This document shows positions 1-64,000 of a stretch of DNA of 64,000 bases, piece by piece. Numbering within the stretch: the stretch's first letter is position 1; every line of letters starts with the position of its first letter. The position numbers and the translations under genes are program-made. This stretch comes from an uncultured Latescibacterota bacterium (lineage in GTDB: Bacteria > Latescibacterota > UBA2968 > UBA8231), in the NCBI GenBank assembly GCA_951813615.1, contig OX638377.1, positions 3,434,599 to 3,498,598 of the forward strand, read 5' to 3'. Under the pieces are notes generated by a model. It was not told where the DNA came from, searched no databases, and worked only from the letters and a program-made list of their open reading frames with translations.

Positions 1-1
1 C

Positions 2-82
2 GGGCTCGACTTCGACCCGCAGGGCCGACTCTATATCACCGACACGTACAACCACCGCATCCGCCGCGTCGTCTTGCCATGA
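2..82 (+). CDS. NHL-repeat protein, 3' end only (gene begins upstream of the window)
   Basis: Frame +2 reads GLDFDPQGRLYITDTYNHRIRRVVLP-stop. LYxxDxxNHRIRxV is the NHL-repeat signature, also repeated in the next ORF. Its TGA (80-82) overlaps the next ATG (ATGA). Confidence 0.6.
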   Translation, partial: GLDFDPQGRLYITDTYNHRIRRVVLP

Positions 83-1287
83 TCTACCTAGCGCTTTTAC
101 TCATCCTGTCCGCCTGCGGAGAAACGCCCACTGGCCCTAGCACCCCCTACGGACGCATCGAAACCTTTGCTGGCACGGGCGACGCCGGCAAAGGCCCGGA
201 GGAAGCTCCGCTGCTGCAAGCGCTCTTCTACCTGCCACAAGACCTGACCTACGGCCCCGATGGGCGACTCTACATCCTCGACTGGAACAATCACCGAGTC
301 CGCGTCACCACCAAGGCCAGCGTCACCACCCAGACGCGACAGCAGCACCCGCGATACCGAGACAGCGGTACCAAGGCCAGCGTCACCACCTTAATTGGCA
401 CCGGCGAACTCGGCGATGCCCCGGCCGGTCGGGCGCGCGAGATCGGCCTCAACCATCCGACCCACATTTCCTTCGATCCGCTCGGACGCCTGATACTAAC
501 GGCTTGGCACAACTCAATGATCCTGCGCTACGACTTTGCCACCGACTATATCGAGCCGATCTGCGGCACGGGCGAGCGCACCTACAGCGGCGACGGCGGC
601 CCCGCGGCCCTAGCGACGATCAACCTGCCAAGCGCTACCGCCTTCGACCCGCTCGGACGTATGTACATCTCCGATCAGGAAAACCAGCGCATCCGCATGG
701 TCGATACAGACGGCACGATCCACACGGTCGTCGGCACGGGCGAGCCGGGTTTTTCCGGCGACGGGGGTCCCGCTGATCAAGCCCGAATCTACGCGCCGAT
801 AGGCCAAGCGGCCCCTCCTACGAGCCGCATCGCCACCGACGAATTCGGTAATCTCTACCTCGCCGACACCTTCAACAATCGAATCCGCAAGATTGACTAC
901 GCGACCGGCATCATTACCACTATCGCCGGTAACAACGCGCGGGCCATCGGCTCCATCGCCGACTACACCTCCCCACCCGAACCCGGAGACAGCGAAGACG
1001 GGGTCGACGCGCTTGCGGTGTCCCTGTACTGGCCCTGTGACGTGGCCATTGACTCCGAGGGCCGAGTCTTTTTCGCCGATACCTTCAACCACTGCGTCCG
1101 CTACATCGACCTCGACGGCACCATCTACACCGCAGCCGGTCAGTGCGGCAAATCCGGCGATACGGGCGATGGCGGCCATCCGCAGTCCGCCCTGCTCAAC
1201 CGCCCCTACGGCATCGAACTCGACCCCGACGACAATCTCTACATCGCCGATACTCGCAATCATCGCATCCGCCTAGTGCGAAAGTGA
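79..1287 (+). CDS. NHL-repeat (beta-propeller) lipoprotein
   Basis: 402-aa ORF. N-terminus MIYLALLLILSACGE is a signal peptide plus lipobox Cys. LY(I/L)ADxxNHRIRxV and GTGxxGxSGDGGPA motifs recur. Confidence 0.85.
   Translation: MIYLALLLILSACGETPTGPSTPYGRIETFAGTGDAGKGPEEAPLLQALFYLPQDLTYGPDGRLYILDWNNHRVRVTTKASVTTQTRQQHPRYRDSGTKASVTTLIGTGELGDAPAGRAREIGLNHPTHISFDPLGRLILTAWHNSMILRYDFATDYIEPICGTGERTYSGDGGPAALATINLPSATAFDPLGRMYISDQENQRIRMVDTDGTIHTVVGTGEPGFSGDGGPADQARIYAPIGQAAPPTSRIATDEFGNLYLADTFNNRIRKIDYATGIITTIAGNNARAIGSIADYTSPPEPGDSEDGVDALAVSLYWPCDVAIDSEGRVFFADTFNHCVRYIDLDGTIYTAAGQCGKSGDTGDGGHPQSALLNRPYGIELDPDDNLYIADTRNHRIRLVRK
310..390 (+). repeat. Two identical 21-bp direct repeats (accaaggccagcgtcaccacc) 60 bp apart, in frame inside the NHL gene
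   Basis: Read directly at 310-330 and 370-390. They encode TKASVTT...TKASVTT around a 13-residue insert (QTRQQHPRYRDSG) that interrupts an NHL blade. Confidence 0.9.
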
Positions 1288-1294
1288 AGGGCTG

Positions 1295-2095
1295 CTAATC
1301 GTCCAGATTGCCCTGGACTATCACCTCCCCCGCAAATCCCTCGGCCACCATCCGCTCGGCAAAGGCCCACACCTCTGATTGGGGCAGCAGCGCGTTGTTG
1401 CTGATGATCAAATCCGCTCCCACGTGGCCGATGCCGCGCAACCCATCCAAGCTCTGCAGCGCGTCGTTGCCACTAACCTCTAAAAAGTCCCGCACGCTAG
1501 CTAAGTAGTGCAGGCCTTCTAGGCTTTGCAGCGCGTCGTTGAACCAAATGTCCACGCTGCCTTCGATCTCCACGAGGTGTGGCATGTCCGTCAGGGACGC
1601 AAGTGACTCATTGCGGACGAGCGCCAAGCCCCCGCTGACAGAGGCCAAGTTCTCCAGCCCTTTGAGCGAGCGCAGCGCCTTGTTTTCAAAGATCAATAGC
1701 CCTTCCACCACGTGGGCGGCTTTGCCGGCCGCGGGTGTGGGCAAGGGCGGTGATGCATCCGCTGGGCCTAGTCCAGCTCCGACGCTTTCAAGCCCTTCCA
1801 ATCCCGCTAGGCTCTCCAAGTGGTCGTTAAACCAAATCTCGACGCTGCCCTCGACGCGCCTCAGCCCTTCCAAACCCGTTAGCGCAACTAAGCTGCTCCC
1901 GACGATTTGCAAGTCGCCGTCGATGATGTAACTATCTCCCCCCCTTTCCCTAAGGGCCGCGATATCTGCCGGCGACGCAATGACAACGCCCTCTTCCAAG
2001 ACGATCGGAGCTATCGGATCTTTGCCACAGCCTGCCAGCGTGACGAACAACAGCAAGATCGCCCGCTCAAAAATCCCGCGCACACCGGATCCCAA
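1295..2095 (-). CDS. Lipoprotein with leucine-rich (receptor-L-domain / BspA-like) repeats
   Basis: 266-aa ORF with lipobox LLFVTLAGCGKD. A periodic L.SL.GL..L..V.G.L.I..N..L motif occurs at least six times. TTG start at 2095, alternative GTG at 2083. Confidence 0.55.
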   Translation of the reverse strand: MGSGVRGIFERAILLLFVTLAGCGKDPIAPIVLEEGVVIASPADIAALRERGGDSYIIDGDLQIVGSSLVALTGLEGLRRVEGSVEIWFNDHLESLAGLEGLESVGAGLGPADASPPLPTPAAGKAAHVVEGLLIFENKALRSLKGLENLASVSGGLALVRNESLASLTDMPHLVEIEGSVDIWFNDALQSLEGLHYLASVRDFLEVSGNDALQSLDGLRGIGHVGADLIISNNALLPQSEVWAFAERMVAEGFAGEVIVQGNLDD

Positions 2096-2918
2096 TATCT
2101 ATATCAGTCAGTCGCGGATCATAGGCTTCCCGATTCGCCGCGGGCAGAGACTCCTTCTCAAACCACCACGACCCACCCCGCAGCACCCCAAACTCCCCGC
2201 GCAGCGGCCCCTGCGGATTGTCCCGTGGACTTTCTGCATAGTACGTGTCCCCGTACCAATCGGACACCCATTCCCACACGTTACCCGCCATGTCGTGTCC
2301 CCCGTACGGCGACACGCCAGCGGGACGGCTGCCCACCGGCTCGGTCGCTCCGGCGATAAAGCGAAAGTTGGCCTCGTCGCCTTCCAACTCGTATCCCCAA
2401 GGATATATGCGCCCATCGGTTCCGCGCGCGGCCTTCTCCCACTCGGCCTCAGTCGGCAGCCGCAGGCCAGCCCACGCACAATAGTCGAACGCGCTTTGGC
2501 GGTTCACGCAGTTGATGGGATGCGTGTCTTCTATGTCTTTATCCCAATTGCAGTTAGGGGCATAGGCCGGCTCTTCGCAGGCGTCGGCCTCCACGCAGCG
2601 CCGGTACAGTCCTATGGTGACCTCGAATTGGTCGATGTAGTAATCAGAAAGAAAAACTTGGTGCGGCGGCTGCTCGTCCGGGTCGCCCGCATCCCAGCCC
2701 ATCACAAAAAGACCTTCGGGCACGAGGACCATGGCGTGATCGGCTTTGTTGACCTCGGTGACTTCGCTGGGCTCTTCGGCAACTTCGCTGGGTTCTTCGG
2801 TAGCAGGAGCCTCTTCGGGCGAAGTAGGCGCAACTACACGGTCTTCGCTCACCTGCCCCGGGGTCTTTTGGCCGCAACCAAGTGCCAACAGGGCCATGCA
2901 CACCAGTGCGCGACTCAA
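2067..2918 (-). CDS. Formylglycine-generating-enzyme (SUMF1/FGE-sulfatase) family lipoprotein
   Basis: Family motifs NVWEWVSDWY and LRGGSWW, plus an RCA tail. The long ORF (to 3008) would overlap the upstream gene. TTG at 2918 gives (M)SRALVCMALLALGCGQ, a signal peptide plus lipobox. ATG at 2897 is an alternative. Confidence 0.8.
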   Translation of the reverse strand: MSRALVCMALLALGCGQKTPGQVSEDRVVAPTSPEEAPATEEPSEVAEEPSEVTEVNKADHAMVLVPEGLFVMGWDAGDPDEQPPHQVFLSDYYIDQFEVTIGLYRRCVEADACEEPAYAPNCNWDKDIEDTHPINCVNRQSAFDYCAWAGLRLPTEAEWEKAARGTDGRIYPWGYELEGDEANFRFIAGATEPVGSRPAGVSPYGGHDMAGNVWEWVSDWYGDTYYAESPRDNPQGPLRGEFGVLRGGSWWFEKESLPAANREAYDPRLTDIDIGIRCARDF

Positions 2919-2929
2919 CGTGCAACCCC

Positions 2930-4921
2930 TCAGAACACGACCTGCGACACGGCCTTGGAAATCAGTGCAATGGCAATGGACGTCATGCCGATCAGGCCCA
3001 CGCCGCACGAGTACCCGGCCAGCACGATGGGCGCGTACGCGTACCAGCGCTCGGGGCCAAAGCGCTTTTGCAAATAGAAGCGACCCAGCAAGGCACCGAC
3101 GAAGTTGAGGATGGCAAAGTGCGGCCAGCCGCCGAGGCCAGCGACAAAACCATAGAAGATTCCCAGCGGTGCGCTGAGTGCGCTCAGCAGCGCGTACAAT
3201 GCGCCGCTAAAAACCAGCCCAATCCCGATGTAATCCCAGCGAATAATTTGCGTCACCAAGCTCTGGCCTGCACCCGGCAGCGTTGACTTAGCCCAGAACG
3301 CCTGCATGGTAGCGTGGAAGGGCCACATCTTTTGCACGAATGGGTATGCCGAGGAGGGAATCGGCCCTAACTTCCATATCAGCGACCAGAACAGGAAGCT
3401 ACACACGAACATCACAGCCAAGGTCAGAGCCGTCATCTTGACGATGCTGCCAAAGCGGGTGCGCGTCAGCTCTAGCTGCTTGAACACTTGCGCCTCGTAG
3501 CCCCACTGGAAGATCGGCACCGGCGCGAACCAGATCCCAGCCCCTTGGTAGCCGGACAAGTAGAAACTGGCCTCGCGCAGATAGGGAAACGTTACCCCCT
3601 GCGGCGACCCGGTCAGGCCGATCATCCGCGTGCCGATGTACGAGTAGATCGGCGTCCACACAAAGCCGAAGAGCGCGGTGATCCACCAAGGAAAATCGGG
3701 CACCAAATAGTACACCATCAGCACAAAGCCCAGCGTGCTCACCGCCCAGATCCCCAAGGCCATGACAATGCGGATGTCGCCGCGCTCGGGACTAGGTCCC
3801 CGGTCCGCTTCCCGCGCCGAGGCGCGCTCCTTGCTAGCGGCGAGCAAGACCTTGCCCGCCGTATAGAAGCCCACAGCCGCAACTACGATGGCCCCGCCCA
3901 GCGAAAAACTCAGCCAGAAGTCAAAGGTATTGGCGATCTGCGTGGGGATCGACGACATGCCCGGCTCCCAGGTGTGCAGGATGCCGTAGGCATAGAGGAT
4001 GGGGTTGGCGATCAAGTTGACCACAATCGACGAGGCAAACACCCCTACCACGACCCAGAACGGCAGCACGAGGCCAAACAGCACGTGGATTAAATCCGTG
4101 GCCAAGCCGATGACTGCGGCGGGCAAAACCGCCTTTAGCGGCACGGTGAAGTCGATGAAGGGAATCGGCAAAATCGACACGGTCTCGGTCAGAAAAACCG
4201 ACGACAGCGTTGGCACCACCACGTAGAATACGCCCCACACCGCCCCGATAAAGGCCCCGGTGCTGAACACGTGCCAGCGCCAGCCCTCCTGCTTGGCCGA
4301 GGTCTCGGCAAGGGCGGTGGCACCGCCAGCCTGTACATACGCCATGGGAAAGGGCAAACGCTCGATGTCGTGGGTGATGCGGAAGAGCACGTAACCCAAC
4401 GACAGGGCATTGACGCGCTGCAATGCAACGGCGCAGAGGAGAATGACGATGGGCTTGAGCCACGCGCTGTCGAGAAAGCTGCGCTCTAAGAGGGCCTCCG
4501 ACCCACGCGGAGGCACGACCCAAGTTGGAATGTGTTCGGCCAGTCCGTCGGCCTGAGGCGATTGGATCAGATATTGATCCCAAATCAACACGCCGAACGG
4601 GCCACCGAAGAGGTCCGCCCCCGTGCCCAGCTTGCCACCCATCATCACCAAGCCCCCGGCCACCCAGTAGAGAATAATAATCTCCTGAGTCCGCAGGTAC
4701 ACGAAAGTGCGCTTGGCCATCTCGATAAAGAGAATCAGGGTCACCCACTCGGCACCCCCGGCCATGCTCATCCCAGTCACCAGCCCGAGGTAAATCGCGC
4801 CCGGCAGCATTACAAAGCCGACGAAGAGCGCCGCCCACAGGGTCTTTGCATTGAAGCCCGGTTCAAAGGGGGCGTCGGCGGGCATAACCGCGAAGCGCTC
4901 TTGGGCGTTGGCCTGTGACAA
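2930..4921 (-). CDS. Polytopic inner-membrane transporter, OPT (oligopeptide transporter)-like
   Basis: 663-aa ORF that is hydrophobic throughout (more than 12 predicted TM segments by eye). The N-terminal pattern PGAIYLGLVTGMSMAGGAEWVTLILF resembles OPT-family proteins. The family call was not verified by search. Confidence 0.45.
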   Translation of the reverse strand: MSQANAQERFAVMPADAPFEPGFNAKTLWAALFVGFVMLPGAIYLGLVTGMSMAGGAEWVTLILFIEMAKRTFVYLRTQEIIILYWVAGGLVMMGGKLGTGADLFGGPFGVLIWDQYLIQSPQADGLAEHIPTWVVPPRGSEALLERSFLDSAWLKPIVILLCAVALQRVNALSLGYVLFRITHDIERLPFPMAYVQAGGATALAETSAKQEGWRWHVFSTGAFIGAVWGVFYVVVPTLSSVFLTETVSILPIPFIDFTVPLKAVLPAAVIGLATDLIHVLFGLVLPFWVVVGVFASSIVVNLIANPILYAYGILHTWEPGMSSIPTQIANTFDFWLSFSLGGAIVVAAVGFYTAGKVLLAASKERASAREADRGPSPERGDIRIVMALGIWAVSTLGFVLMVYYLVPDFPWWITALFGFVWTPIYSYIGTRMIGLTGSPQGVTFPYLREASFYLSGYQGAGIWFAPVPIFQWGYEAQVFKQLELTRTRFGSIVKMTALTLAVMFVCSFLFWSLIWKLGPIPSSAYPFVQKMWPFHATMQAFWAKSTLPGAGQSLVTQIIRWDYIGIGLVFSGALYALLSALSAPLGIFYGFVAGLGGWPHFAILNFVGALLGRFYLQKRFGPERWYAYAPIVLAGYSCGVGLIGMTSIAIALISKAVSQVVF

Positions 4922-4940
4922 AATTACTCCCCTCGTTTGC

Positions 4941-6593
4941 TCAGTTCTGCACTGACTCGTCGTCCAAATACCGCAGGTGCTCTTCGTACACGTCTATCTG
5001 CTCGGCGTATTTTTGGCGCAAATCCCGCAGATAGCTGTTGAAGAACTCCCGCTCGGCGCGCTCGCGCACATCCCGCTCCACCGAATTCCGCACCCGCTCT
5101 AGCTCTAGGCCGTGGTAAATCTCTGGGTATCGTTCGATGACCCGGAAAACCGAATAGCCCCCCCTCGTTTGGATCGGCCCTTGGAGCTGGTTCAGTTCGG
5201 TGTTCATCACCGCGTTCATCCAAACCTCCCCCAAAAAAGGAGCCTGTGATTCGGAGACGTACAGGAGACCATCTTCGGCGTTGCGGCGTCGGCTGTGAGC
5301 GCGGGCCAACTCCGACCACTCGGCACCCTCCTCAATCTGAGCCGCGATCTGGCGTGCCTCATCTGGGGTCGCGAGTAAAATTTCCTCTAATTGCGCGTGA
5401 GGGGGGCTGCGGAAACGGTGCTTGTGCTCCTCGTAGAAGGCCTGCAGCTCGTCTTCCGTCGGCGTGGGAGCCTCAGCCAAGATCTGCTCGCGCAGTTTCA
5501 TCAGCATCAGGTTGCCCAACGCTAGTTCATGCGACCGCGCGAAAGCCTCGGTTTTATCGAGGCCCTTGCGCCGGGCGTCGTGGGCCATAATGCGGGTGGG
5601 AAAGTGGCTCTCAGAGAGTTTCTCGTTGACGGAGTCTGCTGTGGCTTCCAACCACAGGCGGCCCGATGGCCGCACGGCCTCTAATACCTCTGCCACGTCC
5701 ATCTGCAAGCCCTCGAAAGCATAGACCGGGTGCTGGCGCTGAGCCTCGTCCAAGTCCGCGTAGCTAACCGAGCCCTGTAAGACGCTGACCACTATATCCA
5801 TGCCCTCGGCGTCAAAGACCGTGTCCAAATCCCACTTGAGGTGCCGCAGGTACGATTCGCGCAGTTGCTTTTGCTGCTCGTCGCCGAGTGCCTCGCGGAT
5901 GCCATCCTCGACCTCGATCAATTCTGCGCGGCGGCGCTCTCCCACTTTGGCGATGACGAATCCTCCGTGCAAGGGGAGCGGCTCAGTCACGCCGCCCTCG
6001 GGCAGGGCGAAGACCGCTTGTGCTAGGTCACGGGGGCTGTCGAAGGGCGAATAGGCCAGTCGCCGAATTTCGCCGGTATTCATGCCGTAATAGGGATCGG
6101 CGGCGAACTGACGACCAGCTTCCGCAAAGTCCCCGCCCTGCGCCAAAAGCGCCTGCACCTGACGCGCTTGTTCCCGGTTAGGCACAAAAATCTCCATGGT
6201 GGTGACTTTTTCCCCCCACCCCGGCCGCGCGTAGCCTTTTTCGATATCTTCCTCAGTAACTGAGACCTTGGCCGTGACGTTGCGCTGCATCATTGCGTCA
6301 GCTAGGGCCTTGGTTTCGCGCTCGGCGAGTTCAGCTAAGACCGTTTCGTCGTGCTGCAAACCCCGCTCATTGGCCGCCAAAAGCAACACCTCGCGGTCAA
6401 TGAGCGTTTGCAAGTTGTCCCGGTGCTGCACGCGCATGGTGGCCGTTTCGAGATTGGCCTCAAAGGTGCGCAGATCGGGCGCGGTAATCTCGACCTCACC
6501 AACCTTGGCCAGCAGATCGGCATTGTCTGGTCGCTTCTCGCCACAGCTAATGCAGGCCCCGACTAGCAGCCCAACCAACAGCAGTTTGTGCAT
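4941..6593 (-). CDS. SurA-like peptidyl-prolyl isomerase with two parvulin (PpiC) domains, lipoprotein
   Basis: Two PpiC-type segments are present (...GGDFAEAGRQFAADPYY...GGFVIAKV and ...GAEWSELARAHS...GGYSVFRVIE). ATG at 6593 gives MHKLLLVGLLVGACISCGE. The ORF track extends to 6647. Confidence 0.75.
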   Translation of the reverse strand: MHKLLLVGLLVGACISCGEKRPDNADLLAKVGEVEITAPDLRTFEANLETATMRVQHRDNLQTLIDREVLLLAANERGLQHDETVLAELAERETKALADAMMQRNVTAKVSVTEEDIEKGYARPGWGEKVTTMEIFVPNREQARQVQALLAQGGDFAEAGRQFAADPYYGMNTGEIRRLAYSPFDSPRDLAQAVFALPEGGVTEPLPLHGGFVIAKVGERRRAELIEVEDGIREALGDEQQKQLRESYLRHLKWDLDTVFDAEGMDIVVSVLQGSVSYADLDEAQRQHPVYAFEGLQMDVAEVLEAVRPSGRLWLEATADSVNEKLSESHFPTRIMAHDARRKGLDKTEAFARSHELALGNLMLMKLREQILAEAPTPTEDELQAFYEEHKHRFRSPPHAQLEEILLATPDEARQIAAQIEEGAEWSELARAHSRRRNAEDGLLYVSESQAPFLGEVWMNAVMNTELNQLQGPIQTRGGYSVFRVIERYPEIYHGLELERVRNSVERDVRERAEREFFNSYLRDLRQKYAEQIDVYEEHLRYLDDESVQN

Positions 6594-6681
6594 AAAAAGA
6601 GGAGCTAGACGGAAGGTCCAGCTCCTCGCAATGAGATATCCTACCATGCTGTACTATCCAGATGCGGAGCAACGCCAGGAC

Positions 6682-7449
6682 TTAACCCGACCCGCCCGCA
6701 CTGGCCTTTTCCCTCGTTCCTTGGTCCACCGCAAAGCGAAACTCGACGTCGATGGTCTCTTCCGGATTGCCGCTGGCGTCAAACGAAAGCACGAATTCGT
6801 GGAATGTGAGCAGCAACTCGTCGTTTTCTGGCAGCAACGGGTCGAAGACCAACATGCCTTTTTGATTGCTATCGCGGAAGATCGGTCGCTGGCGGTGAAA
6901 GACCGTCTTGTAGATAATGCCCATGCGCTCCAAGTTGATTTCGCGTTCGTTACCCGAAGTGCCGAGCTCCATTCTGTAGTACTTGGTGAAGCTATTGCCC
7001 CCCAGTACGATCGCCCCCTCGCGCCCAGGATCGTAGTAGCGATAGGTCTCGCCGCCCGATTCCATGGTCGCCTTGGCCGGATCGAATTCGATCTTGGCAT
7101 AGGTTTTGTTTATGACCTCGACCTCAAAGACCGTGAACTGCGGCGGAATATAGCCCTTTTCAGGATCGATCTTGTCTCGGGTGTAGGGGTTGACGTGGCG
7201 ACCATCGTACAGAGGTGGGAATCGCTCGTTGAGCTCGGGGTCACTCAGGTGCCGGACCCTAATCAAAAGCCCCTCTTTGCTAAAGACCATCGAGCTGTCG
7301 TCTGGGTCGATGGTGTAATCGCCGCGGCCCTCGGGCAGGATGGGCATCACGTGTAGGTCGTACTCGAGTTGGGGCGGCACCAGCCCTCCACAACTCCAGA
7401 CTAGCCCGAGCACCACTAAGCCGACGAGCACCATATACCTCGTTCTCAT
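6682..7449 (-). CDS. Lipoprotein of unknown function, paralog of 18490..19269
   Basis: 255-aa ORF with lipobox LGLVWSCGG. It shares with the 259-aa ORF the P(I/V)LP(E/D)G..Y.IDP.DSS.V(F/W)S..G..(I/V).V motif and the (F/W)TVFEV.VIN.T block. Confidence 0.6.
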   Translation of the reverse strand: MRTRYMVLVGLVVLGLVWSCGGLVPPQLEYDLHVMPILPEGRGDYTIDPDDSSMVFSKEGLLIRVRHLSDPELNERFPPLYDGRHVNPYTRDKIDPEKGYIPPQFTVFEVEVINKTYAKIEFDPAKATMESGGETYRYYDPGREGAIVLGGNSFTKYYRMELGTSGNEREINLERMGIIYKTVFHRQRPIFRDSNQKGMLVFDPLLPENDELLLTFHEFVLSFDASGNPEETIDVEFRFAVDQGTREKASAGGSG

Positions 7450-7480
7450 AAAATTGCAACTCCCTTTTTGCTAGCTGTCG

Positions 7481-7900
7481 TCAATTGGTTGGTTCCTCGG
7501 TTTCAATGTCGATCTGTGCTACTCCCGCTATAGTCGCCATTTCCATCGCGTCGATGATATGGCCGTGCGCGGCATCGGCATCCGCGGTGATAATCAATGT
7601 CGATGAGCCGGTGCGGACCTTTTCGCGCTCTAGCCAACTTGCGAGCTGCCCCATGGCCACTAGCTGCCCGTTGATCTCAAGCTGACCCTCGCTCGAAATG
7701 CGCAGATTCAGCTTCTTCTCAGACTTGATCTGGTCGTAATGGACCGAATCGGGCAGCTCGATCTTGAGCTGGGTAGCCTTGACGAAGACCGTGGTGGTCA
7801 TAAAGAAGATCAGCAGCAGGAATACCGCGTCTATCATCGGCGTTAGATTCAGTTCAAATTCGCCGGCTTTTTCGGCCAGCGACTGTCTCCGTTTAGCCAT
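7481..7900 (-). CDS. exbD: ExbD/TolR-family biopolymer transport protein
   Basis: MAKRRQS...ELNLTPMIDAVFLLLIFFM is a single TM segment followed by a periplasmic domain, typical of ExbD. ATG at 7900 is preceded by GGAGAAGGA and avoids overlap with the upstream gene. Confidence 0.9.
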   Translation of the reverse strand: MAKRRQSLAEKAGEFELNLTPMIDAVFLLLIFFMTTTVFVKATQLKIELPDSVHYDQIKSEKKLNLRISSEGQLEINGQLVAMGQLASWLEREKVRTGSSTLIITADADAAHGHIIDAMEMATIAGVAQIDIETEEPTN

Positions 7901-7904
7901 GCCG

Positions 7905-8324
7905 CTATCCTTCTCCGCTCTTGGCGAAAGCGATGGCTTCAATGCCCTCGCCGCGGGCGATGTCCATCACCTGCACCACATAGGAGTGAGGTATTGAACG
8001 CGCGGACTCTAAGATCACGTTCTTGGTGTTGTCGGCCTCGATGACTTGGCGGATCTTTTCCGCCAAGCTCTCCTTATCCGTGACCTCGCCGTTGACTTGG
8101 ATCGTCTGATCCGGGTCAATCACGATGTTCATGTCCTTGGTCGCTCGCGACTCACCCTCGCCGCCCGGCAGATCTACGCTCAGGCCCTTGGGGTTGACGA
8201 AGGTAGTCGCCACCATAAAGAAAACCAATAGCAAGAACATGCAGTTGATAAGCGGTGTCAGATCCGGATTCTCCGAGGTCTTGAAGGCGCTTTTGCCGAA
8301 TCCGCTCTTTCGTCTTTGCCGCAT
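7905..8324 (-). CDS. exbD: ExbD/TolR-family biopolymer transport protein (second copy)
   Basis: 139-aa ORF. PDLTPLINCMFLLLVFFMV is the TM segment, and the periplasmic domain is ExbD-like. Confidence 0.9.
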   Translation of the reverse strand: MRQRRKSGFGKSAFKTSENPDLTPLINCMFLLLVFFMVATTFVNPKGLSVDLPGGEGESRATKDMNIVIDPDQTIQVNGEVTDKESLAEKIRQVIEADNTKNVILESARSIPHSYVVQVMDIARGEGIEAIAFAKSGEG

Positions 8325-8342
8325 CGCAGCGTCTCTTTCTGC

Positions 8343-9017
8343 CTAGCTGGCCTCCCGCTGGCTGGCTTGGAAGCGCACCAACAGGGTATTGGCAAAGGCG
8401 TGGCAGTATAGCTCCACGCTCTTGAAGACCTTTTCCGCGCGGCCGGAGAGGTAGCGGTGGAAGATGATGGTCGGAATGGCGACGATGAGGCCACTGGCCG
8501 TAGTAATCAGGGCCTCGGAGATGCCGCTGGCCACGGCCGCCGGATCGCCGGCCCCAGCGCGGGCAATCGCGTCAAACGCGTTAATCATACCCATGATCGT
8601 GCCCAACAACCCCATCAGCGGGGAGAGGACGCCAATGGTTCCCAGCGCGTTGAGCAGACGACCGAGATACATCTCACCGGCCTCCTCAGTGGCCAAGATC
8701 AACTCCTGACGCATGTCCTCTAGGTCCGTGCGATTTTCCAGCACTAAGGTATCGTAGCGCTTCACCAAGGCGGCGAAGATGAAGTTGAGTACGCCACTGC
8801 CCTGCCGGAATAGCTCGACGGCTCCGCCTTCGCCTTGGCTTTTGAGCACTTCCTCGGCCTCGTTCAGCTGCTGTTCGGCCTCCTCTTCGCCCGGGACCGC
8901 CAGCAGGCGCCACAGCCGTTCGATGATGATGGCTAGGGCAATCAGCAAGCAGAGCAACAGGGGCCACATAATAGGCCCGCCTTTGAAAAACTGGTCAACT
9001 AAAAAATTCTGCTCCAT
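8343..9017 (-). CDS. exbB: MotA/TolQ/ExbB proton-channel protein
   Basis: 224-aa ORF with three TM segments. The conserved C-terminal core is LGLLGTIMGMINAF....A.....VASGISEALITTASGLIVAIP. GGGAGG RBS. Confidence 0.9.
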   Translation of the reverse strand: MEQNFLVDQFFKGGPIMWPLLLCLLIALAIIIERLWRLLAVPGEEEAEQQLNEAEEVLKSQGEGGAVELFRQGSGVLNFIFAALVKRYDTLVLENRTDLEDMRQELILATEEAGEMYLGRLLNALGTIGVLSPLMGLLGTIMGMINAFDAIARAGAGDPAAVASGISEALITTASGLIVAIPTIIFHRYLSGRAEKVFKSVELYCHAFANTLLVRFQASQREAS

Positions 9018-9065
9018 TACAACCTCCCGGTATTGTGTCCTGCTTTGCGCTGCGTTGAAAGCTCG

Positions 9066-12000
9066 CTAGAGCCGGTTTTCCACGATCCACTCCCGGTGCA
9101 TCTTGGCAAAACTGACCACGTCGGCGTTTTCCGGCTTGTCCCCACCCTTTTCTTCTACTACCTGATAGTTTTCCACGGCCTGCGGCCACTGGCGCGTGAT
9201 TTCATAGACCAGCCCCAAGTTGCAATACGCAGCCAATTCGGTATAAGTGCCGGGATAATCGCGGATAATATCCTGCAGAGCCGGCACGGCCCGGTCGTAA
9301 TCTTTGGCCTCAAACAGCTTCATGGCCTCGTTGTAGCTAAAGCTGGCCTGGATCTCGCTTAGCTCTTCCACTAGGGCTGTGGCCCTCGACGCCTCCTCGG
9401 AGTTGGGATATAGCTTGAGCACTTGCTGGTAGGTCGCCATGGCCTCGTCGTAAGACTGGATATTGTAGTAGTAGTCGCCGATGGTAAACTGCGCTTTGGG
9501 AGCGAATTCGCTCTCTGGGTAATTGGCAACTAGGTTTTGCATTGCGCCTACTGCTTGCTCCATCTCCTCTTGTTCGACAAAGGACCAAGCCAACGCGTAC
9601 TGCGCCGATCCGCCGTATCGCCCCTGGGGATATTTGGCCAAGAGCGATTGGTACGCCGGCACGGCCTCGGCAAAGGCCTGCTCGTTGTAGTAGTTTTCGC
9701 CAATGAGGAAAAGCGCTTCTTCCTCGTATTGGGACTGGAGATAGCGCTCGACCAGTTCGGTAAAAGCGGCGGCAGCCTCCTTAAACTGGGTCAGGGCCTG
9801 AAGGCTGTGGGCCAGATAATACTGGCCGTGAATGCGGTTGGCATTGCGCGGATATTTGTCGACAAAGCTCCTGAAGCTTTTCGCGGCGGTGGCGTAGTCG
9901 CCGTAGCTGATTTCGGCAAAGCCCTTGGAGAAGGCCAAGTTGCCGCTCTCGCCCGAATTCGGATAGCGCTTGAGACCTTGGGCAAAGATGCGCGCGGCTT
10001 CCTCGTATTTCTTTTGCTGCAACAGCGCATTGCCGATGATGGAATAGGCGCGTTCCTTCCGGTAGTAACCAGCTTGATTGTCGTCTTCGAACTGCATGTC
10101 GAGGAGCTGGCGAGCGAAGTTTTCGGCTTGGATGAAGTCCTGCTGATCGTAGTACAGCTCGGTCAGCAGCATGCTAAAGGTCGCCCGCTCCTGCGGGTCG
10201 TCCGATGCGGCGATGAGCTCTTGATAGTAGCTAGCCGCTTCTTCTTGCCGCCCCAAGCGGATCATACCAGCCCCCAGCGTGCGGAAGGCGCTGTCCTTTA
10301 TCTGGGGTGCGGGATCGCTTTCGAGCAGGGCCTTCATATCCTCCAGCGATGCCTCATAGCTTACGCGGGCCTGAGCTGTGTCGCCGACGGCGTCTTGCTG
10401 TTTGGCGACCTCGTAGTACGCACCGCCGCGAGCCAGCAGCGAATTTTGCAGGATGTGCTCAGGGGGATTCAGCGCAATGGCCTGCCCCCAAGCGTCGATC
10501 GCACCGACGAAATTATCCTCGGCGAAATGCACCCGGGCCAAGGTGTAGTGCATCTGGCCTTTTAGGATATCGTCGCCGGCTCGATCCAAGGCACCAGAGA
10601 GAGCCTTGCGCGCCTTTTCGTACTCTTGTTTGCCCATGTACAGCTCGGCCAACTCGACCTGCACGGTGGGCCACTTGTCCCAACCCTCTTCCACCGTCTC
10701 ATAGGCAGCAATGGCGCTGTCTGTATCCTCGAGGCGCTTATAGGTAAGGCCCAACTCCATTCGCGTTGTATTGTGCAATTCCGACTCCGGAAAGCGGTCG
10801 AGGAAGGATGTATAGATCTCCTCGGCCCGTTTGAGTTCGGAGGCAGCATAGGCTATGCGGGCCAACTGCAAAAGGCCGTTGGGAGCCGCCGGATGGTCTG
10901 CATACTCATCGACTAACCGCTGGTACAACGGCTGTGCTACTTCGTTTTTCTTTAAGAGTTGATTGGCAAAGCCGGCGTTAAAAAGCACATCCGGTATCAG
11001 GGCATTGTCCTCGCGCTGGCTCAAGAGTTGGTCGTAGCTTTCGAGCGCCTTGGCAATCGCCTCGTCGGCTCTAGCCGGGTCTTCGTTGCGGATCTGCCGC
11101 CCGTATTCTTGGTGACACTGGGCAATGCGAAAGAGAACCTTGTAGCGGTCGAAGCCGATGCGCCGGGCCACATCGCCGTAGGCATTGAGGTATATCTCGT
11201 ACTCTTGCGCCGACTTGAGATATTCGTCCTGGTCGAAAAGCATCAGGGCAACCGTTAGCTGCGTCCGGGCTTGAAAGAGCTTGTCCTCGACCTTTTCGAT
11301 GGCGTCTTTGTACGCGGCGATGGCCGCGGTCGTGCCCTGCTCCTTCTGCACCAACTCGGCGGTGCGGATATAGCTATTTTGTACCAAGACCGGCTCAGCC
11401 GCGTACTCAGTTGGGAGCACGGCATAGGCGGCGAGGGCCTTGGCGACTTCGCCGTTGTTCGCGTAAATATCGCCCTTTTTCAGATGGGCCTTGGCGACCA
11501 ATTCGCGCGCTGTCTCCTTGACCAAACCCTTGAGCTTGAGGGTGGTCATTTCGATAATTTCTTCCTCGGTCATCTGCGCGAAATCGTAGCGAGCAATGAG
11601 GCGGTCGAGGTACTCCAGCGCCTCATCGTACTGCCCCAGCTTGTCGTAGCTTTCGGCGATCTGGAAGAGCGAGCGGTCGGCGTTAGAGCCTCTGGGGGCC
11701 AAGACCAACACCTGCTTGAAGCTGGCGATGGCCTCCTCGTAGCGCTCCAATTCATAATAGGACCACGCTCGGTCGTAGTGAACGGACGCCTCGTAGAGGC
11801 TGTGGGGGAAGCTGTGCAGCAGCGCGTCCCCTTGCTCTATGACCTGCTCGTACTCCTTGAGCTGATAGCTCGTCTGAATCATCTGGTACTGCGCCATCAC
11901 TCGGGTGCGATCATCGACGCTTGCGTCCGCAGCTAGCGTGCGGAAGTGGTCGCGGCTCTTGTTGAGGTCTTGCAGTGCCTCCTCGTAGCGAGCGTCGGCC

Positions 12001-12338
12001 TCGGTCTCTTTTTGCTCTGAGCGCAAAAACTGTGAGCGCTGCAATTTTTCGAGACCGAGCTTGTTGTATGTATTGCCTAGCTGGTAGGTAGCACCCACGC
12101 GCACCGGCAGAATGAACTCGTCAACCGCTACGGTTACGTCCTCCACGTTGATCATGGCGTTGCTCTCGGTGGAAAGAATCACCTCATAGCGCTCAATGGC
12201 CCTGTCGTAGTCCCCCAGCGCATAGAGCTTCTGACCTTCCTCAAAGCGGTCTTGCAACTCTACCGGCGAGAAAAAGCGCGTGCTCAAGCTGGCGGCCACG
12301 CCGACCGCTGCGACCAGCAGCAGATTTACCAGAATCAT
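9066..12338 (-). CDS. 1090-aa tetratricopeptide-repeat protein with N-terminal membrane anchor
   Basis: N-terminus MILVNLLLVAAVGVAASL is a TM segment or signal. The rest is continuous 34-residue A..Y...G.Y..A...F periodicity. AGGAG RBS. Confidence 0.85.
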   Translation of the reverse strand: MILVNLLLVAAVGVAASLSTRFFSPVELQDRFEEGQKLYALGDYDRAIERYEVILSTESNAMINVEDVTVAVDEFILPVRVGATYQLGNTYNKLGLEKLQRSQFLRSEQKETEADARYEEALQDLNKSRDHFRTLAADASVDDRTRVMAQYQMIQTSYQLKEYEQVIEQGDALLHSFPHSLYEASVHYDRAWSYYELERYEEAIASFKQVLVLAPRGSNADRSLFQIAESYDKLGQYDEALEYLDRLIARYDFAQMTEEEIIEMTTLKLKGLVKETARELVAKAHLKKGDIYANNGEVAKALAAYAVLPTEYAAEPVLVQNSYIRTAELVQKEQGTTAAIAAYKDAIEKVEDKLFQARTQLTVALMLFDQDEYLKSAQEYEIYLNAYGDVARRIGFDRYKVLFRIAQCHQEYGRQIRNEDPARADEAIAKALESYDQLLSQREDNALIPDVLFNAGFANQLLKKNEVAQPLYQRLVDEYADHPAAPNGLLQLARIAYAASELKRAEEIYTSFLDRFPESELHNTTRMELGLTYKRLEDTDSAIAAYETVEEGWDKWPTVQVELAELYMGKQEYEKARKALSGALDRAGDDILKGQMHYTLARVHFAEDNFVGAIDAWGQAIALNPPEHILQNSLLARGGAYYEVAKQQDAVGDTAQARVSYEASLEDMKALLESDPAPQIKDSAFRTLGAGMIRLGRQEEAASYYQELIAASDDPQERATFSMLLTELYYDQQDFIQAENFARQLLDMQFEDDNQAGYYRKERAYSIIGNALLQQKKYEEAARIFAQGLKRYPNSGESGNLAFSKGFAEISYGDYATAAKSFRSFVDKYPRNANRIHGQYYLAHSLQALTQFKEAAAAFTELVERYLQSQYEEEALFLIGENYYNEQAFAEAVPAYQSLLAKYPQGRYGGSAQYALAWSFVEQEEMEQAVGAMQNLVANYPESEFAPKAQFTIGDYYYNIQSYDEAMATYQQVLKLYPNSEEASRATALVEELSEIQASFSYNEAMKLFEAKDYDRAVPALQDIIRDYPGTYTELAAYCNLGLVYEITRQWPQAVENYQVVEEKGGDKPENADVVSFAKMHREWIVENRL

Positions 12339-12355
12339 GGTGTCAATCTCCTAGC

Positions 12356-15292
12356 CTAGAACCCTGCCACAATATCAAAGAACAGGCGCGAGTTGTCGAA
12401 GCTATCGGAAGCGCGAGTGGCGTCGTCGTACTCTCGGCTGGTTTTGATAAAGCCGAACTGGGAGGCGAGAGCGTAGCCGTAGTGATCCGAGCGGTTGCTC
12501 ATCATCAGCACCAGCGTCCATTCCTTAAAATCATTGCTATCATTCACCCGATCCAAGTTAGTGTGCCGCCAGAAAGGGAATCCTTGAAATCCGAGTTGCA
12601 GATTGGACTTAGCCGTCAGGTCGAAACGGGTCCGGACGATCGGCGCGTAAATTGAGAACGAGCGAATACTGCCATCGCCGGTGGCATCTTCGAGTACGCT
12701 AGAATGATCGCGCAAAAACAGGTGCTTGAACATCGGGCGGATGTTCAGGTTACCGGCGCTGATCGTATAGTCGAGTCGGTTGACCATCGTAAAGGTCGAA
12801 AGCACTCCGGCTTCCTGTTGGGTGCCGTCGTCGAACTCGTCTTCGGCTTGACTGTTGCGAATCCACTGGACGCTATTGATGACATTGAGGTTGGAAAGCT
12901 GCTGAAAGGTCGAGCTGATGAACAAGGTATTGACCAAGCTATTGCGCATGTTCAGCGGATCGACATCAGGCGGAAAAATCTGGGAATTGAGATCCTTTGC
13001 CTCAATCATCGGGCCTTTCAAATGTGGGACGGGGCTGGGTATCCGCTGGGTAAAACCCACGTCTTCCCAGACGTACACGTCGTCGCGAATGTCGTCTTGG
13101 ACCTGCTTGATATCCTCGTTGATGCGAATTTTGCCCAGATAGGGCGAGGTGAAGTTGTGCTCGTAGCGGGCATACATGGCCTTGGCCTCGCCACCACCGG
13201 CCGGCTCCTGCATAGTGTAATAGCCGACAGAGGCCCACTTGCCCCAGCGCCCCAAGCCTTTCTTCGTGGCCACAAAGTGAGCCCCTCGGCGGTCCCGTGG
13301 ATAGGGATAGTCGGGCAGGGCGTCGTTTTCGCGGTAATCGACTACGCCGTTGTTGTTGAAGTCGATGCCGTAGATGAAATCCGGCGGATCGGCGTCGTAA
13401 AAGAGGATCGGCTCGGTCCAATCGGGAATGCCGTTGAAATTCTGGTCGCTGTCCGGGATTAGGTCGTTGTTTTCGTCCAACCCAGGGAAAATGCCCGAAT
13501 CCGACTTTTCCGCACTGGGCAACTCGTTGATCATTTCGTCTGGCCACTGATCGTTGTCGTCATTATCGGTCATGACAAACATTTCCTGCATCTGTGGACA
13601 TACAAAGCAATCGTCGCTGAAGAAAGCCACGCCGCCACGGATGCTGTCGTAGTTGCCGCTGTAGTCCGGATCTAAGTTGAAAAATTCGCCGCCTAGCTCA
13701 ATCGGGCCTACTTCCTTTTGGGCCGTGAGGAAATAGCCGAGGGCCCGCTTGTCAAAGCGCTTGCCGGCATTGCTGCCCACTGGGAAGAGGAAGTACTGGG
13801 GATTGGCGACCAACTCGCCCTTTACTTTTAGCCCTTTGAGGCTTAGGTCCCAGTCCAACCCGTAAAGCGCCTGACCGGTGGGGATGCCGTAGTCGAACTC
13901 GACCACTTTGCGGCCCGCGTCGCTGCCGTCGGAGCGCAGGACCGTATAGCCTACCCGGCTTGGATCGAGCAGATCCCACTTGTATTGCAAAAACGGCTGC
14001 GCCTGAGTGAATGTCGGATCCGGCACCACCGGCCACTGCTTGAAGGCGTCGGGATTTTCTGCTATCACATCTTCAAGGGGCTTGACTCCGTCCTCGCCTT
14101 TCAGCCCGGTAAAAGGGTTGACGTAGCTCCGACCACCCGGAGCGTATCTGTCGTCCCCTTCGGCCACTTTGTCCACGTTCTTTTGGTGATCTCCTTGGTC
14201 AAAGAACAAGTGCTGTTGGCGCACCAAAATGCGATAGTCGCCCTCGACATCGGCCAAGAAGCGCACGGATTTCATCGTCAATCCCGGCACAAAGTCGTCG
14301 GGATCGGCCGAGTATTCCGAGGCATCCGGGAGGTTGAATTGCGGCATTTGGAAGCGGAAGACTACTTGCTCGCCGCCGGCTACCGACAACCCACCCTCGG
14401 CCCCGCCAATGGGATCGATCATCTTCAAGCTCGAGTCGTACTCAGGATCGCCTTCAATGCTGGTTAGGCGCACCCGCTGCCCCTGCGACTCACCAATGAT
14501 CACCACATCTACATCATAGACGGTGGCCGCTCGGATTATATCGTCGGGCGAATCGTCTTCGATAATGACTTCGATAAAAGAAGGCGGCAGCATGCTGTAC
14601 GGAGTATCGCCCTTGAGAAAGGAGCCGTTCTCATCGGCAGTATTGGCCATGTGCTGGTTGAAGTACGTGGCACCCATGCGCAGCACATTGCCCAGCTTAG
14701 TCTCCCAGTGGCCGCCAAAGATCAACACCGGCGAGGTCTCCCTAGTCGCCTTGAAGGTCGAAAACTTGGCGGCGTTCAACAGGTCGCCGCCTTGGCTCAG
14801 CATCAGGGTGAACCTGTTGTCCGAGGAAGCACCGTCGAGCAAGATGCCGAAGAAGCGCGGGTCGCTAAAGGTCAGGTCTGAAAACTTGGCGCGGATATCC
14901 TCACCCAAGGTCATTCGGTAATTCCAGCCCTTGTACGAGTCGTTGAGCATCACTAGGTTGGCGAACCACCCCAAGTACTGGGCCGTGCGGGTGTTGATAT
15001 TACTTTCCCCAGGGCGGGAAAATTCCCAAGTGAAGACATTGAAACCGCGCGACAGGTAATTGCCTAAGCGGTCGTAGCGATTGCGTGCGTTGATCACCGA
15101 AGGATAGGGATCGTACTCCTTGCGCCCGTAGTTCAAATACGGTTCGGGATGGCCGAGATTGAGGAAATCTCGGTTGCGCAGAAAGGTCTGCGCTTCGGCA
15201 TCGGCACCCAGCATTCCCAACCCAACAAACGCTAGTAGCGCGGTCCGTACCATTCTCTTTCTCGCATTACTACTCATGGCAGCTATCCTCAT
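12356..15292 (-). CDS. Large secreted protein, predicted outer-membrane beta-barrel with acidic Ca-binding-like insert (paralog of 19271..22276)
   Basis: Signal peptide ...LLAFVGLGMLGADAEAQ. The C-terminal residue is Phe (..FDIVAGF). It shares the FDYGIPTGQ, PGLDEN.D.IPD.D.N, GIDFNNN.V.D(Y/F)REND..PDYPYPRD and SPVL(I/L)FGGH blocks with the 1019-aa ORF. An alternative ATG at 15277 has a GAGGA RBS. Confidence 0.6.
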   Translation of the reverse strand: MRIAAMSSNARKRMVRTALLAFVGLGMLGADAEAQTFLRNRDFLNLGHPEPYLNYGRKEYDPYPSVINARNRYDRLGNYLSRGFNVFTWEFSRPGESNINTRTAQYLGWFANLVMLNDSYKGWNYRMTLGEDIRAKFSDLTFSDPRFFGILLDGASSDNRFTLMLSQGGDLLNAAKFSTFKATRETSPVLIFGGHWETKLGNVLRMGATYFNQHMANTADENGSFLKGDTPYSMLPPSFIEVIIEDDSPDDIIRAATVYDVDVVIIGESQGQRVRLTSIEGDPEYDSSLKMIDPIGGAEGGLSVAGGEQVVFRFQMPQFNLPDASEYSADPDDFVPGLTMKSVRFLADVEGDYRILVRQQHLFFDQGDHQKNVDKVAEGDDRYAPGGRSYVNPFTGLKGEDGVKPLEDVIAENPDAFKQWPVVPDPTFTQAQPFLQYKWDLLDPSRVGYTVLRSDGSDAGRKVVEFDYGIPTGQALYGLDWDLSLKGLKVKGELVANPQYFLFPVGSNAGKRFDKRALGYFLTAQKEVGPIELGGEFFNLDPDYSGNYDSIRGGVAFFSDDCFVCPQMQEMFVMTDNDDNDQWPDEMINELPSAEKSDSGIFPGLDENNDLIPDSDQNFNGIPDWTEPILFYDADPPDFIYGIDFNNNGVVDYRENDALPDYPYPRDRRGAHFVATKKGLGRWGKWASVGYYTMQEPAGGGEAKAMYARYEHNFTSPYLGKIRINEDIKQVQDDIRDDVYVWEDVGFTQRIPSPVPHLKGPMIEAKDLNSQIFPPDVDPLNMRNSLVNTLFISSTFQQLSNLNVINSVQWIRNSQAEDEFDDGTQQEAGVLSTFTMVNRLDYTISAGNLNIRPMFKHLFLRDHSSVLEDATGDGSIRSFSIYAPIVRTRFDLTAKSNLQLGFQGFPFWRHTNLDRVNDSNDFKEWTLVLMMSNRSDHYGYALASQFGFIKTSREYDDATRASDSFDNSRLFFDIVAGF

Positions 15293-15328
15293 GCAGTGTA
15301 GAGATTCTATCTTCAGTCACCTTCCAAC

Positions 15329-16189
15329 TCAGTGCTGGCGATAACCAACGCTGAACCGATGCACGCCTCCATAACCGGAGAGGTGCAGCGGGTATGAATA
15401 AGCATAATCGAAATGCCATTGCTTATAGTTGTGCCCAAGCCCCACGTTGAGCTCTCTCTCGTCAAAACCCGCACCAACTGCGGCCCCACCCATGCGGAAC
15501 CGAGCACCGTTGAGGCTCGCCGTCAGCGTCTCGTACCCCACCCTGAACTCCGTTCGCCCATCGCGGCGCTCAATGTCGAGCAGGACTTCCCGCCCCGCCA
15601 AGTTGAGCAAGGCCGCCGCGACCACGGCCGGCTCTTCTTTGCCTGCGTCTTGGCCACCTGCGGCGATGTTCGCGCCGTTTAAACCTTTGGCGACCAAGGC
15701 CAAACGCAGGTACGCTCGCGGGTATATGAAACCCACTTCCCAAGTGGCACCTACATCGAGGTGCCAAGCCCGGTGCGACAAGTCGCCGGCTTTCCAAGCG
15801 CTGGTGCGCAAGCCGCCGCCCAAGGCAAATCGCTCGTTCAGCGGCCGTCCGTAGCCTAAGGCAATCACTTCTTCGCGCCAGCCGTCAGCACCGAGAAACG
15901 AGACGCCCAGTTGGAAGCCGCCGCCCCGCAAGGGCCCGGTTACCGACAAGCCGTTTAGGGCTGGACTTTGGTCCAACCCGGGATAGAGCAACGCGTGAGT
16001 CGTACCAGCCTGCCACTTTTGCTGCTGGGCGTTGCCAGCCGGATTGTACCAAACGGCCTCAGCCGTCCGAATGCTGGCGGCAAAAGCGCCGCCCAGTGCC
16101 GTGCTCTGGGCTCCCCGTCCCGCGAATTCAAAAGCAGCTTCGCCCGGGAAAACAAGAGCCAGCAATAGGACGCTAGTACGCCACCACAA
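15329..16189 (-). CDS. PorV/PorQ-family-like outer-membrane beta-barrel protein
   Basis: After the signal peptide comes GRGAQSTALGGAFAASIRTAEAVWYNPAG, which resembles the G.RA..MGGA..A..DD..A...NPAG N-terminal signature of PorV/PorQ-type proteins. The rest has alternating beta-strand character. TTG start overlaps the upstream gene by 17 nt. Confidence 0.55.
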   Translation of the reverse strand: MWWRTSVLLLALVFPGEAAFEFAGRGAQSTALGGAFAASIRTAEAVWYNPAGNAQQQKWQAGTTHALLYPGLDQSPALNGLSVTGPLRGGGFQLGVSFLGADGWREEVIALGYGRPLNERFALGGGLRTSAWKAGDLSHRAWHLDVGATWEVGFIYPRAYLRLALVAKGLNGANIAAGGQDAGKEEPAVVAAALLNLAGREVLLDIERRDGRTEFRVGYETLTASLNGARFRMGGAAVGAGFDERELNVGLGHNYKQWHFDYAYSYPLHLSGYGGVHRFSVGYRQH

Positions 16190-17831
16190 AAGTGCCTCGG
16201 CGCGCCTTATCGCTTCCTTCTATCCCAACTTCGTACAGATAGAGCCCCGGCTCGACAACGCGACCGCTGCCATCGCGGCCGTCCCACTCGAACTGATAGG
16301 TCCGGGCGCTTCCCATCTGCGCCAACTGGCGGATCGACCGACCGGTCAAGTTGTAAATTTTCAGCACTACTTCCCGGCCCTCTTCAATATTGCCGACGAC
16401 AAAAGCAAAGCGCGCATATTCGTCTGCAAACGGAGAGAACGGACGCGGCTCCACCTGCACTTCGCTCAAAAGCTGCAACGGCGTTCCCGCAGCCAATACC
16501 GTCCAAGTAGCACCCGGCATTTCCTGCCCCTGCTGCCAGTTCACGTACCCGTCTCTGTCGCCTTGGGCCTTGTTGCCGGCCGCAAAGCGCATGGCGGTCT
16601 TGTCGCGCACAAAGAGCGCCTGTCCCTCAATTTCAACGGTCGCCATCGCGTTGATCTGCTCGCTAGGTGCAAGCGCTATCAGCATCCCCTCCCGATCCGG
16701 CGTCGAGCCCCAAGTATAGCTCTCGGTAGGCACGAGTTCTCGACCATCGACGCGCACGGCTGTCACGCTGAGCAAGGGGCCTTGTATGCGCAAGAGATCC
16801 ACTCCGTAATCATCGACACCAGCCGTGATCTCCACCCGATAGATCAGCGCCGCTTCTTCGCCCTTGCGCAGCGAATTGGATACGACCACCTCCGCCAAGA
16901 GCTGCTGCGCGACCAAGACTGGATCGTAGTCAATGGCAATGCGCTTGAGCGCCGGGCTGACAAAGGGGGCCGAATTCGTCAGGCGTGCCCGGTACGCCAA
17001 CGGCGCGACCGGCTCGTCTCCGCTGTAGAAAAATTCCCCCTCCGTGTGCGCCGTAACTCTTCCCCAAGGCTCCTCTGCTCCCTCTGCAGTGGCTCCGCGC
17101 ACCTGCATCTCAATGCTCGTGCGCTCTGGACGCTCTGCTTGCCAGCGAATCTGCCCTACATTGACCAACATAGACGGGGCAAAGCTACCCTCTATGAAGC
17201 CTTCACTAACGTAACCCACGCCGAACACCTCAATTTCCCCGATGGCGACCCAGTTGCTGCGGTCTTGGCGGATTATTGTCAGCCGCACGAAGCGCCCCTC
17301 GCGTGGGATTGCCTCACCGCGCTCGTCGGTCGCAGCCCAAGTAGAATCTGCGCTCGTATCTACATTGAGGACGAAATTGTCCGGCTGCTCCGCCAAAAGG
17401 TGCCAGACTTGCGGTGCCACTTGGGCGGCGGTTTCGAGCCTATACCCACGCACGAAGTACTCGGGCTGGTTCAGCGCCGTCTCGCCAGCTAGCACTCTCA
17501 CCCGCTTGATCGCCCGGTCCAACCCGAGATCGACGGTAAACTGCTTGTCGAACACGTGATTGGTGCCTGAGATCCACTCGCTCCGCACGAGGTCAATCGC
17601 GCCGTCGGTTAGCGGCACCGGCTTGTCAAAATCGTCTAGCACTGATTGTCCTAAGGCCACGTTTACATCCTCGTCCAACTGCGCCAAAATGACGAGACTA
17701 TCTGGATGCACCTGTACGCCTTGGGTCGTTCCCAAGGCAAATGTATCGACCGCGTCCACCACCCAAGTTTTTAATTCAGCACGGCATGGACTGAATTCGA
17801 GCAAGAGCAAGAGTGCGCCCAGCCTCAGCAC
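16173..17831 (-). CDS. Secreted protein with discoidin (F5/8 type C)-like domain and FlgD-Ig/T9SS type-A C-terminal sorting domain
   Basis: The signal peptide is followed by ...RFVRLTIIRQDRSNWVAIGEIEVFG, which looks like a discoidin-type domain end. The last ~80 aa (VVLKIYNLTGRSIRQL....YQFEWDGRDGSGRVVEPGLYLYEV....RGTFVVAY) match the T9SS CTD / FlgD-Ig pattern. GTG start. Confidence 0.6.
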   Translation of the reverse strand: MLRLGALLLLLEFSPCRAELKTWVVDAVDTFALGTTQGVQVHPDSLVILAQLDEDVNVALGQSVLDDFDKPVPLTDGAIDLVRSEWISGTNHVFDKQFTVDLGLDRAIKRVRVLAGETALNQPEYFVRGYRLETAAQVAPQVWHLLAEQPDNFVLNVDTSADSTWAATDERGEAIPREGRFVRLTIIRQDRSNWVAIGEIEVFGVGYVSEGFIEGSFAPSMLVNVGQIRWQAERPERTSIEMQVRGATAEGAEEPWGRVTAHTEGEFFYSGDEPVAPLAYRARLTNSAPFVSPALKRIAIDYDPVLVAQQLLAEVVVSNSLRKGEEAALIYRVEITAGVDDYGVDLLRIQGPLLSVTAVRVDGRELVPTESYTWGSTPDREGMLIALAPSEQINAMATVEIEGQALFVRDKTAMRFAAGNKAQGDRDGYVNWQQGQEMPGATWTVLAAGTPLQLLSEVQVEPRPFSPFADEYARFAFVVGNIEEGREVVLKIYNLTGRSIRQLAQMGSARTYQFEWDGRDGSGRVVEPGLYLYEVGIEGSDKARRGTFVVAY

Positions 17832-17832
17832 T

Positions 17833-18489
17833 TCAGAACAGCAGTTTCTGCGTCAGGCTGGTCACCACGGCAATGGCGAGGGCCTCCTCCAACTCCTTGG
17901 AGTTGAAGATCATGACAATGCCGGCATCAACCGGGCTTTTCGTGCTCACTTTGCCGGTTTTGAGATCCTTGACTGAGACTTCGACCTGCACTCTTTGCGT
18001 TTGCGGGGAGAATACTTTGCGCACCCGCTGACTAGTAATCAGCGCCGTGCCGCTAATTTCCAAGTCGGCCTCGTCCGAGTCCTCCGACACTAGCGCGAAG
18101 GGATTGTTCACTTGCCGCACGCTGTCTTCGTCTAGCACCTCGACCCGATCCGTCTGCGTGAGGATCCGCACCTTGTCCTTGCGCAGTTCGCGCAACAAGG
18201 CCCCAGACAAGTCCTCGATGCGCGAAGGCCGAGTAATCTGCACTAGTTTATTACCTTGGCTGGCGAGAGCATTAGTAATGTACTGGGTGCCCTGGCTAGC
18301 GGTCGAATTAGCGGCCCTCGGATCGACCACGTTGGCCTTGCTCTCGACCGGGAACTCCTTGACGTATATCTTGATCGGCATCGACGGCGGGTTGGGCAAA
18401 CTGGTGTCCTTAAGTGCCTCGTATTTCAAAGTGCAGGCCATCGAGCCGACAAGCAGCGTCACTCCGAGGAACTTCGCCATTTCTTTCAT
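17833..18489 (-). CDS. Lipoprotein of unknown function
   Basis: 218-aa ORF with MKEMAKFLGVTLLVGSMACT (lipobox). It abuts both flanking genes. I recognise no family motif. Confidence 0.5.
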   Translation of the reverse strand: MKEMAKFLGVTLLVGSMACTLKYEALKDTSLPNPPSMPIKIYVKEFPVESKANVVDPRAANSTASQGTQYITNALASQGNKLVQITRPSRIEDLSGALLRELRKDKVRILTQTDRVEVLDEDSVRQVNNPFALVSEDSDEADLEISGTALITSQRVRKVFSPQTQRVQVEVSVKDLKTGKVSTKSPVDAGIVMIFNSKELEEALAIAVVTSLTQKLLF

Positions 18490-19269
18490 TTACTTATTCT
18501 CCACCCAACGCACTCCGTGATCGACATTGAAGCGGAATTTCAGATCAGTAAATTCCACCGGATTGCCGTAGCCTACTTGAAAGCGATCAAAGGCCAGAAT
18601 GAAGTCATTTACTTCGAGGGTAAGCGACTTGGTCTCTGCAGGCAGCGGCGGAAAAGTCAGCTTGCCGACATACCTAGAGCCTTTGCGCACGGGCTTTTCT
18701 CGGTGGTACGCGCTTTTAGTCCAGATGGGGCCGCGATCCAAGCTGGCGTGATAGCGCACATTGCCTTCTTGTCCCCCCCACTTCAAATAGGAATAGTCGT
18801 AGTACTCGTCCTTGTCGTACCAATTTCCCGCCCCTTGGCCACAGAGCAAGCGGCGGCCATCGTCCAAGCGCAGAATGGTCTGCGTAGGATCTAGCTCCAC
18901 CCGCTCCCGGGTGCGGTTGATCACCGTCACCTCAAAAACAGTCCACAAGGGCGGCGTATAGTCCAAGCTGGGGATTTCGACGCCCGTGAGCGTATAGGGC
19001 GTGTAGCGGACGTCGTATTCGGCGTCGAGCATGGCATCGTCGTAGAACTTGACCTTGACTTGCACCCCTTGCTCACTCCACACGACCGAGCTGTCGATCG
19101 GATCAATGTAATAGGTATCTCCATCGGGTAGGACCGGCTCCAGCTCGATAAAGTACTCCCGCTGCTCATGCGATTCGAGGGATCTGAGGGTAGCGCACCC
19201 CCCGGCGGCCAGCACCAAGCACAGGAGAACGTGTATGTATTTTGTGAGGGATCTCATCTGCATTCGCAT
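18490..19269 (-). CDS. Lipoprotein of unknown function, paralog of 6682..7449
   Basis: 259-aa ORF with lipobox LVLAAGGCAT. It shares motifs with the 255-aa ORF (see that entry). Confidence 0.6.
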   Translation of the reverse strand: MRMQMRSLTKYIHVLLCLVLAAGGCATLRSLESHEQREYFIELEPVLPDGDTYYIDPIDSSVVWSEQGVQVKVKFYDDAMLDAEYDVRYTPYTLTGVEIPSLDYTPPLWTVFEVTVINRTRERVELDPTQTILRLDDGRRLLCGQGAGNWYDKDEYYDYSYLKWGGQEGNVRYHASLDRGPIWTKSAYHREKPVRKGSRYVGKLTFPPLPAETKSLTLEVNDFILAFDRFQVGYGNPVEFTDLKFRFNVDHGVRWVENK

Positions 19270-19270
19270 C

Positions 19271-22200
19271 CTAGAAGGGTGATATCAGCTCCACGAAGAG
19301 GATGCCCTGCTTGGAGTCGGGCCGCCCCTCATGGCTATAGTCCCGCCGCGTGCGCTGGTAGCCGAAGAATATCGAATTATCGCGGATGCCAAAGTAGTCT
19401 GCGGTGATGCTCAGCATGGCCAGATAATCGGTTTGGCTGTACGTCCCGGTCTGGCTGTACGCCCCGATCTGGCTGTACGTCCCGTCCTCAGAGCCGCGAT
19501 CCCAGTGCTTAAACGGCAACAAGGGTAGCCCTTGTATGCCTAGCTGGAAGCTAGTCTTGGGCGTGAGCTTGTACCGCCCCATTACGATGGGGATGAAGTC
19601 GCTGTACGATTGCCTCGGCGCATCTTCGCTGTCAACCTGCTCAAAGATCGTCCGATGCTTCAACTTAGGCGTAACGCTGAACGCACCCCAGCTTCGGGTG
19701 TAGTCGATCTTGTTGACAATGGAAAAACGCGAGCGCACGTCTTGGGGTTGCAACAGCCCGCTGCCGTCTTCAAGCTCAATTTCGGCTTGGCTGTTGCGCT
19801 GCCACAGGAAGCCATTTTCAATGTTGAAGCCGCGAAAGCCCTGATAGGTGCTATCGAAAAAGAGGAGATGCACAAAGCTGTCGCGCATCAATAGCTCGTC
19901 TGGCGTCGCCGGCCGCCAAAAACCCGCGCGTTCGGGCGGCCCGTCTGGCTCGTTAAACCAGTTAATGATCTCAACATCGTCAATGGGCACTCGGTACACA
20001 TAGGTGTGATCCGGGATGTCGTCTTTGACCTGCTTGGCGTCGTAGTTAATCTTCAGTTGGCCGACGCCGCGCTTTGCCACCTCATAGGCGTAGCGGAAGT
20101 ACAGCGCCTCGGACTTACCGGGGCCGGCAATCTGACTGTTGTCGTAACGGCCTAGGGCAATGAACTTGCCCAAGCGCCCCAAGCGGTCGTAGCGGATGAA
20201 GATGTGCTGGCCCTTTTGGTCGCGCGGGTAGGGATAGTCCGGCTTATCGTCGTTCTCGCGGAAGTCGGGCACATTGTTGTTATTGAAGTCGATGCCATAG
20301 ACAAATTCGGGCGGTTCCGAATCGTAGGTCAGAAAAGCCTCGTCCCAGTCCACAATAAAGTTCTCGTTGCGATCCATATCTGGGATGTTATCGACGTTCT
20401 CGTCGAGGCCCGGATACACTTGGGCACCGGGATTACCTGGATAAAGCGAACGCGGCTCGGCTGTGGCCGTATCGTCGCTGTGGCTGTCGGGTAAGGTATC
20501 GTGATCGTCGTTGTCTTCGTGGAGGGGATATTCCTCGGTGACCGTAGAGGTTCTCTGGCCGGGCGCAGGCTGCCCATCGTAGTGGAAGGCCATACCACCT
20601 CGGTAACTGTCGTACCCACCGCCGTAGTCGGGCTCCATGCGGTACATCTCACCGCCCAGTGACAGGCCGCCGGCTAGCTCCTTGACGCCCTTGACCCACC
20701 ACGCAAAGGCGCGTTCACTGCTGCGCTCGCCCTCGTTATTGCCGATTGGGAACATGAAGTTTTGCAGATTGTGCGCCACTTCGCCGCTGAGATCTAGCCC
20801 TACCAAATCGACCTGATAGTTGATCGAGGCCAAACTCTGCCCGGTGGGAATGCCGTAGTCAAAGGAGACCATCCGCCGGTTGGCACCCGTGCCGTCGCCG
20901 CCATTGGAGCGGACCACAGTGTAGTAGAGCTCCTCATCTTCGTCTGTGTACCACTTAAATGGACGCCGTATAGCCCGTTCACCAGCGCTGGCTATGGGGG
21001 CTGGCCACGCCGACTCGGTAATAGCTGCGTCGCCTCGGCGATCAATATTGAAGAAGTCGTGGGTCTGGCTGACGCCGACCCGATAGTCGCCAGCCACATC
21101 GGCGACAAAGCGCGCCGAACGCACTGTCACGTCCGGCGGGAGGACGAAGGTGTACACCACCGGCACCTTTCCCTCGGCCTCGCGCCCGCCGCCAGTGTGA
21201 ACGGCCCCGCCTTCGGGCGGCCCGGCTTCTAACAGCGGGTCGTAGTCCGGGTCGTCGTCGAGGCTGGTCAGGCGCACCGGCTCTGTGTTGCGCTCGCCCT
21301 CAAGGACGATGTCCACGCCATAGACAATGGCATTGGCCCGGGCGTCGTCGGGCGAGTCATCGGCCACGAAGACGCGGATGGTCTTGGGACCGAGCATCTC
21401 ATAGGGCAAATCGCCGCGCCAAGCACTGGAACGCGACAGCGCCGGCGCAGCCATGATCTGGTTGATTAGCGTCCCGCCAACGCTGGCGAATCTCCCTACT
21501 TCGTGCTGATAGTGGCCACCAAAGAGCAGCACTGGTGAATGATCCCAAGCGTCGTCGCCCTCTTGGCCAAACGCCCATTTGGAGAATAGCTGGGTACCGG
21601 AGTGATCGCCACCGCGCGAGTAGAGCAGAGTCGCTCGGTCGCGCTCCTTGTAGTTGATGTCCATGCGCAGCACATTCAGCTTGCTGTTGACCAGCGTAAG
21701 CGGCGTGAAGATGGTGCGCACATCCGTACCACCGCCCCCTGTGCCAATGTTGCCCAACGTGGCGGTCCAGTGCAAATCCTTGTAGGTATAGTGGCCGACC
21801 CGGAACGCCCGATACTTATGGTCAATATAGCTAGCTCCACTAAAGTCATTGCCACTGCGCGACTCTTCTATCGTCAGGAGTCGCCGATAGCCGCCGCCCA
21901 TGTAGTTGCCCATCCGATCCCAGCCCACATTACGGGTCCTTAGCGCACGGCCCGACGGGGTGGCCCAAGCAACGGTCTCGCGGTAGTACGAAATGTACTT
22001 TTCGTCGGCGTAGTTGAGATAGGGAACACTGACTGCAGTGTTGAGGAAGGCCCTCCCCAATCCTCGATCATAGCGGTCCTGGGGACCGCGCAGGAAGGGA
22101 GGGCGCTTTTTCCACGGGGGATCTTGCGGGGTTCCAGGTGCGGGGTTGTAATAGGGCAGCGGACCGCCGGATTCGGGGTGGCGCTGCGCATCCGCTGGCG

Positions 22201-22276
22201 CGGACAGGCCTGCGCCAACCAGCGCGGACAAGACCACCCAGCGCTCGACAACACGGCATTTTAGCAAACACAGCAT
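19271..22276 (-). CDS. Large secreted protein, predicted outer-membrane beta-barrel with acidic Ca-binding-like insert (paralog of 12356..15292)
   Basis: ATG at 22276 is preceded by GAGGGG and gives MLCLLKCRVVERWVVLSALVGAGLSAPADAQ. The ORF-track start at 22330 would lie inside the promoter/terminator region. The C-terminal residue is Phe (..ELISPF). Conserved blocks are shared with the 978-aa ORF. Confidence 0.6.
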   Translation of the reverse strand: MLCLLKCRVVERWVVLSALVGAGLSAPADAQRHPESGGPLPYYNPAPGTPQDPPWKKRPPFLRGPQDRYDRGLGRAFLNTAVSVPYLNYADEKYISYYRETVAWATPSGRALRTRNVGWDRMGNYMGGGYRRLLTIEESRSGNDFSGASYIDHKYRAFRVGHYTYKDLHWTATLGNIGTGGGGTDVRTIFTPLTLVNSKLNVLRMDINYKERDRATLLYSRGGDHSGTQLFSKWAFGQEGDDAWDHSPVLLFGGHYQHEVGRFASVGGTLINQIMAAPALSRSSAWRGDLPYEMLGPKTIRVFVADDSPDDARANAIVYGVDIVLEGERNTEPVRLTSLDDDPDYDPLLEAGPPEGGAVHTGGGREAEGKVPVVYTFVLPPDVTVRSARFVADVAGDYRVGVSQTHDFFNIDRRGDAAITESAWPAPIASAGERAIRRPFKWYTDEDEELYYTVVRSNGGDGTGANRRMVSFDYGIPTGQSLASINYQVDLVGLDLSGEVAHNLQNFMFPIGNNEGERSSERAFAWWVKGVKELAGGLSLGGEMYRMEPDYGGGYDSYRGGMAFHYDGQPAPGQRTSTVTEEYPLHEDNDDHDTLPDSHSDDTATAEPRSLYPGNPGAQVYPGLDENVDNIPDMDRNENFIVDWDEAFLTYDSEPPEFVYGIDFNNNNVPDFRENDDKPDYPYPRDQKGQHIFIRYDRLGRLGKFIALGRYDNSQIAGPGKSEALYFRYAYEVAKRGVGQLKINYDAKQVKDDIPDHTYVYRVPIDDVEIINWFNEPDGPPERAGFWRPATPDELLMRDSFVHLLFFDSTYQGFRGFNIENGFLWQRNSQAEIELEDGSGLLQPQDVRSRFSIVNKIDYTRSWGAFSVTPKLKHRTIFEQVDSEDAPRQSYSDFIPIVMGRYKLTPKTSFQLGIQGLPLLPFKHWDRGSEDGTYSQIGAYSQTGTYSQTDYLAMLSITADYFGIRDNSIFFGYQRTRRDYSHEGRPDSKQGILFVELISPF
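19430..19483 (-). repeat. 18-bp x3 in-frame tandem repeat (encodes GTYSQ-IGAYSQ-TGTYSQ) near the 3' end of the 1019-aa gene
   Basis: The units ggtttggctgtacgtccc / ggtctggctgtacgcccc / gatctggctgtacgtccc are read directly. Confidence 0.85.
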
Positions 22277-22325
22277 GAAAACCCCTCGCGGGTCGTATTG
22301 AGCGACCGAAAAGTTAATGGGCGAA

Positions 22326-22355
22326 AACATAGGTTGGCCAAAGCTCGCGGGTCAA
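22326..22355 (-). promoter_or_regulatory. Candidate sigma70-type promoter for the long minus-strand gene train
   Basis: The minus strand reads TTGACC-N18-TATGTT, about 45 nt upstream of the ATG at 22276 and immediately after the upstream terminator. Sequence match only. Confidence 0.3.
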
Positions 22356-22356
22356 G

Positions 22357-22399
22357 AAAAAAAAACGGGAAGCAGGCGTCAAGCCCGCTTCCCGTTTTT
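22357..22399 (-). terminator. Rho-independent terminator of the 22423..23376 gene
   Basis: Stem aaacgggaagc / gcttcccgttt with a 13-nt loop. On the minus strand it is followed by a run of T (the 9-nt A-run at 22357-22365, whose inner three bases pair in the stem). Confidence 0.8.
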
Positions 22400-22422
22400 A
22401 AAACCTACTTAGAGGCCGTTGA

Positions 22423-23376
22423 TTACTGGACGAAGGTCTCCTTTACGCGGCCCCAAGAATCCTCCTCGACCGCGGTCCCTGTCGGACCAGCCGGGTCATC
22501 CACGAAGACATAGTTGGCGAACTCGGACATGTTGCCGCCCGCCCACGCCACGCACTGAATCTGACCGCCATAGGCATCTTCGCCATCGGGGTCGATCGGC
22601 AGCCAAGCAAAGCCCATCTCAGAGCCAGTCGTCGGGGCTTCAAGGAGGTTACCATTGCGCAGGAAGGTATCCCACGGCAACTTGCCTTCAATCACGTAGT
22701 CGGCGTCGCCTTCGTCGCCAAACTCATCGCCAGCGTCGCGGAAGCCATATTCAAACCCCTCAAGTGCATCGGGGTCGTGGACATCCACGCGCTCCGTATC
22801 CACGGTGACGATTAAGCAGACAGACCATTCGTGCGAGCCGAAAGGTAGAGCCATGAAATTGACCACATTCAAGTTAACGAACTCTTGAGTCGGGTCACCA
22901 CCTGGGTGATCGTCATTGTTCAGGTCGAGGTAAAGAGACACGGAGTCGCGCTCCCACCAAGCCCGAGCCTCACCACCACCTTCGGTGTCGCGGATGTTAT
23001 CGCTGATCTCGGCGATGTAGTACAGGGCTTCGTCGTCCCAAGCCTGCAAGATCGTCGACTCAAAATCGGCGTTAGTGCGCCCCTCGCCCGCGACTTCGGT
23101 CTCGCCGTTTTCGCTGAGCTGGTTAGCGCTTACTTCGCTGGACCCCTGCTCTTGGTTCCGCCAGCCAAACTCTTGACCATCGAGCTGGATCTGGTCTGGC
23201 GAGCAGGGAAACTCCAACGCGCCAGCCCACTCGTCAGCAACGGTTGCACGGTCGCCGTCGAGCGTGGGGGCTTGGGTAAACTTGGGCAGGTCGAAGTAGC
23301 GCACGGGCGGCTGGGCACTAGCCACCGTAGTAACGCAAAGAGCCGCGATAGCGGCCAAAAGGGTCAACTTCTTCAT
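22423..23376 (-). CDS. Secreted protein, carbohydrate-binding-module family 9 (DOMON-like) fold candidate
   Basis: Signal peptide MKKLTLLAAIAALCVTTVASAQ. The pattern APTLDGD......EWAGA ... WDDEALYYIAEISDN ... RDSVSLYLDLNND resembles CBM9-type sugar-binding proteins. Not verified. Confidence 0.4.
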   Translation of the reverse strand: MKKLTLLAAIAALCVTTVASAQPPVRYFDLPKFTQAPTLDGDRATVADEWAGALEFPCSPDQIQLDGQEFGWRNQEQGSSEVSANQLSENGETEVAGEGRTNADFESTILQAWDDEALYYIAEISDNIRDTEGGGEARAWWERDSVSLYLDLNNDDHPGGDPTQEFVNLNVVNFMALPFGSHEWSVCLIVTVDTERVDVHDPDALEGFEYGFRDAGDEFGDEGDADYVIEGKLPWDTFLRNGNLLEAPTTGSEMGFAWLPIDPDGEDAYGGQIQCVAWAGGNMSEFANYVFVDDPAGPTGTAVEEDSWGRVKETFVQ

Positions 23377-23554
23377 TACTGCATCTCCTTAGTTGTGAGA
23401 AGTGGATGAAGAAAAGTTTGAATGAATCAGTCATAATAAATCTCCTGCAAAAAGCTGTCAAGAAAAAAATTGCGCTACGAGACCATCCAACCTATATCAT
23501 GTAAGTAGATACAATACACAGATTTTCTACCGCGATCACGCATGATTTAATCCT

Positions 23555-24583
23555 GTGAAATATCTCTTCCTCATTGGATTGGCCTCCCTCGTACTCGGCG
23601 GCCGACCGGCCAACGCCCAGCCGCACATCTACGCCATCGGCTTGGTCTTTACCGATCTCGTCGATCAAGAAGTCCTGCCCGTCCACCTCGCCGAGCAACA
23701 CCCCCGCCTGATGCGGGAAATCGAGCGAGCGATCAGAGACGTCTTTACCGACTTGGGCCGCTTTCGCGTCTTCCGCTTGCGGAGCATCCGCGAGGCCCGC
23801 AATCCCACAGGGCAAGAATCCATCGATTACATCGCCCACTTCATTCTCAACAAAGCCCATAAAACATACCACAACCAAGTTATTCATTACTACGAAAATT
23901 CGGGCCTATTCGACGACGGGGGGCCTAGTGAAGACCAGTCTTACACGGTGATTTCACTACCCGCCATCGTCGGTCAACTTGAAGTCAAGTTGATGGATCT
24001 ACACCGCGACAAAATTTTCTGGTCGGACTTGCGCGACTCCTCAGCCGTGATACCTTATGACCAACAGCTATTCCTTTATAATACTTGGAAGTATCCGGGT
24101 GCATCGCATCCTGGTTTGACACGCGCTTTTCTAGCCGATCTTCTCCGCTTGCAAATGGCCGATTCCGCTACAGAACGCGCATTGAACGTCGCTGAGCGTT
24201 GGTTTGTCTCTAAACCGAGTAGCGACCTCGCCGTTGCCCGGGGGCTATTACACGGGCTAGCGAATAATCTAGCGCCTGACCTAGATGCGAATTTGCCGCT
24301 AGAGGGCCGCATAGCAGCTCTCTTGCCCGAACGAAAAGGTAAACCACACGTCCAGCTAAACATCGGTGCTCGGCACGGGCTGACAAAGCGAATGCGGTTC
24401 GACGTATGGCGGCCTAGGCCATCGCAGCAGAAAGTAGGACAAATAGAGGTGGTTGACGTGGACTCCACTACGGCCATCGCTCGGTTGCGAAAACTCGATA
24501 AGAAGCTCAAAAAACGCGGAGATGGCCTACAGGTCCAAGACCGAGTCATTTCCCCCAAACGCCCTTTGAGGAGGTCATTATGA
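23555..24583 (+). CDS. Secreted hypothetical protein
   Basis: 342-aa ORF with a GTG start. Signal peptide MKYLFLIGLASLVLGGRPANAQ. It is coupled to the next gene by an ATGA overlap. Confidence 0.5.
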   Translation: MKYLFLIGLASLVLGGRPANAQPHIYAIGLVFTDLVDQEVLPVHLAEQHPRLMREIERAIRDVFTDLGRFRVFRLRSIREARNPTGQESIDYIAHFILNKAHKTYHNQVIHYYENSGLFDDGGPSEDQSYTVISLPAIVGQLEVKLMDLHRDKIFWSDLRDSSAVIPYDQQLFLYNTWKYPGASHPGLTRAFLADLLRLQMADSATERALNVAERWFVSKPSSDLAVARGLLHGLANNLAPDLDANLPLEGRIAALLPERKGKPHVQLNIGARHGLTKRMRFDVWRPRPSQQKVGQIEVVDVDSTTAIARLRKLDKKLKKRGDGLQVQDRVISPKRPLRRSL

Positions 24584-25776
24584 GTGAGAAATGGGTCTCC
24601 AAGCGCTTTGCTTCGCCCACTCAGGACTTCGATCTCGATACGTTGGCTCGCCGCCTGCGCCGGGGCTTTTTTATCGCCCTAGCTTCTGCTGTAGCCCTCC
24701 TGCTCATCGTCGTTGCGATCAACCCCTTTAAGGAGGCCGAGAAGAAAGCACCCCGGCCTCTGACGACCAAGTTCATCAAGCGCGAGCCGCGCCTGACCAA
24801 GCCGCTTGAGTTGCGCAAAATCCCCCAACCCAAGCGCCAGCTAGCGCGCCGCGAAGTCCAGCTAGCGCAAGCGCGCATGGACCAAGTACAAGCCACGGCC
24901 TCGTTCAACACCCGCAGCCTAATCGCCGGCGTCAGCGGATCGGGGATTCGCCTGTCAGGGCAATCCGCCTTCAGCCCGACGGCTACTATGACCATCGAGC
25001 CTAAATTGACGGCCGCGGCAGTGACCAGCACCCGCACCTCCGAGCACAAGATCGACATGGGCCTGGAGATGCTCGACGTCAACAACATGGACACCGGTCG
25101 CTACCGCGCCATTATCGTCCAAGACGCCACGGACAAGCAGGCCATCAAGGGCTTTATCAAGCTAGCCGCAGTCGTGTCCGGGCGGGCATTAGCCGGTGAA
25201 GCTGGACTCAATGTCCAAACCCTTGATCGGCTGCGCGATGTGATCAACGAATACACCGGCCTCAAGGCCGAATTCCTCGGCCGCGTCACATTCGACGACC
25301 CGCGCCTGATGGAAATACCCATCATCCTACCGTACGGCTCGCCCAACGAGACCGAAATGGCCAACTACGCCCAGTACCTAATCTCGGGTGGTTTTACGTT
25401 TAGCGGGCTCCATGGCGAAGCACTGGAAAAGTATGGCGGCCTAGTCCGCGGCAAGGACTTCTGGTCCGAGCGCCTGCCGGAGGACCACCCCATCTATACT
25501 GCCTTCTTCGACATGAGTGGAGGCATGCCTTTCGGCTATAGTCCCTCGTTGGGACAGGGTAAGGCAGGCGTTAGGACATGGAACTATCTGACGGGCCATT
25601 ATATTAAAGGTAGATTAGCGAGCGCCACGGCCGGCGATACAGGGGGCTGGGGCTGGCACAACGACACGCGCGGCGGAGACTCGACGCGCCAGCTACAACT
25701 AGCAGTCAATATTATCATATACGCCTTGACGCAGGAAGGGTCGATTACCCAACGCCTCATGCAGATGGTCAACTAG
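24580..25776 (+). CDS. DUF4159-domain membrane-anchored protein
   Basis: 398-aa ORF with an N-terminal TM segment (FFIALASAVALLLIVVAI). The C-terminal part (...GGFTFSGLHGEA ... QLQLAVNIIIYALTQ) matches my recollection of DUF4159. Confidence 0.55.
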   Translation: MSEKWVSKRFASPTQDFDLDTLARRLRRGFFIALASAVALLLIVVAINPFKEAEKKAPRPLTTKFIKREPRLTKPLELRKIPQPKRQLARREVQLAQARMDQVQATASFNTRSLIAGVSGSGIRLSGQSAFSPTATMTIEPKLTAAAVTSTRTSEHKIDMGLEMLDVNNMDTGRYRAIIVQDATDKQAIKGFIKLAAVVSGRALAGEAGLNVQTLDRLRDVINEYTGLKAEFLGRVTFDDPRLMEIPIILPYGSPNETEMANYAQYLISGGFTFSGLHGEALEKYGGLVRGKDFWSERLPEDHPIYTAFFDMSGGMPFGYSPSLGQGKAGVRTWNYLTGHYIKGRLASATAGDTGGWGWHNDTRGGDSTRQLQLAVNIIIYALTQEGSITQRLMQMVN

Positions 25777-25798
25777 GCTTCGCTGTAAAGTCAATCTC

Positions 25799-25840
25799 AA
25801 AGCAGGTGTCAGGTTCCCAATTCCCGACACCTGCTTTCAC
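25799..25840 (+). terminator. Hairpin terminator candidate after the DUF4159 gene
   Basis: Stem aaagcaggtgtc / gacacctgcttt with a 15-nt loop. The T-tract is short, only the paired ttt followed by cactt. Confidence 0.45.
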
Positions 25841-25853
25841 TTAAATCTCCACC

Positions 25854-26672
25854 ATGTCCAAGCTCGCCCTAGCAGGCCTTTGCGCCAGCCTATTGAGCTG
25901 CGCTGCACAACAGGCCGAGTACTACATAGACCAACTCGCCGATTCGCGGCGTCAAGTTCGCCTCGACGCCAGCCACGCCTTGGTGCAACTAGGCCGCGCA
26001 GCCGTCGAGCCCTTGATAGACCGCGCGACCACTGGCAGCGATAGCCTGCGCTACATCGCCGCCCAAATCCTCGGCCAAATCGGCGACCGGCGCGCCACCC
26101 CCTTCCTCAAATCGCTCCTCCGCAACGAAAATCGCCACGTCCGCGAACAGGCCGTCCGCGCCCTCGGCCAGCTCGACGACCCCCGTCTCCACTCAACCTT
26201 AGCCAGCATCCTCGCCGACGACTCAGTCCCAGATGTGCGCGGCGCAGCAGCTTGGAGCTTGGGCAACCTCCGCGACACCACGGCCGTGCCCTCGTTGGTG
26301 CACGCCTTGGCAGACACCGTTCCCTCAGTGCGCCGACAGGCCCTCGCCGCGCTGCAGTTTCTGTGGACCCCAGCGGCCGAAGCAGCAGCCCTCGACGCGC
26401 TCCGCGACCGCGACGACACTGTGCGCTACATCGCCGCGCAGCTATTGGGGCACCACCGAACGCACCGCGCCCTCGACGCGCTATGCCTTGCCTTGACCGA
26501 TGACAATATCTGGGTCCGTGCAGAAAGCGCCCGCACCCTCGGCCGCATCGGCGACACCACGGCCGTGGCTCCGCTAGAGCGCATGTTCGCCGAGCGCGAA
26601 GGCCCCGACCACGAGGCCGCAAAAGAAGCATTGCAACTGCTCACGGGCTTGAACTACGCGGTCGCCCCCTAA
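25854..26672 (+). CDS. HEAT-repeat (PBS-lyase-like) protein, secreted or lipoprotein
   Basis: Repeated D...VR..A...LG.(L/I)(G/R)D..A...L units. N-terminal signal-like LALAGLCASLLSCAA. Confidence 0.75.
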   Translation: MSKLALAGLCASLLSCAAQQAEYYIDQLADSRRQVRLDASHALVQLGRAAVEPLIDRATTGSDSLRYIAAQILGQIGDRRATPFLKSLLRNENRHVREQAVRALGQLDDPRLHSTLASILADDSVPDVRGAAAWSLGNLRDTTAVPSLVHALADTVPSVRRQALAALQFLWTPAAEAAALDALRDRDDTVRYIAAQLLGHHRTHRALDALCLALTDDNIWVRAESARTLGRIGDTTAVAPLERMFAEREGPDHEAAKEALQLLTGLNYAVAP

Positions 26673-26673
26673 T

Positions 26674-28353
26674 TTGCGCATCTTGCTGCTGTTTTGCGCC
26701 GTGCTGCTATGCGCCCTCCCCCTGCGCGCTCAGCCCCAATTTAGCGACCAAACCGCTGCCGCTGGCATCACGTACCGCAATGTATTTGGCGGGCAAGAAA
26801 AGCACTACATACTAGAATCCCACGGCAGCGGCGCGGCCTTCTTCGACCACGACTCCGACGGCGATCTCGACCTCTACATAGTCAACGGGGCCACCTTTGC
26901 CACGTACCGCGACCGCTCGGGGCCGGGCAATGCGCTCTACCGCAATCGCGGCGACGGCACTTTTGCGGAAATCACCCAAGAAGCTGGAGTCGGCGACGCT
27001 GGCTGGGGCGGTGGTGTGGCCGTGGGCGACATCGACAACGACGGCCGCTCAGACCTCTATGTGACCAACTACGGAGCCAACGTACTCTACCGCAATCGCG
27101 GCGGCGACCGCTTTGCTGATGCAACTCAAGAAGCGGGCGTTGGCGGCGATCAATACAGCGCCAGCGCGGCCTTCTTCGACTACGACCGCGACGGCGACCT
27201 CGACCTCTACGTGGCCAACTACGTCGTCTTCGACGCCGAGAACCTGCCGGCTGAGCCACAGCTCTGCACCTTTTTTAGCGGCCTCCGCGTCTATTGCGGT
27301 CCCAAGGGATTAGTCGGCGCGCCGGATGTGCTCTACCGCAACGAGGGCGACGGTAGGTTTACCGACGTCACCCAAGCATCGGGCGTGGCAGCCGCCAATC
27401 GCTATTACGGCTTGGGCGTGGTACCGGTCGATTACGATTCCGACGGCGATAGCGACCTCTTTGTCGCCAACGACGAGACTCCCAACGTGCTCTTCCAAAA
27501 CCAAGGCGACGGCACCTTCCAAGACATCGCCCTGATCGCGGGCGTGGCGTACAACGGCGACGGCGATGTCGAAGCCGGCATGGGCGCGGACTTTGGCGAC
27601 TACGATCAGGACGGCGACCCAGACCTGTACGTAACCCACTTTTTTACCGAGACCAATACGCTCTACCGCAACGAGGATGGCGTGCGTTTCTCCGATGTCA
27701 CGACCACCGCGGGCCTCGCCGCGGCCACAGTAGAGATGTTGGGTTGGGGAACGCGCTTCTTCGACTACGACAACGACGGTCGCCTCGACCTCTTCGTCGC
27801 CAACGGCCACGTGTATCCGCAGGTTGACCAAGCCGCAACCGGCACCACCTACCGCCAGCCCAACCAACTCTTCCGCAACGAGGGCGGCGGCCGCTTCGCC
27901 CCAGTATCAGCCGACCTTGAGCTAGCGCAAGCCAAAGTCAGCCGTGGCACCAGCTTTGGCGATTACGACGACGACGGGGATATCGACCTCTTCGTCGTCG
28001 AGCTCAACGACGCACCGACTCTGTTGCGCAACGATGGGGGGAATGCGAGAAATTATCTCGTGCTACAGGTCTTTGGCCGCGAAGACAATCGCGACGGAAT
28101 CGGCACTCGCGTCAGTCTGCAAGCCGACAACAAGCGCCAGTGGCGCACAGTCAACGGCGCGGCCAGCTACCTTTCGCACAGCGACTTGCGCGTCCACTTC
28201 GGCTTGGGCGCGGCGCAAGCCATCGACCGCGTCGAAATCACCTATCCCAACGGCAGCACCTACGCAGTCGATAACGTGCCCGTCAATAAGCTCTTAGTCA
28301 TCCGCCAGGGGCAGGGGCATGCCCTTCTCACACTAGGCGCGAATCCTTTTTGA
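26674..28353 (+). CDS. CRTAC1-family protein (FG-GAP/VCBS repeats + ASPIC/UnbV C-terminal domain)
   Basis: TTG start and signal peptide. Repeated (F/D)D.D.DGD.DL(Y/F)V.N motifs. The C-terminal NR.GIG.RV.......Q..........YLS.SD..VHFGLG block is the ASPIC/UnbV signature. Confidence 0.8.
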   Translation: MRILLLFCAVLLCALPLRAQPQFSDQTAAAGITYRNVFGGQEKHYILESHGSGAAFFDHDSDGDLDLYIVNGATFATYRDRSGPGNALYRNRGDGTFAEITQEAGVGDAGWGGGVAVGDIDNDGRSDLYVTNYGANVLYRNRGGDRFADATQEAGVGGDQYSASAAFFDYDRDGDLDLYVANYVVFDAENLPAEPQLCTFFSGLRVYCGPKGLVGAPDVLYRNEGDGRFTDVTQASGVAAANRYYGLGVVPVDYDSDGDSDLFVANDETPNVLFQNQGDGTFQDIALIAGVAYNGDGDVEAGMGADFGDYDQDGDPDLYVTHFFTETNTLYRNEDGVRFSDVTTTAGLAAATVEMLGWGTRFFDYDNDGRLDLFVANGHVYPQVDQAATGTTYRQPNQLFRNEGGGRFAPVSADLELAQAKVSRGTSFGDYDDDGDIDLFVVELNDAPTLLRNDGGNARNYLVLQVFGREDNRDGIGTRVSLQADNKRQWRTVNGAASYLSHSDLRVHFGLGAAQAIDRVEITYPNGSTYAVDNVPVNKLLVIRQGQGHALLTLGANPF

Positions 28354-28356
28354 TTA

Positions 28357-29586
28357 TCAACCCGCGCTGTGCGCGGCCCGCACCCGCTCAATTTCGGCGA
28401 GCCGCTCTTGCGCGGCGGAAAATTCGGGATGGAGCTTGAGGAGCTGTTCAAAGACCGCGGCGGCCTTGTTTACGTACCCGAACTCTAGGTGGAGCAGTCC
28501 CAAGTTGTAGCTGGCTTCCGGGGAGCGCGGCGACCGGCTCGCGGCCCGTTTGAGGCTGGCGAGCCGCCCCTCGTATTCCTTGAGCTTGGCAAAGACCTGC
28601 ATTAGCTCCTGGCCCTCGTCGCTGCGGCCCTGCTTGAGGTAGAGCTGGGCCAAGCTGTAGTGGGCACCCGCGTGGCCGGGGTCGCGCTTTATGGCCTCCA
28701 AGTAGTAAGTGGCCGCCTGTTGCTCCTGCCCTAACTTGGCCGTCACCGCGCCCAAGCGGTGATAGGAGTCGGCGTGAGCCGCATTTTTGAGCAGGGCTTG
28801 GTGAAAGTAACTCCGCGCCGCTTCGAGCTTGCCTTCCTGCTCGCTGATAACGCCGAGGTCGTAAAACGCGCCCGCGGTCTCGACGCCGAGTTCCACGGCT
28901 CGCCGATAGGCCGCCCTAGCTTCTGCGTATTGGCTCAAGGCCATGTAGCTTTCGCCCAAGTGCGCGTACACCCGCCCTTCGTCCGGGTGATCAGCAAGGG
29001 TGCGCTGGTACTCGGCAATGGCTTCGCCCGGGCGGTGCTGCAAGTGATAGACCCTGCCCAAATTGGCCCGGGCTTGCAGGAAGGTCGGCACCAAGCGCAC
29101 GGCTTCCTCGTACTGAGCGGCGGCCTCTGCGTAGAGGCCCTGTTGTTGGTAGAGATAGCCGAGGTTGTAGTACACCGCTCCAAAGTCGGGCCGCAGCGCG
29201 AGCGCTTTCTTATAGCTGTCCTCTGCTGCTAAAAAACGGTCCAACCCGTCGAGTGAAACGGCTAGGCCGATTTGCGCTTCAAAATGATCGGGAGCCAGCG
29301 CTAGCGCCTGTTCAAAGTGGGGAATCGCCTCATCAAAGCGCTCTAGTGCCGCGTGCGTCGCGCCCAGATTACTATGGGCCTGGGTCAGATCTGAATCCAA
29401 TTCGATGGCCTGCTGATAGTAGCGGGCCGCTTCGTCCATCTGGCCCTTGCCGAGCAAGCGGTCTCCTTGCTCGACGGCTTCTTGCGCGGCGTTGGCTCGG
29501 TACTGCAAATACCAGTACGAACCGCCCACGCCGAGGGCAATCGCCAGCGCGACTGCTCCTATAAAAAAGAAGCGACGGTGCGGCAC
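28357..29586 (-). CDS. TPR-repeat protein with N-terminal membrane anchor
   Basis: 409-aa ORF. FFFIGAVALAIALGVGGSYWYL is a TM segment, followed by about ten 34-residue TPR units. Confidence 0.8.
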   Translation of the reverse strand: MPHRRFFFIGAVALAIALGVGGSYWYLQYRANAAQEAVEQGDRLLGKGQMDEAARYYQQAIELDSDLTQAHSNLGATHAALERFDEAIPHFEQALALAPDHFEAQIGLAVSLDGLDRFLAAEDSYKKALALRPDFGAVYYNLGYLYQQQGLYAEAAAQYEEAVRLVPTFLQARANLGRVYHLQHRPGEAIAEYQRTLADHPDEGRVYAHLGESYMALSQYAEARAAYRRAVELGVETAGAFYDLGVISEQEGKLEAARSYFHQALLKNAAHADSYHRLGAVTAKLGQEQQAATYYLEAIKRDPGHAGAHYSLAQLYLKQGRSDEGQELMQVFAKLKEYEGRLASLKRAASRSPRSPEASYNLGLLHLEFGYVNKAAAVFEQLLKLHPEFSAAQERLAEIERVRAAHSAG

Positions 29587-29638
29587 TAGCTCTCGGTGGG
29601 GGCTTTCACTGCCCTGTCAGCCATGGGATTCTTGTACA

Positions 29639-30091
29639 CTACTGCCGGACGACTTCTATCCCGGTCATGATCTGATCTTGGCCCCAAGTTCCTCCGAGCC
29701 GCAGCGAACTCGTCGCGATGGAGCCGGTGATCGTTTCTTCTTCTTGGGTGAAGGCATAAACCGTTTTAGCATTGAGGTAGCGCACCTCCAAGGTGATCTG
29801 GCCGGGATCGTCGGGCTGGAGAATGTCGATTTCCTGGAAGAAATCGTTGCGCCCCTCGCCATAAACCAACGTGGCAGACACGGTAACTTGCTTAGGGGTG
29901 ACCCGCACAATGCTTATTGTAACGGGGCGATCTTCCCCGCTGATGCCATTGGATAGAGCAAAATCCCCGGTGCCTTCGTATTCGCCAACCCAGGCATCGG
30001 CGTAATCGGGCGTCGGTTGAACGGTTTCCTCCGAACCGCAACTCAGGGTCGTCAAAAGGCCCGCTAGGGCCAACCATGTCCATTGCTTCAT
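29639..30091 (-). CDS. Small lipoprotein of unknown function
   Basis: ATG at 30091 is preceded by GGAGGT and gives MKQWTWLALAGLLTTLSCGSE (lipobox). The ORF track extends to 30214 without an RBS. Confidence 0.55.
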   Translation of the reverse strand: MKQWTWLALAGLLTTLSCGSEETVQPTPDYADAWVGEYEGTGDFALSNGISGEDRPVTISIVRVTPKQVTVSATLVYGEGRNDFFQEIDILQPDDPGQITLEVRYLNAKTVYAFTQEEETITGSIATSSLRLGGTWGQDQIMTGIEVVRQ

Positions 30092-30203
30092 CGCGCGTAC
30101 CTCCGCAGAGTTTTCGTTCGGCAAAAGTATAGGGCACAACGCGGCGCGAATCAACCGCTTTGCGCCGTCGCCACTCGCCAATTCTCCCCTCAGTTCGTAC
30201 ACT

Positions 30204-32483
30204 ATGCGTTGCAAAATGTATCCACTACCAAAGACGCCAACACGCTTAGTTATCGCGCTCGCCGCCTTGTTGGGCTGCGCCTCCGAGCCGCCTCTTCCCG
30301 CACAGAGCGCGCAGCGCTACGAACAGGCCCGCCAACACCTAGCGGCCGGCCGCTTAGATTCCGCCGCCCACGTGCTCGAAGCACTCGTCCAGCGCGATAC
30401 CCTGCACTACGAGGCCGCGCTCGCGCTCGGGCAAATCTATTTGCGGCAAAGGCGCTACCAACAAGCCTTGTCTCCGCTCGCCCGCGCCCAGCGGCTCGCA
30501 CCCGAACGCATCGAGCCCCGGTTGCAGTTGGCCCAAACCCTGAATAAACTCGGGCGTCAAGCCGAGGCGCGTACCCTTTTCGACGCCCTCGTAACAGCCT
30601 TCCCCGGCAACGTAACCGCCTGCATGGCATACGCCGACCTGCTGATGACGCAAGACCAACCCGACGCCGCAGGTGCCCTCGCCCAGTACGAAGCCATCCT
30701 CGCCGTCGATCCCAAGCACTACCGAGCGAGATCGGGCAAGGCGGCCTCACTCTTGCGCTTGGGCGATTTTGCCGACGCAGCCGCTCGCCTCGACAGCTTG
30801 CTGGCCGAGCGGACGGACGACGTGTATCTATCCTTCCTGTTGGGCGCGGCCCACCACCACCTGCGCCAATATCCCAAGGCCGTCGCCGCGTACAAGCGCG
30901 CCATTGACGTCCTGCCCCCGGCGTCGCCGCAGCGCACCGTGCGCCAGTGGAACCTGCGGCTGGCCTATATCGAGGCGTACGGCACCTACCCAGGCGATCT
31001 CGAACCGGCCTATCAAATCGGCTTGGCACCGCTGGCCGAGGCATCGCCGGTGCGCTTTACCGATGTGGCCTCAACCACTGGCGTCGGCAAGCGCGATCGG
31101 GGGCGCGGCGTGGCGTGGCTCGACTACGACACCGATGGCGACCCGGACATCTTCGCCGCGGGCATCCAAGCCCCGCACGCGCTCTACCGCAACGACGGCA
31201 ACGACCGCTTCGCCGACGTATCGGCTGCAGCCGACCTCGCTGACCCGCGCGGTGGCTGGGCGGCCATTGCCGCGGACTACGATGGCGACGGACGCCCAGA
31301 CCTCTTTACCACCCGCGAGGCTTGGGAAGGTCTCGCGCCCAACTCGCTCTACCGCAATCAAGGGGATGGAACCTTCCGCGATGTCGCGCCCCAAGCCGGA
31401 GTCGCCGGCGCGGACGACAGCTTCATGGCCGTCTGGACCGACTACGACAACGACGGTCTGCCAGATTTGTACGTGGCCTCGGGCATCACCGGCAGCGGAC
31501 GACCCAACCGCCTGTACCACAACCAAGGGGACGGCACCTTTGTCGACCGCGGCGCACAGGTCGGCGTAGCCTATCGCGGCAAAACCCTCGGCGTGACCTG
31601 CGGCGACTACGACGGCGACGGAGACAGCGACCTCTACGCCATTGACGTGGCCGCCCCCAACCATCTCTACCGCAACGACGGGCAGACCTTCCGCGACGTC
31701 ACCGCCGAGGCTGGCGTGGCCAAACCGGGCGAGGGCAGCTACGTGGGATTTTTCATCGACAGCGATGGAGACGGAGACAGAGACCTTTTTATCTCGGCCA
31801 TGAACTTCTACGAAGACATCGTGCAGTCGCAGGTTACGGGGCTGGCCTTGCGCCCGACCCGCGCCTATCTGTACCGCAACGACGGGACGACCTTCCGCGA
31901 CATTGCCCCTCAGCAGGGATTGGCCCGTTCCTTTGGCTCGATGGGCGCGGGCTATGGCGACGTGGACTACGACGGTCTAATCGACATCTACCTGACCAAC
32001 GGCGGTCCCATAATGGCGCGCTTTGAACCCAATACGCTGTTCCACAATCGCGGCGACCGCTTCGCCGACATCACGGCCGCGGCCGGCGTCGGCAACCCGG
32101 GCAAGGGGCACGGCGTGGGTTTTGCCGACTACGATCTCGACGGTGATCTCGACCTCTATACCGCAGTCGGCGGCCACTACCCAGGCGACCTGTGGGCCAA
32201 CAGCCTGTACCGCAACGAAGGCCACCGCAACCACTTTCTCGGCGTGGATTTAGGGCCGCAAGCCATCGGCGCGCAGTTGCGCCTACGCGCCCAAGACCTG
32301 CTCGGGGTCGTGGAAATCAGCAGCGGTCCGGGATTCGGGTCGTCCAACAGCTTATCCCCGGCCATCGGTTTGGGCGCACGCACCCGCGTCGATACCCTCG
32401 AAATCCGCTGGCCCAACGGCACGCAGCAAGTGTACGCGGACCTGGAAATCGACCGCTTCCACCGCTTTGCCGAGCAGCCCTGA
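30204..32483 (+). CDS. TPR + FG-GAP/VCBS + ASPIC/UnbV fusion lipoprotein (CRTAC1-like)
   Basis: Lipobox LAALLGCAS. The N-terminal ~270 aa are TPR. These are followed by D.D.DGD.D repeats and a C-terminal GFGSSNS....IGLG....VD.LEIRWP block. Confidence 0.8.
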   Translation: MRCKMYPLPKTPTRLVIALAALLGCASEPPLPAQSAQRYEQARQHLAAGRLDSAAHVLEALVQRDTLHYEAALALGQIYLRQRRYQQALSPLARAQRLAPERIEPRLQLAQTLNKLGRQAEARTLFDALVTAFPGNVTACMAYADLLMTQDQPDAAGALAQYEAILAVDPKHYRARSGKAASLLRLGDFADAAARLDSLLAERTDDVYLSFLLGAAHHHLRQYPKAVAAYKRAIDVLPPASPQRTVRQWNLRLAYIEAYGTYPGDLEPAYQIGLAPLAEASPVRFTDVASTTGVGKRDRGRGVAWLDYDTDGDPDIFAAGIQAPHALYRNDGNDRFADVSAAADLADPRGGWAAIAADYDGDGRPDLFTTREAWEGLAPNSLYRNQGDGTFRDVAPQAGVAGADDSFMAVWTDYDNDGLPDLYVASGITGSGRPNRLYHNQGDGTFVDRGAQVGVAYRGKTLGVTCGDYDGDGDSDLYAIDVAAPNHLYRNDGQTFRDVTAEAGVAKPGEGSYVGFFIDSDGDGDRDLFISAMNFYEDIVQSQVTGLALRPTRAYLYRNDGTTFRDIAPQQGLARSFGSMGAGYGDVDYDGLIDIYLTNGGPIMARFEPNTLFHNRGDRFADITAAAGVGNPGKGHGVGFADYDLDGDLDLYTAVGGHYPGDLWANSLYRNEGHRNHFLGVDLGPQAIGAQLRLRAQDLLGVVEISSGPGFGSSNSLSPAIGLGARTRVDTLEIRWPNGTQQVYADLEIDRFHRFAEQP

Positions 32484-32484
32484 A

Positions 32485-33696
32485 ATGGCGTGGCAACTGC
32501 TCTGCGCGGTATTCGCGCTTGCCTCCTGCATCTCCGAGCCAGTGCCAGCACCGGATCCAGTCGATCACCTCGCCCGCGCTCGCGCTCACTTTGCGGCGAC
32601 CCGCTTTGAGGAAGCGGCCGCAGCCGCCCGCGCTGGGCTAGCCCTCGACTCGACGGACGCCGACCTCCACAATGTGCTGGCCTCGTCCCGCGCGGCTCAG
32701 GGCCGCTACGCACTGGCCATAGAATCCCTCGAAACAACCGTCCGCCTCCAGCCCGACTTCGCCATGGGCTTTGTGAACCTCGGCGGGATTTACACCAAGC
32801 TGGGCCAGTACGATCGCGCCAGCCCCTATCTCCAACGCGCCGTCCAGCTCAACCCCGACAACTCGCCGGTGCGCCGGCGCTTGGGCGAGCTGTACTTGGC
32901 CACGGGCCGCTACGCCGAAGCCACCCGCGAACTGCTCGAAGCCCTGCGCCTCTTTCCCAACGACGCCACGCTCTACTACTACCTCGGCCAAAGCCTAGCA
33001 GCCGAGGGCCGGCAGGACGATGCCTTGGAAGCCCTGCAGCGCGCCACCTTGCTCGACATCGGCTTCGCCGACGCCTTCTATCGCCTCGCCACTCTCGCCC
33101 GCAAGGTCGGCCGCGATAGCTTGGCTCAGCAGGCCCTAACGAGTTTTGCGCACCTACAAGCGCTCAGCGGCAAAGAGGTCAAGCGACTGCGCGCAGCCAT
33201 CCTCAACGCGCCCGAAGAAGCCGCCCATCACTACAACCTCGGCCTGTTCTTCGTCCGGCACGGGTACTTTGCCCAAGCCGAGAACAAATTCGACCGGGCC
33301 GTCGCCTTGCGACCCGGAGATCTCGATCTGCTCAATCGTCTCGCTGGCGACCTCCTGAAGCTGCAACAACCCGAAGCTGCGCTGCGCTACTTACAGGTCG
33401 CCCTCGACCAAGACCCAGCGTACTTTCCCACCTTGCTCAACGCCGGCCACATCGCCGGCCAACTCAGACGCTATGACGAGGCCGTCGCCTACTGCCGCCG
33501 GGCGGTTGCAGTGCGTCCAGACAACGCCGAGGGCTGGTACCTTCTCGGCTTGGGCCTGTTCAGCAAGGGGGAACGCGCCGCTGCCGAACAGGCGTTGCGC
33601 CGCAGTCTAGCGCTAAGTGCGGACGCTGAGGCGCTGCGCACTAAGACCCAGAAACTCCTCAACACCCTACAACAACAACCCACAGGAACGCCGTGA
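32485..33696 (+). CDS. TPR-repeat lipoprotein
   Basis: ATG at 32485 lies 1 nt after the upstream stop and gives MAWQLLCAVFALASCISE. TPR periodicity runs throughout. Confidence 0.75.
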   Translation: MAWQLLCAVFALASCISEPVPAPDPVDHLARARAHFAATRFEEAAAAARAGLALDSTDADLHNVLASSRAAQGRYALAIESLETTVRLQPDFAMGFVNLGGIYTKLGQYDRASPYLQRAVQLNPDNSPVRRRLGELYLATGRYAEATRELLEALRLFPNDATLYYYLGQSLAAEGRQDDALEALQRATLLDIGFADAFYRLATLARKVGRDSLAQQALTSFAHLQALSGKEVKRLRAAILNAPEEAAHHYNLGLFFVRHGYFAQAENKFDRAVALRPGDLDLLNRLAGDLLKLQQPEAALRYLQVALDQDPAYFPTLLNAGHIAGQLRRYDEAVAYCRRAVAVRPDNAEGWYLLGLGLFSKGERAAAEQALRRSLALSADAEALRTKTQKLLNTLQQQPTGTP

Positions 33697-34505
33697 TTGC
33701 ACTAGCTCCGCTCCTTTTGCCCCTCGCCCTCTCTCTCGCTTGTAGCGAGCCAGACCCCCACACCGAAGATTGGTCCCAACACTATCAAGCCGGACGCGCA
33801 GCCCTCAGCCAGAGCCGCTTCGCCGAGGCCGAACAAGCCCTATCTCACGCCCTAACCCTAGCCGAGACCTTCGCCCCCGACGACCCGCGCTACGGCCGCA
33901 CCGTCCACCAACTCGCCCAACTCCACGTCGTGCGCGGCGAACTCACGCGAGCCGAAAGCCTCTACCAACACTTGCGCGAACGGCAAACAGCCCTCCCGGA
34001 CGACCATCCCGACAAAGTGTTGACGCTCGACAAGTTAGGCGACACCTATCGGCTCCAGCAGCGACCAGCCGAGGCCGCCGCGCTCTACGACCGCGTCCTC
34101 GCCTTCCAACAGATGCACCGAGGCGATGAGGAAGTCGCGGCGACCATGCAGAAATTAGCCGACCTCTACCGCGCACAGGGCGACCGCGCCGCAGCCGATT
34201 CCCTCGCGCAGCGCGCCCATGCCCTAAATCTCCGCGCCCGTGCCCATGCCCTGTTCCTCCAAGGCCATTACCAACGGGCCGCACCCCTGTACCACAACGC
34301 GCTGGCCCTGCAAACGGGCGAGCATCCCGACTTGGCCCGCACTTGTTACTACCTAGGCCGCCTGTACGACGCACAAGATCGCTATCGACAGGCCGAGCAC
34401 TTCTACCGGCGCGCCCTAGCCGCGTCCCCCGCCAGCGATCCCGACCAAGTCGGCGCAGCACTCACCGACCTACTTGCCCGCAAGGCTGCATCCGCCCCTC
34501 CCTAA
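33693..34505 (+). CDS. TPR-repeat lipoprotein
   Basis: GTG start overlaps the previous stop (GTGA). (M)IALAPLLLPLALSLACSE is the lipobox region, followed by TPR_10/12-like repeats. Confidence 0.7.
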   Translation: MIALAPLLLPLALSLACSEPDPHTEDWSQHYQAGRAALSQSRFAEAEQALSHALTLAETFAPDDPRYGRTVHQLAQLHVVRGELTRAESLYQHLRERQTALPDDHPDKVLTLDKLGDTYRLQQRPAEAAALYDRVLAFQQMHRGDEEVAATMQKLADLYRAQGDRAAADSLAQRAHALNLRARAHALFLQGHYQRAAPLYHNALALQTGEHPDLARTCYYLGRLYDAQDRYRQAEHFYRRALAASPASDPDQVGAALTDLLARKAASAPP

Positions 34506-34524
34506 CGCCCACAGGAGTCCCTTT

Positions 34525-35526
34525 ATGAACCGTCCCCCCACAGAGTTCAAACGCATTGCCGCCGCCGATCTCAGAGCTTTTGGCACGACCTGCCTTCGCG
34601 CCGCGGGCATGTCCGCTGCACACGCCACGCAGCTGGCCGACCTGCTGACCAATTCGGATTTGCGCGGCGTGCGCTCGCACGGCACTCGCGCTCTGTACGG
34701 GTATTGCTGCACGATTCGCGACAAAAAGGCCAACCCAGACCCAAACATCCGCATCCTGCGCGAAAGCGACACCCACGTCTTTGTCGATGGCGATGGCAGC
34801 CTCGGGTACGCGCCGACCATGCTGGCTACGGAACGCGCCATGGCCAAGGCCAAGGAAAAGGGGCTCGCCGTCGGCGCGGCTTGCCACATTGGGCACTACG
34901 GCTCGGCGGGCCACTACGTGCGCCGCGCCATGGCGGAAAACTGCGTGGGCTTCTCAGTCCAAGCGGCCTATCCCCAGTACTACCCCAGCAACGACGGCAA
35001 GCGCGCCGCTCACTACGGCAACCCGCCCTTGTGCTTCGGCCTGCCCGGACAAGAAGGGCCACCAGTGGTACTCGACGTAGCCACCTGCATCCTCGCCGAC
35101 TACCAGCGCGGCGAACAAATCGAAGCTATTGAAGAGCTGATCCCCGCGGCCTTCTTCAAGTCCATGGGTTACACCGCAATCGCAACTCTACTCGGAGGGG
35201 CTTTTGTCGGCCAAGGCGGCGACCGCGCCCGCGAGATCGCCGCGCAATGGCCTGCAGCGCGCATGGGCAGCTTAATCCTCGTTCTCGACTTGGATCTCTT
35301 CGCGCCCGCGTCGCAAGTGCGCCACGGCGTCGATGAGCTGGTGCACCTAGCGGGCGAACAGATGATCCCACTGCGCGGATACGACGAAGTTACCCTGCCC
35401 GGCACGCCCGAACACCGCAACGAGGAAGCGTACGCACGCGACGGCGTACCCATCGGCGCAGAGGACGTCGAGCGCCTAGCCGAATGTGGCCGAGACTTTG
35501 GCGTCGCGCCCCCGTGGCTGGACTAA
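34525..35526 (+). CDS. Ldh2-family (malate/L-lactate/ureidoglycolate type 2) dehydrogenase
   Basis: ATG at 34525 with an AGGAG RBS. The motif DLRGVRSHGTRALYGY and overall length fit the Ldh_2 family. Confidence 0.7.
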   Translation: MNRPPTEFKRIAAADLRAFGTTCLRAAGMSAAHATQLADLLTNSDLRGVRSHGTRALYGYCCTIRDKKANPDPNIRILRESDTHVFVDGDGSLGYAPTMLATERAMAKAKEKGLAVGAACHIGHYGSAGHYVRRAMAENCVGFSVQAAYPQYYPSNDGKRAAHYGNPPLCFGLPGQEGPPVVLDVATCILADYQRGEQIEAIEELIPAAFFKSMGYTAIATLLGGAFVGQGGDRAREIAAQWPAARMGSLILVLDLDLFAPASQVRHGVDELVHLAGEQMIPLRGYDEVTLPGTPEHRNEEAYARDGVPIGAEDVERLAECGRDFGVAPPWLD

Positions 35527-35573
35527 CGCCGCGCCGGTTTCTACCTTAACGGACTGCAAAAAGGAGAACTTCT

Positions 35574-36440
35574 ATGAGCCTGACGCGCGAGCGCCACGCC
35601 GAGCTTAAGCGCTATGCCATCCAATTGCGCCGCCTAGTCGTCGAGTCGGTACACCACGCTGGAGCCGGCCACCTAGGCGGTCCGATGTCCGCGGCCGAGT
35701 TACTCATCGCCCTGTACTTCGCCGAGCTAAACATCGACCCGGCCCGACCCCGCGATGAAGACCGCGACCGCTTCATCCTGTCCAAAGGGCATTCCTCGAT
35801 CGGCCTCTACGCGGCTTTAGCCCTGCGCAGTTACCTACCCATCGAGGAACTTGCCACCTTTGACGCCATTGACTCCCGCCTCCAAGGCCACCCGGACATG
35901 AGCGTTCTCCCCGGTCTCGACATGTCCACCGGCTCGCTGGGCCAAGGCTTGTCGCCCGGCCTCGGCATGGCCCTCGCCGCCCGGCTGAAGGACCAAGACT
36001 TTCGCACTTGGGTGATGATCGGCGATGGCGACTCGCAGGAGGGGCAAATATGGGAAGCGGCCTTTGTCGCGGCGCGCTATGGCCTCGACAATCTCACCGC
36101 CATCCTCGACTGGAACGGCCTCCAGCAATACGGCTGGGCCACCGAAAAGGGCTACGGCGAACTCGACCGCTTGGCCGCGCAGGAAAGTCCACTCAGCCGC
36201 TGGCGGGCCTTTGGCTGGAACGCCATCGAGACCAACGGCCACGACTTTCCCGCCATCCTCTCGGCCTTTGCCGAGGCCAAATCACATCGCGGCCAACCCA
36301 CCATCATCGTCGCCCGCACGGTCAAGGGCAAAGGGATATCCTACATGGAAAACGACTTCAACTGGCATTCCAAGCCGGTGACCGACCAAGATCTCAAACA
36401 AGCGCAGGACGAACTCGCCGCGCAGGAGGCCGCGCTGTGA
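35574..36440 (+). CDS. Transketolase, N-terminal (TPP-binding) subunit
   Basis: AGAGHLGGPMSAAELL, SKGHSS..LYA and the GDGDSQEG TPP motif. 288 aa, typical of split transketolases. Confidence 0.9.
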   Translation: MSLTRERHAELKRYAIQLRRLVVESVHHAGAGHLGGPMSAAELLIALYFAELNIDPARPRDEDRDRFILSKGHSSIGLYAALALRSYLPIEELATFDAIDSRLQGHPDMSVLPGLDMSTGSLGQGLSPGLGMALAARLKDQDFRTWVMIGDGDSQEGQIWEAAFVAARYGLDNLTAILDWNGLQQYGWATEKGYGELDRLAAQESPLSRWRAFGWNAIETNGHDFPAILSAFAEAKSHRGQPTIIVARTVKGKGISYMENDFNWHSKPVTDQDLKQAQDELAAQEAAL

Positions 36441-37384
36441 ACCTCTCCACCACCGGCGAGCTGCTGGCCCAGCGCGACGCTTTTGGTGACACACTCATCG
36501 AACTCATGGACCGCGACCCGCGCGTGTACGTGCTCGACGGCGACTTGGCCAATTCGACCAAGGCCGACATAGTCTCCCGCGAGCGGCCCGACCGCTTCCT
36601 CGAAATGGGCATTGCCGAGCAAAACATGATGGGCGTTGCCGCTGGCATGGCCACCTGCGGCCTCGTGCCGTGGCTGAGCAGCTTTGCCTGCTTCATCGTC
36701 AACCGCGACCTCGACCAACTCCGCGTCGTCGTCGCCCAGCCCAACCTGCCGGTCAAGCTCTGCGGTGCCTATTCGGGCCTGTTGACCGGCAAAACCGGCA
36801 AAACCCATCAAGAAGTCGCCGACATCTCCGTCATGCGAGCCATGCCGAATATGACGGTCTTGGCCCCGGCCGACGCCGTAGAGGTCCGCGCCTGTATGCT
36901 GGTAGCCAACGACCTGCCCGGCCCCGTGTACATACGCATGACGCGCGACCCAGAGCCAGTCATCTTTCCAACCGACTACGAATTTGAGCTAGGCCGCGCC
37001 CTTACCGTACGCGAGGGGACAGACGTCACCCTCATATCCACCGGAGCCCAAACCCCGCGCTGCCTCGCCGCAGCCGACGAATTGGCACGCGAGGGGGTCT
37101 CAGCGCTCGTCCTGCACGTACCGACCCTCAAGCCCCTCGACGCAGACGCCATTGTCGCCGCGGCCGCGCAGACGGGCCGCGTCGTAACCGCCGAAGACCA
37201 CACGATCATCGGCGGCTTGGGCGGCGCAGTCGCCGAAGTGCTAGGCGAGCGGCAGCCCACCCCCATGCGGCGCGTCGGCATCCGCGATGTATTCGGTGAA
37301 TCCGCACCCAACGAGGACCTGCTGCAAAAATACGGCCTGACCTCCGAGCACGTGGCGCAAGCGGCGCGGGAGTTGCTCTCTTGA
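36437..37384 (+). CDS. Transketolase, C-terminal (pyrimidine-binding) subunit
   Basis: A GTG at 36437 overlaps the upstream stop (GTGA). (M)NLSTTGELLAQRDAFGDTL...FLEMGIAEQNMMGVAAG is the canonical subunit start. The upstream 143 codons of the ORF track overlap the previous gene. Confidence 0.9.
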   Translation: MNLSTTGELLAQRDAFGDTLIELMDRDPRVYVLDGDLANSTKADIVSRERPDRFLEMGIAEQNMMGVAAGMATCGLVPWLSSFACFIVNRDLDQLRVVVAQPNLPVKLCGAYSGLLTGKTGKTHQEVADISVMRAMPNMTVLAPADAVEVRACMLVANDLPGPVYIRMTRDPEPVIFPTDYEFELGRALTVREGTDVTLISTGAQTPRCLAAADELAREGVSALVLHVPTLKPLDADAIVAAAAQTGRVVTAEDHTIIGGLGGAVAEVLGERQPTPMRRVGIRDVFGESAPNEDLLQKYGLTSEHVAQAARELLS

Positions 37385-37512
37385 CCGCCTTATCCAAATG
37401 CCCGTAATTAAATAAGAGCATTTATCGCAACTGATAACCACAAACTGCTGATGACGCGACATACTTTTACTTCAGAGTGTTTGTTCACCAGCAGAACCTC
37501 ATACGATCCATT

Positions 37513-37546
37513 AGAGTGCATCATCTCAGATGCACTCTTTTTCTTT
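37513..37546 (+). terminator. Rho-independent terminator
   Basis: Stem agagtgcatc / gatgcactct (10 bp, perfect) with loop atctca, followed by ttttcttt. Confidence 0.8.
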
Positions 37547-37575
37547 GGTCGGAGCCACACGAAACGAGAGGTCGC

Positions 37576-38295
37576 ATGAAAGAGGGTTTGCAGCAACTGT
37601 TAAAGCTCCAAGAAGTCGATAAAAAGCTTTTCGAACTAGAAGAGGCCAAAGAAAAATATCCCGCTGAAATCGACCTGCGTCGCAGCATAATAGCAAAAGC
37701 GCGATCCGGCCTGGCCGATCTAGAAGCCCAGAGCGCAGAATTCGAAAAGCAACAGCGGCACTGCGAGCGCGAGATCGAAAGTGGCAAGGCCACCCTGCGC
37801 GAGCGCGAGGAACGCTTTTCCGTAGTGACCACCAACAAGGAATACGATTCCCTCCAGCTCGAGATCGAGATTTGCAAAAAGACCCTTGCCGAGCACGAGA
37901 CGCAGTTGCTCAAAGCCATTGAGGGTCTAGAGAAAATTCAGGAGCAAATCGCCAAGGAACAAGGTGATTTTGAGGAGGTCCGCGGGGCCGAACAAGAGCG
38001 CATCGACGAGCTCGAAGGTCAACTCGGCACCATGCAGGAGCAAATCGACGAAGTCGCAACGAGTCGGGCGGTGGTCGCCAAGAACATCGCGGACCTCGAC
38101 GCCCAATTGCTGCGAACGTACGACCGCAGGAGGGGGCGGCGCGGGATTCGCGTCGCCGCCGTGCACAAGGAGGCTTGCGGTGCTTGTTTCCACCGGATGC
38201 CCGCCCAAACCCTCAACGAGGTCCGCGTCGGTGGGCGCGTCATCTCCTGCGAGAGTTGCGGCACCATCATGGTCTGGAACGAGCAGGCGGTTTAA
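37576..38295 (+). CDS. Coiled-coil C4 zinc-ribbon protein (COG1579-like)
   Basis: ATG at 37576 after GAGAGG. A long heptad-rich region (LLKLQEVDKKLFELEE...) ends in C..C-(17 residues)-C..C (CGACFHRM...CESCGTIM). Confidence 0.75.
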   Translation: MKEGLQQLLKLQEVDKKLFELEEAKEKYPAEIDLRRSIIAKARSGLADLEAQSAEFEKQQRHCEREIESGKATLREREERFSVVTTNKEYDSLQLEIEICKKTLAEHETQLLKAIEGLEKIQEQIAKEQGDFEEVRGAEQERIDELEGQLGTMQEQIDEVATSRAVVAKNIADLDAQLLRTYDRRRGRRGIRVAAVHKEACGACFHRMPAQTLNEVRVGGRVISCESCGTIMVWNEQAV

Positions 38296-38303
38296 TTTTT
38301 GGT

Positions 38304-38675
38304 GAGGTGTAAGTCGGGTGGGCGCGCTAGCGGCCCTTAGCGGTCGCTGGTGAGGAAAGTCCGAGCTCCACAGGACAGGATGCTGGGTAACACCCAGGGG
38401 GGGTGACCCCACAGACAGTGCCACAGAAAACACACCGCCCAGCTTGCTGGGTAAGGTTGAAAAGGCGAGGTAAGAGCTCACCGCACCTGCGGCGACGCAG
38501 GTGGCAGGGTAAACCTCATCCGGAGCAAGGCTAAATAGGGGAAAAGAGGTGGTCCGCCTCGCTAAATTCCCGGGTAGGCCGCACCGAGGCGGTCGGGCAA
38601 CCGCCGCCCCAGATGAATGCCCACACAGCGCACTTCAGGTGCGTGGACAGAACTCGGCTTATAGACTTACTCCTC
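38304..38675 (+). ncRNA. rnpB: RNase P RNA, bacterial type A
   Basis: Universal P4 elements GAGGAAAGTCCGAGCTCC and ACAGAACTCGGCTTA. The GGTAAGAGCTCACC and CCGGAGCAAGGCTAAATAGGGG blocks parallel E. coli rnpB. The 5' gtaagtc pairs with the 3' gacttac (P1). Ends are +/- 5 nt. Confidence 0.93.
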
Positions 38676-38728
38676 CCACACCCGGGGCCCGGCGGCTCCG
38701 GGTGATTTTTCTTTCTTTGGAGAGGTAT

Positions 38729-39940
38729 ATGTTCCTTCTGATCGCCGCGCTGGTGTTGATTGCCGCGCAACTTCCCGCCCAACAGCCCGAGCGCTACGCG
38801 ATCGAGCCGCTGGTTTCGCAGCTAGCCGAAGGCTATATCGACTGGACGCAACACGTGCTCTTTGCCTATGGCGAAAGCACCGCGCCCCCGGAGGTCACCG
38901 ATCCCGTGCAGCAGCGGCTCCACGGGTTGCGCAATGCCCGGGACGCGGCGTTCCGCAACATGCGCGAGCTAATCGGCCAAGTACGCCTCAACGCCGATAC
39001 CCAACTGCAAGACGCTGGCCTCGATCGCGATTTTCAAGAATTTGTCCGCGTGGCCATTGGCTCGCAAAGCGAGGACCAAGGACGCTATCGCATCGCCGTG
39101 CGACTGCTGTTACTAGGCGATTTCGCGGCCGCGGCCCTGCCCCAAGTCGAGCCTCTAGACCCAAGATCATACGACCTAAGCTACTTCGACGACGCCCCCG
39201 CAGCACCAACGACGACCGATTCGCTTGAGATGTCCGTTGCCACCGATTCACTCGCAATGACAGCCGCCGATTCACTCGCAATGACAGCCGCCGATTCACT
39301 CGCAATGACAGCCGCCGATTCACTCGCAATGACAGCCGTCGCCGATACCCTCGCTGTGTCAGCCACCACTGATTCCCTCGCCATGCCCGCTACTGCCGAT
39401 TCGCTAACGGCACCAGCCACCGCCGATTCCTTCGCGGCAGATGAAGTCGTGTTTTTCGTGCCCGAGGCACCCTATACGGGTCTGCTCGTCGATGTCCGCG
39501 GGCTCGGGCTGCAACCGAACATAGCACCGAGGGTGCTCAGCGCGGCGGGGCACGTAATTCACGGCGCGGCTACCGTGGACCGCAGACTCGCCGCAGACTA
39601 CGGAGTCGCCGGCTACGACGACGACATCGACCACGCCTATAAAAGCGAGCGGCTCGGCGGCGAGGAAGCCAATCCTTTTATCGTCAGGGCTACGGGCACG
39701 GCCGGTCGCTACTCGGGCGATGCCATCATCGACAACTTCGATGCCGCGCAGGTGCTGCAAGCCGATGAGGCCGGCGACTTCCTGCGCCAAGGCCGGGTGA
39801 CCTTCCTCCTCGGCCCCGAGCCAGCGGCCTTCGATGCTACCTATTTCGATTCTACCTATACTGACACTTTCATGTTAGAAGGAATGGAAGATGAGTTTGA
39901 GTTTTACGGGGAAATGGAACCAAGCGACCCAGCGGAATAA
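38729..39940 (+). CDS. Secreted protein with central Ala/Thr/Ser-rich tandem repeats
   Basis: ATG at 38729 after GGAGAGG gives the signal peptide MFLLIAALVLIAAQLPAQQ. The ORF-track start at 38549 would run through rnpB. The centre contains the DSLAMTAA repeats. Confidence 0.65.
   Translation: MFLLIAALVLIAAQLPAQQPERYAIEPLVSQLAEGYIDWTQHVLFAYGESTAPPEVTDPVQQRLHGLRNARDAAFRNMRELIGQVRLNADTQLQDAGLDRDFQEFVRVAIGSQSEDQGRYRIAVRLLLLGDFAAAALPQVEPLDPRSYDLSYFDDAPAAPTTTDSLEMSVATDSLAMTAADSLAMTAADSLAMTAADSLAMTAVADTLAVSATTDSLAMPATADSLTAPATADSFAADEVVFFVPEAPYTGLLVDVRGLGLQPNIAPRVLSAAGHVIHGAATVDRRLAADYGVAGYDDDIDHAYKSERLGGEEANPFIVRATGTAGRYSGDAIIDNFDAAQVLQADEAGDFLRQGRVTFLLGPEPAAFDATYFDSTYTDTFMLEGMEDEFEFYGEMEPSDPAE
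39219..39440 (+). repeat. Tandem repeat region: four perfect or near-perfect 24-bp units (39245-39340, gattcactcgcaatgacagccgcc) flanked by degenerate 24-30-bp units
   Basis: Read directly. It encodes (DSLAMTAA)x4, flanked by DSLEMSVAT, DTLAVSATT, DSLAMPATA, DSLTAPATA and DSFAA. Confidence 0.9.
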
Positions 39941-40706
39941 CTCGCTGGTCTGCGTCGGGCTAGATACCGATCCCGCTCAGTTACCCGCCAGCGTCCGCGC
40001 CAAAGCCGATCCCGTCCTCTACTTCAACCAGCAAATCATCGACGCCACCTGCGACCTCGTTTGCTGCTACAAGCCCAACTTCGCTTTCTACAACGCCCTC
40101 GGCGCGGACGGCTTTGCCACGCTCAAACGCACTCTCGACCACATCCCCGAGGACATCCCGGTGCTCATCGACGCCAAGGTCGGCGACATGGGCAATACCG
40201 CCGAGCAATACGCCCGCGCCTTCTACGAAATCCTCGGCTGCGACGCGCTGACAGTGACGCCCTATTTGGGCCACGACTGCGTCGCGCCCTTCACCGCGTA
40301 CCAAGACCGCACCACCTTTATCGTCTGTCTGACCTCCAACCCAGGGGCTGACGATTTTCAGAAAAACCATCTAGGCGACCGGCCCCTATACGAGCGCGTC
40401 ATTGCCAAAGCCCACGAGTGGAACGCCGCCAACAACATCGGCCTAGTCGTCGGCGCGACTCAACCCGAGCACTTGGCCCACTTCCGCTCCCTAGCACCGG
40501 ATATGCCCTTGCTGATGCCCGGGATCGGCGCACAAGGCGGCTCTGTAGAACTAGCAGTCAAAAACGGCTGCGATGCTCGTGGCGCAGGCATCCTCATCAA
40601 CTCCTCGCGCGACATCCTCTACGCCTCCCAAGGCAGCGATTTCGCGAGCGCGGCCCGACAGGCGACCCTAACCCTGCGCGACACCATCAACGCCCACCGT
40701 CCCTGA
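39891..40706 (+). CDS. pyrF: Orotidine 5'-phosphate decarboxylase (type 2)
   Basis: NSLVCVGLDTDP, LIDAKVGDMGNT and PGIGAQGG motifs, 271 aa. It overlaps the upstream gene by 50 nt. Confidence 0.88.
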   Translation: MSLSFTGKWNQATQRNNSLVCVGLDTDPAQLPASVRAKADPVLYFNQQIIDATCDLVCCYKPNFAFYNALGADGFATLKRTLDHIPEDIPVLIDAKVGDMGNTAEQYARAFYEILGCDALTVTPYLGHDCVAPFTAYQDRTTFIVCLTSNPGADDFQKNHLGDRPLYERVIAKAHEWNAANNIGLVVGATQPEHLAHFRSLAPDMPLLMPGIGAQGGSVELAVKNGCDARGAGILINSSRDILYASQGSDFASAARQATLTLRDTINAHRP

Positions 40707-40753
40707 GCCGTTGTTGCCATCGTCTATAGCTATATCTATTTTTTGCAACGAGT

Positions 40754-40831
40754 CGGGGTGTGGCGCAGTCCGGTTAGCGCACCTGCTTTGGGAGCAGGAT
40801 GTCGTCGGTTCGAATCCGACCACCCCGACCA
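40754..40831 (+). tRNA. tRNA-Pro (anticodon UGG), CCA encoded
   Basis: Folded by hand. Acceptor stem CGGGGTG/CACCCCG, D stem GCGC/GCGC, anticodon stem CCTGC/GCAGG with loop TTTGGGA, T arm GTCGG-TTCGAAT-CCGAC, discriminator A plus CCA. Confidence 0.93.
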
Positions 40832-40899
40832 CCCCTTTCCCTCCAGCACCCCTCCCTTCGCCCAGCGAAATTCGCAGCCCTTCGCGGCAAGGATAAACC

Positions 40900-42237
40900 A
40901 TGGCACGAGAAATCAAGGCTTTGCTCGACGAGGAAATTGCAGCGTACGCAGTGCGCAATCCCCGTTCGCAGGCGATGTTTGCGCGGGCCAAGCAATCGCT
41001 GCCGGGCGGCAACACGCGCACTGGCGTCCACATTGATCCTTTTCCCCTATACGCCGACCGAGGCGAGGGAGCCTATCTCTACGACATCGACGGGCACTGT
41101 CTGACCGACTTCGTCAACAACAACACAGCCCTGCCCTTGGGCCATGCCCATCCCGCCATCGTCGACGCGCTGCGCGAACAAATCGGTCTCGGCACTGGGT
41201 TTTCACGACCCCTCGTCCTCGAAGTGGAGATGGCCGAGATGCTCCGCGAGCGCATGCCCGCGCTGGAGAGAGTGCGCTTTTGTTCCTCGGGCACTGAAGC
41301 CGTGCTCAACGCCCTGCGCGTGGCGCGGGCCCATACCGGACGCACCAAAGTCGCCAAGTTTGAGGGAGCCTACCACGGGATCGACGACAGCGCGCTAGTG
41401 AGCTACTTGCCGCCGCTGGGGCCGGAGCTAGGGCCAGCAAGCAAGCCGCAGGGCGTGGCCTCTTCGGCCGGACTGATGGCCCGCACTCTCGACGAGGTAG
41501 TCGTGCTGCCCTTCAACGACGCGGCGACCTGCGCCGAGATCATCAACGACAACGCCCAAGACCTAGCCGCCGTGATCGTGGACCCGCTCTCCACAGCCGC
41601 CGGGCTGACGCTGCCAGAGCCCGGTTTTTTGTCGAGCCTGCGCGAGGCGACCACCCGCGCCGGTGCCCTGCTGATCTTCGACGAAATCGTCAGCTTCCGC
41701 TTTGGCCCGGGCGGGACGCACACGGCCTATCAAGTACAGCCCGATCTAATCTGTTTGGGCAAGGTAATCGCCGGAGGGACGCCCGGTGCAGCTTTCGGCG
41801 GCCGCGCCGACGCCATGGACCTATACGACCCAGCCGACGGGCCGCAGATCCAACAGTCCGGGACCTTCAACGCCAACCCCATCGCCCTAGTCGCCGGCTT
41901 GCAGACGCTCCAAGCGCTAACTCCAGAGGCGTACGAACAGATGGAAGGGCTAGCGCGGCGAGCGGCTGAGGGATTGGAGGCCGCGTTTGGCGAGGCAGGT
42001 GTTGCCATACAGGTAGTCGTGGCCGGGTCCATATTCCGGCTGTACTTCCTCGAACAGCCGCCGCGCAATTTCCGCCAAGCAGCGCAGGACGACGCGCAGA
42101 TGCACCGCTGGCTGTTCTTCGCTCTGCTCAACAGGGGGCTGTACACGCGGACGGGCGGCAACGTATCGCTGGCGACCGAGACTCACCACATCGACGCGCT
42201 GGTGCAGGGAGTGCGCGAGGTGGTGCAAGTACTGTAA
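40900..42237 (+). CDS. Class-III PLP aminotransferase, glutamate-1-semialdehyde 2,1-aminomutase-like
   Basis: LIFDEIVSFRFGPGG and CLGKVIAGG (PLP lysine) motifs, 445 aa. Not assigned to hemL because several paralogous families share these motifs. Confidence 0.75.
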   Translation: MAREIKALLDEEIAAYAVRNPRSQAMFARAKQSLPGGNTRTGVHIDPFPLYADRGEGAYLYDIDGHCLTDFVNNNTALPLGHAHPAIVDALREQIGLGTGFSRPLVLEVEMAEMLRERMPALERVRFCSSGTEAVLNALRVARAHTGRTKVAKFEGAYHGIDDSALVSYLPPLGPELGPASKPQGVASSAGLMARTLDEVVVLPFNDAATCAEIINDNAQDLAAVIVDPLSTAAGLTLPEPGFLSSLREATTRAGALLIFDEIVSFRFGPGGTHTAYQVQPDLICLGKVIAGGTPGAAFGGRADAMDLYDPADGPQIQQSGTFNANPIALVAGLQTLQALTPEAYEQMEGLARRAAEGLEAAFGEAGVAIQVVVAGSIFRLYFLEQPPRNFRQAAQDDAQMHRWLFFALLNRGLYTRTGGNVSLATETHHIDALVQGVREVVQVL

Positions 42238-42245
42238 CTCCCCGC

Positions 42246-42602
42246 ATGACCAATAGCGCATGGCGGCGTATACTTCTGTGGAGCCTGTCCCTGAGCATGG
42301 TTTGCTGCGGCGGTTGGGGCCGCCAGCCTCCGTCAGCAGAGCCGCCAACCACGGCCACAGCAACAGCCCACTACGCCTATTACTGTGCCGACTGCCACGG
42401 ACCCGACATGGATGGGGGCATGGCTAGCAGCCTGATCGACAGCCGCTGGGATTACGGTGCAAGCGACGCGGCCATCTTCGCGAGCATTGCCGTGGGGATT
42501 CCCGAGGACGGCATGCCCGGGTTTGGCGCGGTGCTGGACGCAGCCCAAATCGACGCGTTGGTGCGCCTGATGCGGGAGGCCGAGCGCACGCAATCCCATT
42601 AA
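42246..42602 (+). CDS. Mono-haem c-type cytochrome
   Basis: Signal/lipobox-like N-terminus, CADCHG (CxxCH) haem-binding motif and a distal Met region (DGMPGF). Confidence 0.8.
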   Translation: MTNSAWRRILLWSLSLSMVCCGGWGRQPPSAEPPTTATATAHYAYYCADCHGPDMDGGMASSLIDSRWDYGASDAAIFASIAVGIPEDGMPGFGAVLDAAQIDALVRLMREAERTQSH

Positions 42603-42693
42603 TCCCCCACCGATTTTCTCCGATCTTGCCATTGATGCGAATACGGGCGCTAGCATTTATGGTATAGCTATATAACCGAAGGTTTAAAAAAAC

Positions 42694-43830
42694 ATGCGAT
42701 ACAGCATCTATCTAGTTTGCATCCTCGCCATTGCAGGAGACGCCGCAGCCCAACAGATCGTCCAATCCGAGGAACACACCTTTCGCGTCGAGACCTTCGC
42801 CACCGGCTTGGGTGTACCATGGGGCCTCGCTTTTCTGCCGGATGGACGCTTGTTGGTCACCGAGCGCGAGGGACGGCTACGTATCGTCGACACCAACGGC
42901 GAGGTCTCGCCGCCCATCGACGGCGTGCCCACAGTGGTTGCCAAGGGACAGGGCGGGCTGATGGACGTGACCTTGCACCCCCAGTACGCGGAGACCGGCT
43001 GGATTTACCTCAGTTACTCCGATCCTCTGCCCGGTCCGTTGGGTGGCATGCTGAGTTATACGGCCATCAGCCGCGGACGACTGCAAGAGGAGGGGTTGGT
43101 CGATGTAGAAGTAGTTCATCGCGTCCCGGATCAATTCTACACTCGGCACTCCCACCACTACGGCTCGCGCATCGTCTTCGACCGCGAGGGCTATCTGTAC
43201 CATGCAATCGGCGACCGCGGCCAGCGGCCCCTCGCCCAAAACGTGAAGCTGCCCAATGGCAAAATCCACCGCTTGCACGACAGCGGCGGCATCCCGTCCG
43301 ACAACCCCTTCGTCGGCAGCAACGGAGCCATTGCGTCGATCTGGTCCTACGGCCATCGCAACCCCCAAGGCATGGCCATGCACCCGGAGACCGACCAACT
43401 GTGGGCAGCCGAACACGGCCCCAAGGGCGGCGACGAACTCAACCTCGTGCGTCGAGGGCTAAACTACGGCTGGCCAGCCATTACCTACGGCATCAACTAC
43501 GACGGCACGCCCATTACCGACCAAACCCAAGGCGACGGCATGGAGCAGCCACAAACCTATTGGGTGCCGTCGATAGCGGTCTGCGGCATTGACTTTTACA
43601 CCGGCGAGCAATTCGGCAACTGGCAAAACGACCTGCTGGTGACCTCGCTGCGCTTCAACCGCCTGCACCGACTGCAATTGAAGAACACAGAAGTGGTACG
43701 CGATGAGATCGTGTACCAAGGCGAGTCGCGGATGCGCGACGTGCAAACCGGGCCGGACGGCGCAATCTATCTCGCGGTGGAAGACCCGGGGCGGATTTTG
43801 CGGCTGGTGCCGATAGAGCAGGGACAGTGA
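42694..43830 (+). CDS. PQQ-dependent sugar (glucose/sorbosone) dehydrogenase, soluble beta-propeller type
   Basis: Signal peptide. GLGVPWGLAFLPDGRLLVTEREGRLRIV, GHRNPQGMAMHP, EHGPKGGDELN and NYGWP motifs. Confidence 0.85.
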   Translation: MRYSIYLVCILAIAGDAAAQQIVQSEEHTFRVETFATGLGVPWGLAFLPDGRLLVTEREGRLRIVDTNGEVSPPIDGVPTVVAKGQGGLMDVTLHPQYAETGWIYLSYSDPLPGPLGGMLSYTAISRGRLQEEGLVDVEVVHRVPDQFYTRHSHHYGSRIVFDREGYLYHAIGDRGQRPLAQNVKLPNGKIHRLHDSGGIPSDNPFVGSNGAIASIWSYGHRNPQGMAMHPETDQLWAAEHGPKGGDELNLVRRGLNYGWPAITYGINYDGTPITDQTQGDGMEQPQTYWVPSIAVCGIDFYTGEQFGNWQNDLLVTSLRFNRLHRLQLKNTEVVRDEIVYQGESRMRDVQTGPDGAIYLAVEDPGRILRLVPIEQGQ

Positions 43831-43894
43831 GACGGAGATAGTCCACTCGCGATGTATTACCTTATTATCTGTATATGGGCAAGGATCGAGATAT

Positions 43895-44740
43895 ATGAAC
43901 CACATCCAAATTATAGAGCAAGTTTACAACGCACTCTCTGCGAAGATCACCCAAGGCGAGATCCCTATTTCTCTTCGAGCCCCTACCTTAGTCGGCACAG
44001 TCCAAGACGCCCCATTTGACTGCTGGGTTGCGGATACGATCAGAGATGTGCTTCCAGATATCGAAGTATTCCACTCAGGGAAACTGACTACTCCGGATCT
44101 CGTGTTGAGATACAAGACGACCAACTCACTGCTCGGTCTCGAGGTCAAAAAGCTCATCCAAAAGGAGGACGGCAAAGACCCACGAGGTCTTACCATCGAC
44201 TACAATAGCTGTCTTCCCTGTGGAAAAGCCCTCGTGAAGGTCGGCGAGAACACTGTCGAGGTGCCTTGCTTTTATTTTTTTGCACTTCTCAGTCCCAATA
44301 GTTCTTCGATGGTCACAACAATCCTGACGGACGGAGACTTCCTCAACTACGATTTTGATCTTCATAAAGACGCAAAGTATGCAAATCAAAGCGAGTATAA
44401 CCATGGTCCATACGGAGAAGGCTCCGTCCGCCATCGCAAGATGTACACCTATCCAAATCCACTCAACTACAAGCTGAGCTTTTTTTATTTGCGCCACCTT
44501 CTAATCGTGAAACAATACGACCTTCCATCTATTGCGGCACGAAGAGTCTCCTGCACAGACTTGATTATCCGTGATGACAAGTATAAGAACTCTTTTCGCT
44601 ACATCGTGATCGATGCTACGAAAAATAGAGCGAAGCCGTTGCCACTCGATGAGCTGCCCGTGCAGCAAGACGTTTTTAAGATGTGCAAAGCGCGTAGGCC
44701 AAAGGAGCGAACCGCCTCCATGCCGCAGCTCCCGGAGTAA
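43895..44740 (+). CDS. PD-(D/E)XK nuclease-like protein (candidate restriction endonuclease)
   Basis: 281-aa ORF. TTPDLVLRYKTTNSLLGLEVKKL contains P67-D68 ... E83-V84-K85, the PD-(D/E)XK catalytic pattern. It ends 3 nt before the methyltransferase gene. I recognise no other family motif. Confidence 0.5.
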   Translation: MNHIQIIEQVYNALSAKITQGEIPISLRAPTLVGTVQDAPFDCWVADTIRDVLPDIEVFHSGKLTTPDLVLRYKTTNSLLGLEVKKLIQKEDGKDPRGLTIDYNSCLPCGKALVKVGENTVEVPCFYFFALLSPNSSSMVTTILTDGDFLNYDFDLHKDAKYANQSEYNHGPYGEGSVRHRKMYTYPNPLNYKLSFFYLRHLLIVKQYDLPSIAARRVSCTDLIIRDDKYKNSFRYIVIDATKNRAKPLPLDELPVQQDVFKMCKARRPKERTASMPQLPE

Positions 44741-44743
44741 AGG

Positions 44744-46936
44744 ATGCCCCGACTCATAGAGAACGATTTTCCGTATGCTCGTCTTTCCGTGATTGCAGAG
44801 GCCGAATCGTGGAGAAAAGAAGTCCACCGTCCAGTCTATTACATCCATAAATGGTGGGCGCGTAGATTGGGATCTGTTTTTCGGGGTATTTTGCTGGGTG
44901 CATGTCTCGACGAGAAAGAGGACTTCTGGAAGTGCTTTTATGGGAAGAACGATTTTGCTAAAACTGTAATTTTTGACCCTTTCATGGGGAGTGGAGTTAC
45001 CATAGGAGAAGCGATTAAGCTTGGTTGTACCACTTTAGGTCAAGATATCAATCCAGTTTCGTATCTCGCATGTCGTGCTGCCTTCACGAAGTACGATCCG
45101 TCCGAAGTCGTCGCTACATATCAACTCCTTGAGCACACGGTCGGCCCCAAACTACTGAACTACTTCGAGACGCGAACAGAAGAAGGTAGTAGGGCAACCG
45201 TACTGTACTACTTTCTCGTCAAGGTTGTGTCATGTCCACAATGCGACGAACAGATCGACCTTTTCAAGTCTCGTATTTTCTCAAAGAACGCCGTCCCGCG
45301 CAAAGACCCTAGTGCCCGTGCACTTTGCCCTAGTTGCGGTGCCGTTAACGCGACTCTCTATGATGCTGATTACGTGAAGTGCTCGGATTGTGGCACAACG
45401 TACAACCCACAACAAGGCAATATCAAAGGGGCGAAAGTCGAATGCGATAAATGCGGCCATACATTCCGCCTTGTTGAGCGGATGAAATCAATACGTGGCC
45501 CTCTTGGTTATCGCCGGTACGCCAAGATGATTCTCACCACGGATGGACAAAAACGATACGCTTCTATGAATGCTTTCGATGACGCCCTTTTAGAAGACAT
45601 CGCACAAGAGTTTACTTCCATCAGATCCTCCTTTCCTCAGATTGAAATCACACCGGGTTACAATACAAATCAGATTTTGAAGCACAACTACCGCTTCTGG
45701 CACGAGTTGTTTTCCGATAGACAGCTCCTTTGCATCCACCACTTACGGGAAGCGATTCGTCAGATTGACCACGCCGATCATAGACTCCTCTTTGCCTGTC
45801 TGTTCTCTGGAGTGCTTGAGTTCAATAACCTATTTGCATCTTTCAAGGGGGAAGGAACAGGGGCCGTACGGCACATGTTTTCACATCATGTCCTCAAACC
45901 TGAAGTGATGCCAATTGAAGCAAATGTCTGGGGTACGAGTAAGTCGTCTGGATCATTTTCTACCTTGTTCCGCTCTCGCATCCTAAATGCGCTTGCCTAC
46001 AAAGCTGATCCAACAGAACTCTATGTGACATCGGGGAAGAACAGTAAAGTTGGAGGAATCAATCGACCTCTCGCCATCCCGGTTTCCAACGAGTTTGCCT
46101 TGTCCAATAATGGGAACGACGCAGTTTATCTCACTCAAGGCGATTCCAGTCGTACCAGTATTCCAGCCCGCAGTGTGGATATCATTGTAACTGATCCCCC
46201 ATTCTTCGACAATGTTCACTACTCCCAACTCGCCGATTTTTTCTTTTACTGGCTTAACCAGCTTTTGGATTATTCCAAAGCCGAAACGACGAGACGGAAA
46301 GACGAAGTCCAAGATACGAGTTCTGTTCTCTTCGCAAACAAACTGACATCCGTGTTCTCCGAATGCCACCGCGTTCTCAAGCATACCGGGCTTCTCGTGT
46401 TCTCCTATCACCATGCTCGACACGAAGGGTGGACATGTGTCCATAGAGCTATACGACATGCCGGATTCGTGTGCAAACAGGCTTATCCGATTAAGGCTGA
46501 AATGTCTGTTTCCACGCCTCTGAAACAGGCAAAGACGCCGATACATTTGGACTTGATACTCGTCTGCGGCAAGGAAAACAACGGGATTGCCCACCACGTC
46601 GCTAACGTCGACATTACTCATGTTCTCCGCAGTGCAGAGGACCAAATTCGCGCCCTCAAATCGGCTAATATATCCGTCTCACTTGGAGATGCGAAGGTGA
46701 TTCTCATGGGACGCTTCCTATGCGAAGCTCACCGCCTGTGGAACCTGGACAAGGAAGAGACGTTCCTGGCCGATATTGAAAGACATATTGACGACTACGT
46801 AGCTGACGTGATCAAAGTCCAAGGAGAGGCTCTATATACACAAGACCCCTCTGAACAACTGGTCCTTTTTGAAGAGATGGCCAAGTATTTGACCCATAGG
46901 GAGAATTCGGAACAAGGCGGTAAATCGCGGCCTTAA
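44744..46936 (+). CDS. DUF1156-family DNA methyltransferase with internal zinc ribbons
   Basis: N-terminus FPYARLS..AE.ESWRKE.....IHKWWARR is the DUF1156 hallmark. DPFMGSGVTIGEAIKLGCTTLGQDINPV is the SAM motif I. VTDPPFFDNVHYS (aa 484-487 DPPF) is the catalytic motif IV. Four CxxC pairs are present (CPQC/CPSC, CSDC/CDKC). Confidence 0.75.
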   Translation: MPRLIENDFPYARLSVIAEAESWRKEVHRPVYYIHKWWARRLGSVFRGILLGACLDEKEDFWKCFYGKNDFAKTVIFDPFMGSGVTIGEAIKLGCTTLGQDINPVSYLACRAAFTKYDPSEVVATYQLLEHTVGPKLLNYFETRTEEGSRATVLYYFLVKVVSCPQCDEQIDLFKSRIFSKNAVPRKDPSARALCPSCGAVNATLYDADYVKCSDCGTTYNPQQGNIKGAKVECDKCGHTFRLVERMKSIRGPLGYRRYAKMILTTDGQKRYASMNAFDDALLEDIAQEFTSIRSSFPQIEITPGYNTNQILKHNYRFWHELFSDRQLLCIHHLREAIRQIDHADHRLLFACLFSGVLEFNNLFASFKGEGTGAVRHMFSHHVLKPEVMPIEANVWGTSKSSGSFSTLFRSRILNALAYKADPTELYVTSGKNSKVGGINRPLAIPVSNEFALSNNGNDAVYLTQGDSSRTSIPARSVDIIVTDPPFFDNVHYSQLADFFFYWLNQLLDYSKAETTRRKDEVQDTSSVLFANKLTSVFSECHRVLKHTGLLVFSYHHARHEGWTCVHRAIRHAGFVCKQAYPIKAEMSVSTPLKQAKTPIHLDLILVCGKENNGIAHHVANVDITHVLRSAEDQIRALKSANISVSLGDAKVILMGRFLCEAHRLWNLDKEETFLADIERHIDDYVADVIKVQGEALYTQDPSEQLVLFEEMAKYLTHRENSEQGGKSRP

Positions 46937-46966
46937 ATGAGGTTGGACGTAAAGAAAGCAACAAAC

Positions 46967-47956
46967 ATGGAAAAGCGAACGCTTGGCCGCACGGGCCTTG
47001 AAGTCAGTATACTGGGAATGGGCGGCCTGTACGTCTCCAGCGCGGGTGACCGTGGACGCGATGAAGCATGCCGCGCCGTCCACCGCGCCCTTGAACTCGG
47101 CGTAAATTACGTGGATACAGCACCTAACTACCGCGACAGCGAAGAAGTTTTAGGCATCGCGCTTGAAGGCGTGCAGCAGCCGTACTTCCTCGCGACAAAA
47201 CTCGGCGGCCGGCCGCAGCCGTTTAATCCGCAAGATAAAGATCTCTTGCGGCAGTCGGTCGATGAAAGCCTGCGCTTACTCAAACGCGATTACATCGATG
47301 TCCTATTGATACACGAGCCTGACCGTCCCGGTCAGTACGATTGGTGGACGGACTACGACAATTTCCACGGGCCCGTCTGCGAGTTGTTGGAGGAACTGAA
47401 AGCGGAAAACATCATCCGCTTCACCGGACTCGGCGGCACCACCGCTTATCAGCTGCCGCTCATTATGGCAACGGGCAACTACGATGTCGTCTTAACGGCG
47501 TTCAACTACAGCTTGCTCTGGCGAGAAGCAACCATCGCCATCTTCCCCGAAGCCGAGCGACAGAATATGGGCGTTATCATCGGCTCGCCGCTGCAACAGG
47601 GAGCCCTATCGCGACGCTACCCCGAAATAGAAACTGGGACGCCGTGGCTGAGCCCGCCACGCCAGCAACAGTTTCAGCGGCTTTACGCATTTCTGGATGA
47701 AATCGAACTATCGCTACCAGAAGCTGCGCTCCGCCTGATGGTCGCCACCCCGCAAATCTCTACGGTCTTGATGGGAGCGCGATCGGTGGAGGAAGTGGAA
47801 CAGAATGTGCGCGCGGTTGCAGCCGGGCCGCTGCCGTCGGATGTCCTCGCCCAGCTTCAAGAGATTGCCGATATGGTGCCATTCCGGCCATATGAAGAGC
47901 CGTTTGGCTTGCCGTTTGGCCGGCCATACAAGGGGCCTGGCCAAGCCGGCAGATAG
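46967..47956 (+). CDS. Aldo/keto reductase
   Basis: MEKRTLGRTGLEVSILGMGG, YVDTAPNY and LLIHEPD motifs. ATG at 46967 is preferred over the track start at 46937, which abuts the previous stop. Confidence 0.85.
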   Translation: MEKRTLGRTGLEVSILGMGGLYVSSAGDRGRDEACRAVHRALELGVNYVDTAPNYRDSEEVLGIALEGVQQPYFLATKLGGRPQPFNPQDKDLLRQSVDESLRLLKRDYIDVLLIHEPDRPGQYDWWTDYDNFHGPVCELLEELKAENIIRFTGLGGTTAYQLPLIMATGNYDVVLTAFNYSLLWREATIAIFPEAERQNMGVIIGSPLQQGALSRRYPEIETGTPWLSPPRQQQFQRLYAFLDEIELSLPEAALRLMVATPQISTVLMGARSVEEVEQNVRAVAAGPLPSDVLAQLQEIADMVPFRPYEEPFGLPFGRPYKGPGQAGR

Positions 47957-48114
47957 GTGAGACAGTGGCAGCCCCAGCACCCAACACCCAATGGCGTAAT
48001 CACCACCCAACGTCCCATCATCACTTCGCCATCGAGCGGCGGACCGTTGCCACCCCCATCGACTCCCACGGCCCACGGCCCAGAGGGTGCCAAGGCCACC
48101 GACTGCCTCACTAC
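47957..48114 (-). pseudogene. Remnant of an autotransporter-type beta-domain (out of frame, truncated) belonging to decayed array copy A
   Basis: The minus strand encodes ..SSEAVGGLGTLW....GGDYAIGCWVLGLPLSH. This aligns with ..SETVGGLGTLWGRG...GADYAIGRWVLGLPLSHSRGDG of the intact copies, and then stops abruptly at the AKR stop codon. Confidence 0.8.
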
Positions 48115-49383
48115 TCATGGTAAACTCACTTCCTGTCGTCGCGCATCGTTAGCGGCTGTGGTCCGAATTAGACCTCCATCGCCGCGCCGCGAACTCATTC
48201 CGACTGCGCCTTGCAGCGACCCGTCCACTTTGTGGATAGGGTCGTCCGCCACGCCGGGGAAGTAGCGCTCTACGGGCGACCAGTCGGAACTGGCAACGAT
48301 CGTGGGCACCGACCCGACGAATCCAGTGTCCGTGCCTCCCTCGTCGATGCTAATGCCGTTCGCATCGACATCGTCAAATTCCACCTGATAGCGGTATACT
48401 AATCGGTTGGTGTCGGAGCCGGACAGGTACTCTGCCACGCGGGTGTTGAGGTCGTTGGCAGCATCGCCGACCCGAATGACAATCCAAGAGTCGTCCTCGG
48501 GCACGTACACGTCCGTGTTGAACGTCAAGGCGATGTCAATGTTCTCGCCATAGTGATAAGTGCGACCGTTGACTGGTGTCGATATGATCTCGGTCTTGTA
48601 GGCGCGGTGCGGACTGGGACGGCCCTCGACCCGTATCCTGAGAGTCTTGTTGGGATCTCTTTCCCACTTGATACCGCCAGCGCTCCGCAAGCCGAGATAA
48701 TTGTGGAGGGCCCATCCCTCTTTGGCCTCTGAATCTTCTCTGAAGCTGTAGGTTGTAGTGAATTGAGCGACGTTGCCGTTTGCGTGACCTGCGCCGCAAT
48801 TGAGAAGCAAGTAGTAATCCGCGCTCGGCTCTAAATAGGTGTTCTCCGGTGCCTGCCATTCATTGTGTGCAAAGTCGTCCAAGCGACTTCTGGTCAGATC
48901 AGCTACCTTGGTGATAAGGTAGCCCTCGCGGTGATAGAGGCCCGCGTTTATCGTCCTGTACCGGCTCTCATTCGCAGCGCGCACATCTAGCGAAATATCC
49001 GTCAATTCATACCCACCCTGATTCGGGCCGGTTCTAAACCCCTGATACAGTCCGTCCTGATTCTCACACAGGGTTACGATTCTGTCTGATCCTGAAGATT
49101 GCTGCATATTCGTCACGAGTATGGTAATCGGCGAATCGTATTCAGCGCGTGCAGTCACGGCGACGACAAGTGCAGCGGCCACAGCCAAAATCACCGCTCC
49201 AGTCCGGTGCCAGCCACCCTGGGGCTTGGCGGACACGTGGTCTTGCCGTTGCCACAGTCGAACCCGGCGTCTGATATTCAGCCCCCTGAGGTCGCGACGG
49301 CTTGTCGCCCGCCGTTGTAAGGTCCCTCCCCCAACATCTGCCACTATCCGCCTGTCAAGCTTGTCACCCAGCACAGTTATCAT
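48115..49383 (-). CDS. Array copy A: truncated paralog (leader + N-terminal passenger only; Calx-beta and barrel lost)
   Basis: ATG at 49383 after GGGAGG. MITVLGDKLDRRIVAD... and the passenger align with copy C up to ..HKVDGSLQ. The frame then breaks at a deletion junction near 48216-48222 and ends after 37 unrelated codons. This is probably a pseudogene. Confidence 0.7.
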   Translation of the reverse strand: MITVLGDKLDRRIVADVGGGTLQRRATSRRDLRGLNIRRRVRLWQRQDHVSAKPQGGWHRTGAVILAVAAALVVAVTARAEYDSPITILVTNMQQSSGSDRIVTLCENQDGLYQGFRTGPNQGGYELTDISLDVRAANESRYRTINAGLYHREGYLITKVADLTRSRLDDFAHNEWQAPENTYLEPSADYYLLLNCGAGHANGNVAQFTTTYSFREDSEAKEGWALHNYLGLRSAGGIKWERDPNKTLRIRVEGRPSPHRAYKTEIISTPVNGRTYHYGENIDIALTFNTDVYVPEDDSWIVIRVGDAANDLNTRVAEYLSGSDTNRLVYRYQVEFDDVDANGISIDEGGTDTGFVGSVPTIVASSDWSPVERYFPGVADDPIHKVDGSLQGAVGMSSRRGDGGLIRTTAANDARRQEVSLP

Positions 49384-49445
49384 GACCGGCCTCCCTCTCT
49401 TGCATTGCCAGCTAAGATGAAAAACTCCTCTCTGCCAATGCTTAT

Positions 49446-49462
49446 TGCATAAACCGTGCCAA
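49446..49462 (-). promoter_or_regulatory. Sigma54 (-24/-12) promoter of copy A
   Basis: The minus strand reads TTGGCACGGTTTATGCA, i.e. GG-N10-GC with TGGCACG-N4-(A)TGCA, 63 nt upstream of the ATG. Confidence 0.75.
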
Positions 49463-49656
49463 ACTTTTAGTGGACGGCCTAAGTCATTTATAAAAAGGAT
49501 GTTAGGAAAATTAATGCGGGAAGATGAAGAGTGCCGAAATGATGCGGAATTAAACAACTTGCAAGATGCAGAATGAAAAGAAGAGGCGTCTAACTATCTG
49601 AAATCGCGTTAGTTATGGCGCGATTTGCGGTATTTACAGCGGTAACCGCTTACTAT

Positions 49657-49673
49657 TGCAACAGTTGCAACAG
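49657..49673 (-). promoter_or_regulatory. Palindromic upstream element (candidate enhancer/UAS)
   Basis: TGCAACAGTTGCAACAG contains the palindromes TGCAAC-A-GTTGCA and GTTGCAAC. It lies 195 bp upstream of the -24 element. Confidence 0.4.
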
Positions 49674-49772
49674 TCAATTCGGAACGGAGAGGTATTGACC
49701 TAGATTGTCAGCTTGGTCTCTGCCCGGCTGGCAGGTAGGTCGATGATATCTTCCGTAGGTTCCAAAATTGCA

Positions 49773-49808
49773 GACGGGGTCTTCGTCGATGGTGACGAAG
49801 ACCCCGTC
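49773..49808 (-). terminator. Hairpin terminator of copy B
   Basis: Perfect 15-bp stem gacggggtcttcgtc / gacgaagaccccgtc with loop gatggt. On the minus strand it is followed by TGCAATTTTGG. It lies 36 nt after the stop. Confidence 0.6.
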
Positions 49809-49843
49809 GGGTATGGGCCACATGCACGTCTGCCGCTAGCGCT

Positions 49844-52789
49844 CTATGGCGCTGAGAGCGCCAAGTGCAGCATGACCTCGCGGTCCGGTGCCCTGTTGTC
49901 GACAGTGCTCTCGCGCTGCGTCCCCTCAATACCCATCTCCAGCCCTTCCCAGCGCAATAACTCCAGCCGATAGCCCATACGTACCTCGCGGAAGGCCTCA
50001 GACTGCCCCACCCGTAGGTAGGGCGTTCCCGTAGCCCGACCACCGAACACCGCCAGCCCGTAGGCCGCCTCCGCGTCAAGACGACCAGCCGACGCAATCG
50101 CGTCGTTCGCCGCCAGTCCCACCAGCGTCTCCCGCCCCAACAGCGCCGCCACACCGCCCGAGGACACCCCTCCCCAGGACGGCGTCAGCGCCACGGCCGG
50201 ACCCAGCGCCGAAGACGGCGTCGAATCGAAGCGCAGCGACCCTGATACCCTCCAGTCCCGAAAGTCCGAAGTCTCGTGCGCCACCAAGCCACGCACCATC
50301 ACCTGCGCCATCAGCCCCCGCGCCGCATCGGCAAAGACCGTACCGCCGCCTACCTCCACCCCAAAGCCCGTCTCTGCGTCGCCGCCGTCATGGCGCAACC
50401 CCAACTCGACCGTCGGTGTCAGCAACCCACCGCCTAGCGCAAGATCCAAGGACCCCTCCAGCCCCAAGCGCAGGCGGCTCACATCCGCCACCGCCGCGGC
50501 CAGCAGGCCCGACGGATCCACTGCCGCCGCCGAGGTCGTGCGCACCAACAGCGCATCCGACTCAACCGCCAGCGACAGACCGCCGGCTTGCCGTGCGGAG
50601 ACGAGGTCGCCCCGCACTCCGACCGCAGCCATCGTCAGACCCATAGCGGTGTGGTGAGACTCCCCGTCCTTCATCATCAATGCCAAGTCACCCTGACCGT
50701 AACCTGCCGTACCCCACAGCGACAGCCGCTCCGTCAGTTCGTAGCCGGCATAGGGATACAGGCCCGTCAGCGACGACGCCATGCGTCCTTGGCCGCGATC
50801 CGCCGAACGCCAGTTACCGTCCCCCCTGCTGTGAGACAGTGGCAGCCCCACCACCCAGCGCCCAACGGCGTAATCAGCACCCAACATCCCTGTCGTCACG
50901 CCGCCATCAAGCGAGAGACCGTTAGCACTCCCGCCAAAGCCCGAATACCCCCCACGGCCCCAAAGGGTACCAAGGCCACCGACTGTTTCACTACCCACGG
51001 TAAACGCACTTCCCGCCATGAGGTCGCGCATCGTCAGCGACTGCGGCCCGAACTGGACCTCGGTCGCCTCGTCGCGGTTCCATTCCGACTGCGGCTTGAA
51101 GCGATCCTGTGCGGTGACTTCACCTATGCCGCTGAGATCATGGCCCGCAACAGTAGCCTTAATCCCCGCCTCGTGCGGTGCCCTCAGACGCGCCTGCACG
51201 CCGTCGAGCACGCGCTGTGCCACAGTGCGACCAAAGCGCGCCAGCCAAGCTTGTTGCAACGGATCTTCGTTCTCGATCGTGCCCGTCGCCGTGTCGTCCG
51301 CAATACGCGCCCCCGAGGCATTGCTCAAGGTCAGCGTCAGGGTCTCCTCGCCCTCGTCGTGGGCATCGTCGAGCACCGCGACTGAAACCGTCTTCTGCGT
51401 CTCGCCCGCGGCGAAGGTGAGTGTCCCCTCTGCGGCCGTGTAGTCTTGGCCCGCCTGGGCGGTGCCGTCTGCGGTCGCGTAGTCCACCGTCACCGTCTCC
51501 GAGGCCGCCCGGTTCAGCATCACCGTGAATTCGAGCGTTGCGTCCGCCGCCTCCGTCGTCCGCGCATCCGCAATTGACAGCGCCGCTGCCCTTCCGGCGA
51601 TGCAGTGGGCCGACCCGTCCTCCAGGACGGTACAGTGGACCGACCCATCCACCTTGTGGCTAGGGTCATCGGCCACACCGGGGTAATAGCGATCTACGGG
51701 CAACAAGCCTAAACTAGCGACGAGCGTGGGCACCCATCCAACGAATCCGGTGTCCGGCCCGCCCTCGTCAACGCTAAGGCCGTTTGCGTCGGCATCGTTG
51801 AGTTGCACCTCATAGCGGTAGATCAACTGAGTCGTGAAGGAGCCGGACAGGTAGGCTGCCTGGCCAGCCACATCGCCGACCTGAATGCCAATGGACGATT
51901 CGCCCTGCACGTACACGGGCGTGTTGAACGTCAGGGCGATATCGATGTTTTCTCCTACTAGGTAGGTGTCCCCGTTTGTCGGCGTCGATACGATCTCGGT
52001 CTGGTAGGCGCGGTGGTAACTGGGACGTCCCTTGACCTCTATCTTGAGAATCAAGCGAGAGCCCCATTTCCACTCGGGATCACCCGCGGTCCGAAAGCCG
52101 CAATGATCGTGGATTTCCCATCCTTCTTCGGCCCCGGGGTCGTCTTCACTGCTGTAGGTCGTGAGGAATTGGGCCACGTTGTCATTGGCGCAACCTGCCG
52201 TGCAATCAAGCAGGAAGTAATACTCCGTGTCCGGCTCCAGATAGGTATTTTCAGGTGCCCACCACTCATTGGCCGCAAAGTCGTTCAACTGGCCTCTGGT
52301 GAGCTTGGCGACGCGGGTGAAGCCGGATTCGTCCCAGAGGTAGATGCCTGCGTCTATCGTCATGTATCGGCTCTCATGGGTGTCGTGCACATGCAGCACA
52401 ATGCTCGTCAATTCATACCCCCCGAGATTGGGGCCGGTTCTGAATGCCTGATTAAGTCCGTCCTGAGACGCATCCAGCAACACAACTCTCCCCGATGATG
52501 GTTGGTCGGTATTCTTCGCCAGCGTTCTGATCGGCGGATCATACTCCTGAGCAGGGGCAGTCGCCGCGATCACAAGGACGCTGGCTGCCGCCAGCAGCAC
52601 CGCTCCAATCCGCCATGCGCCGCCTTGCGGTCTGGCCGACCCATGGTCTTGCCGTTGCCATAGTCGAACCCGACGCCCGATATTCAACCCTCTGAGGCCG
52701 CGATGGCATGTCGCCCGCCGTTGTGAGTCCTCTGCCCCAGCATCTGCCACCACCCGCTTGTCAAGCTTGTCAATCAGCACAGTTATCAT
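49844..52789 (-). CDS. Array copy B: surface protein with long leader, N-terminal passenger modules, one Calx-beta domain and C-terminal autotransporter-type beta-barrel
   Basis: ATG at 52789 after AGGAGG. Calx-beta signature VTVDYATADGTAQAGQDYTAAEGTLTFAAGETQKTVSVAVLDDAHDEGEETLTLTLSNA. The C-terminal ~370 aa (GGLGTLWGRGGYSGFGG...GADYAVGRWVVGL.LSHS...) show the typical autotransporter beta-domain pattern. Confidence 0.75.
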   Translation of the reverse strand: MITVLIDKLDKRVVADAGAEDSQRRATCHRGLRGLNIGRRVRLWQRQDHGSARPQGGAWRIGAVLLAAASVLVIAATAPAQEYDPPIRTLAKNTDQPSSGRVVLLDASQDGLNQAFRTGPNLGGYELTSIVLHVHDTHESRYMTIDAGIYLWDESGFTRVAKLTRGQLNDFAANEWWAPENTYLEPDTEYYFLLDCTAGCANDNVAQFLTTYSSEDDPGAEEGWEIHDHCGFRTAGDPEWKWGSRLILKIEVKGRPSYHRAYQTEIVSTPTNGDTYLVGENIDIALTFNTPVYVQGESSIGIQVGDVAGQAAYLSGSFTTQLIYRYEVQLNDADANGLSVDEGGPDTGFVGWVPTLVASLGLLPVDRYYPGVADDPSHKVDGSVHCTVLEDGSAHCIAGRAAALSIADARTTEAADATLEFTVMLNRAASETVTVDYATADGTAQAGQDYTAAEGTLTFAAGETQKTVSVAVLDDAHDEGEETLTLTLSNASGARIADDTATGTIENEDPLQQAWLARFGRTVAQRVLDGVQARLRAPHEAGIKATVAGHDLSGIGEVTAQDRFKPQSEWNRDEATEVQFGPQSLTMRDLMAGSAFTVGSETVGGLGTLWGRGGYSGFGGSANGLSLDGGVTTGMLGADYAVGRWVVGLPLSHSRGDGNWRSADRGQGRMASSLTGLYPYAGYELTERLSLWGTAGYGQGDLALMMKDGESHHTAMGLTMAAVGVRGDLVSARQAGGLSLAVESDALLVRTTSAAAVDPSGLLAAAVADVSRLRLGLEGSLDLALGGGLLTPTVELGLRHDGGDAETGFGVEVGGGTVFADAARGLMAQVMVRGLVAHETSDFRDWRVSGSLRFDSTPSSALGPAVALTPSWGGVSSGGVAALLGRETLVGLAANDAIASAGRLDAEAAYGLAVFGGRATGTPYLRVGQSEAFREVRMGYRLELLRWEGLEMGIEGTQRESTVDNRAPDREVMLHLALSAP

Positions 52790-52847
52790 GACCGGCCTCC
52801 TTCTCTTTATGCCAGCTAGGATGAAAACTCCTCTCTGCCAATGCTTA

Positions 52848-52864
52848 TGCATAAACCGTGCCAA
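52848..52864 (-). promoter_or_regulatory. Sigma54 (-24/-12) promoter of copy B
   Basis: The minus strand reads TTGGCACGGTTTATGCA, 59 nt upstream of the ATG. The ORF-track TTG start is simply the TTGG of this element. Confidence 0.75.
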
Positions 52865-53058
52865 GTTTTTAGTAGATGGACTAAGTCCTTTATATAAAGG
52901 ATGTTGGGATAATTGATGCGGAAGGATGGACGGTTCTCGAAATGATGCAGAATGAAACAGTTTACATGACGCAGGATGAAAAGGAGAGGTGGCTAACTCT
53001 CTGAAATCGCGTTAGTTATGGCGTGATTTGCGTCATTTACAGCGGCAACTGTTTAATA

Positions 53059-53075
53059 GTGCAACAGTTGCAACA
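53059..53075 (-). promoter_or_regulatory. Palindromic upstream element (candidate enhancer/UAS)
   Basis: TGCAACAGTTGCAACAG, 195 bp upstream of the -24 element. Confidence 0.4.
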
Positions 53076-53175
53076 GTCAATTCGGAACGGAGAGGTATTG
53101 GCCTGGATGTTGGCTTGGTCCTTACCCGGCTGGCAGGTAGGTTGATGATATCTTCTGTAGGTTCCAAACTTGCGA

Positions 53176-53210
53176 ACGGGGTCTTCGTCGATGGTGACGA
53201 AGACCCCGTC
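53176..53210 (-). terminator. Hairpin terminator of copy C
   Basis: Stem acggggtcttcgtc / gacgaagaccccgt with loop gatggt. The T-tract is weaker (AAGTTTGG). Confidence 0.5.
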
Positions 53211-53244
53211 GGGTATGGGCCCATGCACGTTTGCCGCTAGCGCT

Positions 53245-56200
53245 CTATGGTGCTGAGAGCGCCAAGTGCAGCATGACCTCGCGGTCTGGTGCCATGTTGT
53301 CGACGGTGCTGTTGCGCTGCGTCCCTTCGATACCCATCTCCAGCCCTTCCCAGCGCAATAACTCCAGCCGATAGCCCATACGTACCTCGCGGAAGGCCTC
53401 AGACTGCCCCACCCGTAGGTAGGGCGTTCCCGTAGCCCGACCACCGAACACCGCCAGCCCGTAGGCCGCCTCCGCGTCAAGACGACCAGCCGACGCTGCC
53501 TCGTTCGCCGCCAGCCCCACCAGCGTTTCGCGCCCGAGGAGCGCTGCCACACCACCCGAAGACGGCGCACCCCAAGACGGCGTTAGCGCCACGGCCGGAC
53601 CCAGCGCCGAAGACGGCGTCGAATCGAAGCGCAGCGCCCCCGATACCCGCCAGTCCCGAAAGTCCGAAGTCTCGTGCGCCACCAAGCCACGCACCATCAC
53701 CTGCGCCATCAGCCCCCGCGCCGCATCGGCAAAGACCGTACCGCCGCCTACCTCCACCCCAAAGCCCGTCTCCGCGTCGCCGCCGTCGTGGCGCAGACCC
53801 AACTCTATAGTCGGCGTCAGCGACCTGCCGCCTGCAAGTGCCAAATCTAGGGAACCCTCCAGCCCCAGGCGCAGGCGGCTCACATCCGCCACCGCCGCGG
53901 CCAGCAGGCCCGACGGATCCGCCGCCGCCGCCGAGGTCGTGCGCACCAACAGCGCATCTGACTCGACCGTCAGCGACAGACCGCCGGCTTGCCGCGCGGA
54001 TACGAGATCACCCCGCACACCGGCCGCCGCCATCGTCAGATCCATAGTGGTGTGGTATGACTCTCCCTCCTGCATCATCAACCCTAGGTCACCCTGACCG
54101 TAACCTGCCGTACCCCACAGCGACAGACGCTCCGTCAGCTCGTAGCCGACATAGGGATACAGACCCGTCAGCGACGACGCCATGCGGCCTTCGCCGCGAT
54201 CCACCGAATGCCAACTCCCGTCCCCCCTGCTGTGAGACAGCGGCAGCCCCAGCACCCAGCGCCCAATCGCGTAATCCGCACCAAACATCCCCGTCGTCAC
54301 GCCGCCATCAAGCGCCAGACCGTTAACACTCCCATCAAAACCCGAATACGTCCCACGACCCCAGAGGGTGCCAAGACCGCCGACTGTCTCACTGCCCAAG
54401 GTAAATCCACTGCCCGTCATGAGGTCACGCCTCGTCAGAGACTGTGGTCTGAACTGTGCCCCAGTCGCCTCGTCGCGGCTCCATTCCGACTGCGTCTTGA
54501 AGCGATCCTGCGCGACTTCATCTGCACCGCTCAGGTCATAGCCCGCAACGGTAGCCTTAATCCCCGACTGGTGTGGTGCCCGCAGACGCGTCTGAACACC
54601 TTCGAGCACGCGCTGGGCCGTAGTGCGACCAAAGCGCGCCAGCCAAGCCTGCTGCAACGGATCTTCGTTCTCGATCGTGCCCGTCGCCGTATCGTCCGCA
54701 ATATCCACCCCCGAAGCGTTGCTCAAGGTCAGCGTCAGGGTCTCCTCGCCCTCGTCGTGGGCGTCGTCGAGCACCGCGACCGAAACCGTCTTTTGCGTCT
54801 CGCCCGCCGCGAAGGTGAGCGTTCCATCCGCAGCCGTGTAGTCTTGTCCTGCCTGTGCGGTCCCATCCACCGTCGCGTAGTCCACCGTCACCGCCTCTGA
54901 GGCCGCTCGGCTCAACGTCACCGTGAATGCGAGCGTGGCGTCTGCCTCCTCCATCGCCCGCGCATCCGCAACCCCTACTTGAGGCGTTGCCACGATCTGC
55001 AGTGAGCTAGCCACCTCGTTGTCGATTTCGACGATCACGACGTCGGGCAGTTCGACGTGTTCGCGGCCAGGGCCATCGGTAGACAAGTAGTGGTGGAAGC
55101 GACGCTCGCCACTGGACGTGTCGTTGTCCTGTCGGGCCTCCACCGTCACCGGAAAGGCTTCCTCCCAGTGATGGACATCCGACGAGGTCGCATCCTCGTC
55201 CGGCGAGAACCGCCAAGATTGCTCGCCGAGTGCGACCAGATCGGAGTCGCCGTCGTCTGGTTCCCAAGAGAGGACTACCCACTCTACCGGTCGCCGGTCG
55301 AGCTTGAGTTGGTAGGTCACTTGCTCCCCTTCGCGGACCTCAAGCCGTAAATCGGTGAGCGGGTTGCCGTCGCGGTCGAGAAACGCGACACCCACTTCGT
55401 CGTTGTCGACGATGGCGATTCTGGACTGACACGGGCCGCCGCACTCCGTCCGGTTGGAATCGCGCACTTGAACCTGGTCACTGAGCGAACGATCCCGCGC
55501 TAGCGTTACCATAAAAAGCTCTTCGAGTTCGTCCTCCGCGTCGTCGATCAGCGGCACCTCAATGCTCTTGTGTGCGACCCATCGACCGTCGGCGGATGAG
55601 AATTCCTCCGGCGTGAAGGCCACGGTTTCGCTAACGGAGGCATAATCCACATCGGCCACCGCCGTCGCGCTTTCCGTCGATAGGGTCACTTCGTGGCTCC
55701 GATTTGGTGGCGGAAATCCCCGCTGGGTCTCCATGATGACCTCGACGCTCGCTGCCGCGCCGGTCGCGCCCTCGTCAAAGCGGTACAGGGGCTGGCCCAG
55801 CCGCGCGATCAACGCGGGATTGCCCACCGCCATGCGCACGCTGGCCGCCGCCGGAGCCCCGATGTGGTAGCCAGCCCCCTCAATCACCGTAGCCGTAAGC
55901 GTACCGCTCTGGATCACTCGCTCGTTTTGTTGACTGGCATCAATACGCAGCTCAGCGGCAGTTGCGTTGGCGGGAAACTCGACGCTCTGCATGAGGTCGT
56001 CGGTGTTCAAGAACGACTGCTCCTGTGTCAGCTTGACGTTGACCACAATCGCCTGATCCGACGCCTCGGCCAGCGTCAGGTTGAAAACCACATCGTCTAA
56101 CACGGCGATGTAGGCGTCCCTGCCCGCGCGAATCGTCACCGTCTGTCCCGTCGCCGCCCCGTCGTCGTCGGCAATGGTCACCGTGGCGGTAGCCTGACTT

Positions 56201-58044
56201 CCGGCGCGTATCCCGGCAGGCAGGGTTCCAAAGGAAAGCTCCAAGCTCTCACCGTCGTCGTCTTCGCTGTCGTCGACCGCAGTCACCGTGAAGCTCTGCG
56301 AGGTCTCGCCCCGCGCAAACGTGAGGCGGGTTGTAGACAGAGTGTAGTCGTCGATGGTAGCTCCATCGCCTACAGCGGCGATGATGGGGATAGTCACCGA
56401 GCGGTCGGGGTCCGGATCCAGCTCCACAGTCACCGTCGCCGCCGCTCCGCCCTCGGAGACAGTGAAGGCGTCCACGTCGAACGAAACATCTGCCGATCGA
56501 TCTACCTTGTGACTGGCGTCGGCAGCTACGCCGGGGTAGTCTCGGGATGTCGGGAATGAACCCAGATCGAGGTTGGCCGTGGGGAGTGATCCGCCGAAGC
56601 CCGAGTGTGCCCCTCCCACATCGACGCTGATGCCGTTCGCATCGAAATCAGTAAACTGCACGCGGTAGCGGTACACCAGCCGCTTCGTGCCAGAGCCGGA
56701 TACGTAGTGTGCCGACCGATAGTTGGAGCCGTCGTCTCCGACCCGAATGCCAATGACCGAGTCGTCCGATCCGACAAACGCCTCGGCGGAAAACGTCAGA
56801 GTGACGTCGATGCCCTCGCCGAGCCGGTAGCCATTCCCGTGGGCGGGTCTTGAGGTAATCTCCACATCCGTGACCTGGAGCGATCCGTCCACTTTGTGCT
56901 TGCGGCTGTCCTTCACGCCGGGGAAATAGCGATCTACCGGCAACAAGCCAAAACTGGGGGCAGTTGTGGGGAGTGGTCCGACAAAGCCGGTGTCCGCCCC
57001 CCCCGCATCGACGCTGATGCCGTTGGCGTCGGCATCGCCAATCTGCACTTGGTATCGGTACACCAGCCGATTCGTGCTGGTGCCAGACTGGTAGACTGCC
57101 GTGCGGTAGGTGGGGCCGTCGGCCGCTTCGCCAACTCGAATGCCGATGGTAGACTCGCCATAGAGTGACGAGTACACGTCCGTGTTGAACGTCAAGGCAA
57201 TATCGATGTTCTCACCATACAGATAGGTTTCCCCGTTTACCGGCGTCGATACGATCTCCGTCTTGTACGCACGGTGGGGACTTGCACGCCCCTTGACCCG
57301 TATCCTGAGAACCGCGCTGGGATCGTGATACCATTTGTCGTCAGGTCTCCGAAAGCCCAAGCGATTGGCAAGAGACCATCCCTCTTCGGCCCCCGAATCT
57401 TCACCAAAGCTGTAGGTAACACCGAATTGGGCGACGTTGTCATTTTCACAACCCTCGATACAATCAAGCAGGAAATAGTAGGTCGTATTCGGCTTCAGAT
57501 AGGTATCGGCGGGGGCCAGCCACTCATTTTTCGCAAAGTCGTTCAAGGAACCCGCTCTAATGAGGTCGGCGACCTTGGTGTCACCGTGGTACAGGCCTGC
57601 GAGAATCGTCATGTACCGGCTCTCATGCGTATCTCGCACATACAGCAAGATGCTCGTCAGTTCGTATCCACCCGGATTTGGGCCGGTTGTGAACTCCTGA
57701 TACAGTCCATCCTGGCTCTTACACAGAGTCACCAACTTGTCTGACCCTGAAGATTGATACATGTTCGTCACGAGTGTGGTAATGGGCGGATCATAAAACT
57801 CCTGCGCGGGCGCGGGCACGCCGGAGACAAGCACGCTAGCCGTCGCCAGCAGCACCGCCCCAATCCGCCGTGCGCCGCCTTGAGGTCTGGCCGACACATG
57901 GTCTTGCCGTTGCCATAGCCGAACCCGGTGCCCGATATCCAACCTCCTGAAGCCGCGACGGCTTGTCGCCCGCCGTTGTGAATCCCCTGCCTCCGCATCT
58001 CCCACCACCCGCTTGTCAAGCTTGTCAATCAGCACAGTTGTCAT
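53245..58044 (-). CDS. Array copy C: expanded paralog (duplicated Ig-like passenger module, about five Calx-beta-type domains, autotransporter-type barrel)
   Basis: ATG at 58044 after AGGAG. Two tandem ..EI(V/T)S.P..G..Y..GE.ID(I/V).LTF......IGIRVG......Y.SG..T.RLVYRY.VQ....DANGISVD.GG modules. Clear Calx-beta motifs are present (e.g. VTVDYATVDGTAQAGQDYTAADGTLTFAAGE; DVDYASVSETVAFTPEE). The barrel is near-identical to copies B and D. Confidence 0.75.
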   Translation of the reverse strand: MTTVLIDKLDKRVVGDAEAGDSQRRATSRRGFRRLDIGHRVRLWQRQDHVSARPQGGARRIGAVLLATASVLVSGVPAPAQEFYDPPITTLVTNMYQSSGSDKLVTLCKSQDGLYQEFTTGPNPGGYELTSILLYVRDTHESRYMTILAGLYHGDTKVADLIRAGSLNDFAKNEWLAPADTYLKPNTTYYFLLDCIEGCENDNVAQFGVTYSFGEDSGAEEGWSLANRLGFRRPDDKWYHDPSAVLRIRVKGRASPHRAYKTEIVSTPVNGETYLYGENIDIALTFNTDVYSSLYGESTIGIRVGEAADGPTYRTAVYQSGTSTNRLVYRYQVQIGDADANGISVDAGGADTGFVGPLPTTAPSFGLLPVDRYFPGVKDSRKHKVDGSLQVTDVEITSRPAHGNGYRLGEGIDVTLTFSAEAFVGSDDSVIGIRVGDDGSNYRSAHYVSGSGTKRLVYRYRVQFTDFDANGISVDVGGAHSGFGGSLPTANLDLGSFPTSRDYPGVAADASHKVDRSADVSFDVDAFTVSEGGAAATVTVELDPDPDRSVTIPIIAAVGDGATIDDYTLSTTRLTFARGETSQSFTVTAVDDSEDDDGESLELSFGTLPAGIRAGSQATATVTIADDDGAATGQTVTIRAGRDAYIAVLDDVVFNLTLAEASDQAIVVNVKLTQEQSFLNTDDLMQSVEFPANATAAELRIDASQQNERVIQSGTLTATVIEGAGYHIGAPAAASVRMAVGNPALIARLGQPLYRFDEGATGAAASVEVIMETQRGFPPPNRSHEVTLSTESATAVADVDYASVSETVAFTPEEFSSADGRWVAHKSIEVPLIDDAEDELEELFMVTLARDRSLSDQVQVRDSNRTECGGPCQSRIAIVDNDEVGVAFLDRDGNPLTDLRLEVREGEQVTYQLKLDRRPVEWVVLSWEPDDGDSDLVALGEQSWRFSPDEDATSSDVHHWEEAFPVTVEARQDNDTSSGERRFHHYLSTDGPGREHVELPDVVIVEIDNEVASSLQIVATPQVGVADARAMEEADATLAFTVTLSRAASEAVTVDYATVDGTAQAGQDYTAADGTLTFAAGETQKTVSVAVLDDAHDEGEETLTLTLSNASGVDIADDTATGTIENEDPLQQAWLARFGRTTAQRVLEGVQTRLRAPHQSGIKATVAGYDLSGADEVAQDRFKTQSEWSRDEATGAQFRPQSLTRRDLMTGSGFTLGSETVGGLGTLWGRGTYSGFDGSVNGLALDGGVTTGMFGADYAIGRWVLGLPLSHSRGDGSWHSVDRGEGRMASSLTGLYPYVGYELTERLSLWGTAGYGQGDLGLMMQEGESYHTTMDLTMAAAGVRGDLVSARQAGGLSLTVESDALLVRTTSAAAADPSGLLAAAVADVSRLRLGLEGSLDLALAGGRSLTPTIELGLRHDGGDAETGFGVEVGGGTVFADAARGLMAQVMVRGLVAHETSDFRDWRVSGALRFDSTPSSALGPAVALTPSWGAPSSGGVAALLGRETLVGLAANEAASAGRLDAEAAYGLAVFGGRATGTPYLRVGQSEAFREVRMGYRLELLRWEGLEMGIEGTQRNSTVDNMAPDREVMLHLALSAP

Positions 58045-58101
58045 GACCGGTCTCCTTCTCTTGCGTGTTAGGATGAAAAACTTCCTCTCTGCCAATGCTT
58101 A

Positions 58102-58118
58102 TGCACAAACCGTGCCAA
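58102..58118 (-). promoter_or_regulatory. Sigma54 (-24/-12) promoter of copy C
   Basis: The minus strand reads TTGGCACGGTTTGTGCA, 58 nt upstream of the ATG. Confidence 0.75.
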
Positions 58119-58313
58119 ACCCGTAGCGGATGGACTAAGTCATTTATATAAAGGAAGTTAGGAACATTGATGCGGACGGACGGACCGTTCCCGAAATGAT
58201 GCAGAACGAAACAATTCGAGAGACGCAGAATGAAAAGGAGAGGCGGCTAACTATCTGAAATTGCGTTACTTATGGCGCAGCTTGCGGCATTTGCAGCGGC
58301 GACTGTTTACTAT

Positions 58314-58330
58314 TGCAACAGTTGCAACAG
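58314..58330 (-). promoter_or_regulatory. Palindromic upstream element (candidate enhancer/UAS)
   Basis: TGCAACAGTTGCAACAG, 196 bp upstream of the -24 element. Confidence 0.4.
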
Positions 58331-58389
58331 TCGGTTCGGATGGAGAGGATTGGCCTAGATTGTCGGCCTAGTTGCTGCCTAAGCAGTGT

Positions 58390-58455
58390 ATGAAGAGCCG
58401 TTTGGCTTGCCGTTCGGATGACCATATAAGGGGCCAAGCCAAGCGGGCAGGTAGG
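58390..58455. repeat. About 66-bp copy of the 3' end of the aldo/keto reductase gene (47892-47958) embedded in the D-C intergenic unit
   Basis: atgaagagccgtttggcttgccgttcggatgaccatataaggggccaagccaagcgggcaggtaggt compared with atgaagagccgtttggcttgccgtttggccggccatacaaggggcctggccaagccggcagataggt. Shorter, degenerate versions (..ggcttggtc...ccggctggcaggtaggt) lie at about 49712-49741 and 53113-53142. Confidence 0.8.
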
Positions 58456-58489
58456 TTGATGATATCTTCTGCAGGTTCCAAACTTGCGA

Positions 58490-58524
58490 ACGGGGTCTTC
58501 GTCGATAATGACGAAGACCCCGTC
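58490..58524 (-). terminator. Hairpin terminator of copy D
   Basis: Stem acggggtcttcgtc / gacgaagaccccgt with loop gataat. It lies 35 nt after the stop. Confidence 0.5.
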
Positions 58525-58558
58525 GGGTATGGGCCCATGCACGCCTGCCGCTAGCCCT

Positions 58559-61498
58559 CTATGATGCTGAGAGCGCCAAGTGCAGCATGACCTCGCGGTC
58601 GGGTGCCCTGTTATCGACGGTGCTCTCGCGCTGCATCCCCTCAATACCCATCTCCAACCCTTCCCAGCGCAATAACTCCAGCCGATAGCCCATACGTACC
58701 TCGCGGAAGACCTCAGACTGCCCCACCCGTAGGTAAGGCGTCCCCGTAGCCCGACCGCCGAACACCGCCAGCCCGTAGGCCGCCTCCGCGTCGAGACGAC
58801 CAGCGGACGCGGCTTCGTGCGCCGACAGCCCCACCAGCGTCTCTCGCCCCAACAGCGCCGCCAACCCGCCCGAAGACGGCGCACCCCAGGACGGCGTCAG
58901 CGCCACGGCCGGACCCAGCGCCGAAGACGGCGTCGGATCGAAGCGCAGCGACCCCGAGATCCGCCAGTCCCGAAAGTCCGCAGTCTCGTGCGCTACCAGA
59001 CCACGCACCATCACCTGCGCCATCAGACCCCGCGCCGCATCGGCAAAGACCGTACCGCCGCCTACCTCCACCCCAAAGCCCGTCTCTGCGTCACCGCCGT
59101 CGTGGCGCAGTCCCAACTCGACCGTCGGCGTCAACGACCTGCCGCCGGCAAGCGCAAGCTCCAGAGAACCCTCCATCCCTAGGCGCAGGCGGCTCACATC
59201 CGCCACCGCCGCGGCCAACAGGCCCGACGGATCTGCCGCGGCCGCCGAGGTCGTGCGCACCAACAGTGCATCCGACTCGATCGCCAGCGATAAACCGCCG
59301 GCTTGCCGTACGAGGTCGCCCCGCGCCCCAACGGCAGCCATCGTCAGATCCATATCAGTGTGGTGCGATTCCCCGTCCTTCATCATCAATGCCAGGTCAC
59401 CCTGACCGTAACCCGCCGTACCCCACAACGACAGACGCTCCGCGAGTTCGTAGCCGACGTAGGGATACAGACCCGTCAGCGCCGACGCCATGCGGCCTTG
59501 GCCGCGATCCACCGAATGCCAACTCCCGTCCCCCCTACTGTGAGACAGCGGCAGCCCCAGCACCCAGCGCCCAATCGCGTAATCAGCACCCAACATCCCC
59601 GTCGTCACCCCACCATCGAGCGCTAGCCCGTTAGCACCCCCACCAAAGCCCGAATACGCCCCACGGCCCCAGAGGGTACCAAGGCCGCCGACGGTCTCAC
59701 TACTCATGGTAAACGCACTTCCAGGCACCAGATCACGCATCGTCAACAATTGTGGTCCGAACTGGACCTCAGTCGCCTCGTCGCGGTTCCATTCCGACTG
59801 CGGCTCGAAGCGCTCTTGCACGGCGACCTCGCCTGCACCGCTCAGGTCATAGCCCCCAACGGTAGCCTTAATCCCCGACTCGTGTGGTGCCCTCAGACGC
59901 GCCTGCACGCCGTCGAGCACGCGCTGTGCCACGGTGCGACCAAAGCGCGCCAACCAAGCTTGTTGCAACGGATCTTCGTTCTCGATGATGCCCGTCGCCG
60001 TATTCTCCGCAATACGCGCCCCCGAGGCGTTGCTCAAGGTCAGCGTCAGGGTCTCCTCGCCCTCGTCGTGGGCATCGTCGAGCACCACGACTGAAACCGT
60101 CTTACGCGTCTCGCCGGCTGCGAAGGTGAGCGTTCCGTTCGCGGTCGTGTAGTCTTGGCCCGCCTGGGCGGTGCCATCCGCAGTCGCGTAGTCCACTGTC
60201 ACCGTCTCCGAGGCTGCCCGGTTCAGTATCACTGCGAATTCGAGCGTGGCGTCCGCTGCCTCCGTCGTCCGTGCATCCGCCACGGCCAGCGCCGCCGCCC
60301 TTCCGGCGATGCAGTGGAACGACCCGTCCTCTAGGACGGTGCAGTTGACCGCCCCGTCCACCTTGTGGCCAGGGTCATCGGCCACGCCGGGGTAATAGCG
60401 ATCTACGGGCCACAAGCCCAAACTGGCGACGAGTGTGGGCACCCTCCCAACGAATCCGGTGTCCGGCCCTCCCTCGTCAACGCTGATGCCGTTTGCGTCG
60501 GCATCGTTGAGTTGCACCTCATAGCGGTAGATCAACTGAGTCGTGAAGGAGCCGGACAGGTAGGCTGCCTGGCCAGCGACATCGCCGACCTGAATGCCAA
60601 TGGACGATTCGCCCTGCACGTACACGGGCGTGTTGAACGTCAGGGCGATATCGATGTTTTCACCTGCCACGTAGGTGTCTCCGTTTGCCGGCGTCGATAC
60701 AATCTCGGTCTGGTAGGCGCGGTGGTAACTGGGACGTCCTTTGATCTCTATCTTAAGAATCACAGTAGAGGCCCATTTCCACTCGGGATCGCCCGCGGTC
60801 CGAAAGCCGCAATGATCGTGGATATCCCATCCTTCTTCGGCCCCAGGGTCGTCTTCCCTGATGAAGGTCGAGATGAATTGGGCCATGTTGTCATTGTCGC
60901 AACCTGCCGTGCAATCGAGCAGGAAGTAGTACTCCGTATCCGGCTCCAAATAGGTATTCTCTGGGGCCCACCACTCATTGGCCGCATAGTCGTCCAATTG
61001 GCCTCTGGTGAGCTTGGCGACGCGGGTGAAGCCGGATGATTCATCCCAGAGGTAGATGCCTGCGTCTATCGTCATGTACCGGCTCTTATGCGTGTCGTAC
61101 ACATGCAGCACAATGCTCGTCAATTCATACCCCCCGAGATTGGGGCCAGTTCTGAATCCCTGATTCAGTCCGTTCTGAGACGCATCCAGGGCTACGGCCG
61201 TGTCTGAGAATTGGCCGGTATTCTTCGCCAGCGTTCTGATCGGCGGGTCGTATTCCATCCCACGTGCAGTCACGGCGACGACAAGGGTCGCAGCCACGGC
61301 CAGAAGCACCGCTCCAGTTCGGCGCCAGCCACCCTGGGGTTTGGCCGACACATGATCTTGCCGTTGCCATAGCCGAACCCGGTGCCCAATATCCAACCCC
61401 CTGAGGCCGCGACGGCTCGTCGCCTGCCGTTGTGAGTCCTCTGCCCCAGCATCTGCCACCACCCGCTTGTCAAGCTTGTCAATCAGCGCAGTTATCAT
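58559..61498 (-). CDS. Array copy D: surface protein with long leader, passenger modules, one Calx-beta domain and autotransporter-type beta-barrel
   Basis: ATG at 61498 after AGGAGG. Collinear with copy B over its whole length, with the same Calx-beta and barrel signatures. Confidence 0.75.
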   Translation of the reverse strand: MITALIDKLDKRVVADAGAEDSQRQATSRRGLRGLDIGHRVRLWQRQDHVSAKPQGGWRRTGAVLLAVAATLVVAVTARGMEYDPPIRTLAKNTGQFSDTAVALDASQNGLNQGFRTGPNLGGYELTSIVLHVYDTHKSRYMTIDAGIYLWDESSGFTRVAKLTRGQLDDYAANEWWAPENTYLEPDTEYYFLLDCTAGCDNDNMAQFISTFIREDDPGAEEGWDIHDHCGFRTAGDPEWKWASTVILKIEIKGRPSYHRAYQTEIVSTPANGDTYVAGENIDIALTFNTPVYVQGESSIGIQVGDVAGQAAYLSGSFTTQLIYRYEVQLNDADANGISVDEGGPDTGFVGRVPTLVASLGLWPVDRYYPGVADDPGHKVDGAVNCTVLEDGSFHCIAGRAAALAVADARTTEAADATLEFAVILNRAASETVTVDYATADGTAQAGQDYTTANGTLTFAAGETRKTVSVVVLDDAHDEGEETLTLTLSNASGARIAENTATGIIENEDPLQQAWLARFGRTVAQRVLDGVQARLRAPHESGIKATVGGYDLSGAGEVAVQERFEPQSEWNRDEATEVQFGPQLLTMRDLVPGSAFTMSSETVGGLGTLWGRGAYSGFGGGANGLALDGGVTTGMLGADYAIGRWVLGLPLSHSRGDGSWHSVDRGQGRMASALTGLYPYVGYELAERLSLWGTAGYGQGDLALMMKDGESHHTDMDLTMAAVGARGDLVRQAGGLSLAIESDALLVRTTSAAAADPSGLLAAAVADVSRLRLGMEGSLELALAGGRSLTPTVELGLRHDGGDAETGFGVEVGGGTVFADAARGLMAQVMVRGLVAHETADFRDWRISGSLRFDPTPSSALGPAVALTPSWGAPSSGGLAALLGRETLVGLSAHEAASAGRLDAEAAYGLAVFGGRATGTPYLRVGQSEVFREVRMGYRLELLRWEGLEMGIEGMQRESTVDNRAPDREVMLHLALSAS

Positions 61499-61560
61499 GA
61501 CCGGCCTCCTTCTCTTGCGTTGCCAGCTAGGATGAAAGACTCCCTCTCTGCCAATGCTTA

Positions 61561-61577
61561 TGCACAAACCGTGCCAA
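61561..61577 (-). promoter_or_regulatory. Sigma54 (-24/-12) promoter of copy D
   Basis: The minus strand reads TTGGCACGGTTTGTGCA, 63 nt upstream of the ATG. Confidence 0.75.
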
Positions 61578-61772
61578 ACCCGTAGCGGATGGACTAAGTC
61601 CTTTGTATAAAGGAAGTTAGGAACATTGATGCGGACGGACGGACCGTTCCCGAAATGATGCAGAACGAAACAATTCGAGAGACGTAGAATGAAAAAGAGA
61701 AGCGCCTAACTATCTGAAATCGCGTTAGTTATGGCGCGGGTTGCAGAGTTTACGGTGGCAAATGTTTATTAT

Positions 61773-61789
61773 TGCAACAGTTGCAACAG
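61773..61789 (-). promoter_or_regulatory. Palindromic upstream element (candidate enhancer/UAS)
   Basis: TGCAACAGTTGCAACAG, 196 bp upstream of the -24 element and about 60 bp after the stop of the activator gene. Confidence 0.4.
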
Positions 61790-61850
61790 TCAATTCGGAA
61801 CGGAGCGATATTGGCCTAGAGGTCGGCTTAATTGCTGCCTAGCCAGTTAT

Positions 61851-63755
61851 TCACTCCTCCGCCAACAGATTGTATTTTCTCAACTTCCGGTACAGGGTCA
61901 CGCGATTGATATTCAGCGTTTGGGCGGCCTTGGTGATGTTCCAATCCAAGGCTTCGAGAGCGTGGACAACAGCTCGCCGCTCGGCTTCCTGCAGCGAAAG
62001 GGGGGAGTGGGCAGGATCTTCGGGATCCGTTGGAGACGGAACCAAGACGGAAAGTTGAGGAGGGAGGCTGCTGACTTGCAGTCTGTCCGTGGTTTCCAAC
62101 AGCAGGGCGCGTTCAATGGTATTTCTGAGCTCGCGCACGTTGCCTGGCCAGTCATACGCGAGCAAGGTTTGCAGCGCCGCCGGGGAAATCCCGCGCGTGG
62201 ATTCGTTGGCGCGTTCGGCATAGTCCTGCAGAAAATGGGCTGCCAACAGGGGAACATCCTCGCGGTGTTCTCTGAGCGGTGGGATGACGAGGGGAAAAGC
62301 AGCCAAGCGATAGAACAGGTCCGCGCGAAACCCGCCATCTTTCACCGCGCTTTCCAAGTCCCTGTTGGTCGCCGCAATCACGCGGATGTCAATGGGAATC
62401 GTAGCTGTTCCACCCACCCGCTGGATTTCTCGCTCTTCTAAGACGCGCAACAACTTGGCTTGCAGCGCGAGGGGCATGTCGCCAATTTCGTCGAGCAAAA
62501 CGGTGCCGCCTTGGGCGTGCTCAAACTGCCCGATGCGCCGCGTGGCCGCTCCGGTAAAAGCCCCGCGTTCGTGTCCGAACAACTCGTTTTCGATCAGCGT
62601 CTCGGGAATAGCAGCGCAATTGACCGCGACAAAGGGGCCGCTCTTTCTCGGACTGTTGTAGTGAATCAGCTTAGCGACGAGCTCCTTACCGGTGCCGCTT
62701 TCGCCTTGAACCAGCACTGTAATGTCGCTTTCAGCCGCCCGCTGCATCAAGGCGTACACATGCTGCATGTTTTTGCTTTTGCCCACCATACCGTCAAAGG
62801 CGTACGTCGTTCCGAGTTCGGCGCGCAAGCGCAAGACCTCGGCTTTCATCTGCTCGCTCTCAACCTCTTTGGACACGTCCCGGTACATGACAATATGGCC
62901 CATGTCGTGTACGGGTGCTGTCGAGCGATAAAACAGCCGAGGCGTCGAGTCACCAGCTTCGGTAGCTTCTTCCTCCAAATCTCCCGCGTGGTCCAAAAAC
63001 AACTCGCGCCCCAATTCAGGCAGACCGGGAGGCCGGAGGCGCTCCCCAATGCGTTCAATGAGGTCACTTGGCGATATTTGCTTCAACTCGCTTTCCGTGG
63101 CGTCAAGGAGCTTCTCATACCCCTGATTCGCCACCTGCAAGCGTCCCTCGGCATCGAACATGCCGATGGCATCTCCGGTCGCGTCGAGCACTGCTTGGAG
63201 TCTTTGATTGCTGGATTCCAGTTGCTGATTGCTATCTTCAAGTTCCCGCTGGTGCTTTGCCAATTCCTGTTCAATGTTCCACTTCCCAGTAAGCGAAAGC
63301 GTGATCTGCTGAATCTCCTCGCGCGAAAACGGCTTGCGGATGTAGAGCAATTTGTGCAGCAATTCCATGTCGTTGACGATCTCAGAGAGCGTCTTATCCG
63401 AGTATGCGGTCATGATGACGATCTCGATGTCCTGCTCGAATTGCCGAATCTGGCGCACGGTTTCAATGCCATCAGTACCCGGGGGCATTCTGATGTCAAT
63501 GTAGGCCAACGCAAAGGGACGGTTCGATTCTTGGCCTGCTTTGACCATTGCGCAGGCTTCCTCCCCGCTTGTCGCATGGGAAAGTTCAAACTGCGGCAGA
63601 AAGGATTTATCGCTCTGCGAAACAAACGCCGCCGCCAACTCATCCGTTGCTCTCTTGGTCAAGCCGGAGGTCAGCATCTCTTCAAAGTCGTTGTGAATTT
63701 CCTCTTGGTCATCAACGACCAGCACGCGGTAGTTCCAAGAGTTGTTTGGTTTCAT
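61851..63755 (-). CDS. Sigma54-dependent response regulator (REC - PAS - AAA+ sigma54-interaction - Fis-type HTH)
   Basis: N-terminal receiver domain ([10 protein letters not shown] ... [15 protein letters not shown]). PAS-like [21 protein letters not shown]. Walker [15 protein letters not shown] loop ([13 protein letters not shown]). C-terminal [36 protein letters not shown]. Confidence 0.92.
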
Positions 63756-63897
63756 AAAGCCACCTCTATAGGTGATCGATCATAAGAAGCCTTTTTAAAA
63801 CTCTGCTGACACGTCGAGTCGCTTGATCAACAGATGGATCATAGCGAGCGTCGCTATCGAGATACCGTCTTGCTACTTTTGGGTATCACCAGAAACA

Positions 63898-63914
63898 AGC
63901 ACGATCCGTGCCAA
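63898..63914 (-). promoter_or_regulatory. Sigma54 (-24/-12) promoter candidate upstream of the activator gene
   Basis: The minus strand reads TTGGCACGGATCGTGCT, with correct GG-N10-GC spacing and the same TTGGCACGG -24 half as the four array promoters. It lies about 143 nt upstream of the ATG at 63755. Confidence 0.55.
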
Positions 63915-64000
63915 CTTTTTGTAACAAATAGCCAACTCCCTGCAGATAAAGCAGTTAGAGAATATTTGGCAACCGCAAAAGATTTTGGCAGTGTTGCAGA

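Follow-up and report, generated by a model that had tools for sequence, protein, structure and literature searches.

The Glt 'core complex' combines one TolQ-like and two TolR-like subunits with a secreted TPR protein of ~1,100 aa, a TonB-like transducer, outer membrane (OM) barrels, and a lipoprotein (PMC3169522, PMC11761067). The TonB-CTD domains carried by GltG and GltJ bind its TPR pillar, GltD (PMC11761067), and vWA-headed transducers are encoded after TPR-tolQ-tolR-tolR genes (PMC12204202); both are precedents for the locus described here. The window, i.e. the whole stretch of 64,000 nucleotides from an uncultured Latescibacterota bacterium that was analysed, contains a gene cluster with such a core layout. 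Judged from its sequence, the cluster is a conserved, previously undescribed cell-envelope apparatus with a predicted proton-driven ExbB/ExbD motor. The first-pass annotation had suggested that the locus is no classical TonB uptake locus but may encode a PMF-energised trans-envelope machine that is still uncharacterised. This is still the best reading, and it is supported by the lack of plug or TonB-dependent receptor (TBDT) matches among the large proteins and by the conserved gene order.

Fifteen ORFs (A to O), all on the minus strand, were found at positions 1295-22276, exactly where they had been placed before. They include genes for ExbB, two ExbD proteins, a 1,090-aa TPR protein, two ~1,000-aa paralogs, and two ~255-aa lipoprotein paralogs. 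The junctions were also as described: gaps of 1 nt between A and B (19271/19269) and between C and D (17833/17831), a gap of 4 nt between I and J (7905/7900, taking the ATG of J at 7900), directly abutting genes B and C (18490/18489), overlaps of 17 nt between D and E (16173-16189) and of 29 nt between N and O (2067/2095), and a widest gap of 48 nt between G and H (9066/9017). Upstream of gene A, a terminator-like hairpin and a sigma70-like promoter (22326..22399, minus strand) bound the train, namely a 17-bp stem followed by a T-run (22399-22361) and the promoter-like site TTGACC-18-TATGTT (22355-22326). The ATG at 22276 is the better start of gene A than the alternative ATG at 22330, because the latter falls on the -10 hexamer, while the former is preceded by GAGGGG and begins a signal peptide. 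The ~21 kb train is co-directional, but it is probably not one uninterrupted unit, because a second hairpin with a 12-bp stem and a T-run (6627-6599, minus strand) is located between K and L, directly before the true start of L (ATG 6593). Its position is kept in relatives, with compensatory changes in one locus (L011) and hairpins of different sequence in three others (L001, L014, L025). It is likely to represent an internal terminator or attenuator that splits A-K from L-O. A CBM9-like gene (22423-23376) and a divergent unit (23555-28353) belong to the same conserved system as the train.

The motor is encoded by H, I, and J. H (8343..9017, minus strand, as all train genes) is an ExbB/TolQ-family proton-channel subunit of 224 aa with three transmembrane (TM) segments (MotA_ExbB, E 6e-29), and I (7905..8324) and J (7481..7900) are ExbD/TolR-family subunits 1 and 2 with 139 aa each (ExbD, E 4e-26 and 9e-28, respectively), in agreement with the one ExbB/TolQ-type and two ExbD/TolR-type genes noted earlier. 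TolQ/TolR models scored best for all three; for H, the TolQ (90 bits) and ExbB (64 bits) equivalog models both stayed under their cut-offs. In the window's lineage ExbD1 (I; motif LTPLINC) carries Asn at the position of the TM Asp, which ExbD2 (J; LTPMIDA) retains.

In Pfam/NCBIfam profile searches none of the train ORFs matched TonB_C, Plug, or TonB_dep_Rec at E <= 0.01. The earlier label 'TonB-less' is thus correct inside the train, but not strictly for the whole system: just upstream, a TonB-shaped protein is encoded whose head is another domain. This candidate force transducer, T (24580..25776, plus strand; DUF4159 with 33 bits, cut-off 25.9), lies 2.2 kb upstream of the train on the opposite strand, within the divergent unit. 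Its topology is TonB-like: the N-terminus is cytoplasmic, a single TM helix follows, and a linker rich in Pro, Lys, and Arg (KKAPRPLTTKFIKREPRLTKPLELRKIPQPK) leads to a globular DUF4159 head. The TM helix of most T types contains a conserved TonB-like [S/A]-x3-H motif, and T of the window's own lineage has Leu at the position of the His. Together with the Asn in ExbD1, this suggests that coupling in this lineage may differ or be weakened. T is present in 28 of 79 loci and syntenic in relatives (L079); its orthologs are 73-98% identical, a higher conservation than that of F or G. In the paralogous loci L080 and L056-58 it directly adjoins ExbB-ExbD-ExbD.

The giant TPR protein G (9066..12338, 1090 aa), for which a role as periplasmic scaffold is proposed from its sequence, matches 23 TPR-type Pfam families. 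Nine of its stretches match the YbgF/CpoB-type model TIGR02795, and its matches to the BamD and PorW/SprE models are below cut-offs (PorW/SprE: E 2e-32, 113 bits versus 250). Aligned N-termini have a conserved, uncharged hydrophobic helix and no charged n-region. G adjoins barrel genes in every locus type.

These barrels are A (19271..22276), a 1001-aa protein from ATG 22276 with a signal peptide and a C-terminal Phe (...ISPF), for which the Pfam search gave no family, and F (12356..15292, 978 aa), whose family comprises 751 clusters. They are paralogs, with 35% identity (E 2e-159, 1019-aa ORF of A), and both lack Plug and TonB_dep_Rec matches at E <= 0.01. The AF2 model of F (pLDDT 73, pTM 0.73) is a large barrel of about 24 strands, as counted from the DSSP string of this pLDDT 73 model. 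Residues 26-111 are unstructured, instead of the ~150-aa plug of a TBDT. The top Foldseek matches were SlpA, MtrB, and LptD, all with TM-scores <= 0.24 and all generic large barrels, and TBDTs (E 5e-5 to 1e-3, TM-scores 0.14-0.21) matched no better than other big barrels. In structure and Pfam F is closest to the SlpA barrel of Deinococcus, which tethers the OM to the cell wall, and PDB 8gl8, the extended T9SS translocon SprA-PorV-PPI-SprE, was also among the matches. The description of two ~1000-aa OM-type paralogs without a recognisable plug was accurate. Alignment columns revealed an invariant Asp/Asn-rich segment (residues 575-665 of F). The model, with sidedness read from the DSSP string at pLDDT 73, suggests that the external loops are very short and that large inserts on the periplasmic side include this invariant acidic segment, which probably binds Ca.

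Among the lipoproteins, B (18490..19269, 259 aa, lipobox AGGC) and K (6682..7449, 255 aa) are paralogs (36% identity, E 6e-40) with a beta-sandwich domain; the AF2 model of K (pLDDT 87) matched YjhA/MPT63/ApaG-like beta-sandwiches in Foldseek. The K domain is fused to TonB_C in P0183-185 (the K paralog P0184 scores 26.2 bits versus a gathering score of 24.6) and to DUF4159 in locus L058 (18799-20268). C (17833..18489, 218 aa, N-terminal ...GSMAC) has no Pfam or NCBIfam match and is syntenic in all orthologous loci.

D (16173..17831) is a secreted 552-aa protein with a T9SS-type C-terminal domain (FlgD_ig 27.4 bits, gathering score 27; CHU_C E 8e-4; PorU C-terminal region E 5e-7), and thus the T9SS-CTD cargo reported earlier, and a weak discoidin match (F5_F8_type_C, E 5e-3) that is strong in D-like proteins of L079 and L081. 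Many D paralogs also have T9SS C-terminal domains. In main and Ignavibacteria-type loci D always directly adjoins E (15329..16189, 286 aa), a small OM barrel of the PorV/PorQ/PorP superfamily (PorP/SprF E 8e-5). Its designation as PorV-like is backed by a PorV_fam match (E 8e-11), which, however, is under the curated cut-off (42 versus 90 bits). L (4941..6593), a lipoprotein of the SurA/PpiD-like kind, contains two PPIase domains of the parvulin type (Rotamase_2 E 3e-24, Rotamase E 1e-14) and recurs in four paralogous loci (L033, L043, L071, L076). M (2930..4921), an inner-membrane protein with 12 TM (hydrophobic) segments, is 79-99% identical among orthologous loci and distantly similar to a DUF6785 protein of L001 (E 3e-4); DUF6785/6784 recur in locus flanks. 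N (2067..3008) is an FGE-sulfatase-fold lipoprotein (E 3e-52) with a GldK/PorK match of 72 bits (cut-off 350, E 6e-20), and FGE-sulfatase genes are present inside the paralogous loci L080 and L081. The 266-aa lipoprotein O (1295..2095; lipobox LAGC) has LRR/receptor-L-like repeats (Recep_L_domain E 1e-5); whether it belongs to the system is uncertain.

U (22423..23376, minus strand), the secreted 317-aa CBM9-like protein (CBM9_1 E 2e-10), recurs as a part of the system. Its gene possesses a separate promoter-like site (23461-23433, with 11/12 matches), and the terminator at 22399-22361 comes after it. Every orthologous locus has U in synteny upstream of A, and L033, L043, and L080 have the order K-U-T. 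The divergent unit on the plus strand starts with X (23555..24583), a secreted 342-aa protein of no family, with a 4-nt overlap between its stop and the start of T. The HEAT-repeat lipoprotein V (25854-26672) and the FG-GAP/UnbV_ASPIC protein W (26674-28353) follow downstream. Both are possible accessory parts, co-transcribed with T. L079 has the X-like/DUF4159/HEAT unit in synteny, with a 281-aa gene in the position of X, and an ASPIC protein is encoded inside L078.

The order U-A-B-C-D-E-F-G-H-I-J-K-L-M was found whole in more than 15 relatives, down to 45-60% protein identity, and therefore does not reflect chance; within Latescibacterota, gene order is kept down to about 50% identity. A reduced form, D-E-F-G-ExbB-ExbD-T-K, with K as K·DUF4159, exists in MAGs of Ignavibacteria (Ignavibacteriaceae) and Kryptoniota; homologs of all components stem exclusively from MAGs. 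Within the same genomes the families F/A, G, K, T, D, U, L, N, and ExbBDD occur in new arrangements, of which there are at least five paralogous locus types, e.g. A-F-N-G-K-U-T-ExbB-ExbD-ExbD in L080; OZ244561, for instance, has L009, L038, and L074. Genomes contain four to six differentiated paralogous loci with variable surface proteins, and motor genes are absent from many paralogous loci themselves. The flanking genes are not enriched in CAZymes or transporters that would point to a substrate. That the train merely unites co-directional neighbours of unrelated function is strongly disfavoured, in spite of terminator-like hairpins before A and L and several members with generic folds (TPR, LRR, FGE), by synteny across phylum-level distances and by the repeated recombination of the same families, linked by domain fusions, and this reading has hardly any chance of being correct.

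We infer the contacts between the components, and what is moved, as follows. Proton flow would be converted to movement by an inner-membrane ExbB pentamer and an ExbD1/ExbD2 heterodimer, a stoichiometry taken from the solved structures of ExbBD and TolQR. T, with its DUF4159 head in place of TonB_C, would take up this movement, and G may do so as well, as a periplasmic pillar anchored by its N-terminal helix. T and G would act on the periplasmic face of the barrels A and F, where the lipoproteins B and K would take part. D would be delivered by the T9SS and held at the cell surface via its C-terminal domain on the barrel E, and L would probably chaperone the giant barrels. Several observations count against this scheme: T is encoded in the divergent unit and not in the train, the window's lineage has Leu in T and Asn in ExbD1 at the TM positions named above, the helix of G has no charged n-region, many paralogous loci lack motor genes, and E and N stay under curated family cut-offs. 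The function that we favour is an energy-driven gating of the giant barrels for the uptake or handling of a surface-captured macromolecular substrate; motility, secretion, and uptake would all be compatible with the present data.

Among other explanations, a Glt/Nfs-like surface translocation for gliding, adhesin movement, or surface-layer assembly, in which the motor moves the complex of TPR protein and transducer, which drags D-carrying OM complexes along the cell, is unlikely. The shared core layout is in its favour, as is the presence of a Glt-type core in Fibrobacter, a member of the FCB group (PMC3169522). Glt clusters are likewise multi-copy with divergent functions, and D would be a surface protein with an adhesion-type discoidin domain and a PorV/Q-like barrel as anchor. 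However, profile searches of the window revealed neither a vWA adhesin nor cytoplasmic partners of the GltI/AglZ/MglA type, nor FHA or GYF domains on the transducer, and the Glt core is not sufficient to drive motility (PMC3169522).

It is quite improbable that the locus is a T9SS-related secretion or attachment module, with the giant barrels as alternative translocons, PorV-like, PPIase, SprE-like TPR, and GldK-like FGE partners, and ExbBD in place of GldLM. The parts do parallel the extended translocon of 8gl8, and G, N, and E match T9SS models, but with scores far under the curated cut-offs given above. F has less than half the size of SprA and does not match its model, the window contains no GldL/M/N homologs, the PPIase is of the parvulin/SurA type, and TPR and FGE folds are generic. 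The C-terminal domains of D and its paralogs are more simply read as those of cargo of a canonical T9SS encoded elsewhere.

We regard as no less doubtful a role in envelope maintenance, Tol-Pal-like or SlpA-like, in which the giant barrels would be structural OM proteins and the TPR protein and motor would link them to inner membrane and cell wall, so that the OM is stabilised. It would fit the TolQ/TolR scores of the motor, the CpoB/YbgF- and BamD-type TPR units of G, the similarity of F to the SlpA barrel, and the SurA-like chaperone. However, TolA, TolB, Pal, OmpA_C, and SLH domains were not found in profile searches, and differentiated loci whose surface proteins vary point to specialised functions more than to housekeeping.

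The probability is lower still that A and F are extremely divergent TBDTs of a classical TonB-dependent uptake locus, served by a canonical TonB whose gene is located elsewhere in the genome. In the FCB group the TonB motor is usually an ExbB-ExbD-ExbD set (e.g. in P. gingivalis and Fibrobacter), TonB and Plug-domain proteins have been reported from other loci of Latescibacteria SAGs (PMC4454575), A and F have a SusC-like size, TBDTs are among the Foldseek matches, and K·TonB_C fusions exist. Against this stand the missing plug models, the unstructured N-terminus of the barrel model, the unspecific TM-scores of TBDTs, and constant partners, i.e. the giant TPR protein, K, and DUF4159, that are foreign to Ton systems.

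We place the chances slightly above even that the locus encodes a conserved, PMF-driven trans-envelope apparatus of the Ton/Tol/Agl-Glt class, as one of its several paralogous copies, and that this apparatus works as proposed. The comparison with AglRQS/Glt made at first sight is to be read as a resemblance in architecture, not as a claim of specific homology: Glt has a vWA adhesin and small, porin-like OM barrels, whereas the barrels here comprise ~1,000 aa.

The minus strand carries 15 consecutive ORFs (A to O) between 1295 and 22330, with junctions that range from a gap of 48 nt (G/H) to an overlap of 29 nt (N/O). The ORF table bears out the gene train and the junctions that were described in the first-pass annotation, and the products of all 15 genes were scanned against Pfam and NCBIfam. 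One product is a MotA_ExbB protein (H) and two are ExbD proteins (I and J); the Pfam families ExbB (PF01618) and ExbD (PF02472) were matched, and the NCBIfam equivalog cut-offs for ExbB, ExbD, TolQ, and TolR were not reached. G (1,090 aa) contains TPR units throughout, of the YbgF/CpoB, BamD, and PorW types, and its matches to PDB chains are limited to generic or designed TPRs, CpoB, and BamD. L is a SurA/PpiD-like PPIase with a double parvulin, N is a lipoprotein with an FGE-sulfatase fold, and D (552 aa) ends in a T9SS-type C-terminal domain and matches discoidin weakly. E (286 aa) stays below the threshold of the PorV/PorQ family (42 bits versus a cut-off of 90; PorP, 22 bits). The scans assigned no family to the 1019-, 978-, 259-, 255-, 218-, and 663-aa products. 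The 978- and 1019-aa proteins, the giant barrels F and A, are paralogs (35% identity, E 2e-159), as are the 255- and 259-aa lipoproteins K and B (36% identity, E 6e-40). Sequence searches against PDB chains yielded no match for E and nothing useful for F, K, and E as a group. TonB_C, Plug, and TonB_dep_Rec domains are absent from all 15 products, and no tonB, TBDT, sprA, or gld genes are present among the scanned ORFs in the remainder of the window.

A terminator-like hairpin with a 17-bp stem and a T-run (22399-22361, minus strand) lies upstream of the first gene, A, and is followed by a promoter-like site, TTGACC-18-TATGTT, on the same strand. The -10 hexamer and the ATG at 22330 share bases, and the originally proposed start at 22276 is therefore preferable for A; this ATG is preceded by GAGGGG, and the signal peptide begins there. 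A second, GC-rich hairpin with a 12-bp stem and TTTTT (6627-6599, minus strand) ends 5 nt before the ATG (6593) of the PPIase gene L and has GAGGAG within its 5' arm. Among the homologous loci fetched for comparison (L001 to L081) it is retained in L004-L013, with compensatory changes in L011, and hairpins of other sequence with T-runs occupy its place in L001, L014, and L025. It could be an attenuator, an mRNA-stabilizing element, or a translational control element. From the terminator before A and the conserved hairpin before L, the likely transcription units are U (a CBM9-like gene upstream of A), A-K, L-O, and the divergent plus-strand unit X-T-V-W. By sequence inspection, B, K, L, N, O, and the HEAT protein V were classified as lipoproteins, signal peptides were assigned to U, A, D, F, and X, and transmembrane segments to ExbB (three), each ExbD (one), T (one), and M (12). 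C was read as a lipoprotein from its ...GSMAC N-terminus; the automated lipobox pattern had no match for C, and X and C have no sequence similarity.

The divergent unit is followed by a run of TPR and FG-GAP/UnbV_ASPIC (CRTAC1-like) genes (26674-34505), and an ASPIC protein is also encoded inside the paralogous locus L078, between a K protein with TonB_C and ExbB. Between 44000 and 47000, around an N6_N4 DNA-methylase ORF (44744-46936), the GC content is 0.48 versus about 0.60 elsewhere, and this region may be a restriction-modification or mobile island. Three large Calx-beta-domain proteins of 1006, 1616, and 1002 aa are encoded in a row on the minus strand (49844-61567), and a gene for a sigma-54 activator with receiver and PAS domains (61851-63755) comes after them.

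Homologs of the 978-aa protein stem nearly exclusively from Latescibacteria/Latescibacterota MAGs, and some near-identical contigs with F homologs are labelled Gemmatimonadota, Handelsmanbacteria, or Planctomycetota. The loci L007, L014, L016-L018, L020, and L022 are 58-93% identical to Latescibacterota chromosomes, and their records say Gemmatimonadota, Gemmatimonas phototrophica, or Planctomycetota. The odd phylum labels of these contigs are probably due to mistakes in binning or taxonomy. More than 553 relatives were retrieved when one genome per GTDB species was scanned. An exhaustive profile search of 1.84 billion representatives resulted in 751 clusters of the barrel family at 50% identity, and the conserved part of the family is formed by the C-terminal ~540 residues.

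All window proteins were mapped onto the ORFs of 79-81 fetched loci. The complete order U-A-B-C-D-E-F-G-ExbB-ExbD-ExbD-K-PPIase-M is preserved at only 45-60% protein identity (L001, L016-L025, L029), and a shorter order, D-E-F-G-ExbB-ExbD-T-K, is found in MAGs of Ignavibacteriaceae, Kryptoniota, and 'Bacteroidota' (L056-L058, L064, L066). Further paralogous loci in the same genomes have the orders F-F-F-G-K(-U-T), T-D-A-G-K, and G-T-K-D-F-A-D-F-D, or include motor genes (D-A-A-G-ExbB-ExbD-ExbD-K and A-F-N-G-K-U-T-ExbB-ExbD-ExbD). The invariant core of all these loci consists of one to three giant barrels, a TPR protein of ~1,040-1,100 aa, and a K-type lipoprotein; frequent companions are a DUF4159 protein, D-type CTD proteins, a CBM9-like protein, a PPIase, and FGE-fold proteins. 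Genes for a Ton/Tol-type motor lie together with those for giant barrels, β-sandwich lipoproteins, and a giant TPR protein in a unit that is conserved across phyla and multiplied within genomes. The many specialized copies per genome suggest a central role of the system in how these bacteria live, like that of PULs in Bacteroidota. The flanks of L003 contain GH42, sulfatase, and BNR genes. A PUL-like reading was dropped as a general explanation because the 122 non-core flanking ORF clusters of a Pfam survey had no CAZyme enrichment; only TPR, DUF6785/6784, DPPIV_N, PD40, and GT2 recurred, with three to six members each.

The 12-TM protein M (2930-4921, minus strand) is 79-99% identical across orthologous loci versus 53-65% for the barrels and the TPR protein; its likeness to DUF6785 is distant, and DUF6785/DUF6784 proteins recur beside paralogous loci. 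In ExbD1 (I, 7905-8324, minus strand), the transmembrane Asp, which is otherwise universal in ExbD/TolR, is an Asn (LTPLINC) in the lineage of the window. The Asn is also present in L017, L020, L025, and L029, the Asp in L001, L062, and L070, and ExbD2 has the Asp in every case. With Asn in ExbD1 and Asp in ExbD2, the ExbD heterodimer would be asymmetric and have only one protonatable site.

The train had been called "TonB-less" in the first-pass annotation. This label fails, because T, a DUF4159 protein with TonB topology, has its gene at 24580-25776 (plus strand), within the divergent unit X-T-HEAT-FG-GAP/ASPIC. The central idea, namely, a possible trans-envelope machine rather than a routine TonB locus, survives, as the train was confirmed, TonB_C and Plug are absent, and the gene order is conserved. 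T matches DUF4159 (PF13709) with 33.1 bits (cut-off 25.9) and its paralogs do so with 87-103 bits. The DUF4159 proteins of these loci have a short cytoplasmic N-terminus (25 aa in T), one transmembrane helix, a basic Pro-rich linker EKKAPRPLTTKFIKREPRLTKPLELRKIPQPKRQ, and a globular C-terminal domain. The DUF4159 profile finds PDB entry 4i66 (E 4e-16), the sole solved relative, a protein without known function. The transmembrane helix has a conserved [S/A]-x3-H across locus types, which makes up the first half of SHLS, the docking motif of TonB and TolA on their motors (PMC12204202). In T itself, this His, which most T proteins have, is Leu in the genus-level clade of the window and in orthologs with at least 81% identity; orthologs with at most 76% identity retain the His.

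DUF4159 proteins are encoded in 28 of 79 loci. The gene is placed after G in L065 and L078, before D in L049-L054, and directly ahead of ExbB-ExbD-ExbD in L080, and L079 has the same divergent unit beside the CBM9-like gene and A. The DUF4159 protein co-occurs with the barrel-TPR-K genes and often abuts the motor genes. A search with K retrieved longer relatives (379-413 aa) that carry TonB_C after the K domain (P0184, 26.2 bits versus a gathering score of 24.6; P0183 and P0185 weaker, at the same position). TonB_C is confined to such K-like lipoproteins of other loci. In Ignavibacteria-type loci, K is fused to DUF4159, and a separate DUF4159 protein is encoded between ExbD and K; the K domain is fused to two different transducer-type heads. 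Two further candidates for a TonB analogue were rejected: the N-terminal helix of G has neither a His nor a polar motif that would correspond to the transmembrane His/SHLS, and the K of the window lacks TonB_C and is a β-sandwich lipoprotein. Literature searches on DUF4159, DUF6785, and Latescibacteria T9SS returned nothing relevant, nothing on Ignavibacteria with ExbB looked relevant by title and abstract, and no paper was found on this locus type.

The AlphaFold2 model of F, based on an alignment of 42 sequences, has a pLDDT of 73, a pTM of 0.73, and long β-hairpins. Foldseek against the PDB returned only very large barrels, i.e., SlpA, MtrB, and LptD, and then TBDTs, ushers, and SprA, with TM-scores of at most 0.24 (at most 0.21 for TBDTs; E 5e-4 and TMq 0.21 for SprA). 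Because these are only generic big barrels, F is predicted to be a big OM barrel without an assigned family; its sequence has a weak SlpA_C match (E 8e-4). The topology was read from the DSSP string alone, starting at the C-terminal Phe strand and working back. According to this reading, F would be a self-consistent barrel of ~24 strands with external connections of two to nine residues, and long insertions (residues 216-461, 541-667, and 734-783) would be on the periplasmic side. Residues 216-461 may form a folded β-rich domain after about strand 6, like the position of the usher plug. The conserved N-terminal segment (residues 26-111) is unstructured in the model. The most conserved stretch of the barrel family, with most of its invariant residues, is at residues 575-665 (about 13300-13570 of the window), inside the 541-667 insertion. 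It has D/N-rich motifs (DNDDND...PGLDEN.D..PD.DQN.NG.PDW...DFNNNG..D.RENDxxPDYPY) that by their sequence resemble Ca-binding loops of the thrombospondin type 3 or EF-hand-like type, and the AlphaFold confidence is low there. K was modelled with confidence (pLDDT 87) as a β-sandwich of the YjhA/MPT63/ApaG type, for which Foldseek found only generic β-sandwiches.

Few routes are known by which inner-membrane energy reaches the OM, namely, Ton, Tol-Pal, Agl-Glt, and flagellar stators. In the working proposed here, ExbB5/ExbD1-ExbD2 would energize T, G would be a periplasmic pillar, the periplasmic inserts of the barrels would be engaged by the T head jointly with K and B, and L may be the chaperone of the barrels. 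D would be exported by T9SS and held on E, much as PorV holds PorU and PorQ holds PorZ. GltD has the pillar role in the Glt model, and TonB-CTD domains bind to it (PMC11761067). The evidence leans slightly toward this general mechanism, in which the ExbB/ExbD motor, T, and G act on the barrels. We favor an energized gating of the barrels that handles a macromolecular substrate, with much lower confidence as to the substrate. If true, a transducer head of its own (DUF4159), a giant OM barrel family, and a lipoprotein module would widen the repertoire of 5:2-motor outputs, DUF4159 and possibly DUF6785 would obtain their first functional context, and the organization of the cell surface would be seen for a major uncultured phylum.

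The locus might instead encode a Glt-like motility or adhesin device. It shares with the Agl-Glt core of Myxococcus xanthus (AglR/Q/S, GltD, GltE, GltG, GltC) one TolQ/ExbB-like and two TolR/ExbD-like genes, an exported TPR protein of ~1,100-1,200 aa beside the motor, a single-TM Pro-rich transducer, OM barrels, lipoproteins, and several diverged copies per genome; the likeness of G, the 1,090-aa TPR protein beside ExbB, to GltD is one of architecture only. The differences are the DUF4159 transducer head instead of TonB_C, barrels of ~1,000 aa without a Pfam model versus the small porin-like GltA/B/H, and the T9SS-CTD and PorV-like parts. GltG and GltJ are bitopic proteins in which a long linker lies between a cytoplasmic FHA/GYF domain and TonB_C; the scanned ORFs of the window contain neither FHA nor TonB_C, and T has a 25-aa cytoplasmic tail and DUF4159. 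Other Glt parts are GltK, the vWA adhesin CglB, and the cytoplasmic GltI/AglZ/MglA, and no vWA adhesin, cytoplasmic platform, or giant cytoplasmic TPR protein is encoded by the scanned ORFs of the window. For the Agl-Glt core, no function is known outside Myxococcales (PMC3169522, PMC11761067, PMC6851124).

A very divergent TBDT locus would also account for an ExbB/ExbD motor, OM barrels of ~1,000 aa that end in Phe, several differentiated loci per genome, and surface binding proteins encoded alongside, all of which are features of Ton/TBDT systems, including the SusC type. Here, however, the giant TPR protein, K, and DUF4159 are obligatory partners. Of the hallmarks of TonB (a TM helix with SHLS/His, a Pro-rich spacer, and PF03544), T has the helix and the spacer, with a DUF4159 head and no His in the lineage. 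The barrels have no match to Plug (PF07715) or to the 22-strand TonB_dep_Rec at E <=0.01, and an unstructured N-terminus and about 24 strands are predicted for F.

A T9SS-related secretion module would fit the gene for a CTD surface protein beside that for a PorV/PorQ-like barrel and the TPR protein, PPIase, and FGE-fold lipoprotein in one locus, as in the translocon and attachment complexes (SprA-PorV-PPI-SprE; PorU-PorV, PorZ-PorQ). D carries a cargo-type CTD (FlgD_ig 27.4 bits, gathering score 27; PorU-CTD region E 5e-7; Por_Secre_tail sub-threshold at E 0.026), and the simplest reading of D is a T9SS cargo with E as its anchor. The SprA/Sov translocon has more than 2,000 aa and 36 strands, whereas F and A have ~1,000 aa and no NCBIfam SprA match. 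The PorV, PorW, and GldK matches are all sub-threshold (N versus GldK 72 bits, cut-off 350), GldL/M/N have no match in the window, and the motor here is ExbBD.

A Tol/SlpA-like envelope tether would be in line with the TolQ/TolR-like matches below cut-offs, and the CpoB-type TPR repeats inside G. The predicted barrel fold, of 24-30 strands, is shared with LptD-LptE, MtrB-MtrA, the PapC/FimD ushers, and Deinococcus SlpA. As for such large lumen-occupied barrels, a partner lipoprotein gene is adjacent (A-B-C; F...K), but the TM-scores of at most 0.24 are accompanied by no sequence homology beyond the weak SlpA_C match. TolA, TolB (PD40), and Pal/OmpA_C are absent from the locus, and, to our knowledge, none of the LptD, MtrB, usher, and SlpA systems has an ExbBD motor or a giant TPR protein. 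That the genes are mere neighbors is the only alternative that we regard as excluded.

Working through ExbB/ExbD, T, and G would resemble the Ton/Tol/Agl-Glt class, yet the locus lacks defining parts of each of Ton, Glt, T9SS, and Tol-Pal, and it possibly represents a new family within the known class of motor-driven trans-envelope systems. Tentatively, and with somewhat less than an even chance of being right, it may be the founding example of a new 5:2-motor-driven family of the FCB group (Latescibacterota, Ignavibacteria, Kryptoniota). In this family, a DUF4159-headed TonB analogue and a TPR pillar of ~1,100 aa would couple ExbB/ExbD to new giant OM barrels of ~24 strands, occupied or gated by β-sandwich lipoproteins, with four to six specialized loci per genome; it would be a plug-less and TonB_C-less alternative to TonB-dependent transport or a new surface-translocation device. 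Of the published descriptions, that of the 'TPR-tolQ-tolR-tolR + non-TonB transducer' cluster comes nearest (PMC12204202); the transducers encoded after 'TPR-tolQ-tolR-tolR' have a vWA domain in place of TonB_C. Also close is the Fibrobacter succinogenes cluster FSU_2396-2403, a counterpart of the Agl-Glt core with the order OmpA-TPR-TPR-ExbB-ExbD-ExbD-TonB (PMC6851124). The vWA cluster and the locus described here have in common a TPR gene followed by a TolQ-like and two heterologous TolR-like genes, and a transducer that combines a TM helix (SHLS/His) and a Pro-rich disordered linker with an α/β globular head other than that of TonB; neither has a known function. The differences are that the gene after ExbD-ExbD encodes the lipoprotein K here, that the transducer-like protein has DUF4159 instead of vWA, and that giant OM barrels, K lipoproteins, and T9SS-linked surface proteins are added. 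The vWA clusters belong to PVC bacteria or Proteobacteria, the loci described here to Latescibacterota, Ignavibacteria, and Kryptoniota.

Follow-up and report, generated by a model that had tools for sequence, protein, structure and literature searches.

A horizontally acquired two-gene islet, very probably an orthodox Type II restriction-modification operon, in an uncultured Latescibacterota bacterium

Introduction

The SalI system of Streptomyces albus G, said to have been described by Rodicio et al. in 1994, reportedly consists of a 315-residue endonuclease (R.SalI) encoded 5′ of a 587-residue methyltransferase (M.SalI) that forms m6A. R.SalI has been classed as a PD-(D/E)XK enzyme from sequence analysis. 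The two-gene cassette described here resembles SalI in its layout, that of a putative Type IIP system whose single operon has R ahead of M and encodes a predicted adenine methyltransferase, and it would share the target GTCGAC if the avoidance signal reported below is right. Compared through profile models, the predicted nuclease, ORF1, matches nothing at E ≤ 1 in Pfam, where RE_XamI stands for a GTCGAC enzyme, or in PADLOC. ORF2, the methyltransferase, differs from M.SalI in having 730 aa, a DUF1156-like N-terminus and a predicted zinc-ribbon insert.

Systems of the HgiDII, BbrUII and CmuRB25ORF14775P type recognise GTCGAC with m5C methyltransferases, and these are paralleled by a sister clade of ORF1 homologues that is paired with C5 methyltransferases, whereas ORF2 itself does not belong to the C5 enzymes. 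At its N-terminus R.HgiDII carries a GHKL ATPase domain, and its C-terminal domain is unassigned. Identity of ORF1 with R.HgiDII was considered and rejected, since the GHKL domain of the latter marks them as different proteins. In the Chania system R also lies upstream of M in tandem, there with a 3-bp overlap, and the nuclease gene has 735 bp (about 244 aa).

The EcoRV-like (beta-class) endonucleases carry PD...(D/E)XK on consecutive strands of a small single domain, as does the model of ORF1. The similarity to EcoRV, SfiI and SwaI is marginal (E = 0.014-0.05, TM 0.23-0.35, 9-15% identity), no sequence homology to these three enzymes is detectable, and for ORF1 residues 146-190 no counterpart was identified in EcoRV-like endonucleases. 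ORF2 shares with DUF1156 methyltransferases the HKWWA.R motif, a motif I that lies close to the N-terminus, a long insert and (D/N)PP(F/Y) in the C-terminal half, and its catalytic half (residues 446-640) aligns with DUF1156-type profiles (PF06634, NF042963 and the PADLOC models DUF1156_MTase, HmaB and PglXI). Unlike the DUF1156 defence proteins it is about 230 aa shorter than their profiles of 940-960 positions, has no ATPase/helicase partner and is paired with a small predicted Type II nuclease. Among the listed titles and abstracts of papers that contain "DUF1156", none concerns the family studied here. Motifs I and IV of ORF2 also align with those of the beta-class N6/N4 enzymes (PF01555; M.MboIIA, M.RsrI, CcrM, M.PvuII). 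The beta-class order runs from IV to VIII, through the target-recognition domain, and from X to I, whereas ORF2 is circularly permuted, with motif I about 400 residues before motif IV.

Results

Composition and layout of the islet

The window is the whole stretch of 64,000 nucleotides that was analysed. An earlier note on this DNA had described an abrupt drop in composition over an islet of two linked genes of 281 and 730 aa, 3 nt apart, between a PQQ dehydrogenase and an aldo/keto reductase, and all of this was borne out, the drop by both windowed GC and GC3. The cassette (43895-46936) has a GC fraction of 0.483 against 0.601 (sd 0.026) in all 3-kb windows lying outside it (z = -4.5) and is the lowest-GC 3-kb stretch of the 64-kb window, the profile falling from 0.60-0.66 to 0.47-0.50 between about 43750 and about 47000. 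GC3 is 0.57 in ORF1 and 0.51 in ORF2, compared with 0.75-0.78 in the four upstream genes and 0.66 in the downstream gene. Both genes lie on the + strand. The upstream gene encodes a dehydrogenase of the GSDH/PQQ type (the orthologous loci give PF07995) and the downstream one an aldo/keto reductase (PF00248), whose first ATG (46937) touches the methyltransferase stop; its orthologues begin 30 nt further on, at about 46967. No helicase, ATPase or specificity gene was found near the cassette in the window or in the syntenic loci, the flanks being metabolic genes.

ORF1 is preceded by an AT-rich intergenic leader of 64 nt (43831..43894, + strand), the presumed promoter and ribosome-binding region, which contains AAGGA about 10 nt ahead of the ORF1 ATG. 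The promoter is presumed because a consensus scan of this leader gave no sigma-70-like match, and the promoter and terminator scans returned nothing exceeding shuffled expectation and no + strand promoter 5′ of either gene. At the junction of the two genes (44734..44743, + strand) a GGAG Shine-Dalgarno sequence within the end of ORF1, contained in TCCCGGAGTAAAGGATG and immediately 5′ of the ORF2 ATG, is followed by the TAA stop, the 3-nt gap and the start codon of ORF2. This layout suggests that translation of ORF2 is coupled to that of ORF1.

The predicted nuclease

ORF1 (43895..44740, + strand) encodes 281 aa and is predicted, from its homologues, linkage and model, to be a Type II restriction endonuclease from a PD-(D/E)XK family as yet uncharacterised. 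The predicted catalytic core (44093..44149, + strand) comprises P67-D68 (44093-44098) and E83-V84-K85 (44141-44149). D68, E83 and K85 are invariant in an alignment of 29 homologues, and among 32 superfamily members (22-55% identity) P67 is invariant and the other three residues are at least 90% conserved, which holds down to members of 22-29% identity. The most conserved block, residues 146-190 (44330..44464, + strand; DGDFLNYD...HGPYGEGSVRHRKMYTYPNPL), is dense in invariant alignment columns, and G147, N151, D153, G171, R179, R181, M183 and P189 are conserved throughout the superfamily as well. Possibly this block provides a DNA contact or a second active-site element.

The earlier note had called the nuclease family-less. 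This holds insofar as it belongs to no Pfam family, but ORF1 is not an orphan, having 704 close homologues across many phyla in addition to a wider superfamily, and UniRef names two of the homologues "Restriction endonuclease". Searches of ORF1 against Pfam, NCBIfam and PADLOC 2.0 matched no model at E ≤ 1, and these three collections also gave no second domain (ATPase, translocase or methyltransferase). Neither the single sequence nor two profiles brought up a meaningful match among the PDB sequences, and tblastn against annotated plasmids and phages gave no match. Ten distant relatives scanned against Pfam and the 32 superfamily members scanned with PADLOC were likewise without a match. No profile link to any characterised endonuclease was found, and no published biochemical or methylome data on any family member.

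The AF2 model of ORF1 (pLDDT 76.6, pTM 0.81) is a single alpha/beta domain, in which residues 163-183 are modelled with low confidence. The catalytic strands follow helix 41-52 and strand 56-60, D68 stands right before strand 69-73, and E83 and K85 lie within strand 79-88, a predicted placement that fits a PD-(D/E)XK core. The top Foldseek matches are the Type II endonucleases EcoRV, SfiI and SwaI; MutH, Hjc and HindIII rank lower. All are weak: none reaches E ≤ 0.001, and the best, EcoRV, has E = 0.014, probability 0.91 and TM 0.28/0.35. The nuclease-like character proposed by the earlier note is supported by a conserved PD-(D/E)XK signature, together with a model that weakly resembles Type II endonucleases.

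The methyltransferase

ORF2 (44744..46936, + strand) encodes a 730-aa DNA amino-methyltransferase with the motif order I then IV, as judged from PF01555 and the alignment, and the earlier note's reading of a methyltransferase with a DUF1156-like N-terminus is supported. PF01555 is the only Pfam family over threshold (47 bits, cutoff 26.7, 4e-12), and it matches in two swapped pieces, profile positions 1-83 corresponding to residues 478-586. The N-terminal segment, residues 9-57 (44768..44914, + strand), includes HKWWARRLGSVFR and reads ES.RKE..RP.Y..HKWWA.RLGS.FR as invariant pattern in the alignment; PF06634 (DUF1156) scores 16.2 bits here (E = 0.012), below its gathering threshold of 24. SAM-binding motif I, DPFMGSG (44975..44995, + strand), is invariant and aligns with the C-terminal motif I of the beta-class enzymes M.MboIIA, RsrI and CcrM. 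Catalytic motif IV, TDPPFFD, residues 483-489 (46190..46210, + strand), has invariant D484, P485 and P486 followed by F or Y. The motifs listed in the earlier note all stand at the positions it gave, namely P67-D68 and E83-V84-K85 in ORF1, and HKWWARR (35-41), DPFMGSG (78-84) and DPPF (484-487) in ORF2. From the DPPF motif rule, ORF2 probably methylates adenine at N6.

Between the two motifs lies a cysteine-rich insert (45233..45454, + strand) with four CxxC pairs (C164/C167, C195/C198, C213/C216, C234/C237), predicted to form two zinc ribbons. C195, C198, C213 and C216 are invariant in the alignment, the outer pairs are missing in a more distant clade (L070, L071, L074, L085, L086, L088, L089), and Pfam zinc-ribbon models match residues 195-245 below threshold. 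This insert is a candidate target-recognition module. The structure model of ORF2 is poor (pLDDT 58.8), and Foldseek returned generic Rossmann-fold methyltransferases only.

The earlier note had considered ORF2 a shortened DUF1156 protein. This does not stand: ORF2 belongs to a separate, strongly conserved family, with 5,763 homologues of about equal length, in which some 730 aa is usual, and the DUF1156 thresholds are not reached. NCBIfam NF042963 gives 103 bits in three partial stretches against an equivalog cutoff of 1000. In PADLOC, as the earlier note had proposed checking, the nuclease finds no match and ORF2 partial ones only, to PglXI (1e-25), DUF1156_MTase (3e-20), HmaB (7e-17) and MTase_II.

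Linkage across genomes

Eighty loci with an ORF1 homologue were compared, four of which stop at a contig edge, and in each of the 76 loci that can be resolved the next gene downstream encodes a DNA methyltransferase, which agrees with the proposal that the pair acts as a restriction-modification unit. The partner is of the ORF2 type (700-780 aa) in 39 of the 80 and an unrelated C5-cytosine methyltransferase (PF00145, about 380 aa) in 37, and the nuclease tree divides cleanly by partner class. More distant superfamily nucleases, too, have ORF2-type methyltransferases beside them, in different orientations. Across hosts no module other than the two-gene unit is conserved. One JGI record labels the C5 partner "modification methylase ngoMIV"; this was set aside as a clue to specificity, because it is a best-hit name and the depleted words do not include GCCGGC.

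Acquisition

Horizontal acquisition, also suggested by the earlier note, is well supported, since the cassette has a foreign composition and is absent from the site in more distant relatives: in L100-L102 and L111 the order AMT-cytochrome-GSDH leads directly to another gene. In 65 of 68 loci the flanking DNA has a higher GC content than the cassette. Its contexts differ between phyla, and in Bacteroidales it lies within a mobilisable integrative element. At the locus in the window neither convincing flanking direct or inverted repeats nor an adjoining integrase or transposase was found, and the nearest tRNA gene, a tRNA-Pro at 40754-40831, is 3 kb off with intact genes in between.

Target site

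Around carriers of the ORF2-type cassette no other of the 2,080 hexamer classes is as depleted as GTCGAC, which occurs 29 times against 152 expected. It falls under expectation in 39 of 39 such loci and ranks 1-3 among the 64 palindromes in six separate host groups. Four non-carrier relatives, a small control of 85 kb from one lineage, have 59 against 65.6 expected (rank 28), and the contrast with the carriers gives a binomial p = 2e-12. The window has 10 sites where 43 are expected and its syntenic relatives 5 where 30 are expected; in the window itself GGCGCC is more depleted than GTCGAC, and in the C5-partnered clade GTCGAC ranks fifth only. This carrier-specific depletion suggests a SalI-like specificity, with the palindrome GTCGAC as the statistically indicated target of the cassette, and the ORF1 enzyme would then be a SalI isoschizomer. 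No methylome report for a carrier strain was found in the literature.

Discussion

The islet is very probably an orthodox restriction-modification operon of Type II, with IIP as the probable subtype, that was acquired horizontally and whose activity and site we infer. It has separate adjacent R and M genes, a stand-alone small nuclease and no S or Res/helicase subunit, and ORF2 carries both hallmarks of Type II methyltransferases, SAM motif I and catalytic motif IV. The suggestion of a minimal or novel restriction-modification variant can accordingly be dropped in favour of a classic two-gene Type II architecture. The pair is ordinary in kind, and its predicted cutter comes from a widespread, uncharacterised family.

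In the mechanism we propose, the two genes would be co-transcribed, R then M, with translation probably coupled. ORF2 would act as a SAM-dependent amino-methyltransferase and mark the host chromosome at a short specific site. ORF1 would act as a stand-alone PD-(D/E)XK endonuclease, presumably a homodimer binding Mg2+ via D68, E83 and K85, and would cleave incoming DNA that lacks the mark.

A separate point, which speaks against this reading, is that R precedes M with neither a controller protein nor a detected internal promoter, which leaves the protection of a new host during establishment unexplained.

It is conceivable, and in our view unlikely, that the cassette is decaying or domesticated, ORF2 serving as an orphan, perhaps regulatory methyltransferase beside an ORF1 that is no longer an active restriction enzyme. 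In line with this, shortened nucleases stand beside the methyltransferase in L020 (242 aa), L045 (205 aa), L034 (216 aa) and L063 (159 aa), the L020 methyltransferase is shortened too (589 aa), and several Latescibacterota species keep the cassette at a single chromosomal position. However, ORF1 in the window is of full length with all family-invariant residues intact, the nuclease diverges at about the rate of the flanking housekeeping genes and shows no frameshifts, and the depletion of GTCGAC in the window and its syntenic relatives argues for sustained restriction pressure.

We give roughly half that weight to the idea that ORF1 is an accessory nuclease associated with the methyltransferase, such as a Vsr/MutH-like enzyme of nicking repair, or a DNA-binding specificity factor. 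Half of the family adjoins C5 methyltransferases, a setting where genes for Vsr-type very-short-patch repair are common, and MutH is among the weak Foldseek matches, but the other half adjoins an amino-methyltransferase, in whose case deamination repair plays no part, and ORF1 matches neither the Vsr nor the MutH families of Pfam and NCBIfam. Moreover, the self-contained two-gene cassette moves between phyla, as restriction-modification systems do, and one palindrome depleted specifically in carriers is what restriction, and not repair, would be expected to leave behind.

Least probable of all is that the pair is a piece of a larger DUF1156-type defence system (Hma-, BREX- or DISARM-like) with ATPase/helicase partners elsewhere, for the ORF2 matches that point this way (PglXI, DUF1156_MTase and HmaB in PADLOC, DUF1156_antiphage in NCBIfam) are all partial and far under their cutoffs (103 against 1000 bits), neither the window nor the relatives with listed neighbours have an ATPase, helicase or PglZ gene next to the pair, and the two-gene unit is a conserved module in 76 loci.

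Within the reading as a Type II operon, we can offer a more specific proposal only tentatively, with our doubts slightly the stronger. ORF1, together with its superfamily of varied specificity, may found an uncharacterised structural family of Type II endonucleases that reached GTCGAC independently of SalI/XamI and HgiDII, and at the same time ORF2 may represent a distinct, circularly permuted zinc-ribbon branch of the DUF1156 lineage that acts as a plain Type II modification enzyme. If the specificity for GTCGAC is true, the cassette would be one more case in which a protein has independently come to recognise this sequence. ORF2 connects plain Type II modification enzymes with the DUF1156 lineage of multi-gene defence systems, and its zinc-ribbon branch, if real, would suggest how the large DUF1156 defence methyltransferases relate to those of simple restriction-modification systems.

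The general understanding of restriction-modification is unchanged by this cassette. Since no Pfam, NCBIfam or PADLOC model covers the nuclease, such systems are probably scored as orphan methyltransferases, and with more than 700 close homologues of ORF1 the annotation of defence systems and methylomes has a real gap here. Many of these homologues come from sponge-associated Latescibacterota, Binatia and Poribacteria and from gut or rumen Bacteroidales.

Layout and composition of the cassette

The cassette lies at 43895-46936 (+) of the window, between a gene for a GSDH/PQQ-type dehydrogenase and one for an aldo/keto reductase, and consists of ORF1 (43895..44740, +; 281 aa), the predicted nuclease (R), and ORF2 (44744..46936, +; 730 aa), the DUF1156-like methyltransferase (M). 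At the junction, TCCCGGAGTAAAGGATG, a GGAG within the end of ORF1 is followed by the TAA stop, three bases and the ATG of ORF2, and this layout suggests that translation of the two genes is coupled. The cassette has no controller gene, and a promoter scan detected no internal promoter. In sliding windows the GC content falls from 0.60-0.66 to 0.47-0.50 between approximately 43750 and 47000. With a GC content of 0.483 versus a mean of 0.601 (sd 0.026; z = -4.5) for all non-overlapping 3-kb windows, the cassette is the 3-kb stretch with the lowest GC of the 64-kb window. The drop in composition described in an earlier note on this DNA is thus real and has sharp edges, and the motifs which that note quoted from the two proteins were all found at the residues it named. 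The GC content at the third codon position is 0.57 in ORF1 and 0.51 in ORF2, 0.75-0.78 in the four upstream genes and 0.66 in the downstream gene. A longer form of this downstream aldo/keto reductase ORF, extended by 46937-46966, would begin with the ATG at 46937 that abuts the methyltransferase stop; the 329 aa annotated for its orthologues correspond to a start at the next ATG, at 46967.

Linkage of nuclease and methyltransferase

A scan of one genome per species gave 80 loci with a relative of ORF1, and each was inspected for the gene downstream. In 39 of them this gene encodes an ORF2-type methyltransferase (41-96% identical to ORF2, 700-780 aa). Another 37 have in its place a C5-cytosine methyltransferase, unrelated and approximately 380 aa long, with PF00145 recorded for such partners; in the remaining four the contig stops short of the gene. 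In a neighbour-joining tree the nucleases with ORF2-type partners and those with C5 partners fall into two cleanly separate clades, with no exceptions on either side. Distant members of the superfamily also adjoin ORF2-type methyltransferases, in other arrangements; in locus L096 the pair is convergent and overlapping. The neighbouring ORF in five of eight viral-contig loci matches the ORF1 profile. Since a small conserved nuclease is always found beside a methyltransferase, and this partner comes from two unrelated families, we consider the genomic context to be the decisive evidence for ORF1 as a predicted Type II restriction enzyme. A role in repair, such as that of Vsr, would be sensible only beside C5 enzymes, and the two unrelated partner families of the ORF1 homologues argue against it. 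The constant linkage across hosts bears out the restriction-modification (R-M) nature already proposed for the pair.

In four loci (L020, 6001-8495; L045, 6001-6618; L034, 6190-6840; L063, 6112-6591) the nuclease is truncated to 159-242 aa with the methyltransferase gene kept, and in L020 the methyltransferase is shortened too (589 aa). This looks like the ordinary decay of R-M cassettes to orphan methyltransferases.

The nuclease

No profile of Pfam, NCBIfam or PADLOC matches ORF1 even at E <= 1, and searches of PDB sequences, annotated plasmids and annotated phages gave no match either. A word-indexed search with a limit of E <= 0.001 returned 704 homologues. The best 120 of these, from many phyla, show 55-96% identity, and almost all have a length of 277-290 aa. 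When representatives at 50% identity were searched exhaustively, 142 clusters emerged, among them a wider set of approximately 260-340 aa that aligns over residues 35-193 of ORF1 with approximately 30-40% identity. Judged by these comparisons ORF1 is not an orphan, and its family is an uncharacterised one, absent from the profile libraries searched. The homologues of Shewanella glacialipiscicola and Shiella aurantiaca carry the UniRef name "Restriction endonuclease" and are hypothetical proteins at NCBI.

Among 29 members of the family D68, E83 and K85 show no variation and P67 hardly any, and residues 146-190 form a very conserved block. In a 32-member alignment of the superfamily (22-55% identity) it is P67 that is invariant, with D68, E83 and K85 at least 90% conserved. 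The AlphaFold2 model (pLDDT 76.6, pTM 0.81) has a helix at 41-52 followed by strands at 56-60, 69-73 and 79-88, with D68 just ahead of the second strand and E83 and K85 within the third, which in the model is the classic PD-(D/E)XK layout. Together with the conservation of D68, E83 and K85, this bears out the nuclease signature that had been read from the sequence. A Foldseek comparison of the model with the PDB gave nothing at E <= 0.001; the top scores belong to EcoRV (E = 0.014, probability 0.91), SfiI and SwaI, all Type II restriction endonucleases, and MutH, Hjc and HindIII are found further down the list. These matches lend weak support to the predicted fold, and none of them opposes it.

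The methyltransferase

The only Pfam family above threshold in ORF2 is PF01555 (N6_N4_Mtase), the profile of which matches in two parts whose order is exchanged. The C-terminal end of beta-class enzymes such as M.MboIIA, RsrI and CcrM aligns with motif I (DPFMGSG, 78-84) and their N-terminal end with motif IV (TDPPFFD, 483-489), and ORF2 is therefore circularly permuted relative to the beta class. The approximately 400 residues between the two motifs include four CxxC pairs, the inner two invariant in the alignment, which are predicted to form two zinc ribbons. In D/NPP[YF] the motif is that of N6-adenine and in SPP[YF] that of N4-cytosine methyltransferases, so the DPPF of ORF2 points to methylation of adenine. 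The AlphaFold model is poor (pLDDT 58.8), and its Foldseek matches are generic SAM methyltransferases.

The likeness to DUF1156 is genuine, though sub-threshold, with 16.2 bits in Pfam against a cutoff of 24, 103 bits for NCBIfam NF042963 against a cutoff of 1000, and in PADLOC partial matches only, to PglXI, DUF1156_MTase and HmaB. On these thresholds ORF2 does not qualify as a DUF1156 member, and the cassette lacks every partner gene that DUF1156-type defence systems have. A search gave 5,763 homologues, and among the best 120 the length is 712-763 aa save for two partial entries; ORF2 is therefore not truncated, and the earlier note was mistaken in calling the methyltransferase shortened. 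The ORF2-type methyltransferase of a Bacteroidaceae locus (L071, 6841-9390) has 849 aa, with an extra C-terminal domain of approximately 130 aa that is absent in all other family members aligned.

The pair is a two-gene operon of foreign composition, R then M, with catalytic motifs conserved in both proteins, and it has all the testable features that define a Type II system; the suggestion of a minimal or novel R-M variant is accordingly not borne out.

Probable recognition site and mechanism

A Type II system that has resided in a host for long often makes its site rare in the genome of that host, and for this reason observed and expected numbers of short words were compared in the DNA flanking the cassette, with a maximal-order Markov model for each locus. 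In the carriers of ORF2-type cassettes (402 kb) GTCGAC occurs 29 times versus 152 expected, is below expectation in all 39 of 39 loci and is the most depleted of 2,080 hexamer classes, ranking 1-3 among the 64 palindromes in every one of six separate host groups. In four loci of related genomes that have no cassette there it occurs 59 times versus 65.6 expected (rank 28 of 64), and the difference between carriers and this small control set of four loci has a binomial p of 2e-12. Three of the four control loci keep the aminotransferase-GSDH neighbourhood with the site empty. From the aminotransferase to GSDH, the orthologous block contains 0-2 GTCGAC sites in the carriers checked and three in each of the two non-carriers. 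In the C5-partnered clade, for which the specificity is less certain, GTCGAC is depleted too (29 versus 61 expected) and ranks only fifth. The window itself contains 11 GTCGAC sites, one of them inside ORF2 at 46607.

On balance GTCGAC is the probable target of the cassette, a confidence that we keep modest because the control set is small, other palindromes are depleted too and the words covered are only of 4 to 6 bases. In the window without 43895-46936, GGCGCC occurs twice versus 30.8 expected; CTCGAG (4 versus 22.8) and CAGCTG (3 versus 17.9) are likewise scarce there. These three words hint at further R-M systems in the genome, with NarI/KasI-, XhoI- and PvuII-like sites.

GTCGAC is the SalI site, and the SalI system uses m6A, while HgiDII, BbrUII and a Chania system are m5C systems for the same sequence; these two kinds of system fit the two partner types of the ORF1 homologues. 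R.HgiDII has a GHKL N-terminal domain and is hence a different protein from ORF1. If GTCGAC is right, ORF1 would be an independent solution to its recognition, since it matches no nuclease model of Pfam or PADLOC. In the mechanism that we propose, ORF2 would methylate adenine in the site on both strands with SAM as donor, and ORF1, probably as a homodimer, would cut unmethylated sites with Mg2+ by means of D68, E83 and K85. Phage or plasmid DNA that enters without the modification would be cut, and the 11 GTCGAC sites of the window would be protected by methylation. The pair yields a concrete and cheaply testable prediction of specificity.

Origin and mobility

The genes flanking the cassette are 88-97% identical to syntenic loci of Candidatus Latescibacterota genomes, in which the order aminotransferase, cytochrome c, GSDH, R, M is kept and the region downstream is variable. 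In loci L100-L102 and L111, of more distant relatives (aminotransferase 74-77% identical), the three-gene block is followed after 5 nt by PhyH, without the cassette, and these loci represent the empty site. In other hosts the cassette is found in unrelated contexts; there are homologues in Binatia, Poribacteria, Desulfobacterales, Bacteroidota, Gammaproteobacteria and one archaeal MAG, and a copy on an Opitutales contig is 90-92% identical at the amino-acid level. Several of the carrier MAGs seem to have been assembled from long reads. Of the 68 loci with enough measurable flank, 65 have a cassette that is richer in AT than its flanks. This foreign composition, the empty site and the unrelated contexts support the horizontal origin suggested earlier.

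In Bacteroidales a mobilisable integrative element, which has Mob_Pre and integrase genes, carries the cassette as cargo. The C5-partnered loci L005-L008 of gut or rumen Bacteroidales (approximately 4500-12700) have the order DUF3853, AAA_25, Mob_Pre relaxase, R, C5 methyltransferase, FRG-domain protein and tyrosine integrase. A search of the window for flanking repeats, an integrase or a transposase found none. The sole tRNA gene of the window, tRNA-Pro(TGG) at 40754-40831 (+), lies between the genes for OMP decarboxylase and the aminotransferase and is probably not the integration site, since 3 kb with intact genes separate it from the cassette downstream. The archaeal pair (L032, 708-3767; nuclease 71% and methyltransferase 55% identity) is on a contig of 3.8 kb binned as an uncultured archaeon, and reflects either a transfer between domains or an error in binning.

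The DNA downstream of the cassette forms a hotspot of variation. In L011, a strain-level relative, a HipA-like toxin gene that is interrupted by an IS1595 transposase (14362-17510) takes the place held in other relatives by a 425-aa hypothetical protein and a Calx-beta gene, and in L016-L019 the aldo/keto reductase is absent. In the window, the adjacent genes at 48115-49557 (-) and 49844-52864 (-) are clearly paralogous over their N-terminal approximately 450 aa when the translations are compared by eye. The longer product (1006 aa) extends into the region that bears Calx-beta in orthologous loci, and the shorter looks like a truncated duplicate. Between the two genes, at 49250-49750, there is a second local GC dip, to 0.49.

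Follow-up and report, generated by a model that had tools for sequence, protein, structure and literature searches.

The tandem array of four adhesin-like genes described here and the enhancer-binding protein gene directly upstream of it quite probably form a two-component, sigma-54-dependent regulon, as reconstructed from sequence along the whole pathway, in a bacterium that is probably a sponge symbiont. In the proposed circuit, a soluble PAS histidine kinase would phosphorylate the REC domain of the activator. The activated protein would then bind dyads related to TGTTGCA-N3-TGCAACA, centred ~196-215 and 87-90 bp 5' of the -24 GG, oligomerise and, with ATP hydrolysis via its GAFTGA loop, open the sigma-54 holoenzyme at TGGCACGGTTT(A/G)TGC. 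Genes D, C, B and the decayed A would be separate transcription units, each with its own promoter and, for B, C and D, its own terminator hairpin; the activator gene would use the same kind of promoter, with probable positive autoregulation. On the cell surface, the products would expose a choice-of-anchor-R beta-sandwich at the N-terminus, Ig-like domains and, next to the membrane, Calx-beta; a C-terminal helix and an autotransporter-like beta-barrel would anchor them, and they would most likely serve calcium-dependent attachment in the sponge host. An earlier, sequence-only reading had proposed that one activator switches on the whole family from separate promoters, and we grade this as supported, as its sequence-testable parts hold (promoter conservation, synteny and common dyads). 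The genes and hairpins in the window (the whole 64,000-nt stretch of DNA analysed) are as follows.

61851-63755, minus strand: activator gene, 634 aa, response-regulator-type bEBP, REC-PAS-AAA+-HTH_8
58559-61498, minus strand: gene D, 979 aa, with signal peptide, choice-of-anchor R, Ig-like domain, Calx-beta, helix and beta-barrel
58490-58523, minus strand: perfect 14-bp hairpin 3' of gene D
53245-58044, minus strand: gene C, 1599 aa, paralog in which Calx-beta occurs in three stretches
53176-53209, minus strand: perfect 14-bp hairpin 3' of gene C
49844-52789, minus strand: gene B, 981-aa paralog, Calx-beta match at E 2e-20
49773-49808, minus strand: perfect 15-bp hairpin 3' of gene B
48115-49383, minus strand: copy A, decayed 422-aa paralog lacking Calx-beta, barrel and terminator

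The four paralogs are consecutive on the minus strand and share a common unit, with AGGAGG 6-7 nt before the ATG; the open reading frames of D, C and B and the truncation of A agree with the earlier description, as do the hairpins, for which a counterpart 3' of copy A was sought and none found. D and B are 89% identical over their full length, and C matches both at 89% over the 3' 1.85 kb and at 76% over the 5' 1.5 kb. Copy A (ATG at 49383) retains ~75% identity to the other paralogs across 49712-48215, past which it jumps to a 270-bp barrel-region fragment (48222-47957), and choice-of-anchor R is its only domain. The activator was correctly recognised as a REC-PAS-AAA+(GAFTGA)-HTH protein encoded directly upstream on the same strand: it matches Response_reg, PAS_7, Sigma54_activat (E 2e-72), AAA_lid_14 and HTH_8 in Pfam, and the full bEBP motif set is present, with GAFTGA, GESGTGK and, within AYIDIRMP, the REC Asp visible in its translation. 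Its orthologs (62-95% identity) have the same architecture.

The motif TGGCACGGTTT(A/G)TGC precedes each paralog, with 58-63 nt from the GC to the ATG, as claimed from the sequence, and every exact match to TGGCACGNNNNNTGC (49447, 52849, 58103, 61562 and 63899) is on the minus strand.

63899-63914, minus strand: -24/-12 element of the activator gene, TTGGCACGGATCGTGC, 143 nt 5' of the activator ATG
61562-61577, minus strand: -24/-12 element of gene D, TTGGCACGGTTTGTGC
58103-58118, minus strand: -24/-12 element of gene C, exact motif match
52849-52864, minus strand: -24/-12 element of gene B, exact motif match
49447-49462, minus strand: -24/-12 element of copy A, exact motif match

Of the 12 consensus positions, these elements have 11, and their GG-N10-GC spacing is exact. 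The one before the activator gene, also anticipated, recurs without change in the nearest relative, L093 (9843). It is very unlikely that the matches are inactive or incidental, carried along with a duplicated unit while another sigma factor reads an unrecognised promoter. The upstream regions of the four paralogs are 88% identical overall, so that their agreement reflects recent duplication and is not independent evidence; L088b keeps the leader and has lost the -24/-12 element, and the activator-gene element would also pass for a small terminator-like structure (a weak 6-bp hairpin with a T-rich tail). Against this, eight related loci provide independent support, though related genomes are not fully independent: across ~20 of their promoters the elements are nearly invariant and lie 57-65 nt from the ATG, and TGGCAC-N6-TGC is present in 12/12 aligned promoters while the mean identity of the alignment is 52%. 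The motif also precedes an unrelated 517-aa gene in L087, and no sigma-70-like site was found on the intergenic coding strand. In L003 and L087, the kinase gene likewise has TGGCACAATTTATGC, in L087 together with a dyad at -87. Among distant family members (n=72), 3 matches compare with 3.2 expected, which is background (0.032 per kb). The predicted sigma-54 wiring is confined to the lineage of this locus, while the protein family spans many phyla, verified sponge MAGs included. An rpoN gene was not found in the window or in the related loci examined.

The enhancer is likely a 7-3-7 dyad, TGTTGCA-N3-TGCAACA, two per promoter, and the following sites are assigned accordingly in the window.

63992-63998, minus strand: activator promoter, proximal dyad, of which the window includes just the right half, TGCAACA
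61763-61789, minus strand: putative distal enhancer region of promoter D, two copies of CTGTTGCAA with the palindrome 61773-61785 at their junction
61656-61672, minus strand: proximal dyad of promoter D, TGTTTCG-TTC-TGCATCA, 3 mismatches to consensus, centre -89 from GG
58304-58330, minus strand: putative distal enhancer region of promoter C, tandem 9-mers and a degenerate dyad
58197-58213, minus strand: proximal dyad of promoter C
53050-53076, minus strand: putative distal enhancer region of promoter B
52943-52959, minus strand: proximal dyad of promoter B, 2 mismatches
49647-49673, minus strand: putative distal enhancer region of promoter A, whose dyads are more degenerate (>3 mismatches)
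61706-61720 in promoter D (minus strand), 58247-58261 in C and 52993-53007 in B: conserved block 2, between the two dyads, ATTTCAGATAGTTAG
61594-61620 in promoter D (minus strand), 58135-58161 in C and 52881-52907 in B: block 4, conserved imperfect dyad CTAAC-TTCCTTT-ATAC-AAAGGA-CTTAG

The palindrome TGCAAC-A-GTTGCA singled out in the sequence-only reading is indeed present four times, 195 nt upstream of TTGGCAC (TGCAACAGTTGCA at 49657, 53060, 58314 and 61773; mean of 0.16 matches in shuffled sequence), but on the coding strand it reads CTGTTGCAA-CTGTTGCAA, the point where the two copies of a 9-bp tandem duplication meet, and it was rejected as the ancestral enhancer unit in favour of the dyad. 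A second, proximal dyad per promoter, absent from that reading, lies at -87 to -90 in 15 of ~20 tabulated promoters, and most promoters have two dyads at fixed positions. The distal region of promoter D overlaps a degenerate dyad, TGTTGCA-ATA-ATAAACA (centre -196 from GG), and aligns with the perfect L087 dyad TGTTGCAATATGCAACA; one perfect dyad lies 5' of the adhesin gene in L087. The half-dyad upstream of the activator gene (TGTTGCA on the plus strand, 63992) is homologous to TGTTGCATTTTGCAACA at 9748 of L093, where two perfect dyads (9630 and 9748) lie 5' of the activator gene, suggesting autoregulation. No dyad with <=2 mismatches was found in 1.5 Mb of unrelated loci. In the adhesin promoters of the window itself, the dyads depart from the consensus (2-3 mismatches, >3 in A) and the distal one has been remodelled by the 9-bp duplication, so binding is less certain here than in the relatives. 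Block 2 is conserved in 12 aligned promoters and matches 7-8/9 positions of WATCAANNNNTTR, which we take to be the IHF core consensus, and is a candidate IHF site only. Block 4 changes symmetrically between lineages (TCCTTG/CAAGGA in L001, CTAACCTCCT/AGGAGGTTAG in L086, GTCTTT/AAAGAC in L087b), and a similar sequence lies upstream of the activator (63931-63960).

A synteny check in relatives had been suggested, and a histidine kinase gene is followed by the activator and then the adhesin gene(s) in each of the eight related loci (L001, L003, L087, L088, L089, L091/L086, L092/L085 and L093), within a wider conserved order of Peptidase_S15 (minus strand), kinase, activator, one to four adhesin genes and aldo-keto reductase (minus strand). 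A PAS-domain histidine kinase gene probably lies just past the window end, as deduced from the nearest relative, whose kinase comprises PAS (from residue 5) and HATPase_c, is AtoS-like and appears soluble or cytoplasmic. A GAF-PAS-HisKA-REC-Trans_reg_C regulator is encoded inside or near some arrays. It is unlikely that the sigma-54 promoters are driven by an enhancer-binding protein encoded elsewhere, with the neighbouring activator controlling something else and its adjacency being historical. Such an arrangement would accommodate the array members that lie several kb from the activator, past unrelated genes, in L085/L092 and L086/L091, the same promoter type at other genome places (L010 and L087b) and the additional regulator just mentioned. 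However, the activator is adjacent in 8/8 related loci, the upstream regions of activator or kinase genes and of adhesin genes share one rare dyad, and in L091 the HTH recognition helix and the dyad are altered together; the remote members are compatible with a one-activator regulon. Most likely, the neighbouring activator turns on all array genes.

The paralog proteins consist of a signal peptide, choice-of-anchor R (NF041539, 45.9 bits in the gene B product; gene B was the query in all searches), Calx-beta, a helix and a C-terminal barrel, and are presumably Sec-exported outer-membrane proteins, whose surface display, like the label 'adhesin', we infer. The Calx-beta assignment is confirmed by the profile match. 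The autotransporter-like C-terminus stands in part: PF03797 matches the C-terminal 472 aa of gene B at 36.6 bits (cut-off 26) only if these are scanned alone, but no NCBIfam autotransporter-barrel model matches, and Foldseek returns autotransporter barrels among its matches at TM <=0.48. In an AF2 model of the gene B product, the barrel domain has ~385 aa and ~19-20 predicted strands, and it looks atypical for type V, larger than 12 strands; the passenger is modelled as beta-sandwich domains. The C-terminal aromatic residue is absent from the proteins of the window and of the close clade. There is some chance, clearly the smaller one, that the regulation is as proposed and the products are not host adhesins, being instead calcium-binding envelope or matrix proteins, e.g., for bacterium-bacterium aggregation, biofilm or a protective coat. 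No ligand has been demonstrated for any passenger domain, the choice-of-anchor R family has no assigned function, and only Calx-beta domains are confidently matched by the passenger model; moreover, the cytoplasmic appearance of the kinase (PAS + HATPase_c) would imply an internal signal rather than host contact. Attachment to the host is favoured by the enrichment of Calx-beta (PF03160), among other domains, in sponge-associated bacteria of several phyla (PMC9531527; PMC11706023), by the occurrence of the family in sponge MAGs of several phyla and by the rapid variation of copy number and N-terminal region, which is typical of host-interaction surface proteins.

The sequence-only reading recognised no described sigma-54/bEBP control of such a family, and in the literature we likewise found no account of an autotransporter family under sigma-54 control. 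The closest regulatory parallels are NtrB/NtrC and AtoS/AtoC (e.g., glnAp2), which share the REC-AAA+(GAFTGA)-HTH_8 activator, the adjoining cognate kinase gene and the TGGCAC/TGC promoter type; among NCBIfam models, AtoC and AtoS score best, though below their cut-offs. NtrC sites are 17-bp 7-3-7 dyads in two copies, a geometry repeated here. In contrast, the locus has an extra PAS between REC and AAA+, a soluble kinase, dyads 107-125 bp apart, a proximal dyad ~113 bp from the predicted start, two further conserved blocks in between, and surface-protein rather than metabolic targets. PilS/PilR controls type IV pilin, and other sigma-54 activators drive surface or adhesion structures; the likeness is a two-component enhancer-binding protein acting on a surface adhesion structure via sigma-54, whereas here the target is a tandem autotransporter-like family with one promoter each and the sensor appears cytoplasmic. 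CtcC of Chlamydia trachomatis is not known to have a DNA-binding domain or, therefore, to use enhancer sites, and no tandem array lies behind the activator there. The CtcB/CtcC regulon, which includes the Pmp-like secreted CT049-CT051 and membrane proteins (PMC7482065), is the nearest published case found of sigma-54 control over type-V-related passenger-like proteins; its authors use the terms 'Pmp-like' and 'secreted', and never the word autotransporter. Type Va autotransporters (EstA, BrkA, NalP, EspP) share the signal peptide, passenger, alpha-helix and C-terminal PF03797-matching barrel, but differ from the present family in barrel size (12 strands), in its beta-sandwich passenger and in the missing terminal aromatic residue of its close clade. 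The sponge Aggregation Factor is itself Calx-beta-rich (PMC5400394; PMC11670116), and a link of the array proteins to it is speculation. The Calx-beta 'eukaryotic-like' proteins of sponge symbionts resemble the family in their setting, verified sponge MAGs, whereas the papers on them give domain counts and describe neither a barrel-anchored family nor its regulation. Among these systems, the mechanism is canonical, and the regulon, by its target genes, is new.

The sequence-only reading placed four genes for Calx-beta surface proteins (adhesins; A to D) behind sigma-54 promoters, enhancer palindromes and a GAFTGA regulator, and its outline of the array holds. D, C and B are intact minus-strand ORFs, AGGAGG lies 6-7 nt ahead of the ATG, and the promoter GC and the ATG are 58-63 nt apart. 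As it had also described, perfect hairpins follow B (15 bp), C (14 bp) and D (14 bp), and none follows A. The genes are:

61851-63755, minus strand, activator gene with Response_reg, PAS, Sigma54_activat, AAA_lid_14 and HTH_8 domains
58559-61498, minus strand, gene D, intact ORF
53245-58044, minus strand, gene C, intact ORF
49844-52789, minus strand, gene B, intact ORF
ATG at 49383, minus strand, copy A, shorter ORF

The proposed -24/-12 elements are correct in position and motif: TGGCACGNNNNNTGC occurs without mismatch at 49447, 52849, 58103, 61562 and 63899, each time on the minus strand, ahead of A-D and of the activator gene. The GG and GC doublets are exactly 10 bp apart (pattern TGGCAC-N5-TTGC(A/T)), and the matches agree with 11 of 12 consensus positions. 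In the loci of relatives, every adhesin gene with its own intergenic region (~20 promoters) has TGGCAC(G/A)-N5-TGC 57-65 nt ahead of the ATG. TGGCAC-N6-TGC is invariant in an alignment of 12 promoters whose mean identity is 52%, and in two promoter alignments its spacing to the gene is constant despite divergence of the surrounding sequence. The exception is one gene, L088b, where the spacer is short and the element is lost. In 72 complete but distant members of the family, all from other phyla, by contrast, the motif is not enriched (3 matches against 3.2 expected) and no activator is adjacent; the sole other activator among the fetched loci lies ~7 kb upstream of the match in L050. Conservation among relatives, set against background frequency in distant members, argues that the predicted sigma-54 wiring of the adhesin genes is real, conserved and specific to this lineage. 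A search for an RpoN box in the window and the fetched loci gave no match. One relative, L087, has a promoter of this type (two dyads, block 4 and TGGCACGGATTATGC, elements described below) at 13630-15524 ahead of an unrelated 517-aa ORF, which has no family match and no similarity to the adhesins and is a possible further regulon member.

Pfam confirms the REC-PAS-AAA+-HTH architecture of the regulator that had been noted directly upstream of the array on the same strand. The AAA+ domain scores 242.6 bits (PF00158), and GAFTGA, GESGTGK (Walker motif) and LLDEIG are present in the translation; the receiver scores 44 bits (PF00072) and the HTH 50 bits (PF02954). By inspection, the receiver has the DD pair, the D in IDIRMP, the T in MTAYSD and the K in RKPF. 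With its GAFTGA-bearing AAA+ domain, receiver Asp and Fis-type HTH, the predicted protein has the features of an NtrC-class, response-regulator-type bacterial enhancer-binding protein. A PAS histidine kinase is encoded directly upstream of the activator in all eight related loci, including the nearest relative, L093 (activator 95% identical). There the kinase gene ends 427 nt upstream of the activator, so the kinase gene here should begin just beyond base 64000; its position falls past that base, and the kinase was read from L093. The activator gene has its own -24/-12 element (63899-63914, minus strand), TGGCACAATTTATGC precedes the kinase gene in both L003 and L087, and the L087 kinase gene also has a dyad at -87; together these suggest that the circuit is probably autoregulated. 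A different regulator, a GAF-PAS-HisKA-HATPase-REC-Trans_reg_C hybrid, is encoded inside or beside adhesin arrays in some relatives (L085 5177-7588; L090 2474-4891).

The enhancer needs correction. The palindrome singled out before, TGCAACAGTTGCA, does have four exact matches, all at 195 nt upstream of TTGGCAC (0.16 matches in shuffled sequence), but it marks the point where the two copies of a 9-bp tandem duplication meet, CTGTTGCAA-CTGTTGCAA, and is restricted to the window and to L088, L089 and L093, the relatives nearest to it. At the same position more distant relatives have a 7-3-7 dyad, perfect in L087 (TGTTGCA-ATA-TGCAACA), TGTTGCA-ATA-TGCAGCA in L003 and TTGTGGTA-AAA-TACCACAA in L086. 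Two such dyads precede the -24 GG in ~20 promoters, with centres at -196 to -215 and at -87 to -90. L093 has two perfect copies upstream of its activator gene (TGTTGCAAATTGCAACA and TGTTGCATTTTGCAACA), and the end of the window (63992-63998) is the right half of the proximal dyad of the activator promoter. The adhesin promoters of the window carry degenerate dyads with 2-3 mismatches, copy A worse; the window's own variants of the candidate activator site are CTGTTGCAACTGTTGCAATAATAAACA and TGTTTCGTTCTGCATCA. With up to 2 mismatches allowed, the dyad has 0 matches in 1.5 Mb of unrelated loci. Being dyad-symmetric, present in two copies and common to the regulon, these elements have the properties of an NtrC-like upstream activating sequence and are its predicted counterpart. 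In the lineage whose dyad is TGTGGTA/TACCACA, the activator's recognition helix reads DIDRTTLHRKL, as against N(I/V)NR(V/T)TLYRKL elsewhere, which fits co-evolution of site and helix among the few lineages compared. A NifA upstream activating sequence (TGT-N10-ACA) was rejected, as N11 rather than N10 separates TGT and ACA.

Two further blocks are conserved in these promoters. One, ATTTCAGATAGTTAG (block 2), lies between the distal and proximal dyads; an IHF site was considered for it and is kept as an idea, with only 7-8 of 9 positions matching. The other, block 4, is an imperfect dyad, CTAAC-TCCTTT-N4-AAAGGA-CTTAG, between the proximal dyad and the -24 element, whose arms change symmetrically between lineages:

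61594-61620, block 4, conserved imperfect dyad
58135-58161, block 4, conserved imperfect dyad
52881-52907, block 4, conserved imperfect dyad
63931-63960, block 4, conserved imperfect dyad

Reading block 4 as an RNA element or terminator was rejected, since the predicted start is downstream of it and a T-run is lacking. It could be the site of a second regulator or a bending element. An Rfam scan of the locus gave no match. A metagenome scan with the pattern dyad-N75-82-TGGCAC was too unspecific, returning 120 mostly unrelated loci with one true family promoter (L155). Six of the unrelated contigs (L130, L149, L153, L139, L184 and L138) have similar TGTTGC-N5-GCAACA dyads ~80 nt upstream of good sigma-54 promoters, and the TGTTGC half-site may serve enhancer-binding proteins more widely.

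The array has grown by duplication. B and D are 89% identical throughout; the 3' 1.85 kb of C (Calx-beta, helix and barrel) is 89% identical to both, and its 5' 1.5 kb only 76%. Copy A is ~75% identical to B, C and D over its first 1.5 kb; beyond that point its similarity shifts to a 270-bp piece of the barrel region, and A is therefore taken as decayed. Across their entire length the four upstream regions share 88% identity and therefore reflect recent duplication rather than four independent observations. The final 66 nt of the adjacent aldo-keto reductase gene (47891-47958) recur at 87% identity in the D-C spacer (58389-58456), a footprint of the tandem duplication at its junction.

Close and distant homologs were found with protein B, and the adhesin(s)-activator-kinase order was recovered in syntenic loci from eight related assemblies. 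The genes they share run Ldh_2, transketolase, CT398, OMP decarboxylase, aminotransferase, GSDH, aldo-keto reductase, adhesin gene(s), activator, PAS histidine kinase and Peptidase_S15, an order that matches window 34474-47956. The number of adhesin genes differs: L089 has one, L088 two, L092/L085 and L091/L086 two or three, L093 at least three and the window four. Lineage naming follows the NCBI name of the 87-91% identical activators (Gemmatimonadota), and the labels of other relatives conflict (Entotheonella, Latescibacterota). Elsewhere in the window, a low-GC (48%) insertion at 43895-46936, between the GSDH and aldo-keto reductase genes, encodes a 730-aa N6_N4 DNA methylase and a 281-aa ORF without family match; absent from the syntenic L088 and L089, it probably represents a mobile restriction-modification island. 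A class A RNase P RNA (305.8 bits) lies at 38306-38677, and the first part of ORF 38549-39940, which overlaps it, is therefore probably non-coding. The window also holds tRNA-Pro(TGG) at 40754-40831 and genes for TPR, NHL and FG-GAP/ASPIC proteins.

The surface proteins begin with a charged N-terminal extension of ~55 aa containing an invariant RVRLWQRQDH, which all close family members share and distant ones lack:

52625-52789, N-terminal extension, gene B
57880-58044, N-terminal extension, gene C
61334-61498, N-terminal extension, gene D
49219-49383, N-terminal extension, copy A
49847-51007, barrel domain, gene B (same domain in C and D)

Next comes a hydrophobic, signal-like stretch with APAQE at its end, followed by choice-of-anchor R (NF041539), Ig-like sandwiches and Calx-beta. 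The Calx-beta assignment is confirmed by Pfam (PF03160, E-values 2e-20 to 2e-39) and by comparison with NCX1 in the PDB (E 3e-18), and the predicted structure superposes on NCX1 CBD1 with a TM of 0.81-0.87 at 33% identity.

The autotransporter claim survives in part. Scanned by themselves, the C-terminal 472 aa reach 36.6 bits with PF03797 (cut-off 26), and PF03797 is precomputed for several homologs, but it was not reported for the full-length protein, and an NCBIfam scan of the same 472 aa gave no match. In the AlphaFold (AF2) model of the C-terminal domain (pLDDT 77.7), a 26-residue helix (residues 2-27) and a disordered linker precede ~19-20 predicted strands over ~385 aa, whereas classical autotransporter barrels have 12. 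The model thus departs from the type Va pattern of a 12-stranded barrel of ~250-300 aa with a leading helix. Foldseek found weak similarity only, large barrels first, with autotransporter barrels at TM <=0.48 to the predicted model, and phmmer against PDB sequences returned noise. Because PF03797 is reached through the isolated domain only, NCBIfam gives no match, the strands number ~19-20 and the TM values do not exceed 0.48, the proteins are termed autotransporter-like and are not filed as classical type Va. Their C termini read LHLALSAP in the window (49847-49870 for B) and also LALR or LAVQ in the close clade, which lacks the terminal W or F usual for outer-membrane barrels; distant members end in W or F.

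The barrel family has 7,236 representatives of 50%-identity clusters and is always C-terminal, the proteins being 360-4,465 aa long. MAGs with members belong to Alpha- and Gammaproteobacteria, Nitrospirota, Gemmatimonadota, Acidobacteriota, Binatia, Latescibacterota and further groups. Verified sponge MAGs with the family come from Ircinia, Rhopaloeides and Carteriospongia (IRC3_bin_8, SB0665_bin_10, RHO3_bin_20, CAR4_bin_12). The module of Calx-beta, helix and barrel is 35-49% identical across MAGs of many phyla (L006-L084) while the N-terminal passengers differ, which suggests its lateral spread among sponge symbionts. Calx-beta enrichment in such symbionts is published (PMC9531527; PMC11706023), and those papers do not describe this barrel family or its regulation.

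Sponge symbionts are uncultured, and knowledge of their 'eukaryotic-like' surface proteins is limited to domain enrichment and does not extend to the timing of production. The locus offers a concrete, testable circuit of an apparently cytoplasmic PAS kinase, an NtrC-class activator, predicted 17-bp sites, sigma-54 promoters and Calx-beta surface proteins, every part of which could be rebuilt in a surrogate host. The locus also indicates that a barrel-anchored family of thousands of proteins has been gained by many phyla, its regulation being added separately in each lineage. A bolder joint reading, which we consider unlikely, makes the kinase-activator-sigma-54 relay a symbiosis switch: on an intracellular cue the bacterium would display Calx-beta domains that attach to or mimic the sponge Aggregation Factor, itself rich in Calx-beta, and the symbiont would then be retained or escape phagocytosis. 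A type-V-like translocator of a class not described before, its barrel far exceeding 12 strands, would act as the anchor and would have passed laterally among sponge symbionts of many phyla, each lineage wiring in its own regulators, sigma-54 in this one.

Overall the sequence-only interpretation is supported, once its enhancer element and barrel class are corrected. It had not recognised the arrangement as a described system, and full-text literature searches likewise found no sigma-54-controlled autotransporter family; the nearest published case is the sigma-54 regulon of Chlamydia, which includes the Pmp-like secreted proteins CT049-CT051 (PMC7482065). For sigma-54 biology the locus would add a new class of target genes rather than a new mechanism, and the barrel family and the sponge link are the more unusual by-products. 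The regulon, whose functional steps we infer throughout, is new, and its regulatory kind is well known: NtrC/AtoC-type systems follow the same control logic, and PilS/PilR is a precedent for placing an adhesion structure under sigma-54 control.
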